This document shows, one piece after another, positions 1 through 64,000 of a DNA stretch of 64,000 nucleotides. The notes beneath the pieces were generated by a model. The model ran no database searches. It was given only the letters and a program-made list of their open reading frames with translations, and was not told where the DNA came from. The DNA comes from a virus. Position 1 is the first letter of the stretch. Each line of letters starts with the position of its first letter. Location: the IMG/VR virus record IMGVR_UViG_3300027708_000051, positions 1 through 64,000 of that record; one strand, written 5' to 3'. The position numbers and the translations under genes were made by a program.

Positions 1-870
1 ACTAAAACAATTGAAGATATCAATAATGATACTAATTTTATTATATTAGGTTTAATTGCGGATAACTTCAATGATGCAACACTTAGAAGTGTTAAAACAA
101 ATTTAAAAACTTATCTAAATGATTACAAAGCGGATTTTAGTTTAGGTGTTAATGCTATTGTAACAAATGTTGTTCAACAACAAGTGGATATGGTTCAAGT
201 ATTTAGAAAAATTAATTATGTTACAACATTATCCGATGGTGTTATAATTGATACTAAACCTAAAGTATATAATATTTCAGCAACAACCGAAGTTGATAAA
301 TCAAGTAATCCTTTACCGTTAGACACCTATGATGAATTATGGAATGATTATCAAACGGTTTCAAATAATATAATAAAATTTGAAGGATTTATTACTGATA
401 ATCAAATTATATATGATGGGTATAATGAACCAGGTGGGTTTAACTCAACATCAAGTGTTTTTGATACAACAGATTTACCTGGAAAACGATTCTTTATGAT
501 TATGTCACAGATATTCAACAATAGTGATAAATTTAATACTTTTAAATCATCAATTATTACAACTGATATGGATAAATCAACGCCAGGTTTATTGAAGAAA
601 TTTAATAAAATTGTTAATGATTTTAATACTAAAGTAAAAACAGAATTAGAAGCGGAACAAAAAGTTTATACGACTATTAAAAAGAGCAAAGAATATAGAG
701 ACTATCTTGCGGTTGAAAACCTTTATAAAAAAGGTAAAACTCGTAAATTTACTTATACAACAGAACCTTCGTCAACAAATGCCCAACAAAGTGATAATTT
801 AAAATTACTATATAGTGGTAATAATGGTGGTGATAAAAAAACTTGGACGGATAAAACTCAATTTAATTAA
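1..870 (+). CDS. 5'-truncated hypothetical (probably virion structural) protein
   Basis: Frame 1 is open from position 1 (TKTIEDINND...) into the listed ORF 184..870, so the real start lies upstream of the window; adjacent to baseplate genes. Confidence 0.6.
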   Translation, partial: TKTIEDINNDTNFIILGLIADNFNDATLRSVKTNLKTYLNDYKADFSLGVNAIVTNVVQQQVDMVQVFRKINYVTTLSDGVIIDTKPKVYNISATTEVDKSSNPLPLDTYDELWNDYQTVSNNIIKFEGFITDNQIIYDGYNEPGGFNSTSSVFDTTDLPGKRFFMIMSQIFNNSDKFNTFKSSIITTDMDKSTPGLLKKFNKIVNDFNTKVKTELEAEQKVYTTIKKSKEYRDYLAVENLYKKGKTRKFTYTTEPSSTNAQQSDNLKLLYSGNNGGDKKTWTDKTQFN

Positions 871-872
871 AA

Positions 873-1199
873 ATGAATAATAGACAAAACTATAATAGAT
901 ATAATCAATTTTTATTAAATGGTGAACAAACTGTCGTTCCATACATTTCGATTTCAAGTAAATCATCTGATAAAAAATATATTTACAAGATTGGTCAATC
1001 TAGATTGGATAAGATATCTCAACAATATTATAATACACCAACTTTTGGGTGGTTAATACTTGCCGCAAATCCTATTTTTGGGGGTGAGGAATGGAATATA
1101 CCGGATGGTGCTATATTGACAATCCCATTTCCTTTAGTATCATCTTTACAAGAATATAAATCGCAATTAGATAATCATTTCTATTATTATGGTAGGTAA
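873..1199 (+). CDS. LysM-like baseplate wedge / tail X protein (T4 gp53 / P2 gpX-like)
   Basis: RLDKISQQYYNTPTFGWLILAANP...IPDGAILTIP is the LysM-like pattern of gp53/gpX; directly precedes the hub-like gene. Confidence 0.7.
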   Translation: MNNRQNYNRYNQFLLNGEQTVVPYISISSKSSDKKYIYKIGQSRLDKISQQYYNTPTFGWLILAANPIFGGEEWNIPDGAILTIPFPLVSSLQEYKSQLDNHFYYYGR

Positions 1200-4100
1200 A
1201 CCTGAAAATATATTAGTCGAATTTGACTACAATAATATAACAATTATTGACCCAAACAAAGTTATTGATAGCGATAATAAAGTAATGGATAGATATGTTA
1301 AACAAGAAGATTTAGTAATGTATGCTAATCTTGAGTGTAATGTATTACCAAGAACTAAATTAGCAATTGGGGTAGGAAATAACGATTCAATCAAGACAGT
1401 ATCGATTGCTAAAATTAATTTTTTAAAGCCCGGAGATAAACCGTATTTAGATAATTCATACACTGATGAGTTAACAGGTAAAGACGCGATTAAAGGTGAA
1501 GGGGTTAATCAACCAACATTTAAGGGTGTTACAAATCCAAATAATAGTGATGATTTTTACATTAAACAAACTATTAGTTCCGGAGGTAAACCGGGTGCAA
1601 CAGATAATGGTCTATTAGGTATAACGTCAATTAATATTAGACAAGGTTTGGATTTTTTACCATCAATTGATATTCAATTAGTTGATGTTAAAGGTCGTGC
1701 ATTATTTGAAGCGGGTGATAACTCACCATACGCAGCCTTTTTTAATTTACCCTATCCATTATTTCATTTAACAATAAAAGGATATTATGGTAAAGCGGTT
1801 AAATTAGCATTGATGTTACAAAACTTTACAACAACATATAATGCCGATACCGCAAATTTTACAGTTTCTTTAAAATTCTATACCTACAAATATACAGTTT
1901 TATCCGATGTTACAATGGGAGCTTTATTAGCGACTCCTCATATGTATCAATCAAGATTTACTATTAGTCAAACTAGTGGTGGTCCAAGTACAACAACCAA
2001 AACTGATAATGTTGTGGTTGAAAGAGGATATCAAAAAATTAAAGAAATGTATAGTGAATATAAATCTAAAGGTTTAATTCCAAATGATTTCCCTGAAATT
2101 ACTTTAATGCAAATGAAAGATAGAATTGATAATTTTATTAAAAATGTTCTTGATTCGTTTGTTAAACAAAATTTAGACCCGTTAACTAATTTAGAAACTT
2201 ATGGTAATTATTTATTAAGTTACCAAAAAGAGGTGTTTTACACGGTAAAAAATTCGTGGTTTTATGAATTTATGGATACCACAAATTATTATATTTTAAA
2301 TAAATTAGGTACCAAAGTTTATACGTTTAAAAAAGAATTAGATGGTCAAAAGAAAAGCGAAGCTATTTCAAAATTAAAAGGTATTATTGATAAATATAAT
2401 ACGTTACTTAATGAAAATGTCACTTGTGGTAATGTGAATGGTAAGGGTAGTTACACAATTAATGGTAAAGTAACTAAATGTTCAATACCTAATAATATTA
2501 AATATGAAACAGTATTTCCAATACAAATTAATTCTAGTGATATTAATTTAACTGAAACTTATAAATTACAAAGAAAGAATAGTAGTCCAACTCCGGAAGA
2601 TTTAACAAAATTTCAAGCTGAGTTAGAAAATACAAATCTTTTTAATAATACTACAGTAACTCTTAAAAATGGTGCTAAAGAAGTTGTATCTCAATATTTT
2701 GTATTTGAGGGTGGAAATTCATTTATCGATTTAACAGATAAAATGAATAAAGACTTAAAAACTAATAAAGATAGAATTGAAGATGAATTAACAAAAGCTT
2801 TAGCAGAATTATTAGAAAATAAAGATAATGGTATTGGGTTTGTTCCAAATATTAGAAATGTGTTGGCGGTTGTTTTTGCTAATGGAGAAGCTTTTTTACG
2901 TTTATTAGATGATGTTCACACAAAAGCTTGGGAACAAAGAGATAGTAAAATTAGAAAAGGTGTTATTTTTAATAAACAAGTTGCGAATGCAAGCGCTGAT
3001 AGTTTAAATTCAGGTGATGACCAAAATCAGCCTGTCTATCCTTGGCCTCAAGTAATTAAAGAGACTCCGGGAGAAAATGGTCAAGAAAAATATGAATTAA
3101 GATATCCTGGTGATAGTGATATTATTGGTGAAACTAAAGGTTATTTGTATGATGTTTGGCCTGAAATCGAATTTGTTGAAGAATTTATAAATGGATTAAC
3201 CCAAAAAACTCCACCACCACCTCCACCAACTAATAAATCTAATTCATTAACTGAACCGGAAAGAGTATCCTCAAGTGCTATTGAATTTCCAATTAGTAAT
3301 GAAGTTTATCAAAATAAAGTGGTTACTAAATTTATATATGAAATATATGAAAGAGTATTATTAACATCTCATTATTCTAAATTAGATAGAACCAATAATT
3401 TAACGTCTGAGGCGGATAAAATTTCAAATGTTGTTGGAGAGGGGGAGACTATTAACATTAAAAATAGTTTGTCTGATAATGGTGATGTTGAATTAATTAA
3501 AACTTTAAAAGAATATAATCTGAACTCCGCTAATTTTGAAAATGTGTTAAAACATATTTCAAATGAGGGGGTTTCGGAGAGTTGGCAAAATTATATACGA
3601 GGGATTTTTAATACTGCATACATTAAGAATACTGTTGAGAATGCTTCTTTTGAATTCATATCTATTGATACTATTAATAGTTCAAAATCACAGCCATTGG
3701 TTTCAGTAAACAATGAAAAAGATATTGTTGATTACGTTTCAAATTCAACGACATCAAACAAATATGATTTTACGGACATTTATCCATTTACTGATAAAAC
3801 TTGGGTTCAAGATAATTTAGCAAATGGTATTGCTATTGATGAGAAATTAGCATTCAATACGACTAAAACATTACTATATAACCCAAATAAAAAAGTTATT
3901 ACAAATTTTAGTGATGCACAATCTCAGGATAGTAAAAAGCCAATAACTAATTTTGTATATAAAAATGTTGTAATGCCAAAGATTGTTGATAATGATTTGC
4001 GAAATTTTTATAGTACTAGAAGTTATACAAATCAATTACCGACTGAGGGGGATGTTAAATATTTAAATTATAGTGGTCTTGTTAGTAATTACCAAACTAC

Positions 4101-7100
4101 GTCAATTTTTAACACACCATATTTTATAAACTCAATTCAAGAGGGTGTTGAAAATTCTAAAAATGGTGTTACTAACCCATATATTAGCTCGGCTTATTTA
4201 TTTATTAATAGTTTACCTTTATCAACATTAAGAGAAAAATATAAAACATATACCGGAAATGAATCAAATTATTCTGACGAAAATTTAGATTACATTTTTG
4301 CGTCTATGAAAAAATTTGCTGCGTTACATAAAGTTCCGTATGCTTGGGTATTAAAAATAGGTTCTATTTGGCATCGTTATAAAACATATGTTAATACTAA
4401 TGTAGATATATTAAGTAATTCTTGGAAAAATTTTGATGCCGTAAATAATTATGACCCTGTTAGTGGTAAAACATCTACGGTTTATAATTTTACCATTCCG
4501 GGACAAACATCTGCAACAACTATGGTATTGGAAACTTCGACCACAGCTACGACGGCTGGTGGAGTTAGTTATACTCAAACAATTAATACCGGATTTTATC
4601 CTAAATTAATTAATGACTTTAATGTATTTTATCAAGGATTTAATATATTCAAAGGTTATACTAGTAATGATATACAAAGTGGATTTACTGAGGGTCTTGT
4701 TTTAAATTATGTCCCTGAGGCAGTAATTGATAACACTATGGGAGTACCTACAGCATATAGTATAACTAATAAAGTAATTCCCTGGTCAGTGTCGGTTACT
4801 GCGGATTATGGGCAATATATGTACGTAATGCCATCAAATGGTGGTCTTATTAATCAAACAAAAAATGAGTGTTTCAATATATTAGGTGAATTAGTGTATG
4901 ATTTAACCGGTAATACTTCTATGTATAATGGGTCGGCTAGATTATTTTGGTCGGCACCTAATTATGGTTATTTTGATAATAGTAAAGTTGTTAAACCGGA
5001 ACCAATTCACTATTTAAAACAAGTTTGGAATGGACAAAGTGCTCAAGAAAATTTCTCAATTAATGGGGAGGTAAACCAATATACCAAAATGAGTGAATTT
5101 TTATCGGTTTTTGATAGAGACGCTTTAGATAATTTTGAAACGGAATTTTTAAATTTTACAATTTCTGTTTATGACTATAATGTAGATAAAAATTCTACAG
5201 CAACCGAAACTGAAAAATCGTTTAAAAATTTTCAATCATTAATGAGAAATATGATGAAAATTACAAATACTACAACAACCAATGAACAATTTGTAAGTAG
5301 TATTCAGGAAAAACAATTGACTAAGATTAATAATATTATTACTCAATTTTTAAATTATGATGTTTATTTTAAATTAGGTAATCCATCTTCATTTAATAAA
5401 CAATTATTTTATACCTTTTCAACAAATCATAAAATAGAAACACCGGTTACGTGGGATTATTATAACTATGTAACACCAAATTCATTACCTAGTGGAACTA
5501 CGTTTAATAATTCGGTAAATACTCATCCATTAGAATGGAAGGCGTTAGATACTTATGTTGGTTTTTCTGAAATACCTGAATTAACTTATAAAGATTCGGG
5601 GTCTTATATTACAGATTTCTTTATTGATTGTAATGTTGCTTTTGACGTATATAATATTGAAAAATTGGCACCAATTATTAAGATATATGCTACTCAAAAA
5701 TTAAAAGATAAAACTTTAAATTATGATAAGTTTGTCAAATTAATGAATGGGTACTTAGATAATTTGGATTCGTTTAATGATAGAGTAATTAATAATCTTA
5801 TGATTAAATTACAAAAAGCTTTACCAAATGTTAATTTTACACCTCAAACTAAACCTGAAACTGTTTTAGAGAGTAAACAATCTAAACTTGAATTATGGGA
5901 ATCATTTAAGGCAACTAATGATAAATGGATTGCCGGGTTTGATTTTAAAAATAAAACATTTTTTGAAGATGTTTTATTGTTGGATAGAGCTAGCCGAGAT
6001 GTTGGAACAAAAATTCTTGTTGACATTCAAAAATTACAAGATGATTTAAAAGGTATTAATGTAACTTCAACAATGTTAACATATGTTCAAACTATATTAG
6101 TGAGAAATAACTTTGTTGTTATGAATTTACCATCATATGTTAATTTTTATAATGTTCAAGACGCTGTCAAAAACCCAAAACCAAAACCTGATGGGACGTT
6201 AGAATTTGCGAATATAATGTTTGGAACATTTATGGATGTTGATACTAGAAATTCGTCAGCTAAAATGGTTTGTTTTTATGCTGGTAAACCGAGTGAACAA
6301 CTTGATTTGAAAGAAAATGTAGATTTCAGATATAGAAATGACGCGTTTGATTTAAGACGAGTTGACAATCCATTGGTTGAAAATCTAATAGGTAAAAATG
6401 ATTGGGATAAGTCAAATAAAGTTGTAGGGTTTAATGTTGATTTTGGTCCACAAAATCAATCTATTTTTAACGGGTTTAATGTTACACAAAATGCAGGTAC
6501 GCCTACGGCAGAATCATTAGAAGTTTTAAATAAAATGGCTAATCAGTCAGATAATAGAGGTGGGGCGACACAAAATGTATCGTTATATAATTTATACAAA
6601 AATAGAAGTTATTCTTGTCAAGTTACTATGATGGGTAATGCTATGATACAACCGACAATGTATTTTAATTTAAGACACGTCCCAATGTTTAGTGGTCCTT
6701 ATATGATACAGAAAGTAAATCATTCAATATCACCAGGAATGTTCCAAACAACGTTTGAAGGTATAAGACAACCTATGACATCTTTACCTAAAATAGATAA
6801 TTATATTCAATCTCTTAAGACTACATTATTACAATCAATTGTTGAGAAAAATAAAAAAGATAAACAAGAAAAAGAAAAGGCACTTAAATCAACAACTGCG
6901 ACTACGACAAATTCTAATGTTAAAAAACAAGTTAATGAGAAAGTAGATAAAAATACTAAAAAAGACGCGACAATTCAAAGTAATAGTTCTAAATGTCCTC
7001 CAAGTAGAGAACCTAAAGTTAAGAATAATAAGTATGATAAATTTACAATTACTGAGAATAAATTAAGTACTAGTGCAACTTATAAAGAAGTTGTTGATTT

Positions 7101-7965
7101 AATATCGACAAAAACCAAAGGTGCTCCAGAACAATTAAGATATGTTGTTTTTGCAATAATGTATTTAAGGTCATCTCAAAGTGGTTTGTTGCAGTCTCAG
7201 TTTAATAATTATAGTAGTGTGGATTTATTACAAGATTGGGGTCCATCTGTTGAACCTTTTTTTACAACTAAAAAATATTATTGTGGGGATTCAAATACAC
7301 CATATGTTACGTTTGATAGTTTAAATCAAAATGTTGATTTTTTAATTTCTAGATATGAAAAAAGAATTGGTAATATTAAGAGTATATCCGCAACAGATAT
7401 TACTAAATTTATTATATTAAACGGAGATGCGGGTATAAGTCCGGAATCAGTTTATACATCAATGAGTTCTACAGATATTAAAACAATTGAAAGCAATGTT
7501 CAAGAATCCATTCAAAAATTTAATCCGATATCGGGTAATTACACAAATACTCCACCACCCGCAAATGTTCCTGCTCCAAACCCATTTGATTTTGTGGTTG
7601 ACACTGTTGGGGGTTTATTTAATAAATTAACTGTTACCATAAAACCAAATGCTGGTTTATGGAATATGGTGTTGGCCGAATATGAATATTATAAAGTTAC
7701 ATCACAATGTGGTGCTTCTGAGGGGTCAGGACACAGATTAGATGAATTTATATCACAAGATAAGCAAACATTTACAATAACTAGACAAAATATTTTAGAT
7801 GATGAGGGTTGTGGGGTAACGACAGCTCAAAAAGATTTAGTCGGGAAATATGAATACCATATATGGATTTATGCAAATCTTGATTTACCGATAACTAATG
7901 TTGGAGAAAGTTCAAGACAACAATCAATTTGGAATGACTATACTATTAGTTTTGAGATAAAATAA
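1189..7965 (+). CDS. Giant baseplate hub-like virion protein (gp27/gpD-like termini, large central insertion, degenerate lysozyme-like C-terminal region)
   Basis: 2258 aa; RSYSCQVTMMGNAMIQPTMYFNLRHVPMFSGPYMIQKVNHSISPGMFQTTFEGIR resembles the C-terminal barrel of hub proteins; N-terminal GITSINIR...IDIQLVD; follows gp53-like gene. Confidence 0.6.
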   Translation: MVGKPENILVEFDYNNITIIDPNKVIDSDNKVMDRYVKQEDLVMYANLECNVLPRTKLAIGVGNNDSIKTVSIAKINFLKPGDKPYLDNSYTDELTGKDAIKGEGVNQPTFKGVTNPNNSDDFYIKQTISSGGKPGATDNGLLGITSINIRQGLDFLPSIDIQLVDVKGRALFEAGDNSPYAAFFNLPYPLFHLTIKGYYGKAVKLALMLQNFTTTYNADTANFTVSLKFYTYKYTVLSDVTMGALLATPHMYQSRFTISQTSGGPSTTTKTDNVVVERGYQKIKEMYSEYKSKGLIPNDFPEITLMQMKDRIDNFIKNVLDSFVKQNLDPLTNLETYGNYLLSYQKEVFYTVKNSWFYEFMDTTNYYILNKLGTKVYTFKKELDGQKKSEAISKLKGIIDKYNTLLNENVTCGNVNGKGSYTINGKVTKCSIPNNIKYETVFPIQINSSDINLTETYKLQRKNSSPTPEDLTKFQAELENTNLFNNTTVTLKNGAKEVVSQYFVFEGGNSFIDLTDKMNKDLKTNKDRIEDELTKALAELLENKDNGIGFVPNIRNVLAVVFANGEAFLRLLDDVHTKAWEQRDSKIRKGVIFNKQVANASADSLNSGDDQNQPVYPWPQVIKETPGENGQEKYELRYPGDSDIIGETKGYLYDVWPEIEFVEEFINGLTQKTPPPPPPTNKSNSLTEPERVSSSAIEFPISNEVYQNKVVTKFIYEIYERVLLTSHYSKLDRTNNLTSEADKISNVVGEGETINIKNSLSDNGDVELIKTLKEYNLNSANFENVLKHISNEGVSESWQNYIRGIFNTAYIKNTVENASFEFISIDTINSSKSQPLVSVNNEKDIVDYVSNSTTSNKYDFTDIYPFTDKTWVQDNLANGIAIDEKLAFNTTKTLLYNPNKKVITNFSDAQSQDSKKPITNFVYKNVVMPKIVDNDLRNFYSTRSYTNQLPTEGDVKYLNYSGLVSNYQTTSIFNTPYFINSIQEGVENSKNGVTNPYISSAYLFINSLPLSTLREKYKTYTGNESNYSDENLDYIFASMKKFAALHKVPYAWVLKIGSIWHRYKTYVNTNVDILSNSWKNFDAVNNYDPVSGKTSTVYNFTIPGQTSATTMVLETSTTATTAGGVSYTQTINTGFYPKLINDFNVFYQGFNIFKGYTSNDIQSGFTEGLVLNYVPEAVIDNTMGVPTAYSITNKVIPWSVSVTADYGQYMYVMPSNGGLINQTKNECFNILGELVYDLTGNTSMYNGSARLFWSAPNYGYFDNSKVVKPEPIHYLKQVWNGQSAQENFSINGEVNQYTKMSEFLSVFDRDALDNFETEFLNFTISVYDYNVDKNSTATETEKSFKNFQSLMRNMMKITNTTTTNEQFVSSIQEKQLTKINNIITQFLNYDVYFKLGNPSSFNKQLFYTFSTNHKIETPVTWDYYNYVTPNSLPSGTTFNNSVNTHPLEWKALDTYVGFSEIPELTYKDSGSYITDFFIDCNVAFDVYNIEKLAPIIKIYATQKLKDKTLNYDKFVKLMNGYLDNLDSFNDRVINNLMIKLQKALPNVNFTPQTKPETVLESKQSKLELWESFKATNDKWIAGFDFKNKTFFEDVLLLDRASRDVGTKILVDIQKLQDDLKGINVTSTMLTYVQTILVRNNFVVMNLPSYVNFYNVQDAVKNPKPKPDGTLEFANIMFGTFMDVDTRNSSAKMVCFYAGKPSEQLDLKENVDFRYRNDAFDLRRVDNPLVENLIGKNDWDKSNKVVGFNVDFGPQNQSIFNGFNVTQNAGTPTAESLEVLNKMANQSDNRGGATQNVSLYNLYKNRSYSCQVTMMGNAMIQPTMYFNLRHVPMFSGPYMIQKVNHSISPGMFQTTFEGIRQPMTSLPKIDNYIQSLKTTLLQSIVEKNKKDKQEKEKALKSTTATTTNSNVKKQVNEKVDKNTKKDATIQSNSSKCPPSREPKVKNNKYDKFTITENKLSTSATYKEVVDLISTKTKGAPEQLRYVVFAIMYLRSSQSGLLQSQFNNYSSVDLLQDWGPSVEPFFTTKKYYCGDSNTPYVTFDSLNQNVDFLISRYEKRIGNIKSISATDITKFIILNGDAGISPESVYTSMSSTDIKTIESNVQESIQKFNPISGNYTNTPPPANVPAPNPFDFVVDTVGGLFNKLTVTIKPNAGLWNMVLAEYEYYKVTSQCGASEGSGHRLDEFISQDKQTFTITRQNILDDEGCGVTTAQKDLVGKYEYHIWIYANLDLPITNVGESSRQQSIWNDYTISFEIK

Positions 7966-7983
7966 CATTTACAAATAAACAGA

Positions 7984-7991
7984 TATTTATA
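7984..7991 (+). promoter_or_regulatory. TATTTATA phage promoter-like motif
   Basis: GATATTTATA 13 nt before ATG 8005; motif recurs at about 11 gene or operon starts. Confidence 0.55.
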
Positions 7992-8004
7992 TATAAAAAA
8001 GATT

Positions 8005-8229
8005 ATGGATACAAAATCATTATTAGAGAATTACTTAGGTAAAAAAACCCGTACCACAGAAAAAGATATGGGTAACGGTTCAAAACAAGTTTGCGATTTA
8101 GATTCAGGTGATTGTTACACAATTAGAATGAAAGATGGTCTAATTGAAAGAGTTGACAATACTATGAGTCAAAATAGAAAAATACAAGTTGAAACAACAA
8201 CTGGTGTAAAACAATTATTAAACGGATAA
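8005..8229 (+). CDS. Hypothetical protein (74 aa)
   Basis: Clean ORF with A-rich leader and upstream motif. Confidence 0.7.
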   Translation: MDTKSLLENYLGKKTRTTEKDMGNGSKQVCDLDSGDCYTIRMKDGLIERVDNTMSQNRKIQVETTTGVKQLLNG

Positions 8230-8230
8230 A

Positions 8231-8896
8231 ATGAAAAAAGTAGATAATAGAATTTTAGAAGAAATTGCTAGATATAATTCAATCAATAGTTATATTGTTG
8301 AACAAGATGCTACATTACCACCAGCTCCGGGTGAAGACCCAAACGCTGCACCGGCAGGAGGAGCTCCGGCACCTGCTGACCCAAATGTTGCCCCTGCGGC
8401 ACCTGCAGCTCCTGCGGGACCACAACCTGTTGATTTAGAAAATGACCCGGATGTAGAAAAAGTTGGTGAAGGAGATTCCGAAGGTAAAACTGAAGAAATG
8501 GATATTACCGATTTAGTAAAATCTCAGAAAAAAGTTGAACAAAAACAAGAAGAGTATTTTGAAAACTTATTCCAACATTTAGATAATTTAGAAAATAAAT
8601 TAGGTGAAATGGATGGTATTATGAGTAAATTAAATGACTTAGAAATGAAGGTTGAAAAATATAGAGAAAAAACTCCTCAAGAAAAATTAGAACTTAGAAG
8701 TTTAGATTCGGGACCATTCAACCAAAAATTAAGTCAATTCTTTGATGACAAAGAAGAAGATATGGAAAAATCCGGAAAAAATGAATATATTTTAACACAA
8801 GACGATGTTGAAGATTATTCACCAATTGAAATTAAAAAAACATTTAGAAATTTTGGTGATGAAGGTAAACCAACATCATTCCAACAACTAAGATAA
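8231..8896 (+). CDS. Acidic, Pro/Ala-rich coiled-coil protein (possible head scaffold or internal protein)
   Basis: Low-complexity PAAPA linker, acidic coiled coil; function is inference only. Confidence 0.5.
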   Translation: MKKVDNRILEEIARYNSINSYIVEQDATLPPAPGEDPNAAPAGGAPAPADPNVAPAAPAAPAGPQPVDLENDPDVEKVGEGDSEGKTEEMDITDLVKSQKKVEQKQEEYFENLFQHLDNLENKLGEMDGIMSKLNDLEMKVEKYREKTPQEKLELRSLDSGPFNQKLSQFFDDKEEDMEKSGKNEYILTQDDVEDYSPIEIKKTFRNFGDEGKPTSFQQLR

Positions 8897-8898
8897 AT

Positions 8899-8926
8899 AA
8901 GACGGACTTAGGTCCGTTTTATTTTC
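8899..8926 (+). terminator. Intrinsic terminator with cUUAGg loop
   Basis: AAGACGGAC-TTAG-GTCCGTTTT followed by ATTTTC, immediately after the stop codon. Confidence 0.8.
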
Positions 8927-8935
8927 TAAAACAAT

Positions 8936-8964
8936 TTGACAAACACACGGCTGACACTTATACT
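8936..8964 (+). promoter_or_regulatory. sigma70-type promoter TTGACA-N17-TATACT upstream of ssb
   Basis: TTGACA 8936-8941, exact 17-nt spacer, TATACT 8959-8964. Confidence 0.6.
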
Positions 8965-8993
8965 TTTATAAACCTTTAAATATTTTAAACACT

Positions 8994-9848
8994 ATGGCGA
9001 CAAATTCATTAGACGCAGTTTTAGCTCAATACGAGAAAGCTAAACAAGGTAGTACTTCTTCTACCTCAAAATTTACACAAGAAGAAAGAATGAAAAAATA
9101 CTTCGCGGCAATCCTTTCAGATAAGGAAACTCAAGGGCAACGAAGATTAAGAATCTTACCAACCACAGATGGTTCTTCACCATTTAAAGAAGTTTGGTAC
9201 CACGAGATTCAAGTTGATGGAAAATTCCAAAAATTTTATGACCCAGGGAAAAATGACAATGAGCGTTCACCTTTAACAGAGGTTTACGAAGAACTTCGTT
9301 CAACAGGTAAAGAAGAAGATAAAAAATTAGCTTCAAATTACTTGTCGCGTAAATTCTATATTGTTAAAGTTATTGATAGAGATAACGAAGAAGACGGTGT
9401 TAAATTTTGGAGATTCAAATCTAACTACAAAAATGAAGGTATCTATGACAAAATCATTCCTATCTACAGAAACAAAGGAGACATTGCTGACCCTGAAAAA
9501 GGTAGAGACCTTATCTTAGAATTAACTAAAGCTAAAACTCCAAAAGGGGCGGTTTATACAGTGATTCAAACGGTTATGTATGATGATGCGGCACCAATTC
9601 ACGAAAATAAAACAACTGCTGACAGTTGGATTAACGATGAATTAACTTGGGAAGATGTTTACTCTAAAAAACCGGTTGAGTACTTAGAAGCTATTGCAAG
9701 AGGTGAAACTCCAAAATGGAACTCTGACAAAGGTGGTTACGACTATGGTAACTCTGACGAGGGTGAAGTATCTTTTGGTGGTTCTAAACCATCTGCTCCG
9801 ATTGACCCTCAATTAGGTGATGAACCGGAAGATGATATGCCGTTCTAA
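8994..9848 (+). CDS. Single-stranded DNA-binding protein, T4 gp32-like
   Basis: RLRILP...PFKEVWYH...KFYIVKVIDRD...VKFWRF...DPEKGRDL pattern; acidic tail ending EDDMPF; precedes recombinase. Confidence 0.8.
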   Translation: MATNSLDAVLAQYEKAKQGSTSSTSKFTQEERMKKYFAAILSDKETQGQRRLRILPTTDGSSPFKEVWYHEIQVDGKFQKFYDPGKNDNERSPLTEVYEELRSTGKEEDKKLASNYLSRKFYIVKVIDRDNEEDGVKFWRFKSNYKNEGIYDKIIPIYRNKGDIADPEKGRDLILELTKAKTPKGAVYTVIQTVMYDDAAPIHENKTTADSWINDELTWEDVYSKKPVEYLEAIARGETPKWNSDKGGYDYGNSDEGEVSFGGSKPSAPIDPQLGDEPEDDMPF

Positions 9849-9859
9849 TCAAACAAAAC

Positions 9860-9909
9860 TTAGACATATAAATTGGGCACTAAGATTACTTGGTGCCCAA
9901 CTTGTCTAA
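9860..9909. other. Long intergenic hairpin between ssb and uvsX
   Basis: TTAGACA..TTGGGCACTAAG-ATTA-CTTGGTGCCCAA..TGTCTAA; no U tract downstream on the + strand. Confidence 0.7.
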
Positions 9910-9940
9910 AGAAACTAAAAAATTAAATTAACATATACAT

Positions 9941-10945
9941 ATGGCAATTAAAAAACACGATTTTAAGTCCATTAAGGACAAATTCTCAACATCAGCAAAA
10001 TACAAACCACAAAGTTTTTTTGATTTAGGTCCTGACTTCTTGGATGCTGTTGGATTACCTGGTCCGGCTATTGGACACTTAAATATGTTCTTGGGTCATT
10101 CAGACACAGGAAAAACCACAGCTTTGGTAAAAACTGCTGTTGATGCTCAAAAAAAAGGTATTTTACCGGTATTCATAATTACTGAACAGAAATGGTCGTT
10201 TGAACACGCTAAATTAATGGGTTTTCAATGTGAAGAAGTTGTTGATGAAGAAACCGGAGAATTAGATTGGGATGGATTCTACATCTTCAATAATAATTTT
10301 GATTACATTGAGCAAATTACTGATTATATTAATTCATTACTTGATGCTCAAGAAAAGGGTGAATTAGATTATAATTTGTGTTTTATGTGGGATTCTGTAG
10401 GTTCAGTTCCTTGTAAAATGACATATGAAGGTCGAGGTGGCAAGCAACACAATGCCGCGGCATTAGCTGATAAAATTGGTATGGGTATTAATCAACGTAT
10501 ATCAGGGTCACGTAAAGCGGATTCTAAATATGAAAATACTTTGATTATTGTCAACCAACCTTGGGTAGAGTTACCGGATAATCCATTTGGTCAACCTAAA
10601 ATTAAAGCAAAAGGGGGTGAGGCTATTTGGTTAAATTCGTCATTAGTGTTTTTATTTGGTAATCAAAAAGGTGCTGGTACAACTAAAATCACAGCAACTA
10701 AAGATAAAAGAACTATTAAATTCGCTTCAAGAACAAAAGTTTCAGTTATGAAAAATCATATTAACGGACTTGGTTATGATGATGGTAAGATAATTGTAAC
10801 TCCACACGGATTTATTGCGGGTAAAGATACTGCTGAAGAAAAATCAAATATTGAAAAATACAAAAAAGAGTATGCCGATTATTGGAAAACCATTATTGGC
10901 ACTGATGGTGATTTTGATTTAAAAGAAGAAAAAGAAGATAATTAA
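9941..10945 (+). CDS. RecA/UvsX-like recombinase
   Basis: Walker A GHSDTGKT, Walker B FMWDSVGS, IIVNQ, KAKGGEA, VMKNH motifs of the RecA fold. Confidence 0.85.
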   Translation: MAIKKHDFKSIKDKFSTSAKYKPQSFFDLGPDFLDAVGLPGPAIGHLNMFLGHSDTGKTTALVKTAVDAQKKGILPVFIITEQKWSFEHAKLMGFQCEEVVDEETGELDWDGFYIFNNNFDYIEQITDYINSLLDAQEKGELDYNLCFMWDSVGSVPCKMTYEGRGGKQHNAAALADKIGMGINQRISGSRKADSKYENTLIIVNQPWVELPDNPFGQPKIKAKGGEAIWLNSSLVFLFGNQKGAGTTKITATKDKRTIKFASRTKVSVMKNHINGLGYDDGKIIVTPHGFIAGKDTAEEKSNIEKYKKEYADYWKTIIGTDGDFDLKEEKEDN

Positions 10946-10947
10946 AA

Positions 10948-11607
10948 ATGGAAACTAAAGTTTGTTCTAAATGTAAGGTAGAAAAACAAGTTTGTGAATT
11001 CGGTAATTCAAAATTATCAAAAGATGGGTTGTTATATTCTTGTAAAGAGTGTAATAATAAAAGAAGTGTTGATTACCGTAAAAATAATTCTGAAAAAGTT
11101 TTAGAATTAACTAGAAATTGGACTAAAAAAAATCCTGAATGGGTTTATAATCGTCACAAGAAATGGAGAGAAGAAAATCCGGAAAAAGTTAAAGAAATGA
11201 GAGGGAATTGGTTAAATAAAAATCCGGAAAAAAGAAAAGAATATCGTGAAAATTATAAATCAAGAAAACAAGAACAAAGAAAAGATAGGAGAGATAAAGA
11301 CCCTGTTTTTAATTTAACAAACCGGATGAGATGTAGGATATGGAAATATTTAAATATTCTTAAAATTTCCAAAAAAAACAAAACTTTTGACATCGTAGGA
11401 TGTTCTCCGGAATTTTTAAAAGAACATTTAGAAACCCAATTTACGGATGGTATGAGTTGGGATAACAGGAGTGAGTGGCATATTGACCACATCATTCCAT
11501 TATCATCGGCAAAAACAGAAGACGAACTTTATAAGTTGTGTCATTATGAAAATCTTCAACCATTATGGGCTGAGGATAATTTGAAAAAAAGTAACAAAAT
11601 ATTATAG
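10948..11607 (+). CDS. Free-standing HNH endonuclease with N-terminal Zn ribbon (paralog 1)
   Basis: CSKC...CKEC; C-terminal GMSWDN..EWHIDHIIP...HYENLQPLWAEDNLKK. Confidence 0.85.
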   Translation: METKVCSKCKVEKQVCEFGNSKLSKDGLLYSCKECNNKRSVDYRKNNSEKVLELTRNWTKKNPEWVYNRHKKWREENPEKVKEMRGNWLNKNPEKRKEYRENYKSRKQEQRKDRRDKDPVFNLTNRMRCRIWKYLNILKISKKNKTFDIVGCSPEFLKEHLETQFTDGMSWDNRSEWHIDHIIPLSSAKTEDELYKLCHYENLQPLWAEDNLKKSNKIL

Positions 11608-11629
11608 TAACGAATACAAACAAAAACAA

Positions 11630-12634
11630 GTGACTAAAACACTTTTGGTTGACGGAAACAATTTAGTAAAAATTGGATTCCACGGGGTTAAAGATTATTA
11701 TCACAATGGAAAACACATAGGTGCCTTATGGCACTTTGTGAATACCATTAGACGATTCATAGACGAACAAAACTTTGATAAGGTTGTTGTTATGTGGGAC
11801 GGTGATGATAACTCTTCTGCCCGTAAACTTATTTATCCCCAATATAAAGAACAACGTAGAGACAGAGACAACGAGTATAAGTTAGATTCTTTCACTGAAC
11901 AGAAAGAGAGAATCAAACAATACTTGGAGGAATGTTATATAAGACAAATCAACGTAGATAATAACGAAGCGGATGATTTGATTGCTTACTATTGCCAAAT
12001 CTCGGAGAACGAACAAAAGACCATCTATTCGGGGGATAAAGACCTTACTCAACTTATTTCCGATAAGGTGTCGGTATATTATCCAAGAACTAAAGAGACG
12101 TACACACTTGGTAGTAAAATCAAATGTGATTTTTATGAATTTCCGCACGAAAATATTAGAACTTATAAGATATTATCAGGAGACAAATCAGATAATATTG
12201 ATGGAATATATGGGTTAGGTGAGAAAACACTTATTAAGTTTTTTCCTGAGTTGCTTGAGAAACCGGTTTCGATTACCGATATTTTAGAAAAGGCTGAAAT
12301 TCTACTGAAGGAAAATAAAGATAATAAAACACTACAAAATTTATTATCCGGTAAAACTAAGAGTGGTGTTTATGGTGATGAATATTTTGTTATAAACGAA
12401 AAAATCATAAATTTATCAAATCCATTGATTACTGACGATGCTAAAGAACTTGTTGAATTATATTATAAGGAAAGTTTAGACCCTGATGGGAGGGGTTATA
12501 GAAACCTTATCAAGATGATGATGGAAGACGGGTTTTTTAAGTATCTACCGAAGGGGGACGATGCGTGGGTTAATTTTGTTAGACCCTTTATGAAACTAAC
12601 AAGAAAAGAAAAAAGAAATTTTAAAAACAATTAA
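11630..12634 (+). CDS. 5'-3' exonuclease / flap endonuclease (Pol I N-terminal / T4 RNase H family)
   Basis: LLVDGNN, WDG, YKEQR, EADDLIA, SGDKDLTQL, GDKSDNIDGIYGLGEKT. Confidence 0.9.
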   Translation: MTKTLLVDGNNLVKIGFHGVKDYYHNGKHIGALWHFVNTIRRFIDEQNFDKVVVMWDGDDNSSARKLIYPQYKEQRRDRDNEYKLDSFTEQKERIKQYLEECYIRQINVDNNEADDLIAYYCQISENEQKTIYSGDKDLTQLISDKVSVYYPRTKETYTLGSKIKCDFYEFPHENIRTYKILSGDKSDNIDGIYGLGEKTLIKFFPELLEKPVSITDILEKAEILLKENKDNKTLQNLLSGKTKSGVYGDEYFVINEKIINLSNPLITDDAKELVELYYKESLDPDGRGYRNLIKMMMEDGFFKYLPKGDDAWVNFVRPFMKLTRKEKRNFKNN

Positions 12635-12642
12635 TTAAAACT

Positions 12643-13095
12643 ATGAAAGACCAAGAATCGGTAAAATTAGAATTCTTAATGATGGTAAATGACAACATCA
12701 TTGTACAGAGATTTTTTAACGTGAGAGAGTACAACAATGAGGCAAAAAACTCATTGGAACTTTATGATTTACTTCGTGAATTTAAAGACGATATTCAGAC
12801 ACAATTATCATTGAAAACCGTAACGTATATGACGGACAATATGTACGAAATTATTAACAATCCAACTATTTTGGACACGTCTTATACTGACGGGCCAGAG
12901 TACTTCAACATCTTCATCAAACAAAATGATATGACAATTTGTCATAGACAAGTGGACGCTAAAGTATACCCTCCAAAGGTAAGATATACTGTTGATGTAC
13001 GCCCACACCTAAAAAACTTGTTGATGAATTTAACTGACATCTTTTCATCTAAAAATTTAACAAAAAAATATCTAGATGTTACCTTAAGTGTGTAG
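12643..13095 (+). CDS. Hypothetical protein (150 aa)
   Basis: Clean ORF within the replication operon. Confidence 0.7.
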   Translation: MKDQESVKLEFLMMVNDNIIVQRFFNVREYNNEAKNSLELYDLLREFKDDIQTQLSLKTVTYMTDNMYEIINNPTILDTSYTDGPEYFNIFIKQNDMTICHRQVDAKVYPPKVRYTVDVRPHLKNLLMNLTDIFSSKNLTKKYLDVTLSV

Positions 13096-13125
13096 TATTT
13101 ATTAATACACTAAAAGAAAAAATAT

Positions 13126-14508
13126 ATGGCGTCAAACAAAAATTTCGAGTATTTGGGGAGTACCTTTCAGATACAATTATTAAACCAAATCATTATCGAT
13201 AAAGATTTCTCAAGGTCTATTATAGATGTGATTGAAACAAGTTATTTTGAGAATAAATACTTCAAATTAATCATTCAAATGATTAAGGAGTATTACACAA
13301 AATACGAACATACACCAACCTTTGACACCTTAGAACAAATTACAAAATCTGAGATACAACAACCTCTAGCGGCAAAAATCATTATTGATACCCTTACAAA
13401 AGTTAAGGAGTCTACGCTTGAAGGGGCTGAGTTTGTACAAGAAAAATCAATGAAATTCTGTAAGCAACAAGAGTTACAAAAAGTAATGGTTAAAGCTCAA
13501 AAAATTATCGATACTGGTGAATTTGAGAGTTATGACACATTAGAGGAGATGGTAAGTAAAGCTCTTCAAGTAGGAGAACACGATAAGGGAACTGAAAGTG
13601 TTTTCAGTAACTTAGATGATGTTTTAAATGAGGATTATCGTCATCCAATACCAATGGGTATTCCGGGTATAGATAGACTCTTAAAAGGTGGGTTGGCTAA
13701 AGGTGAAATCGGTGTAGTATTAGCACCAACAGGCGTTGGTAAATCAACTTTACTAACAAAAATCTCAAATCACGCATTTAATTTGGGGTACAATGTTTTA
13801 CAAATATTCTTTGAGGATAACCCAAAGATTATACAACGTAAACACATTACATTATGGACAAAAATTCACCCTGACGATTTGTCATTAAGAAAAGATGAGG
13901 TAATGGAAAAAGTTAAGAATGTTAAGGAAACTATGACTAACCAACTTATCCTTAAAAAACTACCATCTGATACTGTGACGATGATGCAAATTAAGAACCA
14001 AATCAGAAAAATGATTTCTGAAGGAATTAAAATTGATATGGTATTATTGGACTACATTGATTGTGTTGTTCCGGATAAAAACTTGGGTGATGAATGGAAA
14101 TCTGAGGGTTCTGTTATGAGAGGTTTTGAATCTATGTGTCACGAACTTGACTTGGTAGGATGGACAGCAACTCAGGGTAATAGAAGTTCAATATCTTCGG
14201 ATGTTGTAACAACCGACCAAATGGGTGGGTCTATTAAAAAAGCTCAGGTTGGACACGTAATTATTTCCGTGGCTAAATCTCTACAACAAAAAGAGATGAA
14301 ATTAGCAACAATTGCAATTACTAAATCACGTATTGGTGATGATGGTGTTGTATTTGAGAATTGTAAATTTGATAACGGTATGTTGGAGATTGATACAGAG
14401 AGTTCAGTGACTTTCTTAGGATTAGAAGAACAAACCGAAGAAAGAAACAGACAAAGAATCAAAGACTTGTTAGACAAAAGAAAACAAAAAGAACAAACAC
14501 AAAATTAA
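13126..14508 (+). CDS. Replicative DNA helicase, DnaB / T4 gp41-like
   Basis: Walker [28 protein letters not shown]. Confidence 0.9.
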
Positions 14509-14515
14509 TTTAAAA

Positions 14516-15466
14516 ATGAAAGAAAAAATATTAGAACCAAATAATGACCGATTTGTTATTTTCCCTATTGAACATAATGATATATGGGAATTTTACAAAC
14601 AACATCAAGCCGCTTTTTGGACGGCTGAAGAAGTAGATTTATCTAACGACATTAGAGATTGGGAAAACCTATCTGACAATGAAAGATATTTCCTTAAAAA
14701 TATATTAGCGTTCTTCGCAGCGTCTGATGGTATTGTAAATGAAAACTTGGCTGAGAATTTCTTAAAAGAGGTTCAATATGCAGAAGCAAAGTTCTTTTAC
14801 GGATTCCAAATTATGATGGAGAACATTCACTCATTAATGTATTCATTGTTGATTGATACATATGTGTCTGATGATAAAGAGAAAGATGAATGTTTCCACG
14901 CTATTGATAGATTGCCGGCAGTTCAAAAGAAAGCTAAATGGGCTCTTGATTGGATTGAGAACGCTTCTTTTCAAGAAAGATTAGTTGCGTTCGCAGCGGT
15001 TGAAGGAATTTTCTTTTCAGGTTCATTCTGTTCTATTTTTTGGATGAAATCAAGAGGAATTATGCAAGGATTGTGTAATGCTAATAGTCTTATCTTTAAA
15101 GATGAGAATTTACACTGTGATTTTGCAATTCATTTGATTAACAATCACGTTGAGAACAAACCAACAGAAAAAAGAATCAAAGAAATCTTACTTTCTGCAT
15201 TAGAGATTGAAAAAGAATTTATTACTGAATCATTACCGGTATCTTTAATTGGTATGAATTCTAACTTAATGAAACAATACCTTGAGTTTGTTACTGATGG
15301 GTTATTAGTTAAATTTGGATGTAAAAAACACTTTAATGTGGAACAACCATTTAAATTTATGGAACAGATTGCTGTTGAAACAAAAGGTAACTTCTTTGAA
15401 TCAAGAACAATGGAGTATCAAAAGGCCAAGTTAGGCGAGTCATTAACATTTACGGAGGATTTTTAA
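14516..15466 (+). CDS. nrdB: Ribonucleotide reductase class Ia beta subunit
   Basis: [49 protein letters not shown]. Confidence 0.95.
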
Positions 15467-15467
15467 T

Positions 15468-17882
15468 ATGATGTCATTAAAGATAAGAAAAAGAGGGGGT
15501 GACGAAGTTTCTTTCAACCCCCAAAAAATTTATAATAGAGTTAAACGTGCCGCAAGAGGATTAAACGTAAACGCGGATGAGGTATTCATTAAGGTGATTA
15601 CTTCAGTTCCAACAGAGGGTGTTATTACAACCAAAGAGTTGGATAAATTAGTTTACGAGATTGCTGCGGCATATACCGGAAGTCATCACGATTATTCAAG
15701 ATTGGCATCTTCTGTTGCTATTTCTGCATATCACAAAGAAACGGATGATAGTTTTTGTAACACAATGCACACATTACACGTTGATGGTATTATTAACGAT
15801 AAGTTAATGGAAACTATTGAACAGTATGGTGTAGATAATATTGATTCTGTAATAAATCACGAAAATGATTACAATTTTGATTATTTTGCGTGGAAATCAT
15901 TATCAGAAATGTATTTGTTGAAAACTCCGGAAGGTAGAGTAATTGAAAGACCTCAACATATGTATATGAGAGTTGCTTTATGGGTAACTAAATCATTTGA
16001 AGAGGCGGTTGAATATTACAATTCATTATCAAACCAACTTATTTCTCCGGCAACACCAATTATGATTAATGCGGGTACTAAAACACCTCAACTAGCATCT
16101 TGTGTGTTAAAATACAACCACGGGGATTCTCGTAATGGGTTGTTACAAACATTAAACGACATTTCAACTTATTCATCAGACGCTGCCGGTATTGGATTAT
16201 GTATGTCTAATATTCGTAGTAAAGAAAGTCGTATTAATTCATCAGGTGGATTTGCCGGTGGATTGTTGAAGTATCTTAAAATAGTAAATGAATCATTACG
16301 GTTCTTTAACCAACAAGGAAGAAGACCGGGAAGTGCCGCTATCTACATTGAACCTTGGCACAAGGATATTATAGATTTATTGGATATTAAGAAGAATACA
16401 GGTGCTGAGGAGTTAAGAGCAAGAGATTTATTTACATCTATATGGTTACCGGACAACTTTATGAATGCGGTTAAAGATAATAAGGATTGGTATTTGTTCT
16501 GTCCTAATGATATTATCAAAGCGGGTATCAAACCATTACAGGAAACTTATGGTGATGAATATGAAGATAACTACAACAAAGCGGTTGAGCTTGGACTTGG
16601 TAAAAAAGTAAAAGCACAAACAATTTGGAATAAAATTATTGAATCTCAAGTTGAAACAGGTGTTCCTTATTTATGTTCTAAGGATAGTGCGAACAGAAAA
16701 ACTAATCATCAAAACATTGGGGTGATTAAACAATCTAACTTATGTAATGAGATTTACCAATATACTGATGAAGAAACTACGGCTATCTGTACTCTATCTT
16801 CTATGGTATTGAAAAACTTTATTGTTAAAGGTGAATTTGATTTCAAATTACTGTATAGTGAGGTTAGAAAAGTTGTTAGAGCACTTAACAAAGTTGTTGA
16901 TATTAATAGTTACTCAACTGAACAAGGTAGAAAAGGTGGTTTAGAACAAAGAGCAATTGCTATTGGAACACAAGGTCTTGCTGACGTATTTTATTTAATG
17001 GATTACATATTCACATCTGAAGAGGCAAGAAAGTTAAACAAAGAAATCTTTGAAACTATCTATTTTGCGGCAATCACTGAGAGTATGGAGTTATGTAAAT
17101 CGGGTGAATATAAACCATACGAATTCTTTAAAAATTCTCCAATGTCAAAAGGAATATTCCAATTTGATATGTGGGGATTAGATTACGAAGGGTTAAGTAG
17201 AATGTGGGATTGGGACTCACTTAAATTAGAAGTTTCCAATCACGGGGTTTGTAACTCGTTATTTACTGCTCAGATGCCAGTAGCGTCTTCTGCTAAAATT
17301 ACAGGTTCATTTGAGATGACAGAACCGGCTCACTCGGCATTATTTAATCGTCGTGTAGTTGGTGGGGAAATCTTAATTGTTAACAAATACTTAATTACTG
17401 ATTTTGAGAAAGTAGGTATTTGGTGTGAGGATTTAAAAAATGAAATCATTATGAATGAAGGTTCGGTTCAAAATATCAATTTCAATCATTATCTTGATGT
17501 TGAGGATAAAAACTACAACAAAAAAGTTAAGAGAATTGAACATTTAATTCCAAAGTATAAAACAATTTGGGAGATATCTCAAAGAGAACTTATTGATATG
17601 GCGGCTGACAGAGCACCATTTATTGACCAATCACAATCTATGAATATCTATATGTCAAACCCAACATTGTCAAAGATTTCGTCATCACACTTTCACTCTT
17701 GGGGTAGAGGATTGAAAACTCTTTGTTATTATGTTAGAACAAAGGCGATATCAACCGGAGCAAAACACTTGGCGGTGGATATCTCAAAAGTAGGTCAACC
17801 AAAACCAATTGAGAAACCAACGGTTGAATTAACACAAAAACCTTCGGATTCCGAGTTTGAGTGTTTCGGATGTGGTTCTTAA
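15468..17882 (+). CDS. nrdA: Ribonucleotide reductase class Ia alpha subunit with ATP cone
   Basis: N-terminal ATP cone, ERPQH, SPATP, QLASC, QSNLCNEI, MPVASS, DQSQS, C-terminal CFGC. Confidence 0.95.
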   Translation: MMSLKIRKRGGDEVSFNPQKIYNRVKRAARGLNVNADEVFIKVITSVPTEGVITTKELDKLVYEIAAAYTGSHHDYSRLASSVAISAYHKETDDSFCNTMHTLHVDGIINDKLMETIEQYGVDNIDSVINHENDYNFDYFAWKSLSEMYLLKTPEGRVIERPQHMYMRVALWVTKSFEEAVEYYNSLSNQLISPATPIMINAGTKTPQLASCVLKYNHGDSRNGLLQTLNDISTYSSDAAGIGLCMSNIRSKESRINSSGGFAGGLLKYLKIVNESLRFFNQQGRRPGSAAIYIEPWHKDIIDLLDIKKNTGAEELRARDLFTSIWLPDNFMNAVKDNKDWYLFCPNDIIKAGIKPLQETYGDEYEDNYNKAVELGLGKKVKAQTIWNKIIESQVETGVPYLCSKDSANRKTNHQNIGVIKQSNLCNEIYQYTDEETTAICTLSSMVLKNFIVKGEFDFKLLYSEVRKVVRALNKVVDINSYSTEQGRKGGLEQRAIAIGTQGLADVFYLMDYIFTSEEARKLNKEIFETIYFAAITESMELCKSGEYKPYEFFKNSPMSKGIFQFDMWGLDYEGLSRMWDWDSLKLEVSNHGVCNSLFTAQMPVASSAKITGSFEMTEPAHSALFNRRVVGGEILIVNKYLITDFEKVGIWCEDLKNEIIMNEGSVQNINFNHYLDVEDKNYNKKVKRIEHLIPKYKTIWEISQRELIDMAADRAPFIDQSQSMNIYMSNPTLSKISSSHFHSWGRGLKTLCYYVRTKAISTGAKHLAVDISKVGQPKPIEKPTVELTQKPSDSEFECFGCGS

Positions 17883-17891
17883 TAAGAATAT

Positions 17892-17923
17892 AAATCACGG
17901 CTTAGGTCGTGATTTTTTATTTT
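17892..17923 (+). terminator. Intrinsic terminator with cUUAGg loop
   Basis: AAATCACGGC-TTAG-GTCGTGATTT plus U tract, after nrdA. Confidence 0.8.
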
Positions 17924-17966
17924 GGGGGTATTTATAAAAAATAATGACGACACTATATTTATAGTT

Positions 17967-18425
17967 ATGGCAGATGGAACAACATATGGTTTAACTTTTC
18001 CCTTCAGAGATTCTTTTGATGGGAAATATTTAGATTTATCAAGTTATAATGACCAAGAAATTAGGTCTAATTTGATACATCTTTTATTATCTAAAAAAGG
18101 TAGTAGATATTATTTACCTGATTTTGGAACAAGATTATATGAATTTATATTTGAGCCATTAGACGGACCAACTTTTTCTGAAATAGAAACTGAAATAAGA
18201 GAATCTGCCGGAGTGTATTTACCGGGAATAAGAATAACTAATATTTCAATTACTGCGGCATCAGATGGTGATGAAGATAAAGGTAGTTATATAAACGATA
18301 ATGATGAAAGAGTATTTCGTGTACCTAACATCTCAAATAATGAACATACTGCAAAAGTTAAAATTGATTATATCATTAATGATGATGTGTTTAATAGTAG
18401 CGATTTTGTAATTATTAATATATAA
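17967..18425 (+). CDS. Baseplate wedge subunit, gp25/GPW family
   Basis: IRSNLIHLLLSKKGSRYYLPDFGTRLYEFIFEP is the gp25 signature; ATG 17967 preferred over TTG 17922 (TATTTATA 3 nt upstream). Confidence 0.85.
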   Translation: MADGTTYGLTFPFRDSFDGKYLDLSSYNDQEIRSNLIHLLLSKKGSRYYLPDFGTRLYEFIFEPLDGPTFSEIETEIRESAGVYLPGIRITNISITAASDGDEDKGSYINDNDERVFRVPNISNNEHTAKVKIDYIINDDVFNSSDFVIINI

Positions 18426-18429
18426 AATT

Positions 18430-20268
18430 ATGGCAAACAAAAAAATTTCCTATACTACAAGAGATTTCCAATCAATTAGAACAGAGTTAATCAACTTTAC
18501 AAAAACTTATTACCCTGACACTATTCAAAACTTTAATGATGCGTCAGTATTTTCAGTATTGTTGGATTTAAATGCTGCGGTAACTGACAATTTACAATTT
18601 AATATTGATAGAAGTATCCAAGAAACGGTCCTTCAATATGCACAACAAAGGTCATCAATTTTTAATATTGCAAAAACTTACGGATTAAAAGTTCCGGGAA
18701 TGAGACCATCAGTTGCTTTAGTTGATTTTTCAATTACAGTTCCTGCTTATGGTGATAAAGAAGATTTAAGATATTGTGGTATTTTAAGGAGAGGTTCTCA
18801 AGTCAATGGAGCGGGTCAAGTATTTGAAACTGTTTATGATATTGATTTTGCGTCACCAATAAATGCGGAGGGGTATCCTAATAGATTAAAGATTCCTAAT
18901 TTTGATTCAAATAACAAATTATTAAATTATACCATAACTAAAAGAGAAACGGTTGTTAATGGAACAACTAAAGTATTCAAAAAAGTAATTACACCAAATG
19001 ATGTTAGACCTTTCTACGAATTATTTTTACCTGATAAAAACGTGTTAGGGGTGACTAGTGTATTATTAAAAGATAGTACACAATATACGAATATCCCGTC
19101 TGTACAAGAGTTTTTAGGATTAGATAACAGATGGTATGAAGTGGATTCTTTGGCGGAAGACAGAGTATTTGTTGAAGACCCAACCAAAGTATCTGACGCT
19201 CCGGGAATTAAAGTTGGAAAATATTTACAAGTTAGTGATAAATTTATTACAGAATTTACACCTGAAGGATTTTTAAAAATGACTTTTGGTGGTGGTTCTC
19301 AATCGGCTGATGAACAATTAAGAGAATTTGCGAGAGATGGTTACCAATTAAATTTATACAAATACTCAAACAATTTGGCTTTAGGTAGTTCATTGAAGGC
19401 AAATACAACATTATTTGTTCAGTATAGAGTCGGTGGTGGTGTTGGTAGTAATATTGGTGTTAATGCAATTACTCAAATAGGTACTGTTTCATTCTTTGTT
19501 AATGGACCTTCAGATAGTGTTAATACAACTGTAGTTAATTCATTAAGATGTACCAATGTGACTGCGGCTATTGGTGGAGCGGGATTTCCAACTACAGAAG
19601 AAGTTAGAAATTTGGTTGCATACAATTTCTCGGCACAAAAAAGAGCTGTAACTGTTAACGACTATGAATCAATAATTAGAACAATGCCGTCACAATTTGG
19701 TGCACCGGCTAAAGTATCTATTACTGAAAATAATAATAAAATTATTGTTCAAATGTTATCTTATGATGAAACAGGTAGATTAACTGAAGTTATATCTAAC
19801 ACATTAAAAAACAATGTGGCTAACTATCTTTCAAACTATCGTATGATAAATGATTATGTTTCTATTCAAAGTGCTAATGTTATTGATTTAAGTTTTAATA
19901 TTGACGTTGTTTTAGATAATACTCAGAATCAAGGAACTGTAATATCTCAAATTATTACTATCGTTTCAAATTATTTTGACCCGGCAAATAGACATATGGG
20001 TGAAAATGTTAATATATCTGAATTAAGACGACAAATACAAAGTGAAAATGGGGTAATTTCATTATCTGATATTCAAGTTTTCAATCAAGTGGGGGGACAA
20101 TATTCATCTTCACAAACATCTCAAAGATATATTGATTCTACAACAAAACAAATTGAATTGATTGACGATACTATTTTTGCGGAACCAAATCAAACTTATC
20201 AGGTTAAATATCCTAATAAAGATATTAATATTAGAGTTAAAAATTTAAAAACCGTTAACTTCTCTTGA
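18430..20268 (+). CDS. Baseplate wedge protein, T4 gp6 / baseplate J-like
   Basis: YTTRDFQSIRTEL, FGGG, YRVGGG..SN, AAIGG, QKRAVTVNDYE; follows gp25. Confidence 0.85.
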   Translation: MANKKISYTTRDFQSIRTELINFTKTYYPDTIQNFNDASVFSVLLDLNAAVTDNLQFNIDRSIQETVLQYAQQRSSIFNIAKTYGLKVPGMRPSVALVDFSITVPAYGDKEDLRYCGILRRGSQVNGAGQVFETVYDIDFASPINAEGYPNRLKIPNFDSNNKLLNYTITKRETVVNGTTKVFKKVITPNDVRPFYELFLPDKNVLGVTSVLLKDSTQYTNIPSVQEFLGLDNRWYEVDSLAEDRVFVEDPTKVSDAPGIKVGKYLQVSDKFITEFTPEGFLKMTFGGGSQSADEQLREFARDGYQLNLYKYSNNLALGSSLKANTTLFVQYRVGGGVGSNIGVNAITQIGTVSFFVNGPSDSVNTTVVNSLRCTNVTAAIGGAGFPTTEEVRNLVAYNFSAQKRAVTVNDYESIIRTMPSQFGAPAKVSITENNNKIIVQMLSYDETGRLTEVISNTLKNNVANYLSNYRMINDYVSIQSANVIDLSFNIDVVLDNTQNQGTVISQIITIVSNYFDPANRHMGENVNISELRRQIQSENGVISLSDIQVFNQVGGQYSSSQTSQRYIDSTTKQIELIDDTIFAEPNQTYQVKYPNKDINIRVKNLKTVNFS

Positions 20269-20299
20269 TAGAGTTATATTAGTTACTTATTTTTAGAGA

Positions 20300-21211
20300 A
20301 TGGAGGTATTATCTAATTTTCTTGAAATAATTAAAGGTAATAATGGGACGTGGGCTCAGGCAATTTTTAATGGGTTAATTTTAAATATTAAATTTATTCT
20401 TGGATTAGTTATTCTTATTTATTTTATTAAAAAACTAAATAAAATAAAATCATTTGAAGCTTTTATAGTTTTGATTTCTCTTCTTTTTATGATTAGTGAA
20501 TGTCGTTTATTTTATGATAGACGAAAATTAGAAATTTTACACAATGAAGTTTCTTATTATAATCAAAACACTGAAAATTTAGTAATTGTTGTTCAAGGGG
20601 CTAATAACCCATTCACAGACGCTATAAATTATAATAAAACACAAGTTGATTTTACAAAATCCCGAGATATTGATGGGTTAGGGTTAATTGAGGGTAAATT
20701 AAATACTTCAACAACAAAAGTAATTACTTATGTTGGGACACATAGTTATACTTTAACACCGGAAGATGTATATGAAACGGTATATTATTTCAGATTATTT
20801 AAACCTAAAGGTAAAATAATTTTAGTTGGTCATAGTGTTGGTGGTTATGGTTTAACTGAAGTGTTAGATAAATTAAATATTAATAATGTTTCTGTTGATT
20901 TAGTAATATTTTTAGATAATGCTAATAAATTGTACAACAATTTTGATTATAAAGTAAAATCTAATGTTAACTATGTAATTAATTTTACATCACCAAAATG
21001 GGCTGACAATTTTTATTTTTTCACTAATGCGGGTGGTAGGGTTAGTAGAGATAATAAAAATAACGTTACTGATATTTTTAATTTAGAAATTCCTAAAACA
21101 ACACATACAAGTATTGATAATAAAATACCAAATGATATCTCAAATATTATTTATGATTACGTAAATAATGACTCTAATCCAATCAATTTTACTAAAAAAT
21201 ATAAGTTTTAA
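20300..21211 (+). CDS. Membrane-anchored alpha/beta hydrolase (lipase/esterase-like)
   Basis: Two N-terminal hydrophobic helices; VVQGA oxyanion loop; nucleophile elbow LVGHSVGG (20828-20842); VDLVIFLD; C-terminal THTSID His. Confidence 0.7.
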   Translation: MEVLSNFLEIIKGNNGTWAQAIFNGLILNIKFILGLVILIYFIKKLNKIKSFEAFIVLISLLFMISECRLFYDRRKLEILHNEVSYYNQNTENLVIVVQGANNPFTDAINYNKTQVDFTKSRDIDGLGLIEGKLNTSTTKVITYVGTHSYTLTPEDVYETVYYFRLFKPKGKIILVGHSVGGYGLTEVLDKLNINNVSVDLVIFLDNANKLYNNFDYKVKSNVNYVINFTSPKWADNFYFFTNAGGRVSRDNKNNVTDIFNLEIPKTTHTSIDNKIPNDISNIIYDYVNNDSNPINFTKKYKF

Positions 21212-21286
21212 TCATAATTTATTTTTAAAAATTATGAATTATCTTTTAAAAATAGTGTATAAACTATTTATTTAAAAAGATAAAAA

Positions 21287-24200
21287 ATGTCAAAGTCATA
21301 TAGAGTAAGAACGAAGGTTGGTGTCGATACTTCTTTAAAAGTATTAATAGAACAAGAATTCGAGCATTTAGAAATTCTATCCTTAAAAATTTTACAAAGT
21401 GATATCTACACGAGACAATGTTCCGATTATGGAGTTATTGTTGGTCGTGTTAGTGTTAATAATGGGTTTGGTATCCCAAATGCTAAAGTTTCTATCTTCA
21501 TTCCTATAGATAGTGTTGACCAAAAAAATCCAATTATATCTGAATTATATCCGTATACATCATTGTTAGTTAATAATGATGAGGGGTATAGATATAATTT
21601 ATTGCCTTATGTTAAATCATATAGTGCACACGTTCCAACCGGAACTTTCTTTACCAGAAATGATGTATTAACAGACCCTACTTTAATTGAAGTTTACGAC
21701 AAATATTATAAATATAATGCGGTAACTAATGAAAGTGGTGATTATATGATATTTGGAGTTCCTGTGGGTTCTCATACTATAGTTATGGATGTTGACTTAT
21801 CTGATATTGGTGAATTTTCATTGTCTCCTCAGGATTTAATTAGAATGGGTATTGCGACCGAAGCTCAAGTTTCCGGAACTAGTTTTAAATCGTCAAACAA
21901 TTTACGTGAATTACCTCAAATCATTAATCTTAGTAAATCTATTGAAGTGGAACCATTATGGGGTCAACCTGAAATTTGTAATTTAGGGATTACAAGAACA
22001 GATTTTGATTTAAGTAGTGAGGCTAATGTTGATATTAGACCTACGGCAATTTTTATGGGGTCAATAATTTCAGGTCCAAATAGTAGTTCAGTTACAACAG
22101 GATGTAGACCACCAAATAATTCAGGTCATTTATGTAATTTAACTGTGGGTCCTGGTGATATATTGTCAATTAGACAAACAATTAAACAAGATTCAAATGG
22201 TAGACCAATTTTAGAAAATTTTAGTTTAGAAAGTGGGGGTAAAGTTATTGATGAAAATGGGACTTGGTTAATTGATGTTCCAATGAATTTGGATTATTAC
22301 ACTACTAATGAGTTTGGTGAACAAGTTTTATCTAATGACCCTGAAGTAGGTATACCAACCAAAGGTAAATACAGATTTAAAGTTAAATGGTCTCAATCTC
22401 CATCATCAAGTGAACCGACAAAACGAGGTTATTTTTTAGTTCCAAACATTAAAGAATATAATGGTAATAATACTCAGAAATCGTATGCGTTCAGTGTTGA
22501 TTGGAATGATTATGCGTACACGGGTACAACATCTGATAATATATTAGCACAAAAAATTGTTCAAGAAGCTATTAATTGTGATGATAAATTTTATCTAATG
22601 CAATATAATAAAGTTTATACCGTATCACAATTTATTGATGGTGTCACGGCAGGTTCAGGAATAGAAAGATATGTTGGTATTAAAAATATATTAGACGAGA
22701 CTTGTTCGGGACTTAATAATAGATTCCCAACAAATGACGGTAATTTTAGATTTGATATTTTATATATCATTTTTATGTTTTTTAGTATTATATTAACACC
22801 GGTATTTTTTGCGTTAATATTATTACTTCATATTTTATATTTTGTAATTTGGTTAGTACGAGAATTTGTTATATACGTTTTTATTAGTTGGGCAATATAC
22901 CAATCGGTAAATGCTTTTATATTATCAGTTACTTCATATCCGGCATTAGGTTTAATATTTGGGTATGTTGCTTTAGGATTATTTTATCTTGGGTTAGCTG
23001 CGTTTTTTTATTGGTTGAAAAAACAATTAGACAAAATTGATTTAAGTGGGATAAAAGTTCCTATTTTAACATATCCGGATTGTGAGTTATGTTCTTGTAG
23101 TCCTGATTCACAAACTAGTTCTGAAGGAACTGATGATGGTACGGGGGCACAGGCTTTGGCAGCGACTAATCAAGCAAAACCTTGTCCATCAATAAAATCA
23201 GACAATGGGGTTACATCAATAACACTTTCTCCTGGTATATTGCAATTATTCAGTGTGGGTTCTTATTTGTTAAAACCAATAGGTCCTGAAAATTTACCAG
23301 GTCCTCCTTATTTACCTAATACAGGATTTTTACCTGAACGTATACCGGTATACTCTCAAGAATTTGCCGGATTATCATATGATAATCAATACGCTTCTGT
23401 AAATATTGGTGCTCCTTATTTAACTTTAGCTCAAAGTTCTAATCCTGATTTAAGTAGATATGTTTACACCACTAGTCTACCATTACCGGATAGAATTAAT
23501 TTATTTAATGTTAAGGCGAAATATTTTGATTCATCGGCATTTAATCCGGGTGGTGGTGTAAATAGAATTTCTGTTAATTTTAATCCTCAACAATCAGAAT
23601 TTCACACTGATAATACAGTTGTAATTATTTGTGATAAAGCGTCTATTCAAAATTTATCCGTAGGTACTATGGTTGCATTCCAAAATCCGACAATAAGTAA
23701 CGATGTTAATTTAACGGGTGGAACTACAAATGTTTATGGTAACAATGCGATTACTGGTTTTACAACAACAGGGTTGAGTAATGTTACTGTAAACTATGCT
23801 AACCCTAATGGTTCAGGTAATTTACAAAAAACATACTCAGTTAATATAACGGCGACTACCACAAACACATATCATAAGTTTCCTACTGATATGGAGTATT
23901 TTCAAGTAATTACTGCGATGACATATAGTCAATTTAGTAGTCAATGTAATCCTTCATCTAGTCCTGATTCATTAAATAATCGTTACATAAATAATACAAC
24001 ATTACTTGGGCAAGAATATTTGGATGGTTTTGGTTATTACTTTTGGCATTTGAATTATTTTCATAGAGATAATGTCACACTTAGACCTATGGATTATGTT
24101 AAAGATAAAAACGAAGTTTGTGTTTTAATATTAAATAGAGGTGTTGACCCTTATACCCCTAAAGTACCGATTGAGTATGGTTTGGGTAAATTATTTGGAT

Positions 24201-26593
24201 ACACTAATGAGGGTGATAAAAAGGTAAAAGGTTTTTATCATATGAACATTCCTATTCAAGGGAGTTATAAAAATATAAGTCATTTAAGTTCTAATTTAAC
24301 CAATAGTAATATTAATACAGATTCTTATTCGGGTCAAAAATTATATTTTAATTCATTTTCGTATCATCCTGAACTAACAACAACTTTTGGACCAATAACG
24401 GGTTATACTGGTGGAACGGCTTATGTTTATACAGGTCCTATAAATTCAGGATATTCAGGGTTTAATTCTAATTTAATTAGTTATTATTCAAGTATGGATA
24501 ATAACTCATATAATACTTTTGCACCTAATTGTGGAGGTGTTATTAATAATGCTCACGGTAATATAGACCAATATGTGGCATTACAAGATTTTAGTCACGG
24601 TTTAAAAGTTAGTTCTAATAATCATTTTAGTTGGATAATTATTGAAGATACATTTAATTTTTATGGTATTTTATTTGATACTAACATATTAAATGGTAAT
24701 TATGTATATTCACCTAATACAGGTTATAATCAAGGATATTTCCCTAATGAAATAATTGAAGGTGGTCCTGTTATGTATACTAATTTGGATTTAGGTGATG
24801 TTGTTTGGTATGATGGTGATGATAACCAACACAACCCAACACGTCTATTTAATACTTCAAGTGCTCCATTTTATGTTACATCAACTTACTACACACCTAT
24901 GTATAATACAACAGGTAATACGTTATCATTCTCATCAGGATTAAACGGAAATCAAATAGTAATGAGAGGTGATAGATTACCAACATCAACAAGTGTTGAG
25001 GAATATTGTTGTAATGGTATGGTTTTACAAAAAAATACTAAATTTCAAATTTTCTTAATTCCTGAGGACGGGGTTATTGGTATTAACAGTAGTCAGAATT
25101 CAACTGGAAGTGCTAGTTCAGGTGATTATGCCGCGGTTCATAATGATTTGGCGGGCTCAACAGGTATTATTAAAGTTTTTGATTCATTTACTTGTAATGG
25201 TTCTGTTAACTTAGAGTGTTATAATTGTAAAAGAGCTCCGGGAACATATAATGGAACAATTGAGATTAAAGACCATCCTTGTCAAGAATTTAATGGTAAA
25301 ACAATTTTTGAATATGGGTGTTATAAATTTGTGACAACAATATTTATATCGTTACTTGAAGATTGGAAATTAATGTTTGAGTGGATTGCTCGAAATATGG
25401 TAATGCTTGGCGCTTGTAGAAATGTGTTTTCACATAGATTCATTAACAATTGGATTAACGGTACTTTATACGCATTTCCATTTAAAAATGAAATTATTGG
25501 ATATACCTCACCAACTAGTGCAACACCAAATCAACCAATTCCTAGTTACTGTGATAGAACAGTTATATATCATTATCAAACAAAAAACTTTTATTATAGA
25601 AGTACATTATATAATCCAACAACAAATGAATTTGAAGTGAGAGGTGGTGATAAAGATTTAGGTTTCCCAACAACAATTATGGATTTAGGACCGAGAGCTG
25701 ATTATATACAAGAATTGGTTATGTCTGATGAATATGATGGTTATATTGCAAATAAATTAGATACATCTTCTTATGGTACGGTAGATGATATTCTTAATTT
25801 ATTTATAGTAAGCAGATTTATGGACCAAACATTCTTAAAAACATTGCTTGGGTCTTTAAATATTTTAGCATACTTTTCAAATAGTAGACCAAGTAGAGGG
25901 GTTGGTGGTGCTAATTTACAAATTGATGCGGATTATGCTCAATTAATATCAATTAACTCAGAATTAGGTGTTGCACCATTTTTACCTGGAAATTATCCTG
26001 ATGACCCGGACCCGACAAAACAGAATCCAATTTTCTTTGATTGTGATAATGTTTTAGGTATTTTCTTTTCATCAGATACTCAGTTAAGAGATTATATTAC
26101 ACCAAAAAGAACTATTATTAATCCTTCGGGTACAACTACAAGTATTTGTACATTTAGTAATTTTCCGGTGTATTCACAAAGGGTTCCACTTTCTCAATGG
26201 AGAATAGAGTCTAATGTTGGTAGTCCCGCAGATTCTATTTTTGGTCATCAATATAACAATTGGGATTTTAGTGTTAGTGGAGGTACTACAATATTTTCAC
26301 ATAAGTATCAATCATTAGATAGGTTATTAGGTGAATCAAGATATTTTAGAAGTAATGGTACTCAAGTACAGTATGATAAAGGTTATATCTATGCTGTTGA
26401 TAATGGGTCTGTAAATCCACCATCACCACCACATATATCTGCCGACCCAACATATTGGAATCAAAATAGTGTGGATATTCAATTAGTAACTGTTGGTGCA
26501 CCATTTCATTTTTATTTTGGGTTAAGACGAGGGGCGTCAGCTTTTGATAGATTTAGAACTAAATGGATAAACACAAGTAATATAGTAAATTAA
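21287..26593 (+). CDS. Large virion-associated protein with N-terminal carboxypeptidase-regulatory-like beta domain and internal transmembrane bundle
   Basis: 1768 aa; GVIVGRV...IPNAKVSIF...TNESGDYMIFGVPVG; about 90-aa hydrophobic stretch at 22751-23017; Cys-rich. Confidence 0.55.
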   Translation: MSKSYRVRTKVGVDTSLKVLIEQEFEHLEILSLKILQSDIYTRQCSDYGVIVGRVSVNNGFGIPNAKVSIFIPIDSVDQKNPIISELYPYTSLLVNNDEGYRYNLLPYVKSYSAHVPTGTFFTRNDVLTDPTLIEVYDKYYKYNAVTNESGDYMIFGVPVGSHTIVMDVDLSDIGEFSLSPQDLIRMGIATEAQVSGTSFKSSNNLRELPQIINLSKSIEVEPLWGQPEICNLGITRTDFDLSSEANVDIRPTAIFMGSIISGPNSSSVTTGCRPPNNSGHLCNLTVGPGDILSIRQTIKQDSNGRPILENFSLESGGKVIDENGTWLIDVPMNLDYYTTNEFGEQVLSNDPEVGIPTKGKYRFKVKWSQSPSSSEPTKRGYFLVPNIKEYNGNNTQKSYAFSVDWNDYAYTGTTSDNILAQKIVQEAINCDDKFYLMQYNKVYTVSQFIDGVTAGSGIERYVGIKNILDETCSGLNNRFPTNDGNFRFDILYIIFMFFSIILTPVFFALILLLHILYFVIWLVREFVIYVFISWAIYQSVNAFILSVTSYPALGLIFGYVALGLFYLGLAAFFYWLKKQLDKIDLSGIKVPILTYPDCELCSCSPDSQTSSEGTDDGTGAQALAATNQAKPCPSIKSDNGVTSITLSPGILQLFSVGSYLLKPIGPENLPGPPYLPNTGFLPERIPVYSQEFAGLSYDNQYASVNIGAPYLTLAQSSNPDLSRYVYTTSLPLPDRINLFNVKAKYFDSSAFNPGGGVNRISVNFNPQQSEFHTDNTVVIICDKASIQNLSVGTMVAFQNPTISNDVNLTGGTTNVYGNNAITGFTTTGLSNVTVNYANPNGSGNLQKTYSVNITATTTNTYHKFPTDMEYFQVITAMTYSQFSSQCNPSSSPDSLNNRYINNTTLLGQEYLDGFGYYFWHLNYFHRDNVTLRPMDYVKDKNEVCVLILNRGVDPYTPKVPIEYGLGKLFGYTNEGDKKVKGFYHMNIPIQGSYKNISHLSSNLTNSNINTDSYSGQKLYFNSFSYHPELTTTFGPITGYTGGTAYVYTGPINSGYSGFNSNLISYYSSMDNNSYNTFAPNCGGVINNAHGNIDQYVALQDFSHGLKVSSNNHFSWIIIEDTFNFYGILFDTNILNGNYVYSPNTGYNQGYFPNEIIEGGPVMYTNLDLGDVVWYDGDDNQHNPTRLFNTSSAPFYVTSTYYTPMYNTTGNTLSFSSGLNGNQIVMRGDRLPTSTSVEEYCCNGMVLQKNTKFQIFLIPEDGVIGINSSQNSTGSASSGDYAAVHNDLAGSTGIIKVFDSFTCNGSVNLECYNCKRAPGTYNGTIEIKDHPCQEFNGKTIFEYGCYKFVTTIFISLLEDWKLMFEWIARNMVMLGACRNVFSHRFINNWINGTLYAFPFKNEIIGYTSPTSATPNQPIPSYCDRTVIYHYQTKNFYYRSTLYNPTTNEFEVRGGDKDLGFPTTIMDLGPRADYIQELVMSDEYDGYIANKLDTSSYGTVDDILNLFIVSRFMDQTFLKTLLGSLNILAYFSNSRPSRGVGGANLQIDADYAQLISINSELGVAPFLPGNYPDDPDPTKQNPIFFDCDNVLGIFFSSDTQLRDYITPKRTIINPSGTTTSICTFSNFPVYSQRVPLSQWRIESNVGSPADSIFGHQYNNWDFSVSGGTTIFSHKYQSLDRLLGESRYFRSNGTQVQYDKGYIYAVDNGSVNPPSPPHISADPTYWNQNSVDIQLVTVGAPFHFYFGLRRGASAFDRFRTKWINTSNIVN

Positions 26594-26594
26594 A

Positions 26595-28397
26595 ATGGAT
26601 GATATTAGAATTGTTTTAGGTTCATTAAGATATAAAACGGCAACAAATACCAATTTATCAATACCGACACCATTAGTTCAAAATTCAAAAAATTTACAAG
26701 AATTTGATAGAAGTATTGATGTTAATCTGGCTCAATTATTTGATGATGAAAGACAAAAATCAACAACATTTAGACCTGTTTGTAAATTTCAGTTATTATA
26801 TGAAAATGCTTATACAGGTTCAACGAAATATGAACCATTAAAGAATAATTTATATTATATAAATGAAGCGGGATTAACAATAAAACAATGTGGTCTTAAT
26901 GGGGCGGCTATTGCTTGGGAAGGATTTCCACAATATTATGAGTTTGATTTTATTCGTAGTGATTATAATGTTAGTGGTTATACACAACCACCAAACAATC
27001 ATATAAATTTTGTATCAAAAAGTGCGTCAACATACAATTGGAATTTTTTTGTTAGTTATCCTTATCAAAATTCGTATAGTAAAGTTTTAGAATATTATGA
27101 TGGTGTACATTCTCAAGCGGTTCAATGGACGATTTCTGATGGAATTCCATTTGTAATTAAATCAACTGACACATTTGTTAATGGTAACAAAGTTGTAAGA
27201 TTTGTGTGTCCGGTTAAACACGGATTATCAGTTAGTGAATTTGCTAAAATTAAAATTGTTGTTAATGGTGTGGTGACCACAAATGAAACATTTCAAGTAT
27301 TTGAATTAGGTGATGGTCTGCCGGGAACTGAAGAATATGTGTTTAACATTTATGACATTGGATTTCCTTCTGGTAAATTTGTTTCAGGATATAATGGAAC
27401 CTTTAAACGAATTATTAATAATGAAAACCCTAATGATACAACATCAAAGTATTATGTGTTGCAGCATAAATTATTAACTAATGTTGACGATGCGGTAATG
27501 GTAAACGCTGGTTTTGAACAAAATATTTTTGGTAGAAAAAAGAAGTTTGAAAGTCCTGCTTATACACCAAACGATGTTAAAAGAGTTTCAATTAAGGAAG
27601 GTGCACAATCATATAGTTTATCATTTAATAAAGATATTGATGTGAGTGTGTTAAGAGATAATCAAAAAAGACCAATAACTGAGTTGTATATTACAACATT
27701 ATGGAAAGGTTATTTTGGGTTAACATTAGGTAATTCGGGTTTAAAACAAGGATATGAATTTAATTTACCGCTATCACCTTTAAAGTTTCCAAGTAGTTGG
27801 TGGTCGTCAATTAATTCATTATCAAATTTTGTTGATGAAAATAATCAACCATATCCGTTAGGTACTTTAATTCCGGCGACACTTACCACATATACTTTTA
27901 AATACTTACAATCGTTAAAAGAGGGTGATGTTGTTGATGGTGGAATTTATGAATGGAATGATTATGAACAAAAAGAAAGGATAATTAGTGATATCTCTCA
28001 TAAATTCACTTATAACTCTTTTGTTTTTGACATTGGTTGTGGTAATCAATGTTCTAATCAATTAGGTTATTATTATCAACCACATAATAAAATTAAAATT
28101 AGAGATTATTCTGATTATATAGAGACCGGTAGTATTAAGAATATGGAGGATGTTCCGGATTATTCTTATTTCTCAACAACTTACAATTCTTTTATTTGGA
28201 GAGATTTATATACCTATGGATTTAAAGATAACAGTGGTAATGGTGTTGACTACCCATTTTTAAATGGAAAACATTACCCATATGCTAATTTTATTTTTAG
28301 AATAATACCTGAAGGAACTAATTATATAGAAAGTAGTTTACATAATTATGCAACTCTTTACGGAGCTGCAGAACCAACAAACGATAATTGTGAATAA
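26595..28397 (+). CDS. Virion structural protein (hypothetical, 600 aa)
   Basis: Tightly coupled ORF in the baseplate operon. Confidence 0.55.
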   Translation: MDDIRIVLGSLRYKTATNTNLSIPTPLVQNSKNLQEFDRSIDVNLAQLFDDERQKSTTFRPVCKFQLLYENAYTGSTKYEPLKNNLYYINEAGLTIKQCGLNGAAIAWEGFPQYYEFDFIRSDYNVSGYTQPPNNHINFVSKSASTYNWNFFVSYPYQNSYSKVLEYYDGVHSQAVQWTISDGIPFVIKSTDTFVNGNKVVRFVCPVKHGLSVSEFAKIKIVVNGVVTTNETFQVFELGDGLPGTEEYVFNIYDIGFPSGKFVSGYNGTFKRIINNENPNDTTSKYYVLQHKLLTNVDDAVMVNAGFEQNIFGRKKKFESPAYTPNDVKRVSIKEGAQSYSLSFNKDIDVSVLRDNQKRPITELYITTLWKGYFGLTLGNSGLKQGYEFNLPLSPLKFPSSWWSSINSLSNFVDENNQPYPLGTLIPATLTTYTFKYLQSLKEGDVVDGGIYEWNDYEQKERIISDISHKFTYNSFVFDIGCGNQCSNQLGYYYQPHNKIKIRDYSDYIETGSIKNMEDVPDYSYFSTTYNSFIWRDLYTYGFKDNSGNGVDYPFLNGKHYPYANFIFRIIPEGTNYIESSLHNYATLYGAAEPTNDNCE

Positions 28398-29220
28398 TAA
28401 TAGTTATAAATTTACCTTACCAAAAGGAAACGACAAATATATTAATATACCTGTTGAAATTAAATGGGATATGATTGGACAAGATGACGCTGTTGAGGAA
28501 TATCAACAGAACGTTGTTGAAGAGGTTGTTGGTTTTCCTGGTGATTTTGAAATTTTAAGATTTGCTCACGCACCATACAGTAGTGATACAAAAACTGACA
28601 TTAAATATGATTTTCATTTTTTTAGTGTTAATGGAGGTGTTCCACCAAATCCATCTTCAGATATTTTAAATCCAAGTGTTAACGCAACTAATTGGAAGAT
28701 TAGTTATATTCCTGAAGGATTTTTAACAACAGAAATTTATTATTATGTAAAACCATTTACCAAGTCATTTTTTAAATTGGATTTTTACGATAGTAAAGAC
28801 GCTATCACTCAAACAAATTATTTCACAGTAATATTACCCGTTCAACAGGGGTTTACTGTTACTGCGGCGACCACATCGTATCAACCTCCGGTTAATATTA
28901 AAACACCGTCATTTAAATTGGATTATGTTGGTGATAAAGAAGGATTCTTTTTATATTGGTTAAGAAACACAAAATTCTTAGACATTAGTAAATTTTATAT
29001 GACGGCAAAATTCTTTGATGCTCGATTAGGTGTTTTTGTTAAAATGACTAATACGCCACAAAGTAATATTCCTGCTAAATTTAGATTTAATCCTGAGGAC
29101 TTTTTTTATTATGAGGTTAGGTTAAATTATTCAAATAAGACGTATGAAGTTTGGGATAGTAGTAGTAATAGAGCGGGAACTGCAAGTTCAATAAAATGGT
29201 ATGAATACGTAAATCCATAA
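28390..29220 (+). CDS. Virion structural protein (hypothetical)
   Basis: Likely GTG start 28390 overlapping the upstream gene end; ORF track start 28348. Confidence 0.5.
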   Translation: MNNNSYKFTLPKGNDKYINIPVEIKWDMIGQDDAVEEYQQNVVEEVVGFPGDFEILRFAHAPYSSDTKTDIKYDFHFFSVNGGVPPNPSSDILNPSVNATNWKISYIPEGFLTTEIYYYVKPFTKSFFKLDFYDSKDAITQTNYFTVILPVQQGFTVTAATTSYQPPVNIKTPSFKLDYVGDKEGFFLYWLRNTKFLDISKFYMTAKFFDARLGVFVKMTNTPQSNIPAKFRFNPEDFFYYEVRLNYSNKTYEVWDSSSNRAGTASSIKWYEYVNP

Positions 29221-29221
29221 T

Positions 29222-30454
29222 ATGACAGAAAGAGATTATCATATTAAAATATCACCGGAATTTATTAGTGGAGACATTTTTAAAGTCACTTACAACGCAG
29301 GAACTATAACCGGAACCGGAATAGTTAATAAGTGTTGTGTTATCCCTGCAGAGACGTTTAAAATTGATTTGACGGGGACATCTTATGTCTATTCATCAAT
29401 GACTGCGGTATTATCGGGTGGAACAAATACATCTAATGTCTCAAAAGTAACACTTCAACCAGGTACATCATTGTTAACAGGATTAACAATCCCAATATTA
29501 TTGACCGAAAATACAATAGACATTGGGTATTATTCAGTTTTTGATGGTATGGTGTTACAACAAGACACTATGTTGAATTTTGTATTTTCAGGAGATAGTG
29601 TTTCACCATATCAATGTTATTTTTATAATACATCCGATACTGAATTTAAAAAGTATTTGGAATTTTCAACATATATGATTGATTGGGGGGATGGTTCAAC
29701 ACCTCAATCAGTAACATCGACATCACCTTTATCGCATCCTTATCCTCAAGTAACTACAGGTCAGACGTATAATATTGTTCTGTCGGGTATGAGTCCTTGG
29801 GGAACAAATATAATTAAAAAAACCATATATGTACCATTTACAGGTGCGACAATAACAAATAAAAATGGGACGGCTCACTTCCAACCGGCAGGTGGTAATT
29901 GGTCCAATACATTATTATCATATGATTATATATTCAGTGGTGATTCAAGTTGTAATGCTACGACAGATGATATATGGTTATTTAACACAGGGAATGTCCA
30001 ACCATTTACAGGTCAATCAGTTCCTTTCTTAATAACCGGATATACAACTTCATCGTTAAGTGATTTAAAACAGTACGGAACAGTAACATATAAACCGGGT
30101 ATTCAAGTAACTGGAAATACAGGTATGATTGGTACTTATTCCGGTGTAAGTTTAGATGGTTTATATACTGCCTATACAATTAATGATATTGATTACTATG
30201 ATTGGTCTGATGGGACAACAATTTTTGTTGCAAAATCTTCAGGTTTAACTTCTAATATGGTGGTTTGTGAACCAATAGTGAAAAATGAATTATTATTAGG
30301 GGTAATTGACGAGGCAGAAGTGCAATCCAATATATTTATAGAACGAGGGAAGAACTCAGCACTTGAGAGAGTTGAAAGATTGGGTGAGGTTGACAACGTA
30401 GGTGACTTAGTCAAATACGGGTATAAATTTTTTAATGTAAATACTAAAATATAA
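29222..30454 (+). CDS. Virion structural protein with PKD/Ig-like domain
   Basis: YMIDWGDGS...LSHPY...YNIVL is a PKD-type motif. Confidence 0.55.
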   Translation: MTERDYHIKISPEFISGDIFKVTYNAGTITGTGIVNKCCVIPAETFKIDLTGTSYVYSSMTAVLSGGTNTSNVSKVTLQPGTSLLTGLTIPILLTENTIDIGYYSVFDGMVLQQDTMLNFVFSGDSVSPYQCYFYNTSDTEFKKYLEFSTYMIDWGDGSTPQSVTSTSPLSHPYPQVTTGQTYNIVLSGMSPWGTNIIKKTIYVPFTGATITNKNGTAHFQPAGGNWSNTLLSYDYIFSGDSSCNATTDDIWLFNTGNVQPFTGQSVPFLITGYTTSSLSDLKQYGTVTYKPGIQVTGNTGMIGTYSGVSLDGLYTAYTINDIDYYDWSDGTTIFVAKSSGLTSNMVVCEPIVKNELLLGVIDEAEVQSNIFIERGKNSALERVERLGEVDNVGDLVKYGYKFFNVNTKI

Positions 30455-30455
30455 T

Positions 30456-31364
30456 ATGGCTACAGGAACATATGGAACAATAAGACCGGCTGACGTAAGT
30501 CCGGAAGATGTTGAGATAATTTTAAATTATACACCATCAAGAGATGAAACAGATAATTTTGTCTTAACAAAGTTAGATGCGTTATCTATATTAAAACCTT
30601 ATTATAACAATACTAATACTGGTGTAAGTAACGGTATTGAAATATTAGGTGGTTTATATAATTTAAAACTACCTGCAGAACAATTTAATCAAATTGGGAT
30701 TTACACAATTTTTATTAGACCTGCTCAAATAAGAACTACAATATTAGATTGTGGGGTTTTATCTGCACTTCCTAATGTTAAGGGTTTAATTTTTGATTTA
30801 AATCAAGTACCTGCTACATATAGAAACAAATTTGTTAATCAAGGGTTGGTTGGTTTTAGAATTGAATATTTAAATGCTGATGGAACAAAAATACCTAATT
30901 TTTTTAGAATTATAACGTCATCATTTTTTTGTGAACCGGTTGTACAAAATTTAACAAATTCATCACAAAAATCTATAAGATACAAATATACTGATAACAA
31001 CACTAATTTATTATTTTGCACATTATCACCATCTTCGGCACCAACAAATAAGCCAAACGCGACACCGTATATTGGTCAACCAAATCAAAATGTGATTATT
31101 ACAAATACTTTTTTCAACCCAATAACTTTAGATGTTGAAATCGCAGAACACGATTTCTCAACATTGGCTATTGCTCTTTACGGTAATCAAACTAAATCTA
31201 TGGATGACGGTATCTACACATTATATGATACTAATGATAATATATACAAACAATATAACTTATATGAAATTAGAGACCAATTTAATGAGTTATTATATGA
31301 GGTAAGACAAGATAGAGGAAATAATATAGATTTTAGTAAAAACTTTACAAATATAACTCAATAA
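30456..31364 (+). CDS. Virion structural protein (hypothetical, 302 aa)
   Basis: Coupled ORF in the baseplate operon. Confidence 0.55.
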   Translation: MATGTYGTIRPADVSPEDVEIILNYTPSRDETDNFVLTKLDALSILKPYYNNTNTGVSNGIEILGGLYNLKLPAEQFNQIGIYTIFIRPAQIRTTILDCGVLSALPNVKGLIFDLNQVPATYRNKFVNQGLVGFRIEYLNADGTKIPNFFRIITSSFFCEPVVQNLTNSSQKSIRYKYTDNNTNLLFCTLSPSSAPTNKPNATPYIGQPNQNVIITNTFFNPITLDVEIAEHDFSTLAIALYGNQTKSMDDGIYTLYDTNDNIYKQYNLYEIRDQFNELLYEVRQDRGNNIDFSKNFTNITQ

Positions 31365-34300
31365 TGGCTACAGAAAAATTTACGTGTCCACCACAGACAG
31401 CATCAGGTTCAGGTACATTTTCCGATAATTTAGTTGGATTCCAGCTTGTTACCGGAGGTGGGCTAACGCAAGGTAATTTTGAGTTCACAACAGGTATTAC
31501 TGAAAAATCAAATAGAACTTTTACCACAGGTGCATTTTCCAATCCAATTAATTTAGAAGGATTAGGTGTTGATAGTGTAGCCCAATCTAAAACAATTTTT
31601 GAAAATAATTTTAAAGTATACCCAAATTTTGATATCACCCAAGTAACGAACTTTACATCATATGGGTCGATGGTTAAAAGGATTTCAACATCAGTTGAAA
31701 CTATTATTAGTAAATTCCCTGCGGCGTTAGAAGTAACGTTTATGGATGAAAATTATATTACAGGTACAACTGCGACAAATATTTCTTATAATCCAATTAC
31801 AAATGAAACAGAAATTGATTTAGATGTTACAAGAATTAGAAATCCATTTGATGTTGATTTTACGGTTAACGCAACTAGAAACTTAGAGTTAAGAGAAGTT
31901 CAAGTTTCTCCGTTAAGAAATATGACGACTCAGTTTATGAATTACTCGTTATATTATAGTGGTAATGGTTATGATGTCACACATATTGTTCCAACAACAT
32001 CATTGACATCAGGGATTCTTAAAATATATCTTAAAGGGAATGTTTTTCCAAATCAAACAGAAACTTATGATGACTTAGTTATTAGACCAAATGATTATCA
32101 AGTCAATCGAGTTTTTAATGAGGATTTAGACGAAGTTCAACGATTTTTATTAAATAGAAATGTTGTACCTATTTATACTGCGACATTCCAAGTTCCTAAT
32201 GAAAGTGACGATGGTACATTTTATATTCAAACTAAATTAGTTACTTGGCCTTTGTATGGTAAATGGAATTTAGATATTTTAACAAATTCATTTACAACTT
32301 ATTTAACAACATTAAATAATATTAGTGTGTTATTTGATGGGTATCAAACAAATTTAGTTTCAAGATTTTTAACAACAGACTCTCTTAAAGAATTTGACAC
32401 GTCTGACCAAAAGATTGAAAAAATATTACAAATATATGGTAGAAGTTTTGATGAAACTAAAAAATTCATCAATGGTTTGGCATATATGAACTCTGTTAAT
32501 TATAATACAGGTAATGATATTCCATCACAATTATTAAAAAATTTATCACAAACATTGGGTTGGTCGACAAATATGTCACCAATTACTAATGATGACTTTT
32601 TAGGTTCAGTATTTGGTCAAAAAAATGTGGATAAATCGGCATTTAGTGGTGTAGGTCAATCACAAACTCCGGATGAATTAAATTATCAATATTATAAAAA
32701 TTTAGTTCTAAATTCCGCTTATTTATTCAAATCAAAAGGAACAAGAAAATCTATTGAAACTTTAATGAGATTGATTGGAGCTCCGGATGCTTTAGTTGAG
32801 TTTAATGAATATGTTTATTTGGCGGACCAAAAAATAAATATTTCTGATTTTAATGCACAATATGCTAACATATCAGGTGGAACATATACTAAAATATTAC
32901 CAACATTAGATGGTGGATATACTTTTAGTATACAAGGTCATATATATTCAGGTTTCACAACAACATCTACATTACAAGAAGCGAATGTTACTAAGAGTGA
33001 TTACCCTATTGATAATAGTGGTTATCCAATGTCACCAGTTAACTCTGACACATATTTTTATCAAATGGGTAGTGGATGGTTTGAATCTACACCAAAACAT
33101 AGGTCTCCTGAACAACCTGATTTAACGACTAGTGTGTTTACGGGGTCTAATCCAAATTATCAAACAAAATTAACACCTTTTAGTTATGGTCAAGAATATT
33201 TAAATGTTTATAAATCATTTCCATTTACTGATTTAGGTTATAATTTGAGACCTGAAATAGATAATAACAAAAGTTGGGTTGATACTGAAATTGGAAATAG
33301 AAGTAATTTAGACGGAGGTTATAACGCATTATATAATGCTGGAAATGAAGGGTTAGTTATTAATGTAAAAAATATTGATTTATATTTAAATCCTGCACAA
33401 GGTTTAGTTTATGATGTTTGGTATATGTCTAGACAATTTAATTATCCTATTGCAAATGAAGGGTTAGGATATGTTGCACCAACAAGGTGTAATCCAAATC
33501 CTATTTCACCATATCCTCATAGAGGTGGAGTTGATTCAACAGTTATTAACCCACAACCATTAAAAGAAACATTTTTTGAATTTGCTCAAACATTTTGGAA
33601 AAATACTATTAACGTTAGAAATAGACAATATGCTACAGATGGAGGAACTAGTGGATATCCAACATTATCTTCAATCTATTGGAATTATTTACAATCAGAA
33701 TCTTTAGCGGGAGTTCAAAATGATAATTTTACATACAAAACAATGATTGAGTATGTAAGTGGAATGGGTGATTATTGGGTTAGATTAGTTGAACAGATGA
33801 TTCCGGGTACTACTATTTGGAATACTGGTGTTAAATTAGAAAATTCTATTTTTCATAGACAAAAATTTGTTTGGAGAAGACAAAGAGGTTGTGATTTAGT
33901 ACCTGTTCTTTGCAGACCTTGTAAATTTACGGGAAGTATTTATTTAAACAATTGTAATGTTTGGTCAAATGTTTGTAATAGATATCCGGATAAAGGTTTT
34001 GATGTTGTATTGGCAGATGTGATAAATAATTGGGCAAATCCTGTTAGTGGTCCTATTCCGGATACCTCAGGTTGTGATTTTAATACTATTAGTAGTAATT
34101 GGTTTGTTGACATTCGTATAAATGGGGTTAATATTCCTCAACCTTCATTCTTTACTGGCGGTGGACTTTATAATACGCCTAATTGTCCGTTACACAATGT
34201 GACCGATAGTTATCCTTGTTTAGAAGATTGGTCATACGCTTTAGACCAAACTCTACAACAAATGATTTCATTAGGGTATGATTATCGTTATGAAGATGTG

Positions 34301-34444
34301 TTTGGGAATGTTCTTGGATATGATAATAACCAAGCGGTTATTGTTAGAATATGGGATACAAATTGTTCTTCAACACAAATAATAAAAACTTTAACAATAA
34401 ATGTTGGTATACAATTTAGTATAACTTGTCAACAACTAATATAA
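31364..34444 (+). CDS. Baseplate wedge protein, gp7 / P2 gpI-like, with Cys-rich C-terminal domain
   Basis: IPSQLLKNLSQTLGW...AYLFKSKGTRKSIETLMRLIG resembles the gpI/gp7 KGT motif. Confidence 0.6.
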   Translation: MATEKFTCPPQTASGSGTFSDNLVGFQLVTGGGLTQGNFEFTTGITEKSNRTFTTGAFSNPINLEGLGVDSVAQSKTIFENNFKVYPNFDITQVTNFTSYGSMVKRISTSVETIISKFPAALEVTFMDENYITGTTATNISYNPITNETEIDLDVTRIRNPFDVDFTVNATRNLELREVQVSPLRNMTTQFMNYSLYYSGNGYDVTHIVPTTSLTSGILKIYLKGNVFPNQTETYDDLVIRPNDYQVNRVFNEDLDEVQRFLLNRNVVPIYTATFQVPNESDDGTFYIQTKLVTWPLYGKWNLDILTNSFTTYLTTLNNISVLFDGYQTNLVSRFLTTDSLKEFDTSDQKIEKILQIYGRSFDETKKFINGLAYMNSVNYNTGNDIPSQLLKNLSQTLGWSTNMSPITNDDFLGSVFGQKNVDKSAFSGVGQSQTPDELNYQYYKNLVLNSAYLFKSKGTRKSIETLMRLIGAPDALVEFNEYVYLADQKINISDFNAQYANISGGTYTKILPTLDGGYTFSIQGHIYSGFTTTSTLQEANVTKSDYPIDNSGYPMSPVNSDTYFYQMGSGWFESTPKHRSPEQPDLTTSVFTGSNPNYQTKLTPFSYGQEYLNVYKSFPFTDLGYNLRPEIDNNKSWVDTEIGNRSNLDGGYNALYNAGNEGLVINVKNIDLYLNPAQGLVYDVWYMSRQFNYPIANEGLGYVAPTRCNPNPISPYPHRGGVDSTVINPQPLKETFFEFAQTFWKNTINVRNRQYATDGGTSGYPTLSSIYWNYLQSESLAGVQNDNFTYKTMIEYVSGMGDYWVRLVEQMIPGTTIWNTGVKLENSIFHRQKFVWRRQRGCDLVPVLCRPCKFTGSIYLNNCNVWSNVCNRYPDKGFDVVLADVINNWANPVSGPIPDTSGCDFNTISSNWFVDIRINGVNIPQPSFFTGGGLYNTPNCPLHNVTDSYPCLEDWSYALDQTLQQMISLGYDYRYEDVFGNVLGYDNNQAVIVRIWDTNCSSTQIIKTLTINVGIQFSITCQQLI

Positions 34445-34486
34445 TAATGAATATAAACTTTACCATAAATTGAATATAATAAATAA

Positions 34487-37400
34487 ATGAGTTGTTTTTT
34501 ATCATATAATGCTAGTATAACGGGAGATTGTACTAATCTTAACTTAGGGTCATTTACCATTACAATTAATGGTAATGCTCCCGACTATACAATTCAATGG
34601 TTATCACCGACCACAGGTACAACTGCGTTAGGTGCTGGTGTTACTGCGTATACTCAAACTAATTTATCTGCCGGTACATACTCATTTAATATTATTGATA
34701 GTTGTATTTCGGGTAATACAGTACAACCTGTTAATATTTACATATCTAGTGGAACTTGTGTTTCAATTACAAATGTTACTGATACTGTATGTGATGCGAG
34801 TAACGGTTCTTTAATTGTGGAAACTAGTAATTTTTATGGTAACGCGGTATTTTCATTATACAGTGAAACAACAGGTTTAATTTCAACATTTTATCCAACA
34901 AACAATTCATATTTATTTAATAATTTATCGTCTGGCATTTATTACGTGATTGCCAATGATGGAGGTGGATGTACAGGTAAATCTGAAAGCGTAATTGTTA
35001 AAAATTCATCAAATTTAAATTTTGGTTTATATGTTGTTGATGATGCGGGATGTGCATCTAATTCAGGTAAAATATTTATAACAGGTTTAACAGGCACACC
35101 ACCATATACTTATTTATGGTCTAATGGGGGAACTAATGATAGTATTACAGGTTTAACAGAAGGTGTTTATACAGTAACGGTAACTGACAGTAGTTATTGT
35201 TCTATTAGTAATACTGCGGTAATAAATAAAATATCACCAGTTGGGTTAGGTGCGATTTATTTAACACAACCAACTTGTTTTACGGCGGATGGTGAGGTGG
35301 AAATTATTATAACAGGTGGTACCGCACCATTTTATTATTTAGGGTCTAATGGAGTTACAAATGTTACATTTGATAGAACAGTTGTTTTTACGGGATTAGG
35401 TCCGGGAGGGTTTACCATTCAAGTTACTGACGCGGGATTATGTACTTTTACTGCAAGAACAAAGTTATTAACACCAAAAGGTATGTCTGCAGTATCAGTT
35501 GACATTACTAATTCAACTTGTAATGATTTTTCAGGTGTTGTTGGTCCTATTGTTGTGTTTGGTGGAACAGCACCTTATACGTTTACTTTGACAGATTCGT
35601 CAGGAAAACAAAATTCAAACACCGTTTATCAACCAAATTATATATTTAATAATTTATCTTCAGGTGATTATACTTTAGATATTACTGATAATGGTGGTTG
35701 TACATTCACAAGTGCTTATACGATTAATAACGTAGTTACCTTTGAATTATTTGCATCAACTATTGGTACAACTTGTGATGGTGATAACGGTTCAGTTACT
35801 TTAGAAATAACAAGTGGTGGGACGCCTCCTTATAGATACGAAATAAATGGTCAATCTATAAATAATGTATCATTAACTTCATATACATTTAACAATTTAG
35901 TTAGTGGTAATTATGTTGGAAGTGTAATAGATTCATCATTATGTAAACAAAGTCAAACATTTACCATTAACCAATCAAATACTATTGATTTTCATTTATT
36001 AGGTGAAAACTCAGTAAATGACGATGGAATTATTACTGCTTATATAACAAACGGAACACCTCCATTCACATTATATTTTAATGGTGATACTTCGGGAACT
36101 ACAGTTATGACAATACCTGATTTACCTGCGGGTAATTATTCGGTTAGAATTGTTGATAGTTCAGGATGTTCAAAAACAAAAAAAATACCAATTAAGGGTG
36201 AAAACCAATTTAACTCTGTAGGGTATTATAATGTTTGTCAGGGGTCATTTGACTCTCCAATAGCTGTCTTATCAAACATTAGACAATTTTTTTATGAAGG
36301 TTATAATGAATTGATAACACAAGGGTTTATATCATCAGGTTATACTAATTGTATGTTAACCGGAGCAACATTTTCGGCACAAACGACTGTTGGTGATTGT
36401 GTTAATTCAGTTATTTTTCATACGGGGACTTCTATAACAGATTATCCAACTGATGAATTATGGTTTTCGGCTATTACAACCTTAATTGAGTCTTGTCCTC
36501 AAATTGGGGATGGTAACATTGATATTGATTCGTTAAATAATACAATCACAGTCACGACAAATTGTGAACCTGAATCTTTACATAATTCAAATGTTTTAGT
36601 GGAACTAAGGATTGATTATGAAATTGAGTGTGTTTGTCCACCTGTAACCCCAAGTCCAACACCAACACCAACTTATACACCAACACAAACTCATACACCA
36701 ACACCAACTTATACACCAACACTAACAATGACACCTGGTGCTTCACCACCAGTGACTCCAACACACACCCCTACACCAAGTATTACACGAACTCATACAC
36801 CAACACCAACAATAACACAAACTAAAACTCCGACACTTACACCAAGTATAACGCCTACTCATACGCCAACACCGTCACCTAAAGACAAATATTATGTATA
36901 CTTAATGTGTGGAGAACACCCAAGTAACACAACGGTAGTAATTCAAACAGTTCCTGCGATACTAAATAATGTGATTAATGATGTTATACTTGATTTAACC
37001 CATAAGATTTGTTGGCAATTAGTTGATATTGGTACTAATCTACAACAATTACAATCTCAATGGAATGGTACTACTTACAATAATTATTTTACAGGTGGAG
37101 TAACACTATTCCCATATATTCCAACTAAAACACCTTGTGATGATTGTAAAAAAGCACTTGAAGCTTTACCGGTCCCAATTAAAAGTGATTGCCCAACTAG
37201 TTTAAGAAATTGGAGTGATTGTAAAGGTGCTGATGTTACTGGTGAAATATATATTATAACACCAAATGGTGTTGCAAGTCTTGTTTATTCATTTGGACCT
37301 AATTTTGATGTTAACTTATATCTTGGTAGTTTACCAACAAACAGTGGTGATATTATTAAAATAATATTAACACCACCATTAGACGGGGGGTCAATTGTTA

Positions 37401-37990
37401 CATTAAATGTTACAGGTAATGCACCGTATTCGCAAACAAGTAATGAATCAATAGTATATGAGTTTAAAACCGTATGTAACCAAAAAGGTGATGGTAGTAG
37501 TATAGAAATTTTCTCAACTTGTAAAGGTTCTATACCTTCAATAACTTTGTACAGTACTTCGTATAGTGAGGCAGGAATTCTTCCATCAACTTATTATTCA
37601 ACATCTTGTTTACAAAGTAATACTTCACCAGCAATGACTTGGATTTTAAATAATTTTAATGGATTATCTGTTTTTAGTTTTGAAATACTTTGTGAAGATT
37701 TAAATGCGTCGGGTAGTAGTCCAAATGGTTATTTTGTTCATTGGTGGGTTAAAGATATAGACCCAACTCAATTAGATATTACTGCTGCGGGTAGTTGGGT
37801 TAGTGCGACAGTTCTACCAACCGATTATGGTTCAGGTGATGACGCTAACGGATGGAATGGACCTTGTCCTTTAACTGCACCTTCTAATCACAACTATAGA
37901 ATACAAATAACTGCTAATTTAGTTATTGGTGGTCCTTTAGTTAGTAATTACTCAACATTTGTTGGACCTTGTATATCACCATTCTGTTAA
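34487..37990 (+). CDS. SprB-repeat fibre/adhesin with PT linker and C-terminal PEBP (YbhB/YbcL-like) domain
   Basis: About 7 repeats of the GGT(A/P)PY..W/Y...L..G.Y...V.D..GC type; TPTPT linker at about 36640-36880; C-terminal SPAMTW...EDLNA...FVHWWV...GWNGPCP...HNYRIQI. Confidence 0.7.
36640..36880 (+). repeat. Pro/Thr-rich (TPTPT) coding repeat
   Basis: Tandem ACACCA-type codons encoding [21 protein letters not shown]... Confidence 0.9.
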
Positions 37991-38030
37991 TAAATAAAAA
38001 ACCCCTCCGAAAAGAGGGGTTATTTATTTT
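37991..38030. terminator. Bidirectional terminator between convergent operons
   Basis: A tract, AACCCCTC-CGAAAA-GAGGGGTT, T tract; lies between stops at 37990 (+) and 38030 (-). Confidence 0.85.
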
Positions 38031-38629
38031 TACCAAATTTGTTCTTGTCTCATATGACCTAAGACACAACAATAAGCATCTGTTTGGTCGAAGTTTTCTT
38101 TTTTAAGAGTATTGTTTCTTGTGTATTGCCAAGTGATTTGAGGTTCTTTTTTTGCTATTAAATCCCAAATGATTAGTTTCTTGTCTATGTCTTTTGGAAG
38201 ACCACCAAATAAGACAAATTTACCTTTGTCGTTTTCTTTAACTAATTCAGGGAATGCGAACTTACGAGAGTTGTATGTTGATATGAAGTCAGGAACTATC
38301 CCTAAAACGTCGTAAATTTCTTTTGTGACCAAAGTATTAAACCTTAATAAAGTTTGTACTGTATAGACGTTGTTTGAGTTTAATAAGGGTTCCTCAATGA
38401 TTACTTTAGTAATTCCCATATCTTTATATTCTAAAAGCTTACTTCTAAAGATTTCTCCTTTAAGAAGTAATTCTTTTATTTTATTTTCTTCCTTTGGTTT
38501 TGGAGTTGGGGAAATGTGAGTTAATTCTAATAATTCTTTACTTTGTATGTCAAATAATGCCCAACCAATAGTTTTGGTTGAAACATCAAGCCCTAAAACT
38601 TTAGGGCTTTCTTTTAATGTTTTCTTCAT
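38030..38629 (-). CDS. RuvC-like Holliday junction resolvase
   Basis: VLGLDVSTKTIGWA, VIIEEP, DQTDAY catalytic pattern. Confidence 0.8.
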   Translation of the reverse strand: MKKTLKESPKVLGLDVSTKTIGWALFDIQSKELLELTHISPTPKPKEENKIKELLLKGEIFRSKLLEYKDMGITKVIIEEPLLNSNNVYTVQTLLRFNTLVTKEIYDVLGIVPDFISTYNSRKFAFPELVKENDKGKFVLFGGLPKDIDKKLIIWDLIAKKEPQITWQYTRNNTLKKENFDQTDAYCCVLGHMRQEQIW

Positions 38630-38632
38630 ATG

Positions 38633-41050
38633 TTAAAAATCAAATTTTACTAAAAACTGTTGAACACCCTGTCTTTGAACAGGTGATTGTAGCTTTGATA
38701 CAATCATAAGATTCATTTCGTTATCGTAAAGACCAATTTCTGAAATATATGGTGATAATCCTTGAGACCAACTTGGATTTGATGAATGTTGGAATTCTGC
38801 TTGACCAAGATTTATTTTATATCTCATTTCATAAATGGTTGCTTGAATGTCGGTTTCAATTGAACCATAGAAGTAATATTCATCACCAAAATTAAGGGTT
38901 TGACCTGATTGATTAACTGTTGGTAGTGAAATAAAGTTGTTTAAATGATATGTATTTGAACTTGCAGCGTCATATAATGCTTTTGTAATTACAAAAGTAT
39001 TTGATGTTAGACCAATTTCAGTTATGTAACCATTTAATGTTGATGCACTTAGTTGGTTAGTAAAATCAATTAATCTCCATTCATCAGATGATGGTCTTCC
39101 ACCATTTTCAACAATTTGACAAATAATTTGGAATGTATTTGCAACATATCCATTAACAAGGGTATTATTAAGTATTTGATTTAAACAATTAAAATCTCCT
39201 CCAAATTTAACTACCACATCTTGTTGACCTGGTGTTCCACAATCAACATTTGGACCTACTATTGTTGAGTAATAATTACAATGTAATGAATCGGTTGCAC
39301 CTGATGATGTATTTGTTAATAAATAACTAACATACATAATTTGATTAGTTCCTGTTAAAACACCTGAACCTGAAGTATTGGTTGTTAAATTACAACTATT
39401 CGGTGTTATTAATGATGTTGTTGCTGCAGGTAAAGTCCAGTTACGATTTGATTTATAAGATAATGCGGCAATTAATTCCTCATCATCAATTACTATAATT
39501 TTTTGGTCCGGAAAAACTTTACCAACTCTACTTGGTTTTCCGTTACTACTATTAGGGTGAGAATCCCATAAAAGATAATAACGAATACCTGGGTCATTCA
39601 TATCACTATTTTTAGTTGATTTAATATAGTGAGGTTGAAATACGTCGATAAACACCATATCATCAGGTGGAACAACATAAAATGTTTCACCTTTACAACA
39701 ATTAGGATTTTTATGCCAAGTTAACCAAGGCAAATGTAATTTAAAGTTTCTTGCATCTCCGGTTACATCTACAGGGTTTGTTCCGTTAATAGGTTGTTCT
39801 AAGGCAAATTTTTCACCGTAAAAGAAATCGATAGTATTGTTTGTATAATGAATAATTGCAATTGCTTTTTGTTCTTCAGGAGTTACTACAATTTTATTAC
39901 TAAATGAATCGTAATAATAAACTGAGTCTTCAATATTCATATTCATATCAACAAATGTTTGACCACTACTTGTCATATAACCTAAATACTCTTTAGTTCC
40001 AAGATAAGATTTGGACCCAAAATATGTGTAATCTTGATATGGTGAAACTAATCCTGCCGGATTTTCTGACCAAGGAATATTCATATTCCAAACTTTAACG
40101 TCAAATTGGTCTGTGTTACATATAGATTCAAAATTAATTACGTCTGTATTCCAATGTTCTGTTGGTGTTATACTGTCATATAAATCAGTCATATTTGGTG
40201 GATAAACTAAAGTTCTAACATAAGTACATCCTGAGGCAATATATGAATAATCAGGAGTTTCTCTATCTAATGTGATAACAAATCCACAAATATCGACAAT
40301 TTTATATGTTAAAATATTATAACAACTATTAACATCGACAAATGTATTAACAACGGGAGTTGGAGTACAACCGGTTGGTGTTGTGACACAACAAGTTGAT
40401 GATGGGGTTGGAGTTGGTAATGGAGGTAAACACGCATCGTATGATGGTGTTACTGTTGGTGTTGGTGTCGGTGTAGGAGATACTGGAGTGTTAGTTCCAC
40501 AATAAATTGTGTTACCATCAAAATAAATTGTTATAATATCACCTTTAGATGGTAACCTAACAATATTGGTGTTACAACCTGAATAAAATACTTCTATAGT
40601 AGTTCCACCTGTAAAAGTTGAAATATCTACTACATAATTAGAATATATAACATATTGACTATCTGTGTAAGCACTCCAATTAGATACCGATAATGATGTG
40701 TCACCACTAAAAAAACCTCTCATTGTTGCTCTGTTATAAATTGGAGACACAATTGGATTTGAAAATGGGATACCATATGTGCTGGTATTATTTTGGTCTA
40801 CATATATAGGGTATTTAACATTTTGTTTATTCATTTGTCCCGGAGCGGAATTCTGTGAATTAAAGTTAGGTTCTAATATATTGTTATTAGATAAATTATA
40901 AGATGTTCCGCTTAAGGTGTTGTATGAAATTTCACTATCCCCTACTTGGAAATATGAAATATTAAAATTACCTTGAGATAGTTTTAATCTACCTGTATCG
41001 GTTAATCTTGTATTAATTAATGCTGATGTATTTTTAACTATATATGCCAT
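38633..41050 (-). CDS. Tail-fibre attachment / baseplate protein (P2 gpH N-terminal-like motifs) with PT linker
   Basis: N-terminal LTDTGRLKL..G.FNISYFQVGDSE and C-terminal ISEIGLYDNEMNLMIVSKL resemble the two halves of the tail-collar fibre anchor domain. Confidence 0.55.
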   Translation of the reverse strand: MAYIVKNTSALINTRLTDTGRLKLSQGNFNISYFQVGDSEISYNTLSGTSYNLSNNNILEPNFNSQNSAPGQMNKQNVKYPIYVDQNNTSTYGIPFSNPIVSPIYNRATMRGFFSGDTSLSVSNWSAYTDSQYVIYSNYVVDISTFTGGTTIEVFYSGCNTNIVRLPSKGDIITIYFDGNTIYCGTNTPVSPTPTPTPTVTPSYDACLPPLPTPTPSSTCCVTTPTGCTPTPVVNTFVDVNSCYNILTYKIVDICGFVITLDRETPDYSYIASGCTYVRTLVYPPNMTDLYDSITPTEHWNTDVINFESICNTDQFDVKVWNMNIPWSENPAGLVSPYQDYTYFGSKSYLGTKEYLGYMTSSGQTFVDMNMNIEDSVYYYDSFSNKIVVTPEEQKAIAIIHYTNNTIDFFYGEKFALEQPINGTNPVDVTGDARNFKLHLPWLTWHKNPNCCKGETFYVVPPDDMVFIDVFQPHYIKSTKNSDMNDPGIRYYLLWDSHPNSSNGKPSRVGKVFPDQKIIVIDDEELIAALSYKSNRNWTLPAATTSLITPNSCNLTTNTSGSGVLTGTNQIMYVSYLLTNTSSGATDSLHCNYYSTIVGPNVDCGTPGQQDVVVKFGGDFNCLNQILNNTLVNGYVANTFQIICQIVENGGRPSSDEWRLIDFTNQLSASTLNGYITEIGLTSNTFVITKALYDAASSNTYHLNNFISLPTVNQSGQTLNFGDEYYFYGSIETDIQATIYEMRYKINLGQAEFQHSSNPSWSQGLSPYISEIGLYDNEMNLMIVSKLQSPVQRQGVQQFLVKFDF

Positions 41051-41077
41051 ATCGTATAAATATTCTGTGTTTTATTA

Positions 41078-43234
41078 TTAGTTAATTTTTATTGAACAAC
41101 AATCACATCCACTAATAACAGGATTACTAATTGAATAACTATCATTACTATATCCAACAACACACTCACCTAATGTTGTTTTATCAACTCTTGATGTTGT
41201 GCTAATAGTTATTGTGTCACTATTAGTAAGTGTTAATGAATTCCAAACCTCATCAACATTTGACTGATAAACATATTCTTTTTGACAATTTGTAATTGTG
41301 TTGACAGATTCGTTAGTGTAGTTTGATGTATTACTTAATGGTATCGTAGTGCTATTTTTAGATAGTACTGTTGATGTTGTTAATATTGATGTTCCACTAT
41401 TTGGTGATGAATAAAAACTATTGTTATGTATTATATCAAATGTGATTGTTGTTCCATCAGGTAATGGTGGATTAATAATAACTGTTGTTTCATAAGAATT
41501 GACTAATGATGTATTATTATTAACCGGAGTTGTGTTAGTTGTATAAAGTGATAAACTATATGTTGTTAATTGAGTTGGTTTATCTAAAGTAACTGAACTT
41601 GTATATGTTTCACCCAAAGAATCAATAACTGATAAATCATATATTCCACTACAAAGATTTGTAAATATAGGTGATGATGAATAATTTACACCATTATCAA
41701 TAGAATAATTAAATGGAGGGTTATCCAACTGAATGTTAAATATAATACTTCCGTCACATAAACAAGTTGGTTGATTAACACTTACTGGTGGTAATTGTTT
41801 TCTTGTTGGACCACAACTACCTTCATTAACAATAATTGATGAAATTGATATAGGACTAAATTCATTACCACTTGATAACCAATTAGTTGGGTATGTTGTT
41901 GTCGTGGTTAATTGTGATGTTGAAAATATTGTGTTACCGTAAATTTGTGTTGATAATAACCACTGATTACCAACTTTATTAATTGTCGATTGAGGGTTAT
42001 CATCACCTATCCAAATTGGATTATTATTTGAATCTAATGAATCGTAAGTGAAATGTATAACAATTGGTAAACGTCGTCTATTTGGTTGTATTGTTAAACA
42101 AAAATCAGAATATGTGGTAATTGTTGGAACTATTAATACAACAGTATTATCCGGACAAAGAGGATTATATATGTATATAACACCAGTATCGTTTGGTACT
42201 TCAATAATAACACCCGTTTGTAATGTACTTAGTGATAAATTTTCAGCCAAATCCCCTGATGGCACCATTATTGGGATATATCCTGGAGATGGTGGTGCGG
42301 CATTATAGTAAATTGTGTATGGTTCGGGTGATGTCCCGTCAGTTATTTGTATTGTATAATAATATTTAGTATTATCAAAAGGGTATATTGGAGCTGATGG
42401 GTCACACCAATTACCACATATTGTTTCTGATAAAACTGTAATATTAGTTCCACTAAATGTACCTTGAATACAAGGTGTGTCATTGACTTCAATACCGGCA
42501 CCATATGGTAAGCATTCACCTAATTCAGAACCACAAGGTATCCAACAGATAAGCCCTGGTGTTTGGACAGTAAAGATATAACTTTTACAATAACATTCAA
42601 CAGGGGGAGGTGTATAATTTGCGATACTACCACTAAACACACAATCTCTTTCTGTAAGAATTGTACAAACAGTTGTTGCGGTAAAATCACCCCAATAATC
42701 CACTGTGGTTGCGGTATAAGAACCATTAGAAAGTCCGTTAAGTGCCGGTGATACAATATTGTAATTCAACCAAGTAGTTTTATATGGTGGAGTTCCTCCG
42801 CTAATTGAAAGAGATACTTCACCATCATAAGCATCGACTGAAGATGGATTAGATATCTCACATTCAACCACCATTGGTAAAATAGTTATAATTCCACAAT
42901 CGTTTTTATATCCGACAATTATTGGTGTAACAACTGGTGTTGGGTTAACACAGTTATAATTAGGATTATCATTCAAACATTTTAAACAATCAAATGAGAT
43001 AGTGTTAGTAATGATTGGTGTAACATTATATATTGTAATATTTGGTAATGGTTGACTTCCTGATGTTCCACTATAGGAAACACACCCTGAAAACGAACCC
43101 ACAGATAATGGATAACCAGGGTTATTTGTTGGGTCAAACCAAGATGACCAATCATCCGTTGCCCCTGAAGTAATACCAAATGGAGGGAAACCACCACAAC
43201 ACTGTTTAAAATAATATATAATACCTGATTCCAT
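41078..43234 (-). CDS. Cys-rich SprB-repeat-containing virion protein
   Basis: ISGGTPPYKTTW...LNGLSNGSYTATTVD and PPFNYSIDNG...FTNLCSGIYDLSVID; start 43234 (MESG) preferred because TATTTATA lies 18 nt upstream. Confidence 0.6.
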   Translation of the reverse strand: MESGIIYYFKQCCGGFPPFGITSGATDDWSSWFDPTNNPGYPLSVGSFSGCVSYSGTSGSQPLPNITIYNVTPIITNTISFDCLKCLNDNPNYNCVNPTPVVTPIIVGYKNDCGIITILPMVVECEISNPSSVDAYDGEVSLSISGGTPPYKTTWLNYNIVSPALNGLSNGSYTATTVDYWGDFTATTVCTILTERDCVFSGSIANYTPPPVECYCKSYIFTVQTPGLICWIPCGSELGECLPYGAGIEVNDTPCIQGTFSGTNITVLSETICGNWCDPSAPIYPFDNTKYYYTIQITDGTSPEPYTIYYNAAPPSPGYIPIMVPSGDLAENLSLSTLQTGVIIEVPNDTGVIYIYNPLCPDNTVVLIVPTITTYSDFCLTIQPNRRRLPIVIHFTYDSLDSNNNPIWIGDDNPQSTINKVGNQWLLSTQIYGNTIFSTSQLTTTTTYPTNWLSSGNEFSPISISSIIVNEGSCGPTRKQLPPVSVNQPTCLCDGSIIFNIQLDNPPFNYSIDNGVNYSSSPIFTNLCSGIYDLSVIDSLGETYTSSVTLDKPTQLTTYSLSLYTTNTTPVNNNTSLVNSYETTVIINPPLPDGTTITFDIIHNNSFYSSPNSGTSILTTSTVLSKNSTTIPLSNTSNYTNESVNTITNCQKEYVYQSNVDEVWNSLTLTNSDTITISTTSRVDKTTLGECVVGYSNDSYSISNPVISGCDCCSIKIN

Positions 43235-43337
43235 TTTTATTATTTGTTTTACTATAAATAATCTAAAGTTTGATTTTATTAAAAATATAATTGACATTTG
43301 TTGTTAATAAATGGTGAGTTGGGAGATATTTATAAGT

Positions 43338-43538
43338 ATGAAACTGATAAATACAATATCTAATGTTGTCACAGAGGCAAAAGATGCTTATGAAAGAGCG
43401 TGTGACAGAGGTGTTCCTGAAAAAGAACTTGATAGATTAGAAAAAAACTATTATGAATCCTTAAAACTTCTAAGGATATATGAAAATTTAGGTAAACGTA
43501 ATTGTGATGAAGATTTAAAAACTAATAATAATCATTAA
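43338..43538 (+). CDS. Small hypothetical protein inserted antisense to the fibre operon
   Basis: 66 aa from ATG 43338, own GATATTTATA motif 3 nt upstream; occupies the gap between two minus-strand genes. Confidence 0.6.
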   Translation: MKLINTISNVVTEAKDAYERACDRGVPEKELDRLEKNYYESLKLLRIYENLGKRNCDEDLKTNNNH

Positions 43539-43556
43539 TCCATCACCTCACTTTTT

Positions 43557-45485
43557 TTATCCAGCACCAAGAGAACCTAATCTTCTTGGTGGTGTATCAA
43601 AAATCCAATTTGTATTTGAACCATTATTACCTGAACCACTTATTGCGTAAAAAGTATTTAATTGATATGCTGTAGAAGCATTAACAACTACATTTGGACA
43701 AATTACTAATCCTGGATTTAATTTATATAATCCAAATGCTACAGAGGTTGTTGAGTATAATAAAGTTTGGTTTGTTGAATTTCCAACTTGGAAGGTATCG
43801 AAAATATATGTTATTTGACTTGCTTGAAAAAAAATAACGTGAGCGGATAATGAAGTATTTATTGTAAAATCCTTAAAATTTTGAAAATAATTAGAACTGT
43901 TAATAATTGTTTGTGGATTTACAGAACCTGACCTATCTATATTTAAATTGTAATATTGGCCTGTACCCCCATTAAAACTTACTGATGTACCAGTTTTATC
44001 AGTTATCCTTATTGTGGATGTGCTTGGGTCTATATATAGAACTCCTTGAGTTATTCCAGCAACACTCCAAACAGTCCCTGTACCGTTTAAATTTATAATG
44101 GTATTACTACCTAACCCTAAATATCTAGTAGTTGTTGTTGAGGATGATTGTAATGAGAAAATATTACTTGTTGTATTTCCACTAAAATATAACTCACCAC
44201 TATTAAATTGTATATTACCTGATAATGTTGTATTTCCTAGTGTAACAGATGAATTAGTTATAGTTAATGTAGTTGATGATGTAATACTATAAAAATAACC
44301 CGTTGGTAAATAACCAACAACACTATTATTAAAAGTGATATTTGTTGTTAAATTTACAGAACCATAAAAATATACCAGCCCCCAATTAATAACATTTATT
44401 GCCGCAGGGTTTGTTGAACTTGTATTAGAATTATAATTTCCAAAAACTTCTAAAGAGTTCCCAAACCCTCCAGAATCATTACATTGTAACCAACCTGTAA
44501 GTTGTTTATTAAATGTTCTAAAAATGTGATTTGGATTACCAATATTATAACCATCCCCAAAAAATAAATTATTACTTGTTGACACGCTCATAGAGTCACA
44601 TAATATAACATCCCCATAAACTGTTAGTTGTGCGGTTGATGCCCAAGTAATGGTTGAACCTTCTATAAAAGTAAGACTAGCGATAACACTTGTTCCGATG
44701 TTCAAAGTTCCACCTGTTTTTGAAACAGTAATATAACGATAATCAGCTACGGTTGATGTTGACGTAATAGTTGTTAGAGCTGTTCCTGAACCTTCTATAT
44801 ATACATATGGTACAGTAATTGTACCTGTTAGAGATATTGTTCTAGCAACTGATGCGGTACTTGTTGAATGGAGTTCAGTAGTAATATAGAATGATAAATT
44901 AGTTTGTGTGGTGAGTGTTAATAATGTTCCAGTCCCTGTTAAATAAACATAATCAAAATAAAAATATCTAACATTCGTGTTGGATGAGGAAATAAGTCCC
45001 GCATATAAATAACTTCCACTAATATTACCAGCCGTTAATGTAAGTGTCCCTGTTAATATAATAGGGGAAATATTTTGATACCAATTTGCTCCAACTGTGT
45101 TAAATGTCATACTCCCTTTATGGGAAAGACCATTACACTCTATATATGAAGTGACTCCCGATACTGATGTAAAAGTTATTAAACCTGAATAAGTGTGAGT
45201 TCCACCTAAATAAAGAGCATTAGAACCACTACTACTAGTTACAATATTTAAAGCCCCTGTGCCTGCTAATGTTCCTGTAAAGAGTGAAAGGTCTAAAGTA
45301 TTACAAGTGGAGGTGGCAGCAATAGTTAACGTACCACTTCCTGATGCAGCATTTACAATAGCATTATCTGCAGTTGTTGGTACTCCCGCAACTCCACCTG
45401 TACCCCCTGAACCATTGTACCAATTTCCTGCTACTGACCAAGCGGCACTACCGTTACCCGCAACATACCAATACTTAGCCGCCAT
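43557..45485 (-). CDS. Beta-helix-like fibre/spike protein
   Basis: YWYVAG...W...GNW...SGGTGG.AGVPTTADNAI...SGSGTLTI followed by GTLT-type passenger-like beta repeats. Confidence 0.55.
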   Translation of the reverse strand: MAAKYWYVAGNGSAAWSVAGNWYNGSGGTGGVAGVPTTADNAIVNAASGSGTLTIAATSTCNTLDLSLFTGTLAGTGALNIVTSSSGSNALYLGGTHTYSGLITFTSVSGVTSYIECNGLSHKGSMTFNTVGANWYQNISPIILTGTLTLTAGNISGSYLYAGLISSSNTNVRYFYFDYVYLTGTGTLLTLTTQTNLSFYITTELHSTSTASVARTISLTGTITVPYVYIEGSGTALTTITSTSTVADYRYITVSKTGGTLNIGTSVIASLTFIEGSTITWASTAQLTVYGDVILCDSMSVSTSNNLFFGDGYNIGNPNHIFRTFNKQLTGWLQCNDSGGFGNSLEVFGNYNSNTSSTNPAAINVINWGLVYFYGSVNLTTNITFNNSVVGYLPTGYFYSITSSTTLTITNSSVTLGNTTLSGNIQFNSGELYFSGNTTSNIFSLQSSSTTTTRYLGLGSNTIINLNGTGTVWSVAGITQGVLYIDPSTSTIRITDKTGTSVSFNGGTGQYYNLNIDRSGSVNPQTIINSSNYFQNFKDFTINTSLSAHVIFFQASQITYIFDTFQVGNSTNQTLLYSTTSVAFGLYKLNPGLVICPNVVVNASTAYQLNTFYAISGSGNNGSNTNWIFDTPPRRLGSLGAG

Positions 45486-45489
45486 TTAA

Positions 45490-45738
45490 TTATAATGTGT
45501 TTAAATTCAATATGTTCAATACATAATTTTGTATTACAGTATCGTCTGTTCCCCACTCTAATACTATGTCGTGAGGAATAGTCACTGAACCACTGAATGA
45601 ATCTGAATCACCATTTATTTTCCAAAATACCTCAACGGTATCAGGAAATAATGGAAAAGCATTAATGGTAATATCAATAGTTTTCGCCTCCCAATTTAAT
45701 GGGTATGTAATTACGTTTGTAGGTTGTAAATTTGTCAT
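45490..45738 (-). CDS. Small fibre-associated protein (possible chaperone)
   Basis: 82 aa between fibre genes; EWGTDDTVIQNYVL motif; function inferred from position. Confidence 0.4.
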   Translation of the reverse strand: MTNLQPTNVITYPLNWEAKTIDITINAFPLFPDTVEVFWKINGDSDSFSGSVTIPHDIVLEWGTDDTVIQNYVLNILNLNTL

Positions 45739-45742
45739 AATG

Positions 45743-46093
45743 TTATTTATAAAATATGTTAATTATTAAATCGTTTGTTCCAACAGCATTCGCATCCGAA
45801 TCGGCAAGTCCGGTAACTGTTGTTATCGCAATTCCTGTTGAAAATGTTATCCCATCCGGTAATGAAACGTTTGCGGCAGATAAAGGTGGTATTACTAAAG
45901 AATATACTACTCCTGAACCTGCTGTAGGTGTTGTCGCAATATTATGAAAAGCAACTTTTCTTGCAGAACCGTTTGAATTGTAAATGTACCATCCATTAAC
46001 CGTTCCCCCACTTGCTTTAATAACAGAAGGATTAGTACTTGCTGCAGATGCTAAGTGATAATAAGATGCCGGAGATATAGGTGTATATGCCAT
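45743..46093 (-). CDS. Small beta-rich virion protein
   Basis: Start MAYTP at 46093, 2 nt after the upstream stop; VIKASGG..GWYIYN...GITFSTGI. Confidence 0.5.
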   Translation of the reverse strand: MAYTPISPASYYHLASAASTNPSVIKASGGTVNGWYIYNSNGSARKVAFHNIATTPTAGSGVVYSLVIPPLSAANVSLPDGITFSTGIAITTVTGLADSDANAVGTNDLIINIFYK

Positions 46094-46095
46094 AA

Positions 46096-49000
46096 TTATA
46101 TAATGTTCCAATTAGCACCATCGCTAATTAATGTTAATGATAAATATTGTGTTTTTATTAATGCCGTTAAACTTCCATCTATTGTTTGAGATGATGTTGT
46201 GTTTATTGTAATTGTACCGGTTCCAACATTTTTAATAACGTATGAATTGGTGTTACTGATTGATGTTGGGAGTGTTATTGTGATTGTGTTTGATGCGAAA
46301 TATATATAATCAGTATTTGAATTGTTTCCAGCATTTGTGTTAATAGACACTGAATTTATTGATTTTACAGATGATGCAGGTAAGTTAAGATACGTTGTTG
46401 CGGAAATTGTATTTGCAGTTAAACCATTTGTAAAGTTGGTTGCTCCTGTTACAGTTCCTCCGGTAAAACTTCCACCTGATGCAGGTAAGTTAAGATATGT
46501 TGTTGCTGATATTGTATTTGCCGTTAATCCACCTGTAAAGTTGGTTGCTCCTGACACTGTTCCTCCGGTAAAGGTAGAACTTGTTGTTATACCGGTTACA
46601 CTAAATGTTCCTCCGGTATTATTTGTAAATATAATTGTACTACCACTATAAGTACCACCTGTAACAAAAACGTCTGTAAGACCGGTTACATTAAATGTTC
46701 CACCCGTTACATTTGTGAAGGTTATTGTTGAAGTATTTTTATTAAAAGTACCACCGGTTACATAAACATCCGTTCCGCCCGTATATAACCCAGTAACATT
46801 AAATGTTCCTCCGGTGTTATTTGTAAAAGTCAAAGAACCTGATGAGTATGTACCTCCCGTTACTCTAATATCTGTTGGTAAATTCTGATATGTTGTTGCC
46901 GATATTGTATTGGCAGTTAAACCACCTGTAAAGTTGGTTGCACCTGATACAGTTCCACCGGTAAATGATGAACTTGACGTTATCCCTGTTACGTTAAATG
47001 TACCACCTGTGTTATTAGTAAATATGATTGTACTACCACTATAAGTACCACCTGTAACAAATATATCTTTAGATGTATTAAAGGTATGAGTATTACCACT
47101 TGAAACAATTGAAAATGTTGTTCCAGTATTTGTTCCTACTGCTAATATTTGTGCAGCTCCTGTAAGACTATTAAGAGCAGTGATACCTGTACCTGCCATT
47201 ATACCACTCTGTTGTGTTATAGTTAGTATAGTAGATTGTACAGCAGGATGTGCAAATGGACTTGTCTGAGCTGTTTCAGATATTATAGACATATTAATAT
47301 CAGCGCTTGCCCAATACAATTCTATTATATCTCCTGCTATTAATTCTATAAGATAATTCCATGCAGCCATCATATATGCAGGACTATTACCTTGTAATGA
47401 TATAACACCTGAACTTGCGGTTATATCAGTTCCATTTTTTCTTAACCAAAAATTTACATAATCAACACCTGCATCACTCTTATCCATTTGAGAAGAAAAC
47501 TGTAAATTGTAAATTCCTGTATTAGCAACAACAATCTGAGAAGTCATTGTTCCTGTATATGTAGCAGAAGTTCTAAGTTGAGAAACTGAAACTACATAAG
47601 TTCCTATTCCTCCTGTACCACTTGTAAATGCAGATATAAAAGTTCCTGCTGTTATACTACCACCTGTTAATACCATTCCTATCTTTAATGTTCCTGATGT
47701 AACACCTGTAACATTTAATATAGTTCCTGCACCTGCTCCACCATTACTTATAGTTCCTGTAAAAATAGCAGTTTGTGTTTGTAATGAAAATCCATTAGAT
47801 AAATCTGTAGTATCAAATTTTATTGCTCTTGGAGTATTTGCAGTTGGATTATCTTGTGTTGTACTATCTGATATTGCTAAGTAATATCCTGTAGGTGTAG
47901 CAGCAGTATTACTTCCCCATTTAAGACCTGTTGATGTTGTACTATCTGCTAATAAGACTTGTGTATCTAACCCTACTGGTAGTCTTGTATTAGTTGAATT
48001 AAATGTAAATAAATCACCTTTAGTTGTAAGAGGTGATGTTGTAAATCCTGTTACAGTAAATGTTCCTCCTGAATTATTTGTAAATATTGCATTACCAGCG
48101 GTGTATGTTCCCCCCGTAACAAAAATATCTTTTGGTAAGTTATAATATGTGGTTGCCGATATTGTGGTTGCGGTTAAACCATTATTATTTAATGTTACTC
48201 CCGGAGTTGTGATTGTTGTGGCAGATATTGTATTTGCTGATAATCCGTTTGTAAAGTTTGTTGCCCCCGATACAGTTCCTCCTGTAAAAGAAGTACCCGT
48301 ACTTGTACTAAACCCTGTAACATTAAATGTTCCTCCGGTATTGTTTGTAAATATTGCTGTTCCCGATGAATAGGTACCACCCGTAACAAAAATATCTTTT
48401 GGTAAATTATAATATGTGGTTGCCGATATTGTATTTGCCGTTAATCCATTTGTGAAATTGGTTGGACCTGTTACCGTTCCACCACTAAATGTTGATGGAG
48501 GTAAATTATAATATGTGGTTGCCGATATTGTATTGGCACTTAAACCATTTGTGAATATTGTTGGTCCTGTAACCGTCCCACCACTAAATGTGATACCACC
48601 ACCTGTTTGAAAGATTCTCCAATTTGCATTTGCACTTGTATAACCACCAACACCCTCAATAGTTGAGGCAGTCCAAGATTGTATAAATGATTGACCTGCA
48701 GATGAACGACTATTAACAACGGTTGTATAATCAGAATAAGTTACGGCAGAAAATCCTGTAAGACCGGTTATATTATTCCATAATGTGTCATAATTTGGTA
48801 TTACATATTGATAAACTTTATCTGTCTCGTGAACATATGCCATCATACCTAATCTTCTTCTACCTGAAGATATGTTATCCGAATTTAATGTTAAATAATC
48901 AGGAGATAAAAATGTACCATTACCTTTCATATATCGTATCGGTATGGTATTGGCAGATAATTGAATTAGTGATGGGTAAGTTGATGCCGTTAATGTTAAA

Positions 49001-49143
49001 GTTAAATCAGATAGGTTATATACTTCCATATAACCACCAACATTAAGTACTGAAAAGTTGGTCCCAAAAACTGATGTTCTTGAAACGGATTGTGGCGTTG
49101 ATACTTGAACGCTGGATATTGGATTTTTGTATGGTACTGACAT
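46096..49143 (-). CDS. Repeat-rich tail fibre with internal C1q-like module
   Basis: Repeats [28 protein letters not shown] and [24 protein letters not shown]; [10 protein letters not shown] motif; C1q-like [14 protein letters not shown]...WLRKNG...AGDIIELYW. Confidence 0.7.
46360..48600 (-). repeat. Dispersed coding direct repeats in the tail fibre
   Basis: Exact 35-bp ATTGTACTACCACTATAAGTACCACCTGTAACAAA at 46634 and 47027; AATATGTGGTTGCCGATATTGT at about 48144, 48411 and 48510. Confidence 0.85.
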
Positions 49144-49154
49144 AATAATAAATA

Positions 49155-50879
49155 CTATGTTTTTGTATTTCCTTTAAAGAATAATGACGATGATAATGAT
49201 GGTGGTGGAACTGAACTTGGGATTAAACAAGTTGGGTCAATCCAAAGAACTCTATATATGTTTGATGGGATTGCTGCACCACTTGAAACAACAACATTAG
49301 TTGATGCCAATACGGCATCAGGGATTGCGTTATAAACAATATCAGTAGAACAAGGTATATTTGAACCAATATCAATAGTCATATTTGTCATTGAACCACC
49401 TACCGCATTTAAAGGTATCCAAAGAGTGTAGAAATATTGTATATTTGGATTAATTTGTGTTGTTAATAATTCGATTGTATTGAATGAATATTGATGTTGA
49501 ATACAACCATAACTATCTGTACCAGTTCCAACTAATTGTCTAATGTGTCCTTTTAATGTTGATACATTAGTTATAAAGTTTCCATTACTTCCGGTAAATC
49601 CTGAGTAATGAATGTAAATATTTAAATCGTTAGAATAAGAACTAACAGATGGAACACCACCATTACCCCATCCTAAGAAACTAGTAGACCCACTATTATA
49701 CATATAAGTTCCTAAATTAGTTAATGATGTAGTGTCTTGTGGTTCCGGCACTAAATAAACATATGGGTCAAACACATATGGATATGTTGGGGTTGGAGTA
49801 TGTGTTGGTGTTATACTTGGTGTAGGTGTATGTGATGAGGTTATACTTGGTGTTGGTGTATGTGAAGGTGTTATACTTGGTGTAGGGGTGTGTGTTGGGG
49901 TGATTGTTGGTGTTATTGTAGGTGTAGGTGTAGGTGTTACAGCAATTGCACAACTAACATCTGATGACGCAGCACCAACACCAGGAATTGTTGTTTGAAC
50001 TAATGTAAATGTTGGTATTGTAATATCGTCAAGACGGTATACTTTTCCTGTTGAGTATTCAAAAAGATAAAGTTTATTATTTTTTGATGACAATCCATAT
50101 ACCCCTGTAATTGATGGATTAAGAGTTACATCATATTCAATAGTTCCTGTTGTATAATTATATTGAGTTAAATATATATTACCACCACCCACACTTGAAA
50201 CAAATAATTTATCTGTTGTAGGAAAATAATACAAATCTCCTCCAACTATTCTACCGGTTCCGGGTAATGAAAATTTATTAGTTATTGTTGGTATTGTTGT
50301 TGAGATATCTGCCTCAACTACAATATAGGACGACCCAGCAGTTGCTCCGGTGATTGTTGAAATTAAAGTATTCTCATCTTTAACACATAAACCTAATAAA
50401 GGTTTTGATGGGTATAGAGTTCTATTATATAATGCTAGAAATGGTGTTGAGTTGATATAATATTCGGTAATTTCTTGTGGATTATTAGTATCGGTAATCC
50501 AAAATTTATTACTATTATTTGCTATGTCACCAATTGATGGTAATGATGGGAATGTTAAATGTGTTAAAACATTCGTGTCAATATTATACTTAAATATATC
50601 TGTTGTACCTGTAGTAACATAACTTGAACAATCTATGGTTGTTGGAGGAATATTTAAACAATCAATAATTTTAAATCGTTCACATTTATCTGATGTTATT
50701 ATTTTAATACCCACCGCCGGTGCCATATTAAATGGTGGTGGTAATACAATTTCTATTGTTGGTGGAATTGAAGATATAACTTGAGCAACATAACCACAAT
50801 TACTACCATACACATCACATACGTAAATATCGTATGGGTAAGTTAAACCTGTGATGTTAAGTAATGTTATTGATGTCAT
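49155..50879 (-). CDS. Modular virion protein: N-terminal SprB-like Cys domain, propeller-like region, PT linker, C-terminal domain
   Basis: N-terminus homologous to ORF 53410-53631; blade-like motifs (GDIA..S.KFWITD, GGDLYY...DKLFVS, GLSS.NNKLYLF); TPTPT at about 49790-49940. Confidence 0.55.
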
Positions 50880-50885
50880 AATTTA

Positions 50886-53408
50886 TTATGATATAGTTAT
50901 ATTAACATTTCTAGGTGGTGATTGTAATGTCGAATATGCCGATATGTTAGTGTATTTTGGTGTACTAGTACCTCTTAATTGTAGTATACCACTAGACCAA
51001 GTTGAATTTGAATAACTTGTTAGTAATTTATCAATATTTGTACTATTAAATCCTGAAGAACTACTAATTATAATTGTACTTAAATTTGTAAAAATTCTAG
51101 AACTATTTGAGAATGTTGTAATGGTATTATTACCACGAATTATTAAACGATTAATTGCTAAATGAACTAATGATAAATCTCCGGAAATAGTGTTCTGTCC
51201 TGATATAGTAATGTTTTTAGCGTTAGATGGTAAGTTTTGAATATTTCCTGAAATAGTGTTATGACCATCAATAAATATTTGATAATACGCGTAAGAATTA
51301 CCAAGAGTTCCAATATCACCGGTTACTGTATTGCTACCTTCTAAAGAAAAGAATGCCCCGGATTTTAAGTTTATTGAACTAATATTTCCTGAAATAACGT
51401 TATTACCTACAATTGACACTGTAATTAAGGTTGAATAGTTAAATGTGTTTATATTACCATATAATGTGTTTGAACCTGAAACCTCAATTCGGATTAAATT
51501 TGGGGGTAACGTTGAAATATCTCCAGTTACCGTATTATTACCGTATAATTGTATTTGAGTTGTACTATTAGGTAATCCACCTAAATCACCTGAAATAGTG
51601 TTAAGACCGCCAATGTATATTCTATATAAAGATGGTGTTGACAATAAAGCTATGTTTCCACTAATGATGTTTTGACCTTCAATCACAAGGTCTACAAGAG
51701 ATGATGATGGGATGTTTTGAATATTACCACTTAATGTATTATTACCACCTATAGCAAATGTTGTTAATGTTATTGGTAAATTGGCGACATTTCCTAGTAT
51801 CGTATTAGACATATTTAATGACGAGGATAAGTAATTAATTGTGAATGATTCAATAGTTGATGGTAAATATTGAATATCTCCGGATAAATTACCATAAGTT
51901 ACATAAAGAGTTATTAATGATGACGGTAATAAATTAAGATTTCCTGATAAAAATACTATATTCGCTACGTTAAAAACTGTTAGCCCATCTAATAGTGATA
52001 ATTGAGAAGTTCCAACCTCTAAATATCTAGTACTTGTGTCAGTTATTAATGGTAATGTACCGATGTTTGCTTGAAAAGTAGTAATTGAAGTTAAGTCAGA
52101 TGATTGAATTAATATATTTCCAGTGTATGGTGATGAATATGTGTGAGTGATTGCTATAGTTGTATTTGGAGTATATACCATAGTATTACCATCTCCCCAA
52201 ACAACCCTGAATGGTAAAAGTGGGGATATCACAAGACTAATAGAAACATTATTTAAACTTCTAGCTGTCATAGTAAATGTTTCGTTCATTGCTGCCGGTT
52301 GTGTTATAGTTGGTGTAAGTGTTGGAGTTGGTGTGTGTGTTGTTGTTGGAGTGTGTGTTGGTGTTATACTTGGTGTTACAGTGTGTGTTGGTGTTTGAGT
52401 TAGTGTTGGTGTATAAGTTGGTGTTTGAGTTAATGTTGGTGTATTAGTATGTGTAACACTCGGTGTTGGAGTGTGTGTTGGAGTGTGAGTTTGGGTTATA
52501 CTTGGTGTTGGTGTATGTGTAGGGCTTTGTGTTGGTGTTGGTGTTAAAGCTATTTGACAATAAACACAATCACCAGAATAAGAATAACCATAAGAACCTG
52601 ATAAAATATTAATATCATTTATGTTTCCGTGATTATAATCTATTCCTACATAAAAAATACATTTATTTGATGCGATTCCTGATATAGTTACAGATGCACC
52701 ATACACACTAAATAATTCAAACTGATATCCTGTTGGTTTTCCTGTGACATTATTACAATAGTAAAAATCACCATAATAACAATCTTGGAATTTTAAAGAC
52801 CCTGGGCAAATTATTTGACCGGTAATTGCAGAATAGTTGGCAAACCCATATAATGGACAATTTCTTGTTATTAAATCTGAATAAAATGGTAATATTGCTT
52901 TTTTATTCTTTGTGTTATATTTTGTTGGTGTTACTGTTGGGGTTGGTGTTGGGGTTGGTGTGTAAGTGTATCCGCTAGCGTCAATACCAATAATTGAACA
53001 AAAATTTGTTGAAGATGGTGTTATTGTTGGTGTTGGAGTTACACTTGCACTTGGAGTTGGTGTTGGGGTTGGTATATATTCACAATCAAATAATGCTGTA
53101 AAATCTAACACATCACAATTTTGTGTTGGGGTTGGAGTAGGTGTAGGACACATTCCACTAAAAACGTAAACACTTGATAAGTCAGGACAAGAACTTGTGC
53201 ACGGATATTTTCCCGTTAAATAACAAGTTCCTCCTAATGTATCAGATAAACACCAATAACTTGTTGCACCTGTTGAATAATATATAGTCCAACCACTAGT
53301 TTGACCTGTCCAATAGGATTTACCATTATAGGTTCCTCCTGTTATGTAGTTATCATCGGCACCTACTAATCCGGTGTTATTTATACAATATGTAGAACTA
53401 CAAGGCAT
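50886..53408 (-). CDS. Cys-rich, PT-linker protein with PKD-like domain and C-terminal leucine-rich repeats
   Basis: Several TPTPT tracts; VVWGDG...HTY; more than 10 repeats of about 22-24 aa (L..L.I.G.NTISG.I..LP). Confidence 0.65.
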
Positions 53409-53409
53409 A

Positions 53410-53631
53410 TTAAATTAGGATATTTGAAATTGATGTGCAACCATTATTATCGACAACTTTTAAATTGTAAGACGGATTATTTTCCAAAATCACGGGAACC
53501 TGAAAATTGTAAGGTAATGATGATGACGGAATTGTGTCAATATAAATGCAAGTAACATTTGTTTGGTCACACAAATAAAGATTAAAAGGTGTTGCTCCTG
53601 ATATGTTATTGATATTAATGTTTGTCGGCAT
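53410..53631 (-). CDS. Single-domain SprB-like Cys protein
   Basis: [13 protein letters not shown]...C...[11 protein letters not shown]; paralog of the N-terminus of 49155-50879; TATTTAT motif 19 nt upstream. Confidence 0.6.
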
Positions 53632-53750
53632 TTGATTAAAAGTTATTATCATAAATATAGTGGCATTAAAAAACTAATAAAGTTTTGATAATAATAATTT
53701 ATTTATTAAAAAAAAATGATACTTTTACAAAAAATAAGATATTTATACAT

Positions 53751-53909
53751 ATGGGGCGTAAAAAAATTAAAACAGAAGAAAAAAAAATTAGGATGTCTAT
53801 AACAATAGACCCTAATATTGAAAAAATAATTAGAGATAAACATATTAATTTATCATCGTTGACTAATAAATTATTAACAGAATATTTTGGTGATGAAAAA
53901 AATATGTAG
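53751..53909 (+). CDS. Ribbon-helix-helix (CopG/CcdA-like) DNA-binding protein
   Basis: KIRMSITIDPNIEKIIRDKHINLSSLTNKLLTEYF fits the RHH strand-helix-helix pattern; ATG 53751 lies 3 nt after TATTTATA. Confidence 0.6.
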   Translation: MGRKKIKTEEKKIRMSITIDPNIEKIIRDKHINLSSLTNKLLTEYFGDEKNM

Positions 53910-54582
53910 TAAATGTTTAGTTGAAAAAGATGTTTGTGAATTTCATAAACATAATAGGGAAAAAGATGGTCGATTTCATCAATGTAAAGAATGCCGTAAA
54001 GTTAAAAGTAAAAATGATTATCATAAAAATAAACAAAATGATAAATCAATTATCACCGGAAAAACTTGTCCATCTTGTTTAATTGAAAAAGATATTAATT
54101 TATTTCACAAACAAATTGGGTCTAAAGATGGTTATAGGTCAATGTGTAAAGAATGTCGTAGTGATAAATTTAAAAATGATTATCAAAATTTACCTGAGTT
54201 TTCAAAAACACATAAGAAAAGAACCAAAGAATATGCTTTAAATAATCGTAAAAAAATTAACGAATATTTTAAGTTAAGATATATTAATAAACCTCACGAA
54301 TATGCTTGGAGGGGGATGTTAGGTTCAGTGACTAGACGATTTGGGGGTAAAAAAGAATCAACAACATATGAAATTTTAGGGTATTCTGCGGAACAATTAA
54401 AAGAACATTTAGAAACTTTATTTATTGATGGTATGTCTTGGGAAAATTGGGGGGAATGGCATATAGACCACATAATACCTATTAGTAAATTTGAAAAAAA
54501 CACTGACCCTAAAATAGTTAATTCTTTAACTAATTTACAACCTCTGTGGGCTTCAGATAATATAAAAAAAAGTAATCATTAA
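53893..54582 (+). CDS. HNH endonuclease with two Zn-ribbon repeats (paralog 2)
   Basis: CSKC..CKEC and CPSC..CKEC; GMSWENWGEWHIDHIIP...NLQPLWASDNIKK. Confidence 0.85.
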   Translation: MKKICSKCLVEKDVCEFHKHNREKDGRFHQCKECRKVKSKNDYHKNKQNDKSIITGKTCPSCLIEKDINLFHKQIGSKDGYRSMCKECRSDKFKNDYQNLPEFSKTHKKRTKEYALNNRKKINEYFKLRYINKPHEYAWRGMLGSVTRRFGGKKESTTYEILGYSAEQLKEHLETLFIDGMSWENWGEWHIDHIIPISKFEKNTDPKIVNSLTNLQPLWASDNIKKSNH

Positions 54583-54587
54583 AATAT

Positions 54588-54618
54588 TTTGTTTTTATTA
54601 GTTTTTTGTTTATCTTTG
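54588..54618 (+). promoter_or_regulatory. Bacteroidota-type housekeeping promoter TTTG-N19-TATCTTTG
   Basis: TTTG 54588-54591, 19-nt spacer, TATCTTTG 54611-54618, 5 nt before the primase ATG. Confidence 0.75.
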
Positions 54619-54623
54619 TCTTT

Positions 54624-55523
54624 ATGTCAGACGATGCGGAAATTTTATTAGAGATACTACACGAAATATTAGGTGATGAGAAACTTCATTACCAATCTAA
54701 AGGGCAGGTTAGTTTTAATTGTCCTGAGTGTGATGAGGGTAGAAACAAAGGAAATTTAGAAGTTAATTACTTTGAACATATTTGGCGTTGCTGGTCGTGT
54801 TCAGATGAAAACGGAACTCACGGAACATTAGGGAAGTTAATTGACCGATATGGTAATAAAAAACAGAAAAAAGTTTATAACTTACTCCAACCTGAAAATC
54901 ACAAACCAAAAGAGAAACGAGTTAATAAATTAAAACTACCCGAAGGATTTACCAAATTCAAGGATAGTAGTTTGGTTTATCCGGTTCGTCGTCAAGCTTA
55001 TAACTACCTAAATCAACGAGGGATAACAGATAAAATTATTGAGAAGTATGGAATTGGTTTTTGTGATAAGGGTGCGTTCTCAGGTAGAATAATAATTCCT
55101 TCTTATGATAGTAAGGATGAGTTAAACTATTTTATTGCCCGAAGTTGGGACCCAAATTCAAGAGCCAAATACAAAAATCCTGAGGCATCAAAAGATGAGA
55201 TAATTTTCTTTGAGAGTACAATCAATTGGAATGCCGACATTCATCTTTGTGAGGGTGCGTTTGATGCAATATTCTTACCTAATAGTATTTCTATGTTGGG
55301 AAAACATATGTCGGAATTATTACTTAACACAATATACGAAAAGGCGAACGGGAATATAATTATATGTCTTGACGCTGATGCGTGGCAAGACGCTGTTAAA
55401 TTATACCACAACTTAAATGGGGGTAGATTATATGGTAAGATTAAAATAATAAAATTAACGGGTGATGCCGATGTTGCCGATTTAAGGGGTGACATAAATA
55501 ATTATTTTTATACAATGAAATAG
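54624..55523 (+). CDS. DNA primase (Zn finger plus TOPRIM)
   Basis: CPEC...CWSC; YLNQRGI; RIIIP; KYKNP; EGAFDA; LDADA. Confidence 0.9.
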   Translation: MSDDAEILLEILHEILGDEKLHYQSKGQVSFNCPECDEGRNKGNLEVNYFEHIWRCWSCSDENGTHGTLGKLIDRYGNKKQKKVYNLLQPENHKPKEKRVNKLKLPEGFTKFKDSSLVYPVRRQAYNYLNQRGITDKIIEKYGIGFCDKGAFSGRIIIPSYDSKDELNYFIARSWDPNSRAKYKNPEASKDEIIFFESTINWNADIHLCEGAFDAIFLPNSISMLGKHMSELLLNTIYEKANGNIIICLDADAWQDAVKLYHNLNGGRLYGKIKIIKLTGDADVADLRGDINNYFYTMK

Positions 55524-56393
55524 ATGATAGATTTAAATGAGGCTGCAAAAGAAATAAGAGGGTTATTAGATAAACGAAGAGAGGAACTTGAATTAACATT
55601 CGTTGAGGATACCCACACTTATTATATGAAGGATGAAACCGGTGTAATCCGAAGTGATTATCCATCTGTTAGTAAGGTAATGAAATACTTTTACGAAGAG
55701 TTTGATACGGAAGGTATTTCACTAAAGAAAGCTAAAGGTGACCTTGAGGTTCAACAACAACTCTTAGATGAGTGGAAAGCCGCTGGAGACTATTCAACCA
55801 ATATGGGAAGTAGAGTTCACTATATGTTGGAGAAGAAAACGATTGAGATGTTTGGGAATTATAAAGAAGTAAGACAACCTATCTTTGAATGTGACTTTAC
55901 TCAAATATTAAAGGGGGATAGTATGATATCTGCGGGAACAGCATACTTGAACCTTATGGTTGAGAGAGGAGCTGTGTTATTAGATACGGAAATTGTATTG
56001 GGTGACCCCGAGTTGAAGTATACAGGACAACCGGATAAGGTGTGGTTGATTATGAATAAGGAACAAACTGAGTTTGGTTTGGTAATAACAGACTGGAAAA
56101 GTAATAAGCCGAAGAATTTTGAAGAGAATCATTTTACCAAAAAAATGTATTACCCGTTTAATAAGTTACCAAACAACGCGTTGGGTCACTACTTCACTCA
56201 ATTACCATTTTATGGGAAACTTCTTATTAAAATGTTACAAGGAACCAAATACGAAGACATTAAATTGTATGGGTGCGTAATTGTTCTTGTTAAAGAAATT
56301 GGACAATATGAAGAGTTCCGTGTTCCCAAGTCAGTTCAAGATACTATTTTGGAAATGGATATGTCAAAGTATTTGACAAAGAAACAAAAATAA
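55524..56393 (+). CDS. PD-(D/E)XK exonuclease (Cas4/RecB-like phage nuclease)
   Basis: PSVS, GSRVHYMLE, GQPD, ITDWKSNK, HYFTQLPFY. Confidence 0.75.
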   Translation: MIDLNEAAKEIRGLLDKRREELELTFVEDTHTYYMKDETGVIRSDYPSVSKVMKYFYEEFDTEGISLKKAKGDLEVQQQLLDEWKAAGDYSTNMGSRVHYMLEKKTIEMFGNYKEVRQPIFECDFTQILKGDSMISAGTAYLNLMVERGAVLLDTEIVLGDPELKYTGQPDKVWLIMNKEQTEFGLVITDWKSNKPKNFEENHFTKKMYYPFNKLPNNALGHYFTQLPFYGKLLIKMLQGTKYEDIKLYGCVIVLVKEIGQYEEFRVPKSVQDTILEMDMSKYLTKKQK

Positions 56394-56401
56394 ACTAAAT
56401 T
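56373..56401 (+). promoter_or_regulatory. Possible sigma70-type promoter TTGACA-N17-TAAATT
   Basis: Same TTTGACA-N17 geometry as the ssb promoter; 14 nt before ATG 56416. Confidence 0.4.
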
Positions 56402-56415
56402 TAAAAGAAAAACAT

Positions 56416-56631
56416 ATGGATGATTTATTACAACCAAAGATTGATTTAAAAAAACAACCTACCGTGGTGTGTGAGGAATGTGACTGCATATACTTCAAAG
56501 AAGTTGTGTTGATAAAAAAAGTTAACAAACTGTTAACCGGGAGTCAGGAAGACAATATTGTCCCGTTTCCTACCTATCGATGTGACGATTGCGGTCACGT
56601 AAACGAAGAGTTTAAATTATTTGATAAGTAA
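56416..56631 (+). CDS. Small Zn-ribbon protein
   Basis: CEEC...CDDCGH. Confidence 0.7.
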   Translation: MDDLLQPKIDLKKQPTVVCEECDCIYFKEVVLIKKVNKLLTGSQEDNIVPFPTYRCDDCGHVNEEFKLFDK

Positions 56632-56636
56632 GTAAT

Positions 56637-57425
56637 ATGATAAAGACCATCTGTCACTTCAGTGACTTACATATTAGATTATTCAAAGACCACGATTTAT
56701 ATCGTGGAATCTTGAATAATATGTTGGAACAATTCAGAGAGATTAAACCTTGTAGAATCGTGTTTACTGGTGATTTATTACATAGTAAAAACCAACTAAC
56801 ACCTGAGGCGATAGAAATGTCTTCTTGGGTATTAACTGAATGTTCTAAAATTGCTAAAATAATTTTAATTCCTGGTAATCACGACGCAAATTTGAAGAAT
56901 GATGAAAGGTTGGATAGTATAACACCTATTGTTGATAATTTAAATAATCCAAATATTGTTTATTACAAGAATAGGGGGGTTTATAAGGATGAAAATGTGT
57001 CTTGGTGTGTATATTCACAATTTCAAGGTAATATTCCTCCGGAAATTGATACTGCGGTTGGATTTAAGATTGGGTTATTCCACGACCCTGTTGCCGGATT
57101 AACCACAGATTTAGGATTTGACTTTGGTTCACACGCATATGACACTGAAAAGTTTAATGGTTTAGACCTTGTTTTATGTGGGGATGTTCACAAACGTGCG
57201 GTTTTTAATATACCAAATGGTAAAAGAGGTGTGATGATAGGTTCGTGTTTGCAACAGAACTATGGGGAAAGTATTACCAAACACGGATTTGGGGTTTATG
57301 ATTTAGAAACAGATGAGTATTTGTTTGTTGATTTACACAATCCAAAACCTTTCTTATCATTTAAGATGAAATCATTTGATGATATAATAAATGGAACTGA
57401 AAAATTAGTTAATAGTGGGAAATAG
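56637..57425 (+). CDS. SbcD/Mre11/gp47-like metallophosphoesterase nuclease (nuclease domain only)
   Basis: HFSDLH, GDLLH, PGNHD, FH, GDVHK, GSCLQQNYGE. Confidence 0.85.
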   Translation: MIKTICHFSDLHIRLFKDHDLYRGILNNMLEQFREIKPCRIVFTGDLLHSKNQLTPEAIEMSSWVLTECSKIAKIILIPGNHDANLKNDERLDSITPIVDNLNNPNIVYYKNRGVYKDENVSWCVYSQFQGNIPPEIDTAVGFKIGLFHDPVAGLTTDLGFDFGSHAYDTEKFNGLDLVLCGDVHKRAVFNIPNGKRGVMIGSCLQQNYGESITKHGFGVYDLETDEYLFVDLHNPKPFLSFKMKSFDDIINGTEKLVNSGK

Positions 57426-57597
57426 TTTAATAGGTAGAACTCTTGATTTGGACTTGGGGTCTACACCGGTTAATGTAACTATAAAAGAAATTACTGATAC
57501 CAAAGTGATTGTAGAATATAACCGCTCAACTCCGGGAAGAACTGAAGAGTTTACAATTATTGACTTTGAATATTTTAGTGGAATAAAAATTAAATAA
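57415..57597 (+). CDS. Hypothetical protein (60 aa)
   Basis: Coupled ORF. Confidence 0.5.
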   Translation: MGNSLIGRTLDLDLGSTPVNVTIKEITDTKVIVEYNRSTPGRTEEFTIIDFEYFSGIKIK

Positions 57598-57599
57598 AA

Positions 57600-57857
57600 A
57601 TGGGAAATTTAAGACAATCAATGACTGATTCCGAATGGAATGAAATAGAGAATCAGATTAAAAGAGATAGATTATTGGGAAAACCGGAACACGGACATAT
57701 TGCGGTTTGGGTGGATAAATTGACTATTAAACAATTAAAAAAACTTAAAAATAAGTTAAAGAAATGTGGTGTTGATAGTCACGATTGTTCCAAAGTTGAC
57801 CAATGGATAACGTATAATGAAAACAAAGAACGTGTTACAAATAAAACTAACACATAG
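57600..57857 (+). CDS. Hypothetical protein (85 aa)
   Basis: Coupled ORF. Confidence 0.55.
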   Translation: MGNLRQSMTDSEWNEIENQIKRDRLLGKPEHGHIAVWVDKLTIKQLKKLKNKLKKCGVDSHDCSKVDQWITYNENKERVTNKTNT

Positions 57858-58545
57858 TCAATTAAGTAGCGTCAACGAGTATTGTAAATTAAACAATATT
57901 GAGGATGTTGATAAGTTCATTACCAAATGTTATACCGAAGGGTTTAACATAAAAAAATATGGTTTACTTGGAGATGATTTGGGAAAAACGGATATTGTTG
58001 GTGAAAAACAGGTAGAAATTGAGGTAATCCGTGAAATACGGGTAGAAGTACCTGTTGAAGTTATCAAAGAGGTTGAGGTAGTTAAAGAAATAATCCGAGA
58101 AGTTGAGGTTATTAAAGAAGTTATAGTGGAAGTTCCTGTCCCAAATATAGATAAAATTGGGGACGAAAATAAAATAAATGAACTGTTGTTAAAAATACAA
58201 CAGTTGGAAAATCAAGAACCAATTATTAAAGAAGTTATGGTGGAAGTTCCTGTCACAAATTTAGACAATATTTGTGACAAACCTGAACCAATAATTGTTG
58301 AAAAAATTGTGGAGGTTATCAAAGAAGTTCCGGTTGAAACTATTGTGGAAAGAATAGTTGAAGTAGAAAAACCAAATGATAAGGTATTACTTCTTCAAGA
58401 AACTTTACAGAAACTTAGAAAAGAACTATCTTTAAAAAACACAAGGATTGAAGACCTTGAAAATATAAATAAACAATTGGAATCAATTAAAGTAAGTCAG
58501 GGAGCAGTCTATTTGAAAGGTTCAAACATAAATGAAACAATGTAA
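57817..58545 (+). CDS. Protein with VEVIKEV/VEVPV repeats and C-terminal coiled coil
   Basis: Repeated VEVIKEV / IVEVPV units. Confidence 0.65.
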   Translation: MKTKNVLQIKLTHSQLSSVNEYCKLNNIEDVDKFITKCYTEGFNIKKYGLLGDDLGKTDIVGEKQVEIEVIREIRVEVPVEVIKEVEVVKEIIREVEVIKEVIVEVPVPNIDKIGDENKINELLLKIQQLENQEPIIKEVMVEVPVTNLDNICDKPEPIIVEKIVEVIKEVPVETIVERIVEVEKPNDKVLLLQETLQKLRKELSLKNTRIEDLENINKQLESIKVSQGAVYLKGSNINETM

Positions 58546-58546
58546 T

Positions 58547-58825
58547 ATGGAAAATTATTATTTAAATGTTAGAGTTAGTGGTGGTAAGGAAGAAATACAA
58601 GAATTACTTGAATTACTAACAAAGATACAAATTTTAGGTTCAGTTGGGTCTAGCAGAACTATCCCGGTCACAGTAGATGGTGATGGTAGTGCTAGACTAC
58701 GTTTTGAAACGACCTCAACTGAAAATGACCAAATTGAAAAAATAAAAGAATTTCGTTCTATCCAAAAATTCATAAGTGAAGTTGAAGAAGGTGAGAACAT
58801 AAGTACACATTATATAGGAGAATAA
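58547..58825 (+). CDS. Hypothetical protein
   Basis: ATG 58547, 1 nt after the upstream stop. Confidence 0.6.
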   Translation: MENYYLNVRVSGGKEEIQELLELLTKIQILGSVGSSRTIPVTVDGDGSARLRFETTSTENDQIEKIKEFRSIQKFISEVEEGENISTHYIGE

Positions 58826-58887
58826 TATTTTTCCCGAACACATCATACATTTTATATTTTATGATATTTATATATAAAGGTTAAATT

Positions 58888-59613
58888 ATGAAAATATGTA
58901 AAAAATGTGATATTGAAAAATTGTTATGTGATTTTGGTAACAATAAAAATAATAAAGATGGTAAATCAATTTATTGTAAATCGTGTGAAAAATTAAGAAG
59001 TTCAGAATTTAGAAGTAAAAATTCGGATAAGATTAAAGAGAGTAGTAAAAAATGGAGAGATAACAATCCTGAAAAATATAAAGAAACTATTGATAGGTAT
59101 CTAACTAATAATCCGCATATGACTTCAAAAGAAAGATTAAAGAAATATCGTGAAAATTCTGAGTTTAGGGAAAAACAATTAATAAATAGAAAAGAATATT
59201 ATTTGAATAATGTTGAAAGTGAAAGAGAGAAAAGAAAACAATATTATTATAATAATAAAAAAAATGAAAGAAATAAAAATAATGAGTGGAAAAAAAATAA
59301 ATTAAAAACTGACTCATTAGAACGAATGAAAAAAAATCTTAGAAATAGGATACGAGAATTTTTAACAGGTGAAAATAAAAGTAAAAGAACCTTTGATATT
59401 ATAGGACTTGATAAAGAAAATTTTAAGTTGTATATTGAAAGTAAGTTTACTGAAGGTATGTCTTGGGAAAATTATGGTGAGTGGCATTTAGACCATATAA
59501 AACCACTTTATTTATCTGAAAACGAAGAAGATTTATTATCATTAAACCATTACACAAATTTACAGCCATTATGGGCTGAGGATAATATTAAAAAAAATAG
59601 AAAATATGATTAA
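58888..59613 (+). CDS. HNH endonuclease with Zn ribbon (paralog 3)
   Basis: CKKC...CKSC; GMSWENYGEWHLDHIKP...HYTNLQPLWAEDNIKK; own TATTTATA at 58865. Confidence 0.85.
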   Translation: MKICKKCDIEKLLCDFGNNKNNKDGKSIYCKSCEKLRSSEFRSKNSDKIKESSKKWRDNNPEKYKETIDRYLTNNPHMTSKERLKKYRENSEFREKQLINRKEYYLNNVESEREKRKQYYYNNKKNERNKNNEWKKNKLKTDSLERMKKNLRNRIREFLTGENKSKRTFDIIGLDKENFKLYIESKFTEGMSWENYGEWHLDHIKPLYLSENEEDLLSLNHYTNLQPLWAEDNIKKNRKYD

Positions 59614-59953
59614 CATTTTAACTTGGTTCATATTAAGCTACGGGCTTATGAACATTATGGTCTACGGGTCAATATTTCAAGGGGTAAGAAACTTCTTTAA
59701 AAATTGGGGTGAAAGTCAATTACCGTTTAACGGATTAGGCCACTTCATATCAGGTATATTAACCTGTCCGATGTGTTTTAGCTTTCACGGGGGTTGGTTT
59801 TTATCATTAACAGTATTCTCACCAACTTTAGCATTGTTTGGAACACCACTATGGATTAGTTGGTTCTTTGATGGGATTTTGTCATCCGGAGCTGTGTGGG
59901 CAATAAACGCTATTGTAGAATGGTTTGAGGAAAATAGACCAACAAAAAATTAA
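59606..59953 (+). CDS. Small membrane protein with CxxC (DUF1360-like)
   Basis: Three hydrophobic segments; ILTCPMCFSFHGGW. Confidence 0.55.
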   Translation: MINILTWFILSYGLMNIMVYGSIFQGVRNFFKNWGESQLPFNGLGHFISGILTCPMCFSFHGGWFLSLTVFSPTLALFGTPLWISWFFDGILSSGAVWAINAIVEWFEENRPTKN

Positions 59954-59956
59954 GAT

Positions 59957-60484
59957 ATGGAAAATAAATTAGGTGACTTTGTAATTAAGTTTTTGAAAGA
60001 TAAAACTGAGACGAGAAAGATTATTAAGTGTGATGATTTTTTTCAGTTGGTAAATGATATGGGTATTAGTGATGATAGTGATGAAATTGTTAATATTATA
60101 GATTATTTGGAAGACAATAATATAGATATAAATTTTCATAAAGCTAACACTCAAAATTTTTATACCCGATTTAGAAATATAGAAAGAAAAGTTCAATTAT
60201 CTAAAATGTTAAGAGGGTCTGAAACAGAAGTTCAAAAGATGATTAAGAAGGTTGAAAGTATTAAAATTGATGAGAGACCGGATTGGCTTGATTATTATAA
60301 AAATGAGGATGATGAAGATGAAACAACGTTTAATGGTAAACGAACTACAGATAGAGATAACAATTTGGGTCAAGACATTATTGATAGATTGACTAATGAG
60401 GTTAAGGAACGAATTAATAGTGAACCGGGGATTACTTTAGATGAAATACGAGAACAGATGAATCAAGAAATAAATAACAATTAA
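59957..60484 (+). CDS. Hypothetical acidic protein
   Basis: Coupled ORF. Confidence 0.6.
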   Translation: MENKLGDFVIKFLKDKTETRKIIKCDDFFQLVNDMGISDDSDEIVNIIDYLEDNNIDINFHKANTQNFYTRFRNIERKVQLSKMLRGSETEVQKMIKKVESIKIDERPDWLDYYKNEDDEDETTFNGKRTTDRDNNLGQDIIDRLTNEVKERINSEPGITLDEIREQMNQEINNN

Positions 60485-60496
60485 ATAAATACAATT

Positions 60497-60760
60497 ATGC
60501 CAAAGTCAAAATTACGTGGTGGAGCAAAGGCTCACAAAGCAAGAGTAACAACAAGAAACAACTCTCTTAGAGGATTAAGAAAAAAAGCTCAAGCAGAGTA
60601 TACTGAAATGTTTGAGAAACAAATGGAGGAGTTGAAAGCCCAATATCAGTCTGAGAATGGTGAGACAACAGAATTAAACGCTGAGATTATGGGTGATGTA
60701 AATGAAATTAACATAACTGATGTTGAAGTTTTAACACCTGAAGTGACTAATGAGAACTAA
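60497..60760 (+). CDS. Hypothetical protein (basic N-terminus, acidic C-terminus)
   Basis: MPKSKLRGGAKAHKAR... Confidence 0.6.
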   Translation: MPKSKLRGGAKAHKARVTTRNNSLRGLRKKAQAEYTEMFEKQMEELKAQYQSENGETTELNAEIMGDVNEINITDVEVLTPEVTNEN

Positions 60761-61259
60761 GATAGTATCAGCATTTCCCGGGGTAGGAAAAACTACCTAT
60801 CATAAAAATAATCCTGATACCACTTTGGATTCCGATTCAAGTGGTTTTAGTTGGGTTATTGATGAACACGGTAATAAAACAAGAAACCCAAGTTTTCCTC
60901 AGAACTATATTACTCATATTAAAGAGAACATTGGAAAACACAAATACATCTTTGTTTCTTCACATAAAGAAGTGAGAGACGCGTTATTGGACAACTGTTT
61001 ATATTTCTATTTGGTTTATCCGGATGATAACAGAAAAGAGGAGTTCATCCAACGATATAGAGATAGAGGTAACGATGAGAACTTCATTAAACTAGTTGAT
61101 TCCAAATGGGATGATTGGATGAGTGAATTTTATTGGATGGATAGAGGATGTGAAAAACTAACCGCATATGATGGTTGGAACTTGGATACCGTGTTGGTGG
61201 CTCAGGATAGAAGAGATGGTGGTGATTCCATTCAAGAAGAAGTAGAAGAACTGAATTAA
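60750..61259 (+). CDS. P-loop NTPase / nucleotide kinase-like protein
   Basis: IVSAFPGVGKT Walker A, LDSDSS, IFVSSH. Confidence 0.7.
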   Translation: MRTKIVSAFPGVGKTTYHKNNPDTTLDSDSSGFSWVIDEHGNKTRNPSFPQNYITHIKENIGKHKYIFVSSHKEVRDALLDNCLYFYLVYPDDNRKEEFIQRYRDRGNDENFIKLVDSKWDDWMSEFYWMDRGCEKLTAYDGWNLDTVLVAQDRRDGGDSIQEEVEELN

Positions 61260-61264
61260 AACAA

Positions 61265-63634
61265 ATGGATTTATTTAATCCCCCCATAGAATTTAATTAC
61301 ACAATAATGATAAAAGATTTAGATATCACAAGTTTTGATAATCCTTACCTACAGATTGTATGGGAGGATTATGCTGAAAACTTTACACAAGAAAAAATAA
61401 AGAGTGTTCGTCATTACTTCCAAAAGAAGTATAACACAACCAACGTCAACGTAATCACCAAGACAAAGGTTGCTGACGACACCACACATACCGTAGACAT
61501 CTCCTTTAACATCTTGGATGAGAACTATCAATTAGAACTAGTTCGTTCATTCTTGGAGTCAAAGGGGAATATGGAACACTACGATGATATCTACCAACTT
61601 AATAGTATTGTGGATAACAAATTGTTACAAACTCAAACTGATGCTGCTCCGTTTAAAAGATGGTATATCAAGAACATTGAGTTCTCAAACTTTTTATCCT
61701 ATGGTGAGAATCAAAAGATAGATTTTGAGAAGTGTGATGGGATTACGGTTGTAGAGTCAAACCCACCTAACTTTGGGGGTAAGACAGTTCTTACTGTGGA
61801 TTTACTTATGTTCTTATTCTTTAATGAGACGACCAAAACATCTAAAGCGGAGGAAATATTCAACAGGTTTACAGACAGAAACAAAGTTGCCGTAAAAGGT
61901 GAGATTACAATCGATGGTGAGGAGTATATTATATTGAGAAATATTGAGAGAAAGTTATCAAAGAAAAATGAATGGACGGTTAAGACCGAGTTGGACTTTT
62001 ATAAAAGATTGTCTGATGGTAGTTTGCAGAACTTCACCGGAGAACAACGAAGAGAGACCGAGGCGTTTATTAAAACGTCTATCGGAACCAAAGAGGACTT
62101 CTTAATGACAATCCTAACAACTGCCACCAACTTGGAAGAACTAATTGACGCCAAACCTACGGCGAGGGGTCAAGTTCTTTCAAGGTTTATGGGGTTAGAT
62201 TTCCTTAAACGTAAGGAAGAAGCCGCTAAAGAAATTTATAGTGACTTCTCCAAAGGAATGTTATCAAACATCTATAACTCTGAAGAACTTAAAACGGATA
62301 ACCAAACTAGTCAAGAAACAATTGATACCCTAACCGAAACTAATCTTACATTAGATACTCAATTGGAAGATGCTAAAGCAAGAATCCTTAAAGGACAAGA
62401 GTATCGTGATGGGTTGTTAAAATCCAAACACAACATTGATAATGAATTGGTGACGGTTTCTCCGGACAAAGTTCAGGAAGAGATTAATGGGTTGGACCTA
62501 CAAAAAGCCAAAGCTATTTCAGATAGAGATGGTGTTAAGGTTGTTGAACCATCTGAATTTTACCACGAGGACAAACACGATGAGGTGAAACAAGAGATTA
62601 AGGATTTGATAACTAAACAAGCGGAGAACAACGCTAAGATTAAAAGTATTGAAGAACTTAAGAGTTCGGTTGATGGTGGAATCAAATGTGAACACTGTGG
62701 TATTGAACTGATGAATGCGGCTATAACCAATGCAAAAATTGGTGAACTTGCAGGATTTATCACGCATAAAGAGGAATTATTGGGGTTAATGCGTGAATTA
62801 ACCAGCAAAGAAGAAAGTTTTGTTAATCTTAAAAAAGAGTTTGATGAGTATGAGAAAAACAAACTTATCAAAGAGAAATATGAATTAAGTGTTGAACGTT
62901 TCCAATTGATGATTGATGCGTTAAAAACCAAATTGGAAAGATACTCTGAAGTTCAGGATAAGATTATTGAAAACAATAAGACAGATGGGTTGTTGATTAA
63001 AGCGGGGATTAGAATTGATGAACTTGAAGGTGAGAAGAAAACTATTGAAACTAGTATCTCAAACAATAAGTTTACGATTACTAATCTAACTACCAAGATA
63101 ACTTCTAACTTGGAAACAATTAGAAAGATTGCTGAAGAAACGGAGAAAGAAAGAATCTATAAAATCTATTTGGAAATCTTTGGTAAGAATGGTGTAACCA
63201 AACTTATAATGAAAACAATGATGCCACTTATTAATAGTGAACTTCAAAGGTTATTGGAAGATAGTTGTCACTTTAGATTGGAGGTTAAGATTAATGATAA
63301 GAACGAGGTTGACTTCCTTATGATTGACAACAACACTCAAGTTGAGAAACCGATGTCTTCCGGTTCAGGATATGAAAGGTCAATAGCGTCACTAGCGTTA
63401 AGAGCGGTGTTGAGTAAGATATGTTCATTACCACGTGCAAATCTGGTGGTATTCGATGAGGTCTTTGGAAAAATATCAAACGATAATTTGGAAATGGTGT
63501 CAGAATTTTTTAGTAAAATTAAGGATTATTTTGAAAAAATATTTGTTATAACTCACAATCCATTAGTTACCAATTGGGCTGATAATGTGGTTAGAATCCG
63601 AAAAGAAGAAAATGTTAGCTATGTTTCACAATAA
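61265..63634 (+). CDS. SbcC/Rad50/gp46-like SMC ATPase with about 130-aa N-terminal extension
   Basis: IEFSNFLSYG, Walker A variant NPPNFGGKT, coiled coil with CEHC hook, signature SGSGYE, VVFDEVFG, ITHN. Confidence 0.85.
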   Translation: MDLFNPPIEFNYTIMIKDLDITSFDNPYLQIVWEDYAENFTQEKIKSVRHYFQKKYNTTNVNVITKTKVADDTTHTVDISFNILDENYQLELVRSFLESKGNMEHYDDIYQLNSIVDNKLLQTQTDAAPFKRWYIKNIEFSNFLSYGENQKIDFEKCDGITVVESNPPNFGGKTVLTVDLLMFLFFNETTKTSKAEEIFNRFTDRNKVAVKGEITIDGEEYIILRNIERKLSKKNEWTVKTELDFYKRLSDGSLQNFTGEQRRETEAFIKTSIGTKEDFLMTILTTATNLEELIDAKPTARGQVLSRFMGLDFLKRKEEAAKEIYSDFSKGMLSNIYNSEELKTDNQTSQETIDTLTETNLTLDTQLEDAKARILKGQEYRDGLLKSKHNIDNELVTVSPDKVQEEINGLDLQKAKAISDRDGVKVVEPSEFYHEDKHDEVKQEIKDLITKQAENNAKIKSIEELKSSVDGGIKCEHCGIELMNAAITNAKIGELAGFITHKEELLGLMRELTSKEESFVNLKKEFDEYEKNKLIKEKYELSVERFQLMIDALKTKLERYSEVQDKIIENNKTDGLLIKAGIRIDELEGEKKTIETSISNNKFTITNLTTKITSNLETIRKIAEETEKERIYKIYLEIFGKNGVTKLIMKTMMPLINSELQRLLEDSCHFRLEVKINDKNEVDFLMIDNNTQVEKPMSSGSGYERSIASLALRAVLSKICSLPRANLVVFDEVFGKISNDNLEMVSEFFSKIKDYFEKIFVITHNPLVTNWADNVVRIRKEENVSYVSQ

Positions 63635-63637
63635 AAG

Positions 63638-63668
63638 TTTGGGGAACATAATTTTTTTCGTATCTTTG
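63638..63668 (+). promoter_or_regulatory. Bacteroidota-type promoter TTTG-N19-TATCTTTG
   Basis: TTTG 63638-63641, 19-nt spacer, TATCTTTG 63661-63668. Confidence 0.75.
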
Positions 63669-63699
63669 TAACATAATATCTAATCTAAACGTATAACGT

Positions 63700-63999
63700 A
63701 TGAAGGACTTAACCAAATACATTTTATTTGTCTTTACAAAAAACGACAACCCAAAAGAATTTACAGAACAAATTGCAGAAGAATTATGTGTTATTTCTGA
63801 CACACCAAATCTTAATTTTTATTTTGGACCAGAATCATCTGTGTTCACAATCTCAACATTGGATTCCCACGAGGATGTGAAAGACTATATTGATATGATT
63901 TTAGGAGTTGGGGATATTATGTATGTCTTACTACCTTATACTTCTGACAATTTGTCATACGGTTTACCTAAAAAAATATCCGAACATCTTTTTAATGAT
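63700..63999 (+). CDS. 3'-truncated hypothetical protein
   Basis: MKDLTKYILFVFTKNDNPKEF... open to the window end, downstream of the promoter; absent from the ORF track. Confidence 0.65.
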   Translation, partial: MKDLTKYILFVFTKNDNPKEFTEQIAEELCVISDTPNLNFYFGPESSVFTISTLDSHEDVKDYIDMILGVGDIMYVLLPYTSDNLSYGLPKKISEHLFND

Positions 64000-64000
64000 G

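Follow-up and report, generated by a model that had tools for sequence, protein, structure and literature searches.

Genes and domains of the locus

The window, which is the whole stretch of 64,000 nucleotides that was analysed, comes from a 77,960-b (78-kb) virus record rated 27% complete. All 11 ORFs of the locus were confirmed in their coordinates and they lie on two convergent strands (Table 1). The genes for gp25 and gp6/Baseplate_J are upstream of g34487 on the same strand, in the operon that ends with g34487. The minus-strand operon that converges with it has g53410 as its first gene, holds further linker proteins, and ends with the gene for a RuvC-like resolvase, g38030, which is kept at 74-97% identity in 82 loci. 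This protein is not a fibre protein and, since its gene is in the same operon, the operon is not purely structural. The original prediction was that the locus is an adhesin kit of about 10 Cys-rich fibre proteins. Its modular plan of conserved anchors and variable heads was borne out but its scale was overstated, because only six proteins are Cys-rich (1.7-3.9%), the four proteins of a cassette have 0-0.8% Cys and no linker, and g38030 is a resolvase.

Table 1. Genes and features of the locus, with nucleotide positions in the window
Feature	Position	Strand	Description or basis
g34487, 1167 aa	34487..37990	+	SprB-type stalk, Pro/Thr (PT) linker, two modules, PEBP head
Seven tandem SprB-type Ig-like repeats of g34487, aa 14-572	34526..36202	+	own profile and by eye
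Pro/Thr linker of g34487, aa 715-801 (87 aa)	36629..36889	+	low-complexity mask
Post-linker modules of g34487, aa 802-1025	36890..37561	+	small alpha/beta module and beta-sandwich
PEBP-fold head of g34487, aa 1030-1167	37574..37987	+	Pfam PF01161 and fold
Bidirectional terminator-like hairpin	38000..38021		between the two convergent operons
g38030, RuvC-like Holliday-junction resolvase	38030..38629	-	phrog_159, 6.9e-5
g38633, 805 aa, conserved core protein	38633..41050	-	short PT linker, aa 184-236
g41078, 739 aa, 3.9% Cys	41078..43297	-	N-terminal anchor, variable middle, conserved C-part
Four-gene cassette (1015, 122, 82, and 642 aa)	43557..49143	-	Cys-poor, without linkers
g46096 central domain, aa 358-689	47077..48072	-	includes probable C1q-like jelly roll, about aa 530-645
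g49155, 574 aa	49155..50879	-	80-aa N-terminal domain, middle domain, PT linker, C-terminal head
PT linker of g49155, aa 310-372	49764..49952	-
g50886, 840 aa	50886..53408	-	Cys mini-modules, PT linkers, PKD-looking segment, LRR-like solenoid
LRR-like solenoid of g50886	51114..51944	-	12 tandem units
Long PT linker of g50886, aa 286-373	52290..52553	-
g53410, 80 aa, 3.8% Cys	53410..53652	-	stand-alone small Ig-like domain

The g34487 protein matched the Pfam SprB family (PF13573) in three stretches with an E-value of 1.8e-16 and 59.9 bits against a cut-off of 28. Its repeat units are about 80 aa each (iE 5e-20 to 9e-28 with our own profile), a conserved pair of Cys residues and the motif GGxxPY are present in every unit, and the Cys residues of the repeats were invariant in an alignment of 86 sequences. 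In the AF2 model, which has a mean pLDDT of 74, the repeat units are all-beta with pLDDT values of 75-88. The best match of the stalk among solved structures was the stem of the GhpA grappling hook, stem fragments of which gave E-values of 1e-22 to 1e-18, and single repeat units matched FN3/Ig structures with Z scores of 9.5-10. The linker that follows is predicted to be disordered (pLDDT about 36), and the sole PDB sequence match of the linkers was to the linker of the glycosidase AaBglC (8zvk). Beyond the linker, aa 900-1013 matches a PitB pilin domain with a Z score of 9.2. The PEBP domain that had been predicted is at the C-terminus and was confirmed by Pfam (PBP, PF01161; E 2.1e-8, 35 bits against a cut-off of 24) and by fold, with a Z score of 11.1 and an rmsd of 3.5 over 131 aa to CT736 (3n08_B) and a Z score of 10.5 to YbhB (1fjj_A). 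The anion pocket of PEBP proteins has the motifs DPDxP and GxHR/HxY; by eye, FVHW, GWNGPCP, and HNY are kept in g34487 and EDLNA is in place of DPDxP.

SprB repeats had been predicted in four proteins, of which only g34487 and g41078 carry demonstrable ones. In g41078 one SprB-like unit is in the N-terminal anchor and a second is in the C-part (iE 1e-6 and 3e-9 with our own profile), and although g41078 itself had no match in Pfam, its L004 orthologue passes the Pfam SprB cut-off with 30.2 bits. The N-terminus of g49155 did not match the SprB profile and g53410 matched it weakly (E 4e-4). The latter also matched the Ig-like family Kre9_KNH of Pfam below the cut-off (2.9e-4), it is found in about 30 loci, and the N-terminal domain of g49155 is homologous to it (1e-7). 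In some relatives g41078 is two or three separate genes or bears LRR or PEBP heads, a PEBP copy being inside the g41078 homologue of L025.

The long Thr/Pro linkers predicted in g34487, g38633, g49155, and g50886 are all present. In g50886 the Cys mini-modules are spaced by three short PT linkers (aa 83-166), and a long PT linker is further downstream. The LRR call for this protein was only partly borne out and is putative: each unit of the solenoid spans 22-24 aa and follows the pattern L..L.I.G.N.ISG.I..LP, and the LRR profile PF12799 is present in 6 of 120 listed homologues, but no LRR match was obtained in the protein itself with Pfam at E-values of up to 10. The segments called propeller, beta-helix, and PKD had no Pfam or PDB sequence matches.

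The g38633 protein is present at full length in about 82 loci and its family has 760 cluster representatives. An insertion hot spot is at aa 625-633, where there are about 100 aa more in L016 and 288 aa more in L025. No label was obtained for g38633 from Pfam, PHROGs, PDB sequence searches, or cultured phages, and distant members of the family gave nothing useful against PHROGs. Its AF2 model, from an alignment of 18 sequences, was set aside because the pLDDT was 38.7.

The four-gene cassette is missing at this position in all related loci and is kept as a unit elsewhere, as in L129, where it is at another place of the closest 308-kb relative. Neither the g43557 profile nor g46096 gave anything useful against PDB sequences. 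The C1q-like call in g46096 agrees with the 30-44% identity of aa 530-645 to phage domains that were annotated by their depositors as C1q-like or cerebellin; it was not matched by Pfam in this region, and the Atlas gave a weak lead (score 0.80), C1q being present in 17% of one cluster. The central domain of g46096 has 81-92% nucleotide identity to other low-GC viral and phage contigs and it matches 740 proteins, the best 120 of which are 71-93% identical and 564-1768 aa long. Judged from these sequences, this domain appears to be exchanged among many different phages.

By megablast the whole region had no match, and tblastn against cultured phages revealed no homologue of g38633, of two of its distant relatives, or of g31364, g43557, g49155, and the g50886 head. 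A search of NCBIfam with all ten proteins gave nothing useful, the Atlas search returned only unnamed viral clusters, and the PHROGs labels, phrog_159 for g38030 apart, were 'unknown function' only. The sequence TATTTATA occurred at chance level (19 observed against 18.6 expected). A similarity between the C-terminus of g31364 and aa 600-716 of g34487 was rejected at an E-value of 0.23.

Relatives of the locus are on contigs of up to 322 kb. Weak clues to the host are one 3.2-kb contig that was binned into a Ferruginibacter MAG and the distant similarity of gp6 to Flavobacterium phages; a Microcystis phage had nearly the same score. The host is probably a member of the Bacteroidota.

Conserved anchors and variable heads in related loci

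The comparison covered about 100 related loci, together with metagenomic homologues that number in the thousands. The domain content had been predicted to vary across relatives and it does, because the N-terminal anchors are kept in 25-85 related loci while the heads change among PEBP, LRR-like, Fib_succ_major, DUF285, and none. Of g34487, about 85 related loci have aa 1-715 and only 6-17 have aa 720-1167. The g34487 anchor has more than 3900 homologues; the best 120 of these all have PF13573, and their tails carry PF01161, PF09603, PF17164, PF03382, or none. A PT-rich linker opens 78 of 94 tails of the g34487-type homologues, the post-linker modules are common to about 60 of 93 tails, PEBP is in only about 25 of 93, and 18 of 118 homologues are a stalk without any head. 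Similarly, aa 1-80 of g49155 is kept in about 31 loci and the remainder in 3-4, and in L003, the closest relative, the g50886 homologue has a Fib_succ_major head in place of the PKD/LRR part. The same kind of head is also found on different anchors, the LRR-like head being present on the three anchor types g50886, g41078, and g34487. Thus, a conserved N-terminal part is joined to an exchangeable C-terminal part, as is the case in modular phage receptor-binding proteins.

Homology breaks at the linkers. Among the g34487 anchor HSPs, 73 of 88 end at aa 710-739, and the homology of g49155 to L003 stops at aa 312, which is in the linker. HSPs end or start at the edge of a linker in 73 of 88, 18 of 27, and 9 of 18 cases, and these counts could be due in part to BLAST breaking off where the sequence is of low complexity. 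Between different genes the linker DNA is 70-85% identical over 40-140 nt.

Based on these findings, we propose that the locus is a hypervariable adhesin/receptor-binding module that evolves by head exchange at linkers, and that the record is a fragment of an uncultured jumbo myovirus that has a T4-type baseplate, a size of about 300 kb, and a probable Bacteroidota host. We consider this whole reading to be likely. According to it, several genes would share a plan in which the protein is held on the virion by a conserved N-terminal part, either an Ig array of the SprB/GhpA type or a small Ig-like domain rich in Cys; this is followed by a disordered Pro/Thr spacer and, at the end, by an exchangeable binding domain, which is PEBP, LRR-like, or C1q-like here and is Fib_succ_major or another in relatives. 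Because the linkers are coded by repetitive ACN-CCN codons, every gene would have stretches in which the DNA is partly identical, and recombination at these stretches or next to them would let heads move between paralogous genes and between phages, and such moves would alter what the virion binds. The position of g34487 after gp25 and gp6 suggests that these proteins are on the virion, the heads would have a binding role, and the breaks in homology point to recombination at the linkers as the probable mechanism. More tentatively, the Pro/Thr linkers may be built-in recombination joints that plug PEBP, LRR, Fib_succ_major, DUF285, propeller, and other heads onto several stalks, one of them a phage version of the SprB/GhpA 'grappling' filament of Bacteroidota, so that each virion would have a reconfigurable set of flexible tentacles and not rigid trimeric fibres.

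Known systems and alternative explanations

Several genes for receptor-binding proteins (RBPs) clustered near baseplate genes are also found in Klebsiella phages, namely, the dual RBPs of the KP32 type and the sets of multiple depolymerases in the jumbo phages RaK2 and K64-1, and in CBA120-like phages, and the N-terminus of gp6 here is weakly similar to the wedge protein of RaK2/K64-1. However, the heads in those phages are trimeric beta-helix depolymerases whereas here they are small binding domains (PEBP, LRR-like, C1q-like, and Fib_succ_major), and the stalks here are SprB/GhpA-type Ig arrays with long Pro/Thr linker joints. A branching domain like that of T4 gp10 was not found by Pfam or PHROGs.

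Since the Ig arrays on flexible linkers look monomeric, unlike trimeric tail fibres, these proteins could be accessory adhesins and not primary receptor-binding proteins. They would then be 'sticky' decorations, that is, monomeric Ig-array tentacles that adhere weakly and reversibly to cells, particles, or polysaccharide and raise the encounter rate, and infection would be triggered by another protein, a candidate for which is g46096, the cassette fibre that has a C1q-like tip. The FN3/Ig-like stalk array has no trimerisation motif in the model, headless stalks occur at the frequency given above, the PEBP and LRR folds are typically monomeric binding domains, and the C1q-like domain is also present in small cultured phages of other phyla, where the region was annotated as tail collar by some depositors; all of this would fit such decorations. 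A known example of a string of Ig-like domains exposed on the virion is T4 Hoc, for which weak adhesion to surfaces has been proposed. The g34487 gene, however, lies by baseplate genes and not by head genes, and its product differs from Hoc in that it has a long linker, ends in a distinct binding domain, and is strongly diversified. Moreover, a baseplate fibre would fit a gene that comes last in the baseplate operon, and the strong diversification of the heads is what is expected of host-range determinants. We regard accessory decoration as possible but doubtful.

SprB and GhpA are T9SS-secreted Ig-repeat surface filaments of Bacteroidota, the former being the Flavobacterium gliding adhesin and the latter the Aureispira grappling hook. 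The Ig repeats of GhpA are disulfide-linked (10.1101/2024.01.29.577165). The phage stalk and these filaments have the repeat family PF13573 in common, and g34487 has conserved Cys pairs as do the GhpA Ig repeats. On the other hand, g34487 has seven repeats whereas Ig-like repeats number in the tens in SprB and GhpA (the stem of GhpA has 52), and proteins of the SprB/GhpA type have a signal peptide, a C-terminal Por_Secre_tail or CHU_C domain, and thousands of residues. At 1167 and 739 aa, g34487 and g41078 are far shorter, no T9SS sorting domain (PF18962, PF13585) was found in either by Pfam, and no signal peptide was seen by eye in the phage proteins, the N-terminus of g34487 included. Unlike SprB and GhpA, g34487 is encoded by a phage within a baseplate operon.

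The original prediction was of a branched appendage like a cellulosome: docking domains held in common would plug the heads onto one scaffold, and the phage would mimic host SprB to ride on gliding Bacteroidota. The small domain shared by g53410 and the N-terminus of g49155 (1e-7), both of which are present in about 30 relatives, would be in keeping with docking, and the stalk is homologous to T9SS adhesins of Bacteroidota (P0094 and P0119 carry CHU_C) and structurally nearest to GhpA. As in cellulosomes and cellulases, long Pro/Thr-rich disordered spacers lie between folded modules. But the proteins here are without a CBM or catalytic module by Pfam, no cohesin or dockerin was found by Pfam in the 11 proteins, and none of the proteins was identified as a scaffold. 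An N-terminal domain is common to a single pair, the other anchors are mutually unrelated, and the domain supposed to be common to the C-terminus of g31364 and g34487 fails (E 0.23). As for mimicry and riding on gliding cells, the claim rests on shared domain ancestry only, and the identity of about 30% between the phage SprB-type repeats and the Bacteroidota SprB-repeat proteins indicates that this ancestry is old and does not indicate mimicry. We therefore did not retain these claims and consider such an appendage unlikely.

That the proteins are not on the virion at all, but are intracellular or released at lysis and act on the host or the environment, is in our view very unlikely. In favour of this idea, no homologue is annotated as a virion protein, PHROGs gave 'unknown function' only, and a resolvase gene shares the operon. 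Against this, g34487 is in the gp25/gp6 baseplate operon, a signal peptide (by eye) and a T9SS domain (by Pfam) were both lacking, Ig arrays with linkers and binding heads are typical of surface-exposed proteins, and the C1q-like domain occurs in regions that depositors annotated as tail collar.

Finally, a programmed, shufflon-like inversion, in which site-specific recombination between the linker repeats of opposed genes would swap fibre tips within one population, was rejected as most improbable because there are no long exact repeats: the linkers of g34487 (plus strand) and of g49155 and g50886 (minus strand) are inverted repeats and the g41078-g38633-RuvC block is inverted relative to its flanks between lineages, but the repeats are only 70-85% complementary with a best near-exact stretch of 22 nt at 95%, no site-specific recombinase gene is among the ORFs of 34-54 kb, and the inversions are old events, since the phages that differ by them have a protein identity of only 50-60%.

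The reading that we prefer is thus the hypervariable adhesin/receptor-binding module, and in it linker-delimited head swapping is a new variation on the known modular way in which phages change their binding. The anchor family has thousands of members in aquatic metagenomes, none of which has been characterised. Phage proteins do not usually have a PEBP fold at the tip, and such a fold points to a ligand that is a lipid or is anionic; the likeness to GhpA connects phage adhesins with the T9SS surface filaments of Bacteroidota. If these proteins are host-range determinants, they would be a natural example of linker-delimited 'plug-and-play' receptor-binding proteins, and the pairing of head and stalk would be a readable host-range code for an abundant uncultured lineage of jumbo phages.

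Gene layout of the candidate fibre locus

The window covers bases 1-64000 of its parent IMG/VR record and has a GC content of 31%; that record, of 77,960 b, was estimated by CheckV to be 27% complete. Replication genes on the plus strand (SSB, UvsX-like, exonuclease, DnaB and RNR) are followed by a baseplate operon in which gp25, gp6 and large unlabelled proteins precede g31364 (1026 aa) and g34487 (1167 aa), genes being named here by their lower coordinate. The convergent operon that faces it carries further fibre-candidate genes and a resolvase; an endonuclease VII/HNH-like gene and a primase form its boundary on the side away from the baseplate operon. The ORFs of the original prediction lie where it had placed them; g38030 is the RuvC-like resolvase. 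The endonuclease gene bordering the fibre block is probably of the mobile homing type, since only 5 of the related loci have it. The putative late-promoter motif TATTTATA occurred 19 times on both strands of the window against 18.6 expected from shuffles.

Features of the window and their coordinates
Feature	Coordinates	Strand	Remarks
2258-aa ORF	1189-7965		Pro/Thr linkers at aa 668-686 and aa 2119-2132, both short; no family match
gp25	17922-18425	+	first gene of baseplate operon, downstream of replication genes
gp6/Baseplate_J protein	18430-20268	+	baseplate operon, after gp25
alpha/beta-hydrolase-like ORF	20300-21211		between gp6 and a 1768-aa baseplate-operon protein; DUF900 7.7e-4, below cut-off
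terminator-like hairpin	38000-38021		bidirectional; separates baseplate operon from convergent operon
convergent operon	53652 to 38030	-	fibre-candidate genes and resolvase
g38633	38633-41050	-	conserved 805-aa core protein
g41078	41078-43297	-	as listed, begins with a hydrophobic leader of 21 aa; second Met at codon 22 (MESGIIYY...)
g46096 module	47077-48072	-	aa 358-689 (332 aa)
endonuclease VII/HNH-like genes	53887-54582; 58888-59613		phrog_1035; the first borders the fibre block

Conserved anchors and variable heads

The proteins of the window were searched by tblastn against about 100 related loci. Conservation over the full length was seen for g29222, g30456, g31364, the resolvase and g38633. 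The g38633 family, with 760 cluster representatives, is unlabelled in every library searched; insertions fall at a hot spot at aa 625-633, where the related loci L016 and L025 have about 100 and 288 additional aa, respectively. The remaining proteins are kept in part. Residues 1-715 of g34487, its N-terminal anchor, were found in about 85 loci and the part beyond the linker in 6-17; for g50886 the anchor (aa 1-280) was kept in about 25 loci and the terminal domain, or head, in 11; aa 1-80 of g49155 were conserved in about 31; and g41078 keeps both ends around a variable middle. Its codon-22 Met may be the real start, and g41078 seems to be two genes fused into one, both of which stand separately in L003, L004 and L025.

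As predicted, Pro/Thr (PT) linkers are present in g34487, g38633, g49155 and g50886. The claim of about 10 Cys-rich proteins held for six (1.7-3.9% Cys) but not for the four products of the g43557-g45490-g45743-g46096 cassette, which have 0-0.8% Cys and no linker. The predicted PEBP head, carried by g34487, was borne out by Pfam (35 bits, cut-off 24), and in a fold comparison CT736 (Z 11.1) and YbhB (Z 10.5), both PEBP homologues, aligned with the model of this C-terminal domain. The head of g50886 is LRR-like, with 12 tandem units of 22-24 aa; PF12799 is matched in some homologues, and g50886 itself had no Pfam match. As to the predicted C1q-like head, residues 530-645 of g46096 are 30-44% identical to domains annotated by depositors as C1q-like or cerebellin, including those of cultured Limnohabitans and Acinetobacter phages, and the Atlas lead to C1q was weak.

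The same anchors carry different heads elsewhere. The g34487 anchor has >3900 homologues in a large protein collection. All of the best 120 contain PF13573, and their tails hold PEBP, Fib_succ_major, delta-60 repeat, DUF285 or other domains, or are missing; a PT-rich linker opens 78 of the 94 long tails, and about 60 tails share the post-linker modules, only about 25 the PEBP. Conversely, the LRR-like head of g50886 sits on g41078-type anchors (52-63% identity) and on g34487-type anchors (34-35%), and lies mid-protein in the g41078 homologue of L004 and L011, while PEBP lies inside that of L025. In L003, the closest relative, the g50886 homologue terminates in Fib_succ_major (4e-14), the tail of the g49155 homologue, 650 aa long, is a different one, and three ORFs take the place of g41078. 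Heads in relatives (L004:261-5435, L003:2604-5492) also include a grass-antifreeze-like beta roll (PF21300, 2.6e-11), and a g49155 homologue there has a sub-threshold intein-splicing-like match (1.6e-4) at its extreme C-terminus. A 1356-aa protein of another relative (L008:18336-22406), with small modules separated by 16 Pro/Thr linkers, is an extreme 'beads on a string' form of the anchor-linker-head plan.

The SprB-type stalk

SprB repeats had been proposed for four proteins. In g34487 they are clear (Pfam SprB, 1.8e-16): the protein has seven units, roughly 80 aa long, that all contain a GGxxPY motif and a pair of Cys residues, which are invariant over 86 homologues. A profile built from these units and run on the window proteins recognised a pair of units in g41078 (iE 1e-6 and 3e-9) and, weakly, the 80-aa g53410 (E 4e-4); it did not match the N-terminus of g49155, although this is homologous to g53410 (1e-7). 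In the full-length AF2 model of g34487, made from an 86-sequence alignment (mean pLDDT 74), seven beta units are followed by an alpha/beta domain at aa 573-716; after a disordered linker, with a pLDDT of about 36, come two further modules and the C-terminal domain. When this model was compared with solved structures by Foldseek, the best matches were stem fragments of GhpA (E 1e-22 to 1e-18), followed by generic Ig/FN3 arrays. GhpA, which the Bacteroidota predator Aureispira secretes by the T9SS as a grappling hook, has 52 disulfide-linked Ig-like repeats and has been likened to SprB (10.1101/2024.01.29.577165). The identity of the stalk is 30-32% to bacterial proteins that combine SprB repeats with a CHU_C sorting domain and 29-34% to SprB-repeat ORFs of a Ferruginibacter MAG; in the phage proteins, Pfam gave no match to a T9SS sorting domain. 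Because of these matches, the identity of about 30% and the lack of a Pfam match to a sorting domain, the stalk is a true member of the SprB-repeat family and not an SprB-type secreted adhesin. At 29-34% identity to bacterial proteins, nothing points to recent capture, or to the mimicry of host adhesins that had been suggested. Sequence comparisons likewise gave no support to the cellulosome-like docking model.

Probable exchange of heads, lineage and likely function

The breaks in homology appear to coincide with the linkers. Anchor homology ends at aa 710-739 of g34487 in 73 of 88 cases (linker start aa 715) and at aa 280-289 of g50886 in 18 of 27 (linker start aa 286); head homology of g50886 begins at aa 370-379 (linker end aa 373), and the L003 match to g49155 stops at aa 312 (linker start aa 310). 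Between genes, the linker DNA shows 70-85% identity over 40-140 nt, which would be sufficient to favour crossovers and differs from the exact repeats of a site-specific system. Two main gene orders exist, convergent as in the window (about 50 loci) and colinear (about 27), and the block g41078-g38633-resolvase is invariant in both. An active shufflon could also vary the heads, but since neither a recombinase nor an exact repeat was found among the linker repeats and fibre-region ORFs of the window, and since the orders divide divergent genomes, it is unlikely.

The four genes of the cassette are missing at this position in all relatives compared and are found together in other places, for example at a different site of the closest 308-kb relative (L129) and in L103-L105, so they have moved as a block; in L133 the N-terminal 179 aa of g46096 come after baseplate genes. 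The 332-aa module of g46096 shares 81-92% DNA identity with many low-GC viral contigs (L106-L128, 7-102 kb) that are otherwise unrelated, and at least 740 proteins contain it, of which the 120 best-matching are 564-1768 aa long and 71-93% identical. It is very mobile and highly conserved, and such conservation is unusually high for a fibre-tip region.

Contigs bearing relatives reach 322 kb, which indicates a jumbo myovirus lineage. By gp6 the closest cultured phages are very distant, Flavobacterium phage immuto (25.5%) and, with a nearly equal score, a Microcystis phage (25.1%); g38633 and g31364 had no counterpart in any cultured phage searched. A g38633 homologue lies on one 3.2-kb contig that binning placed in a Ferruginibacter MAG, and Bacteroidota are the group in which the SprB family typically occurs. 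Together, the binning, the gp6 affinity to Flavobacterium phages and the SprB family weakly suggest a Bacteroidota host. The 'moraphages', an aquatic jumbo-phage lineage of up to 307 kb with predicted Bacteroidota hosts (PMC12619734), may be related.

The candidate proteins may be either primary receptor-binding proteins or accessory tentacles. The modular logic is the same as that of receptor-binding proteins known from phages, for example Klebsiella phages (PMC8262889). Unlike the usual ones, these proteins have SprB/GhpA-type Ig stalks and long PT linkers, and their heads are unusual in being small and non-enzymatic, one of them a PEBP. The best-supported explanation is that the locus is a hypervariable adhesin or receptor-binding module of anchor, PT linker and head, in which heads would be exchanged at the linkers both among paralogues and among phages.
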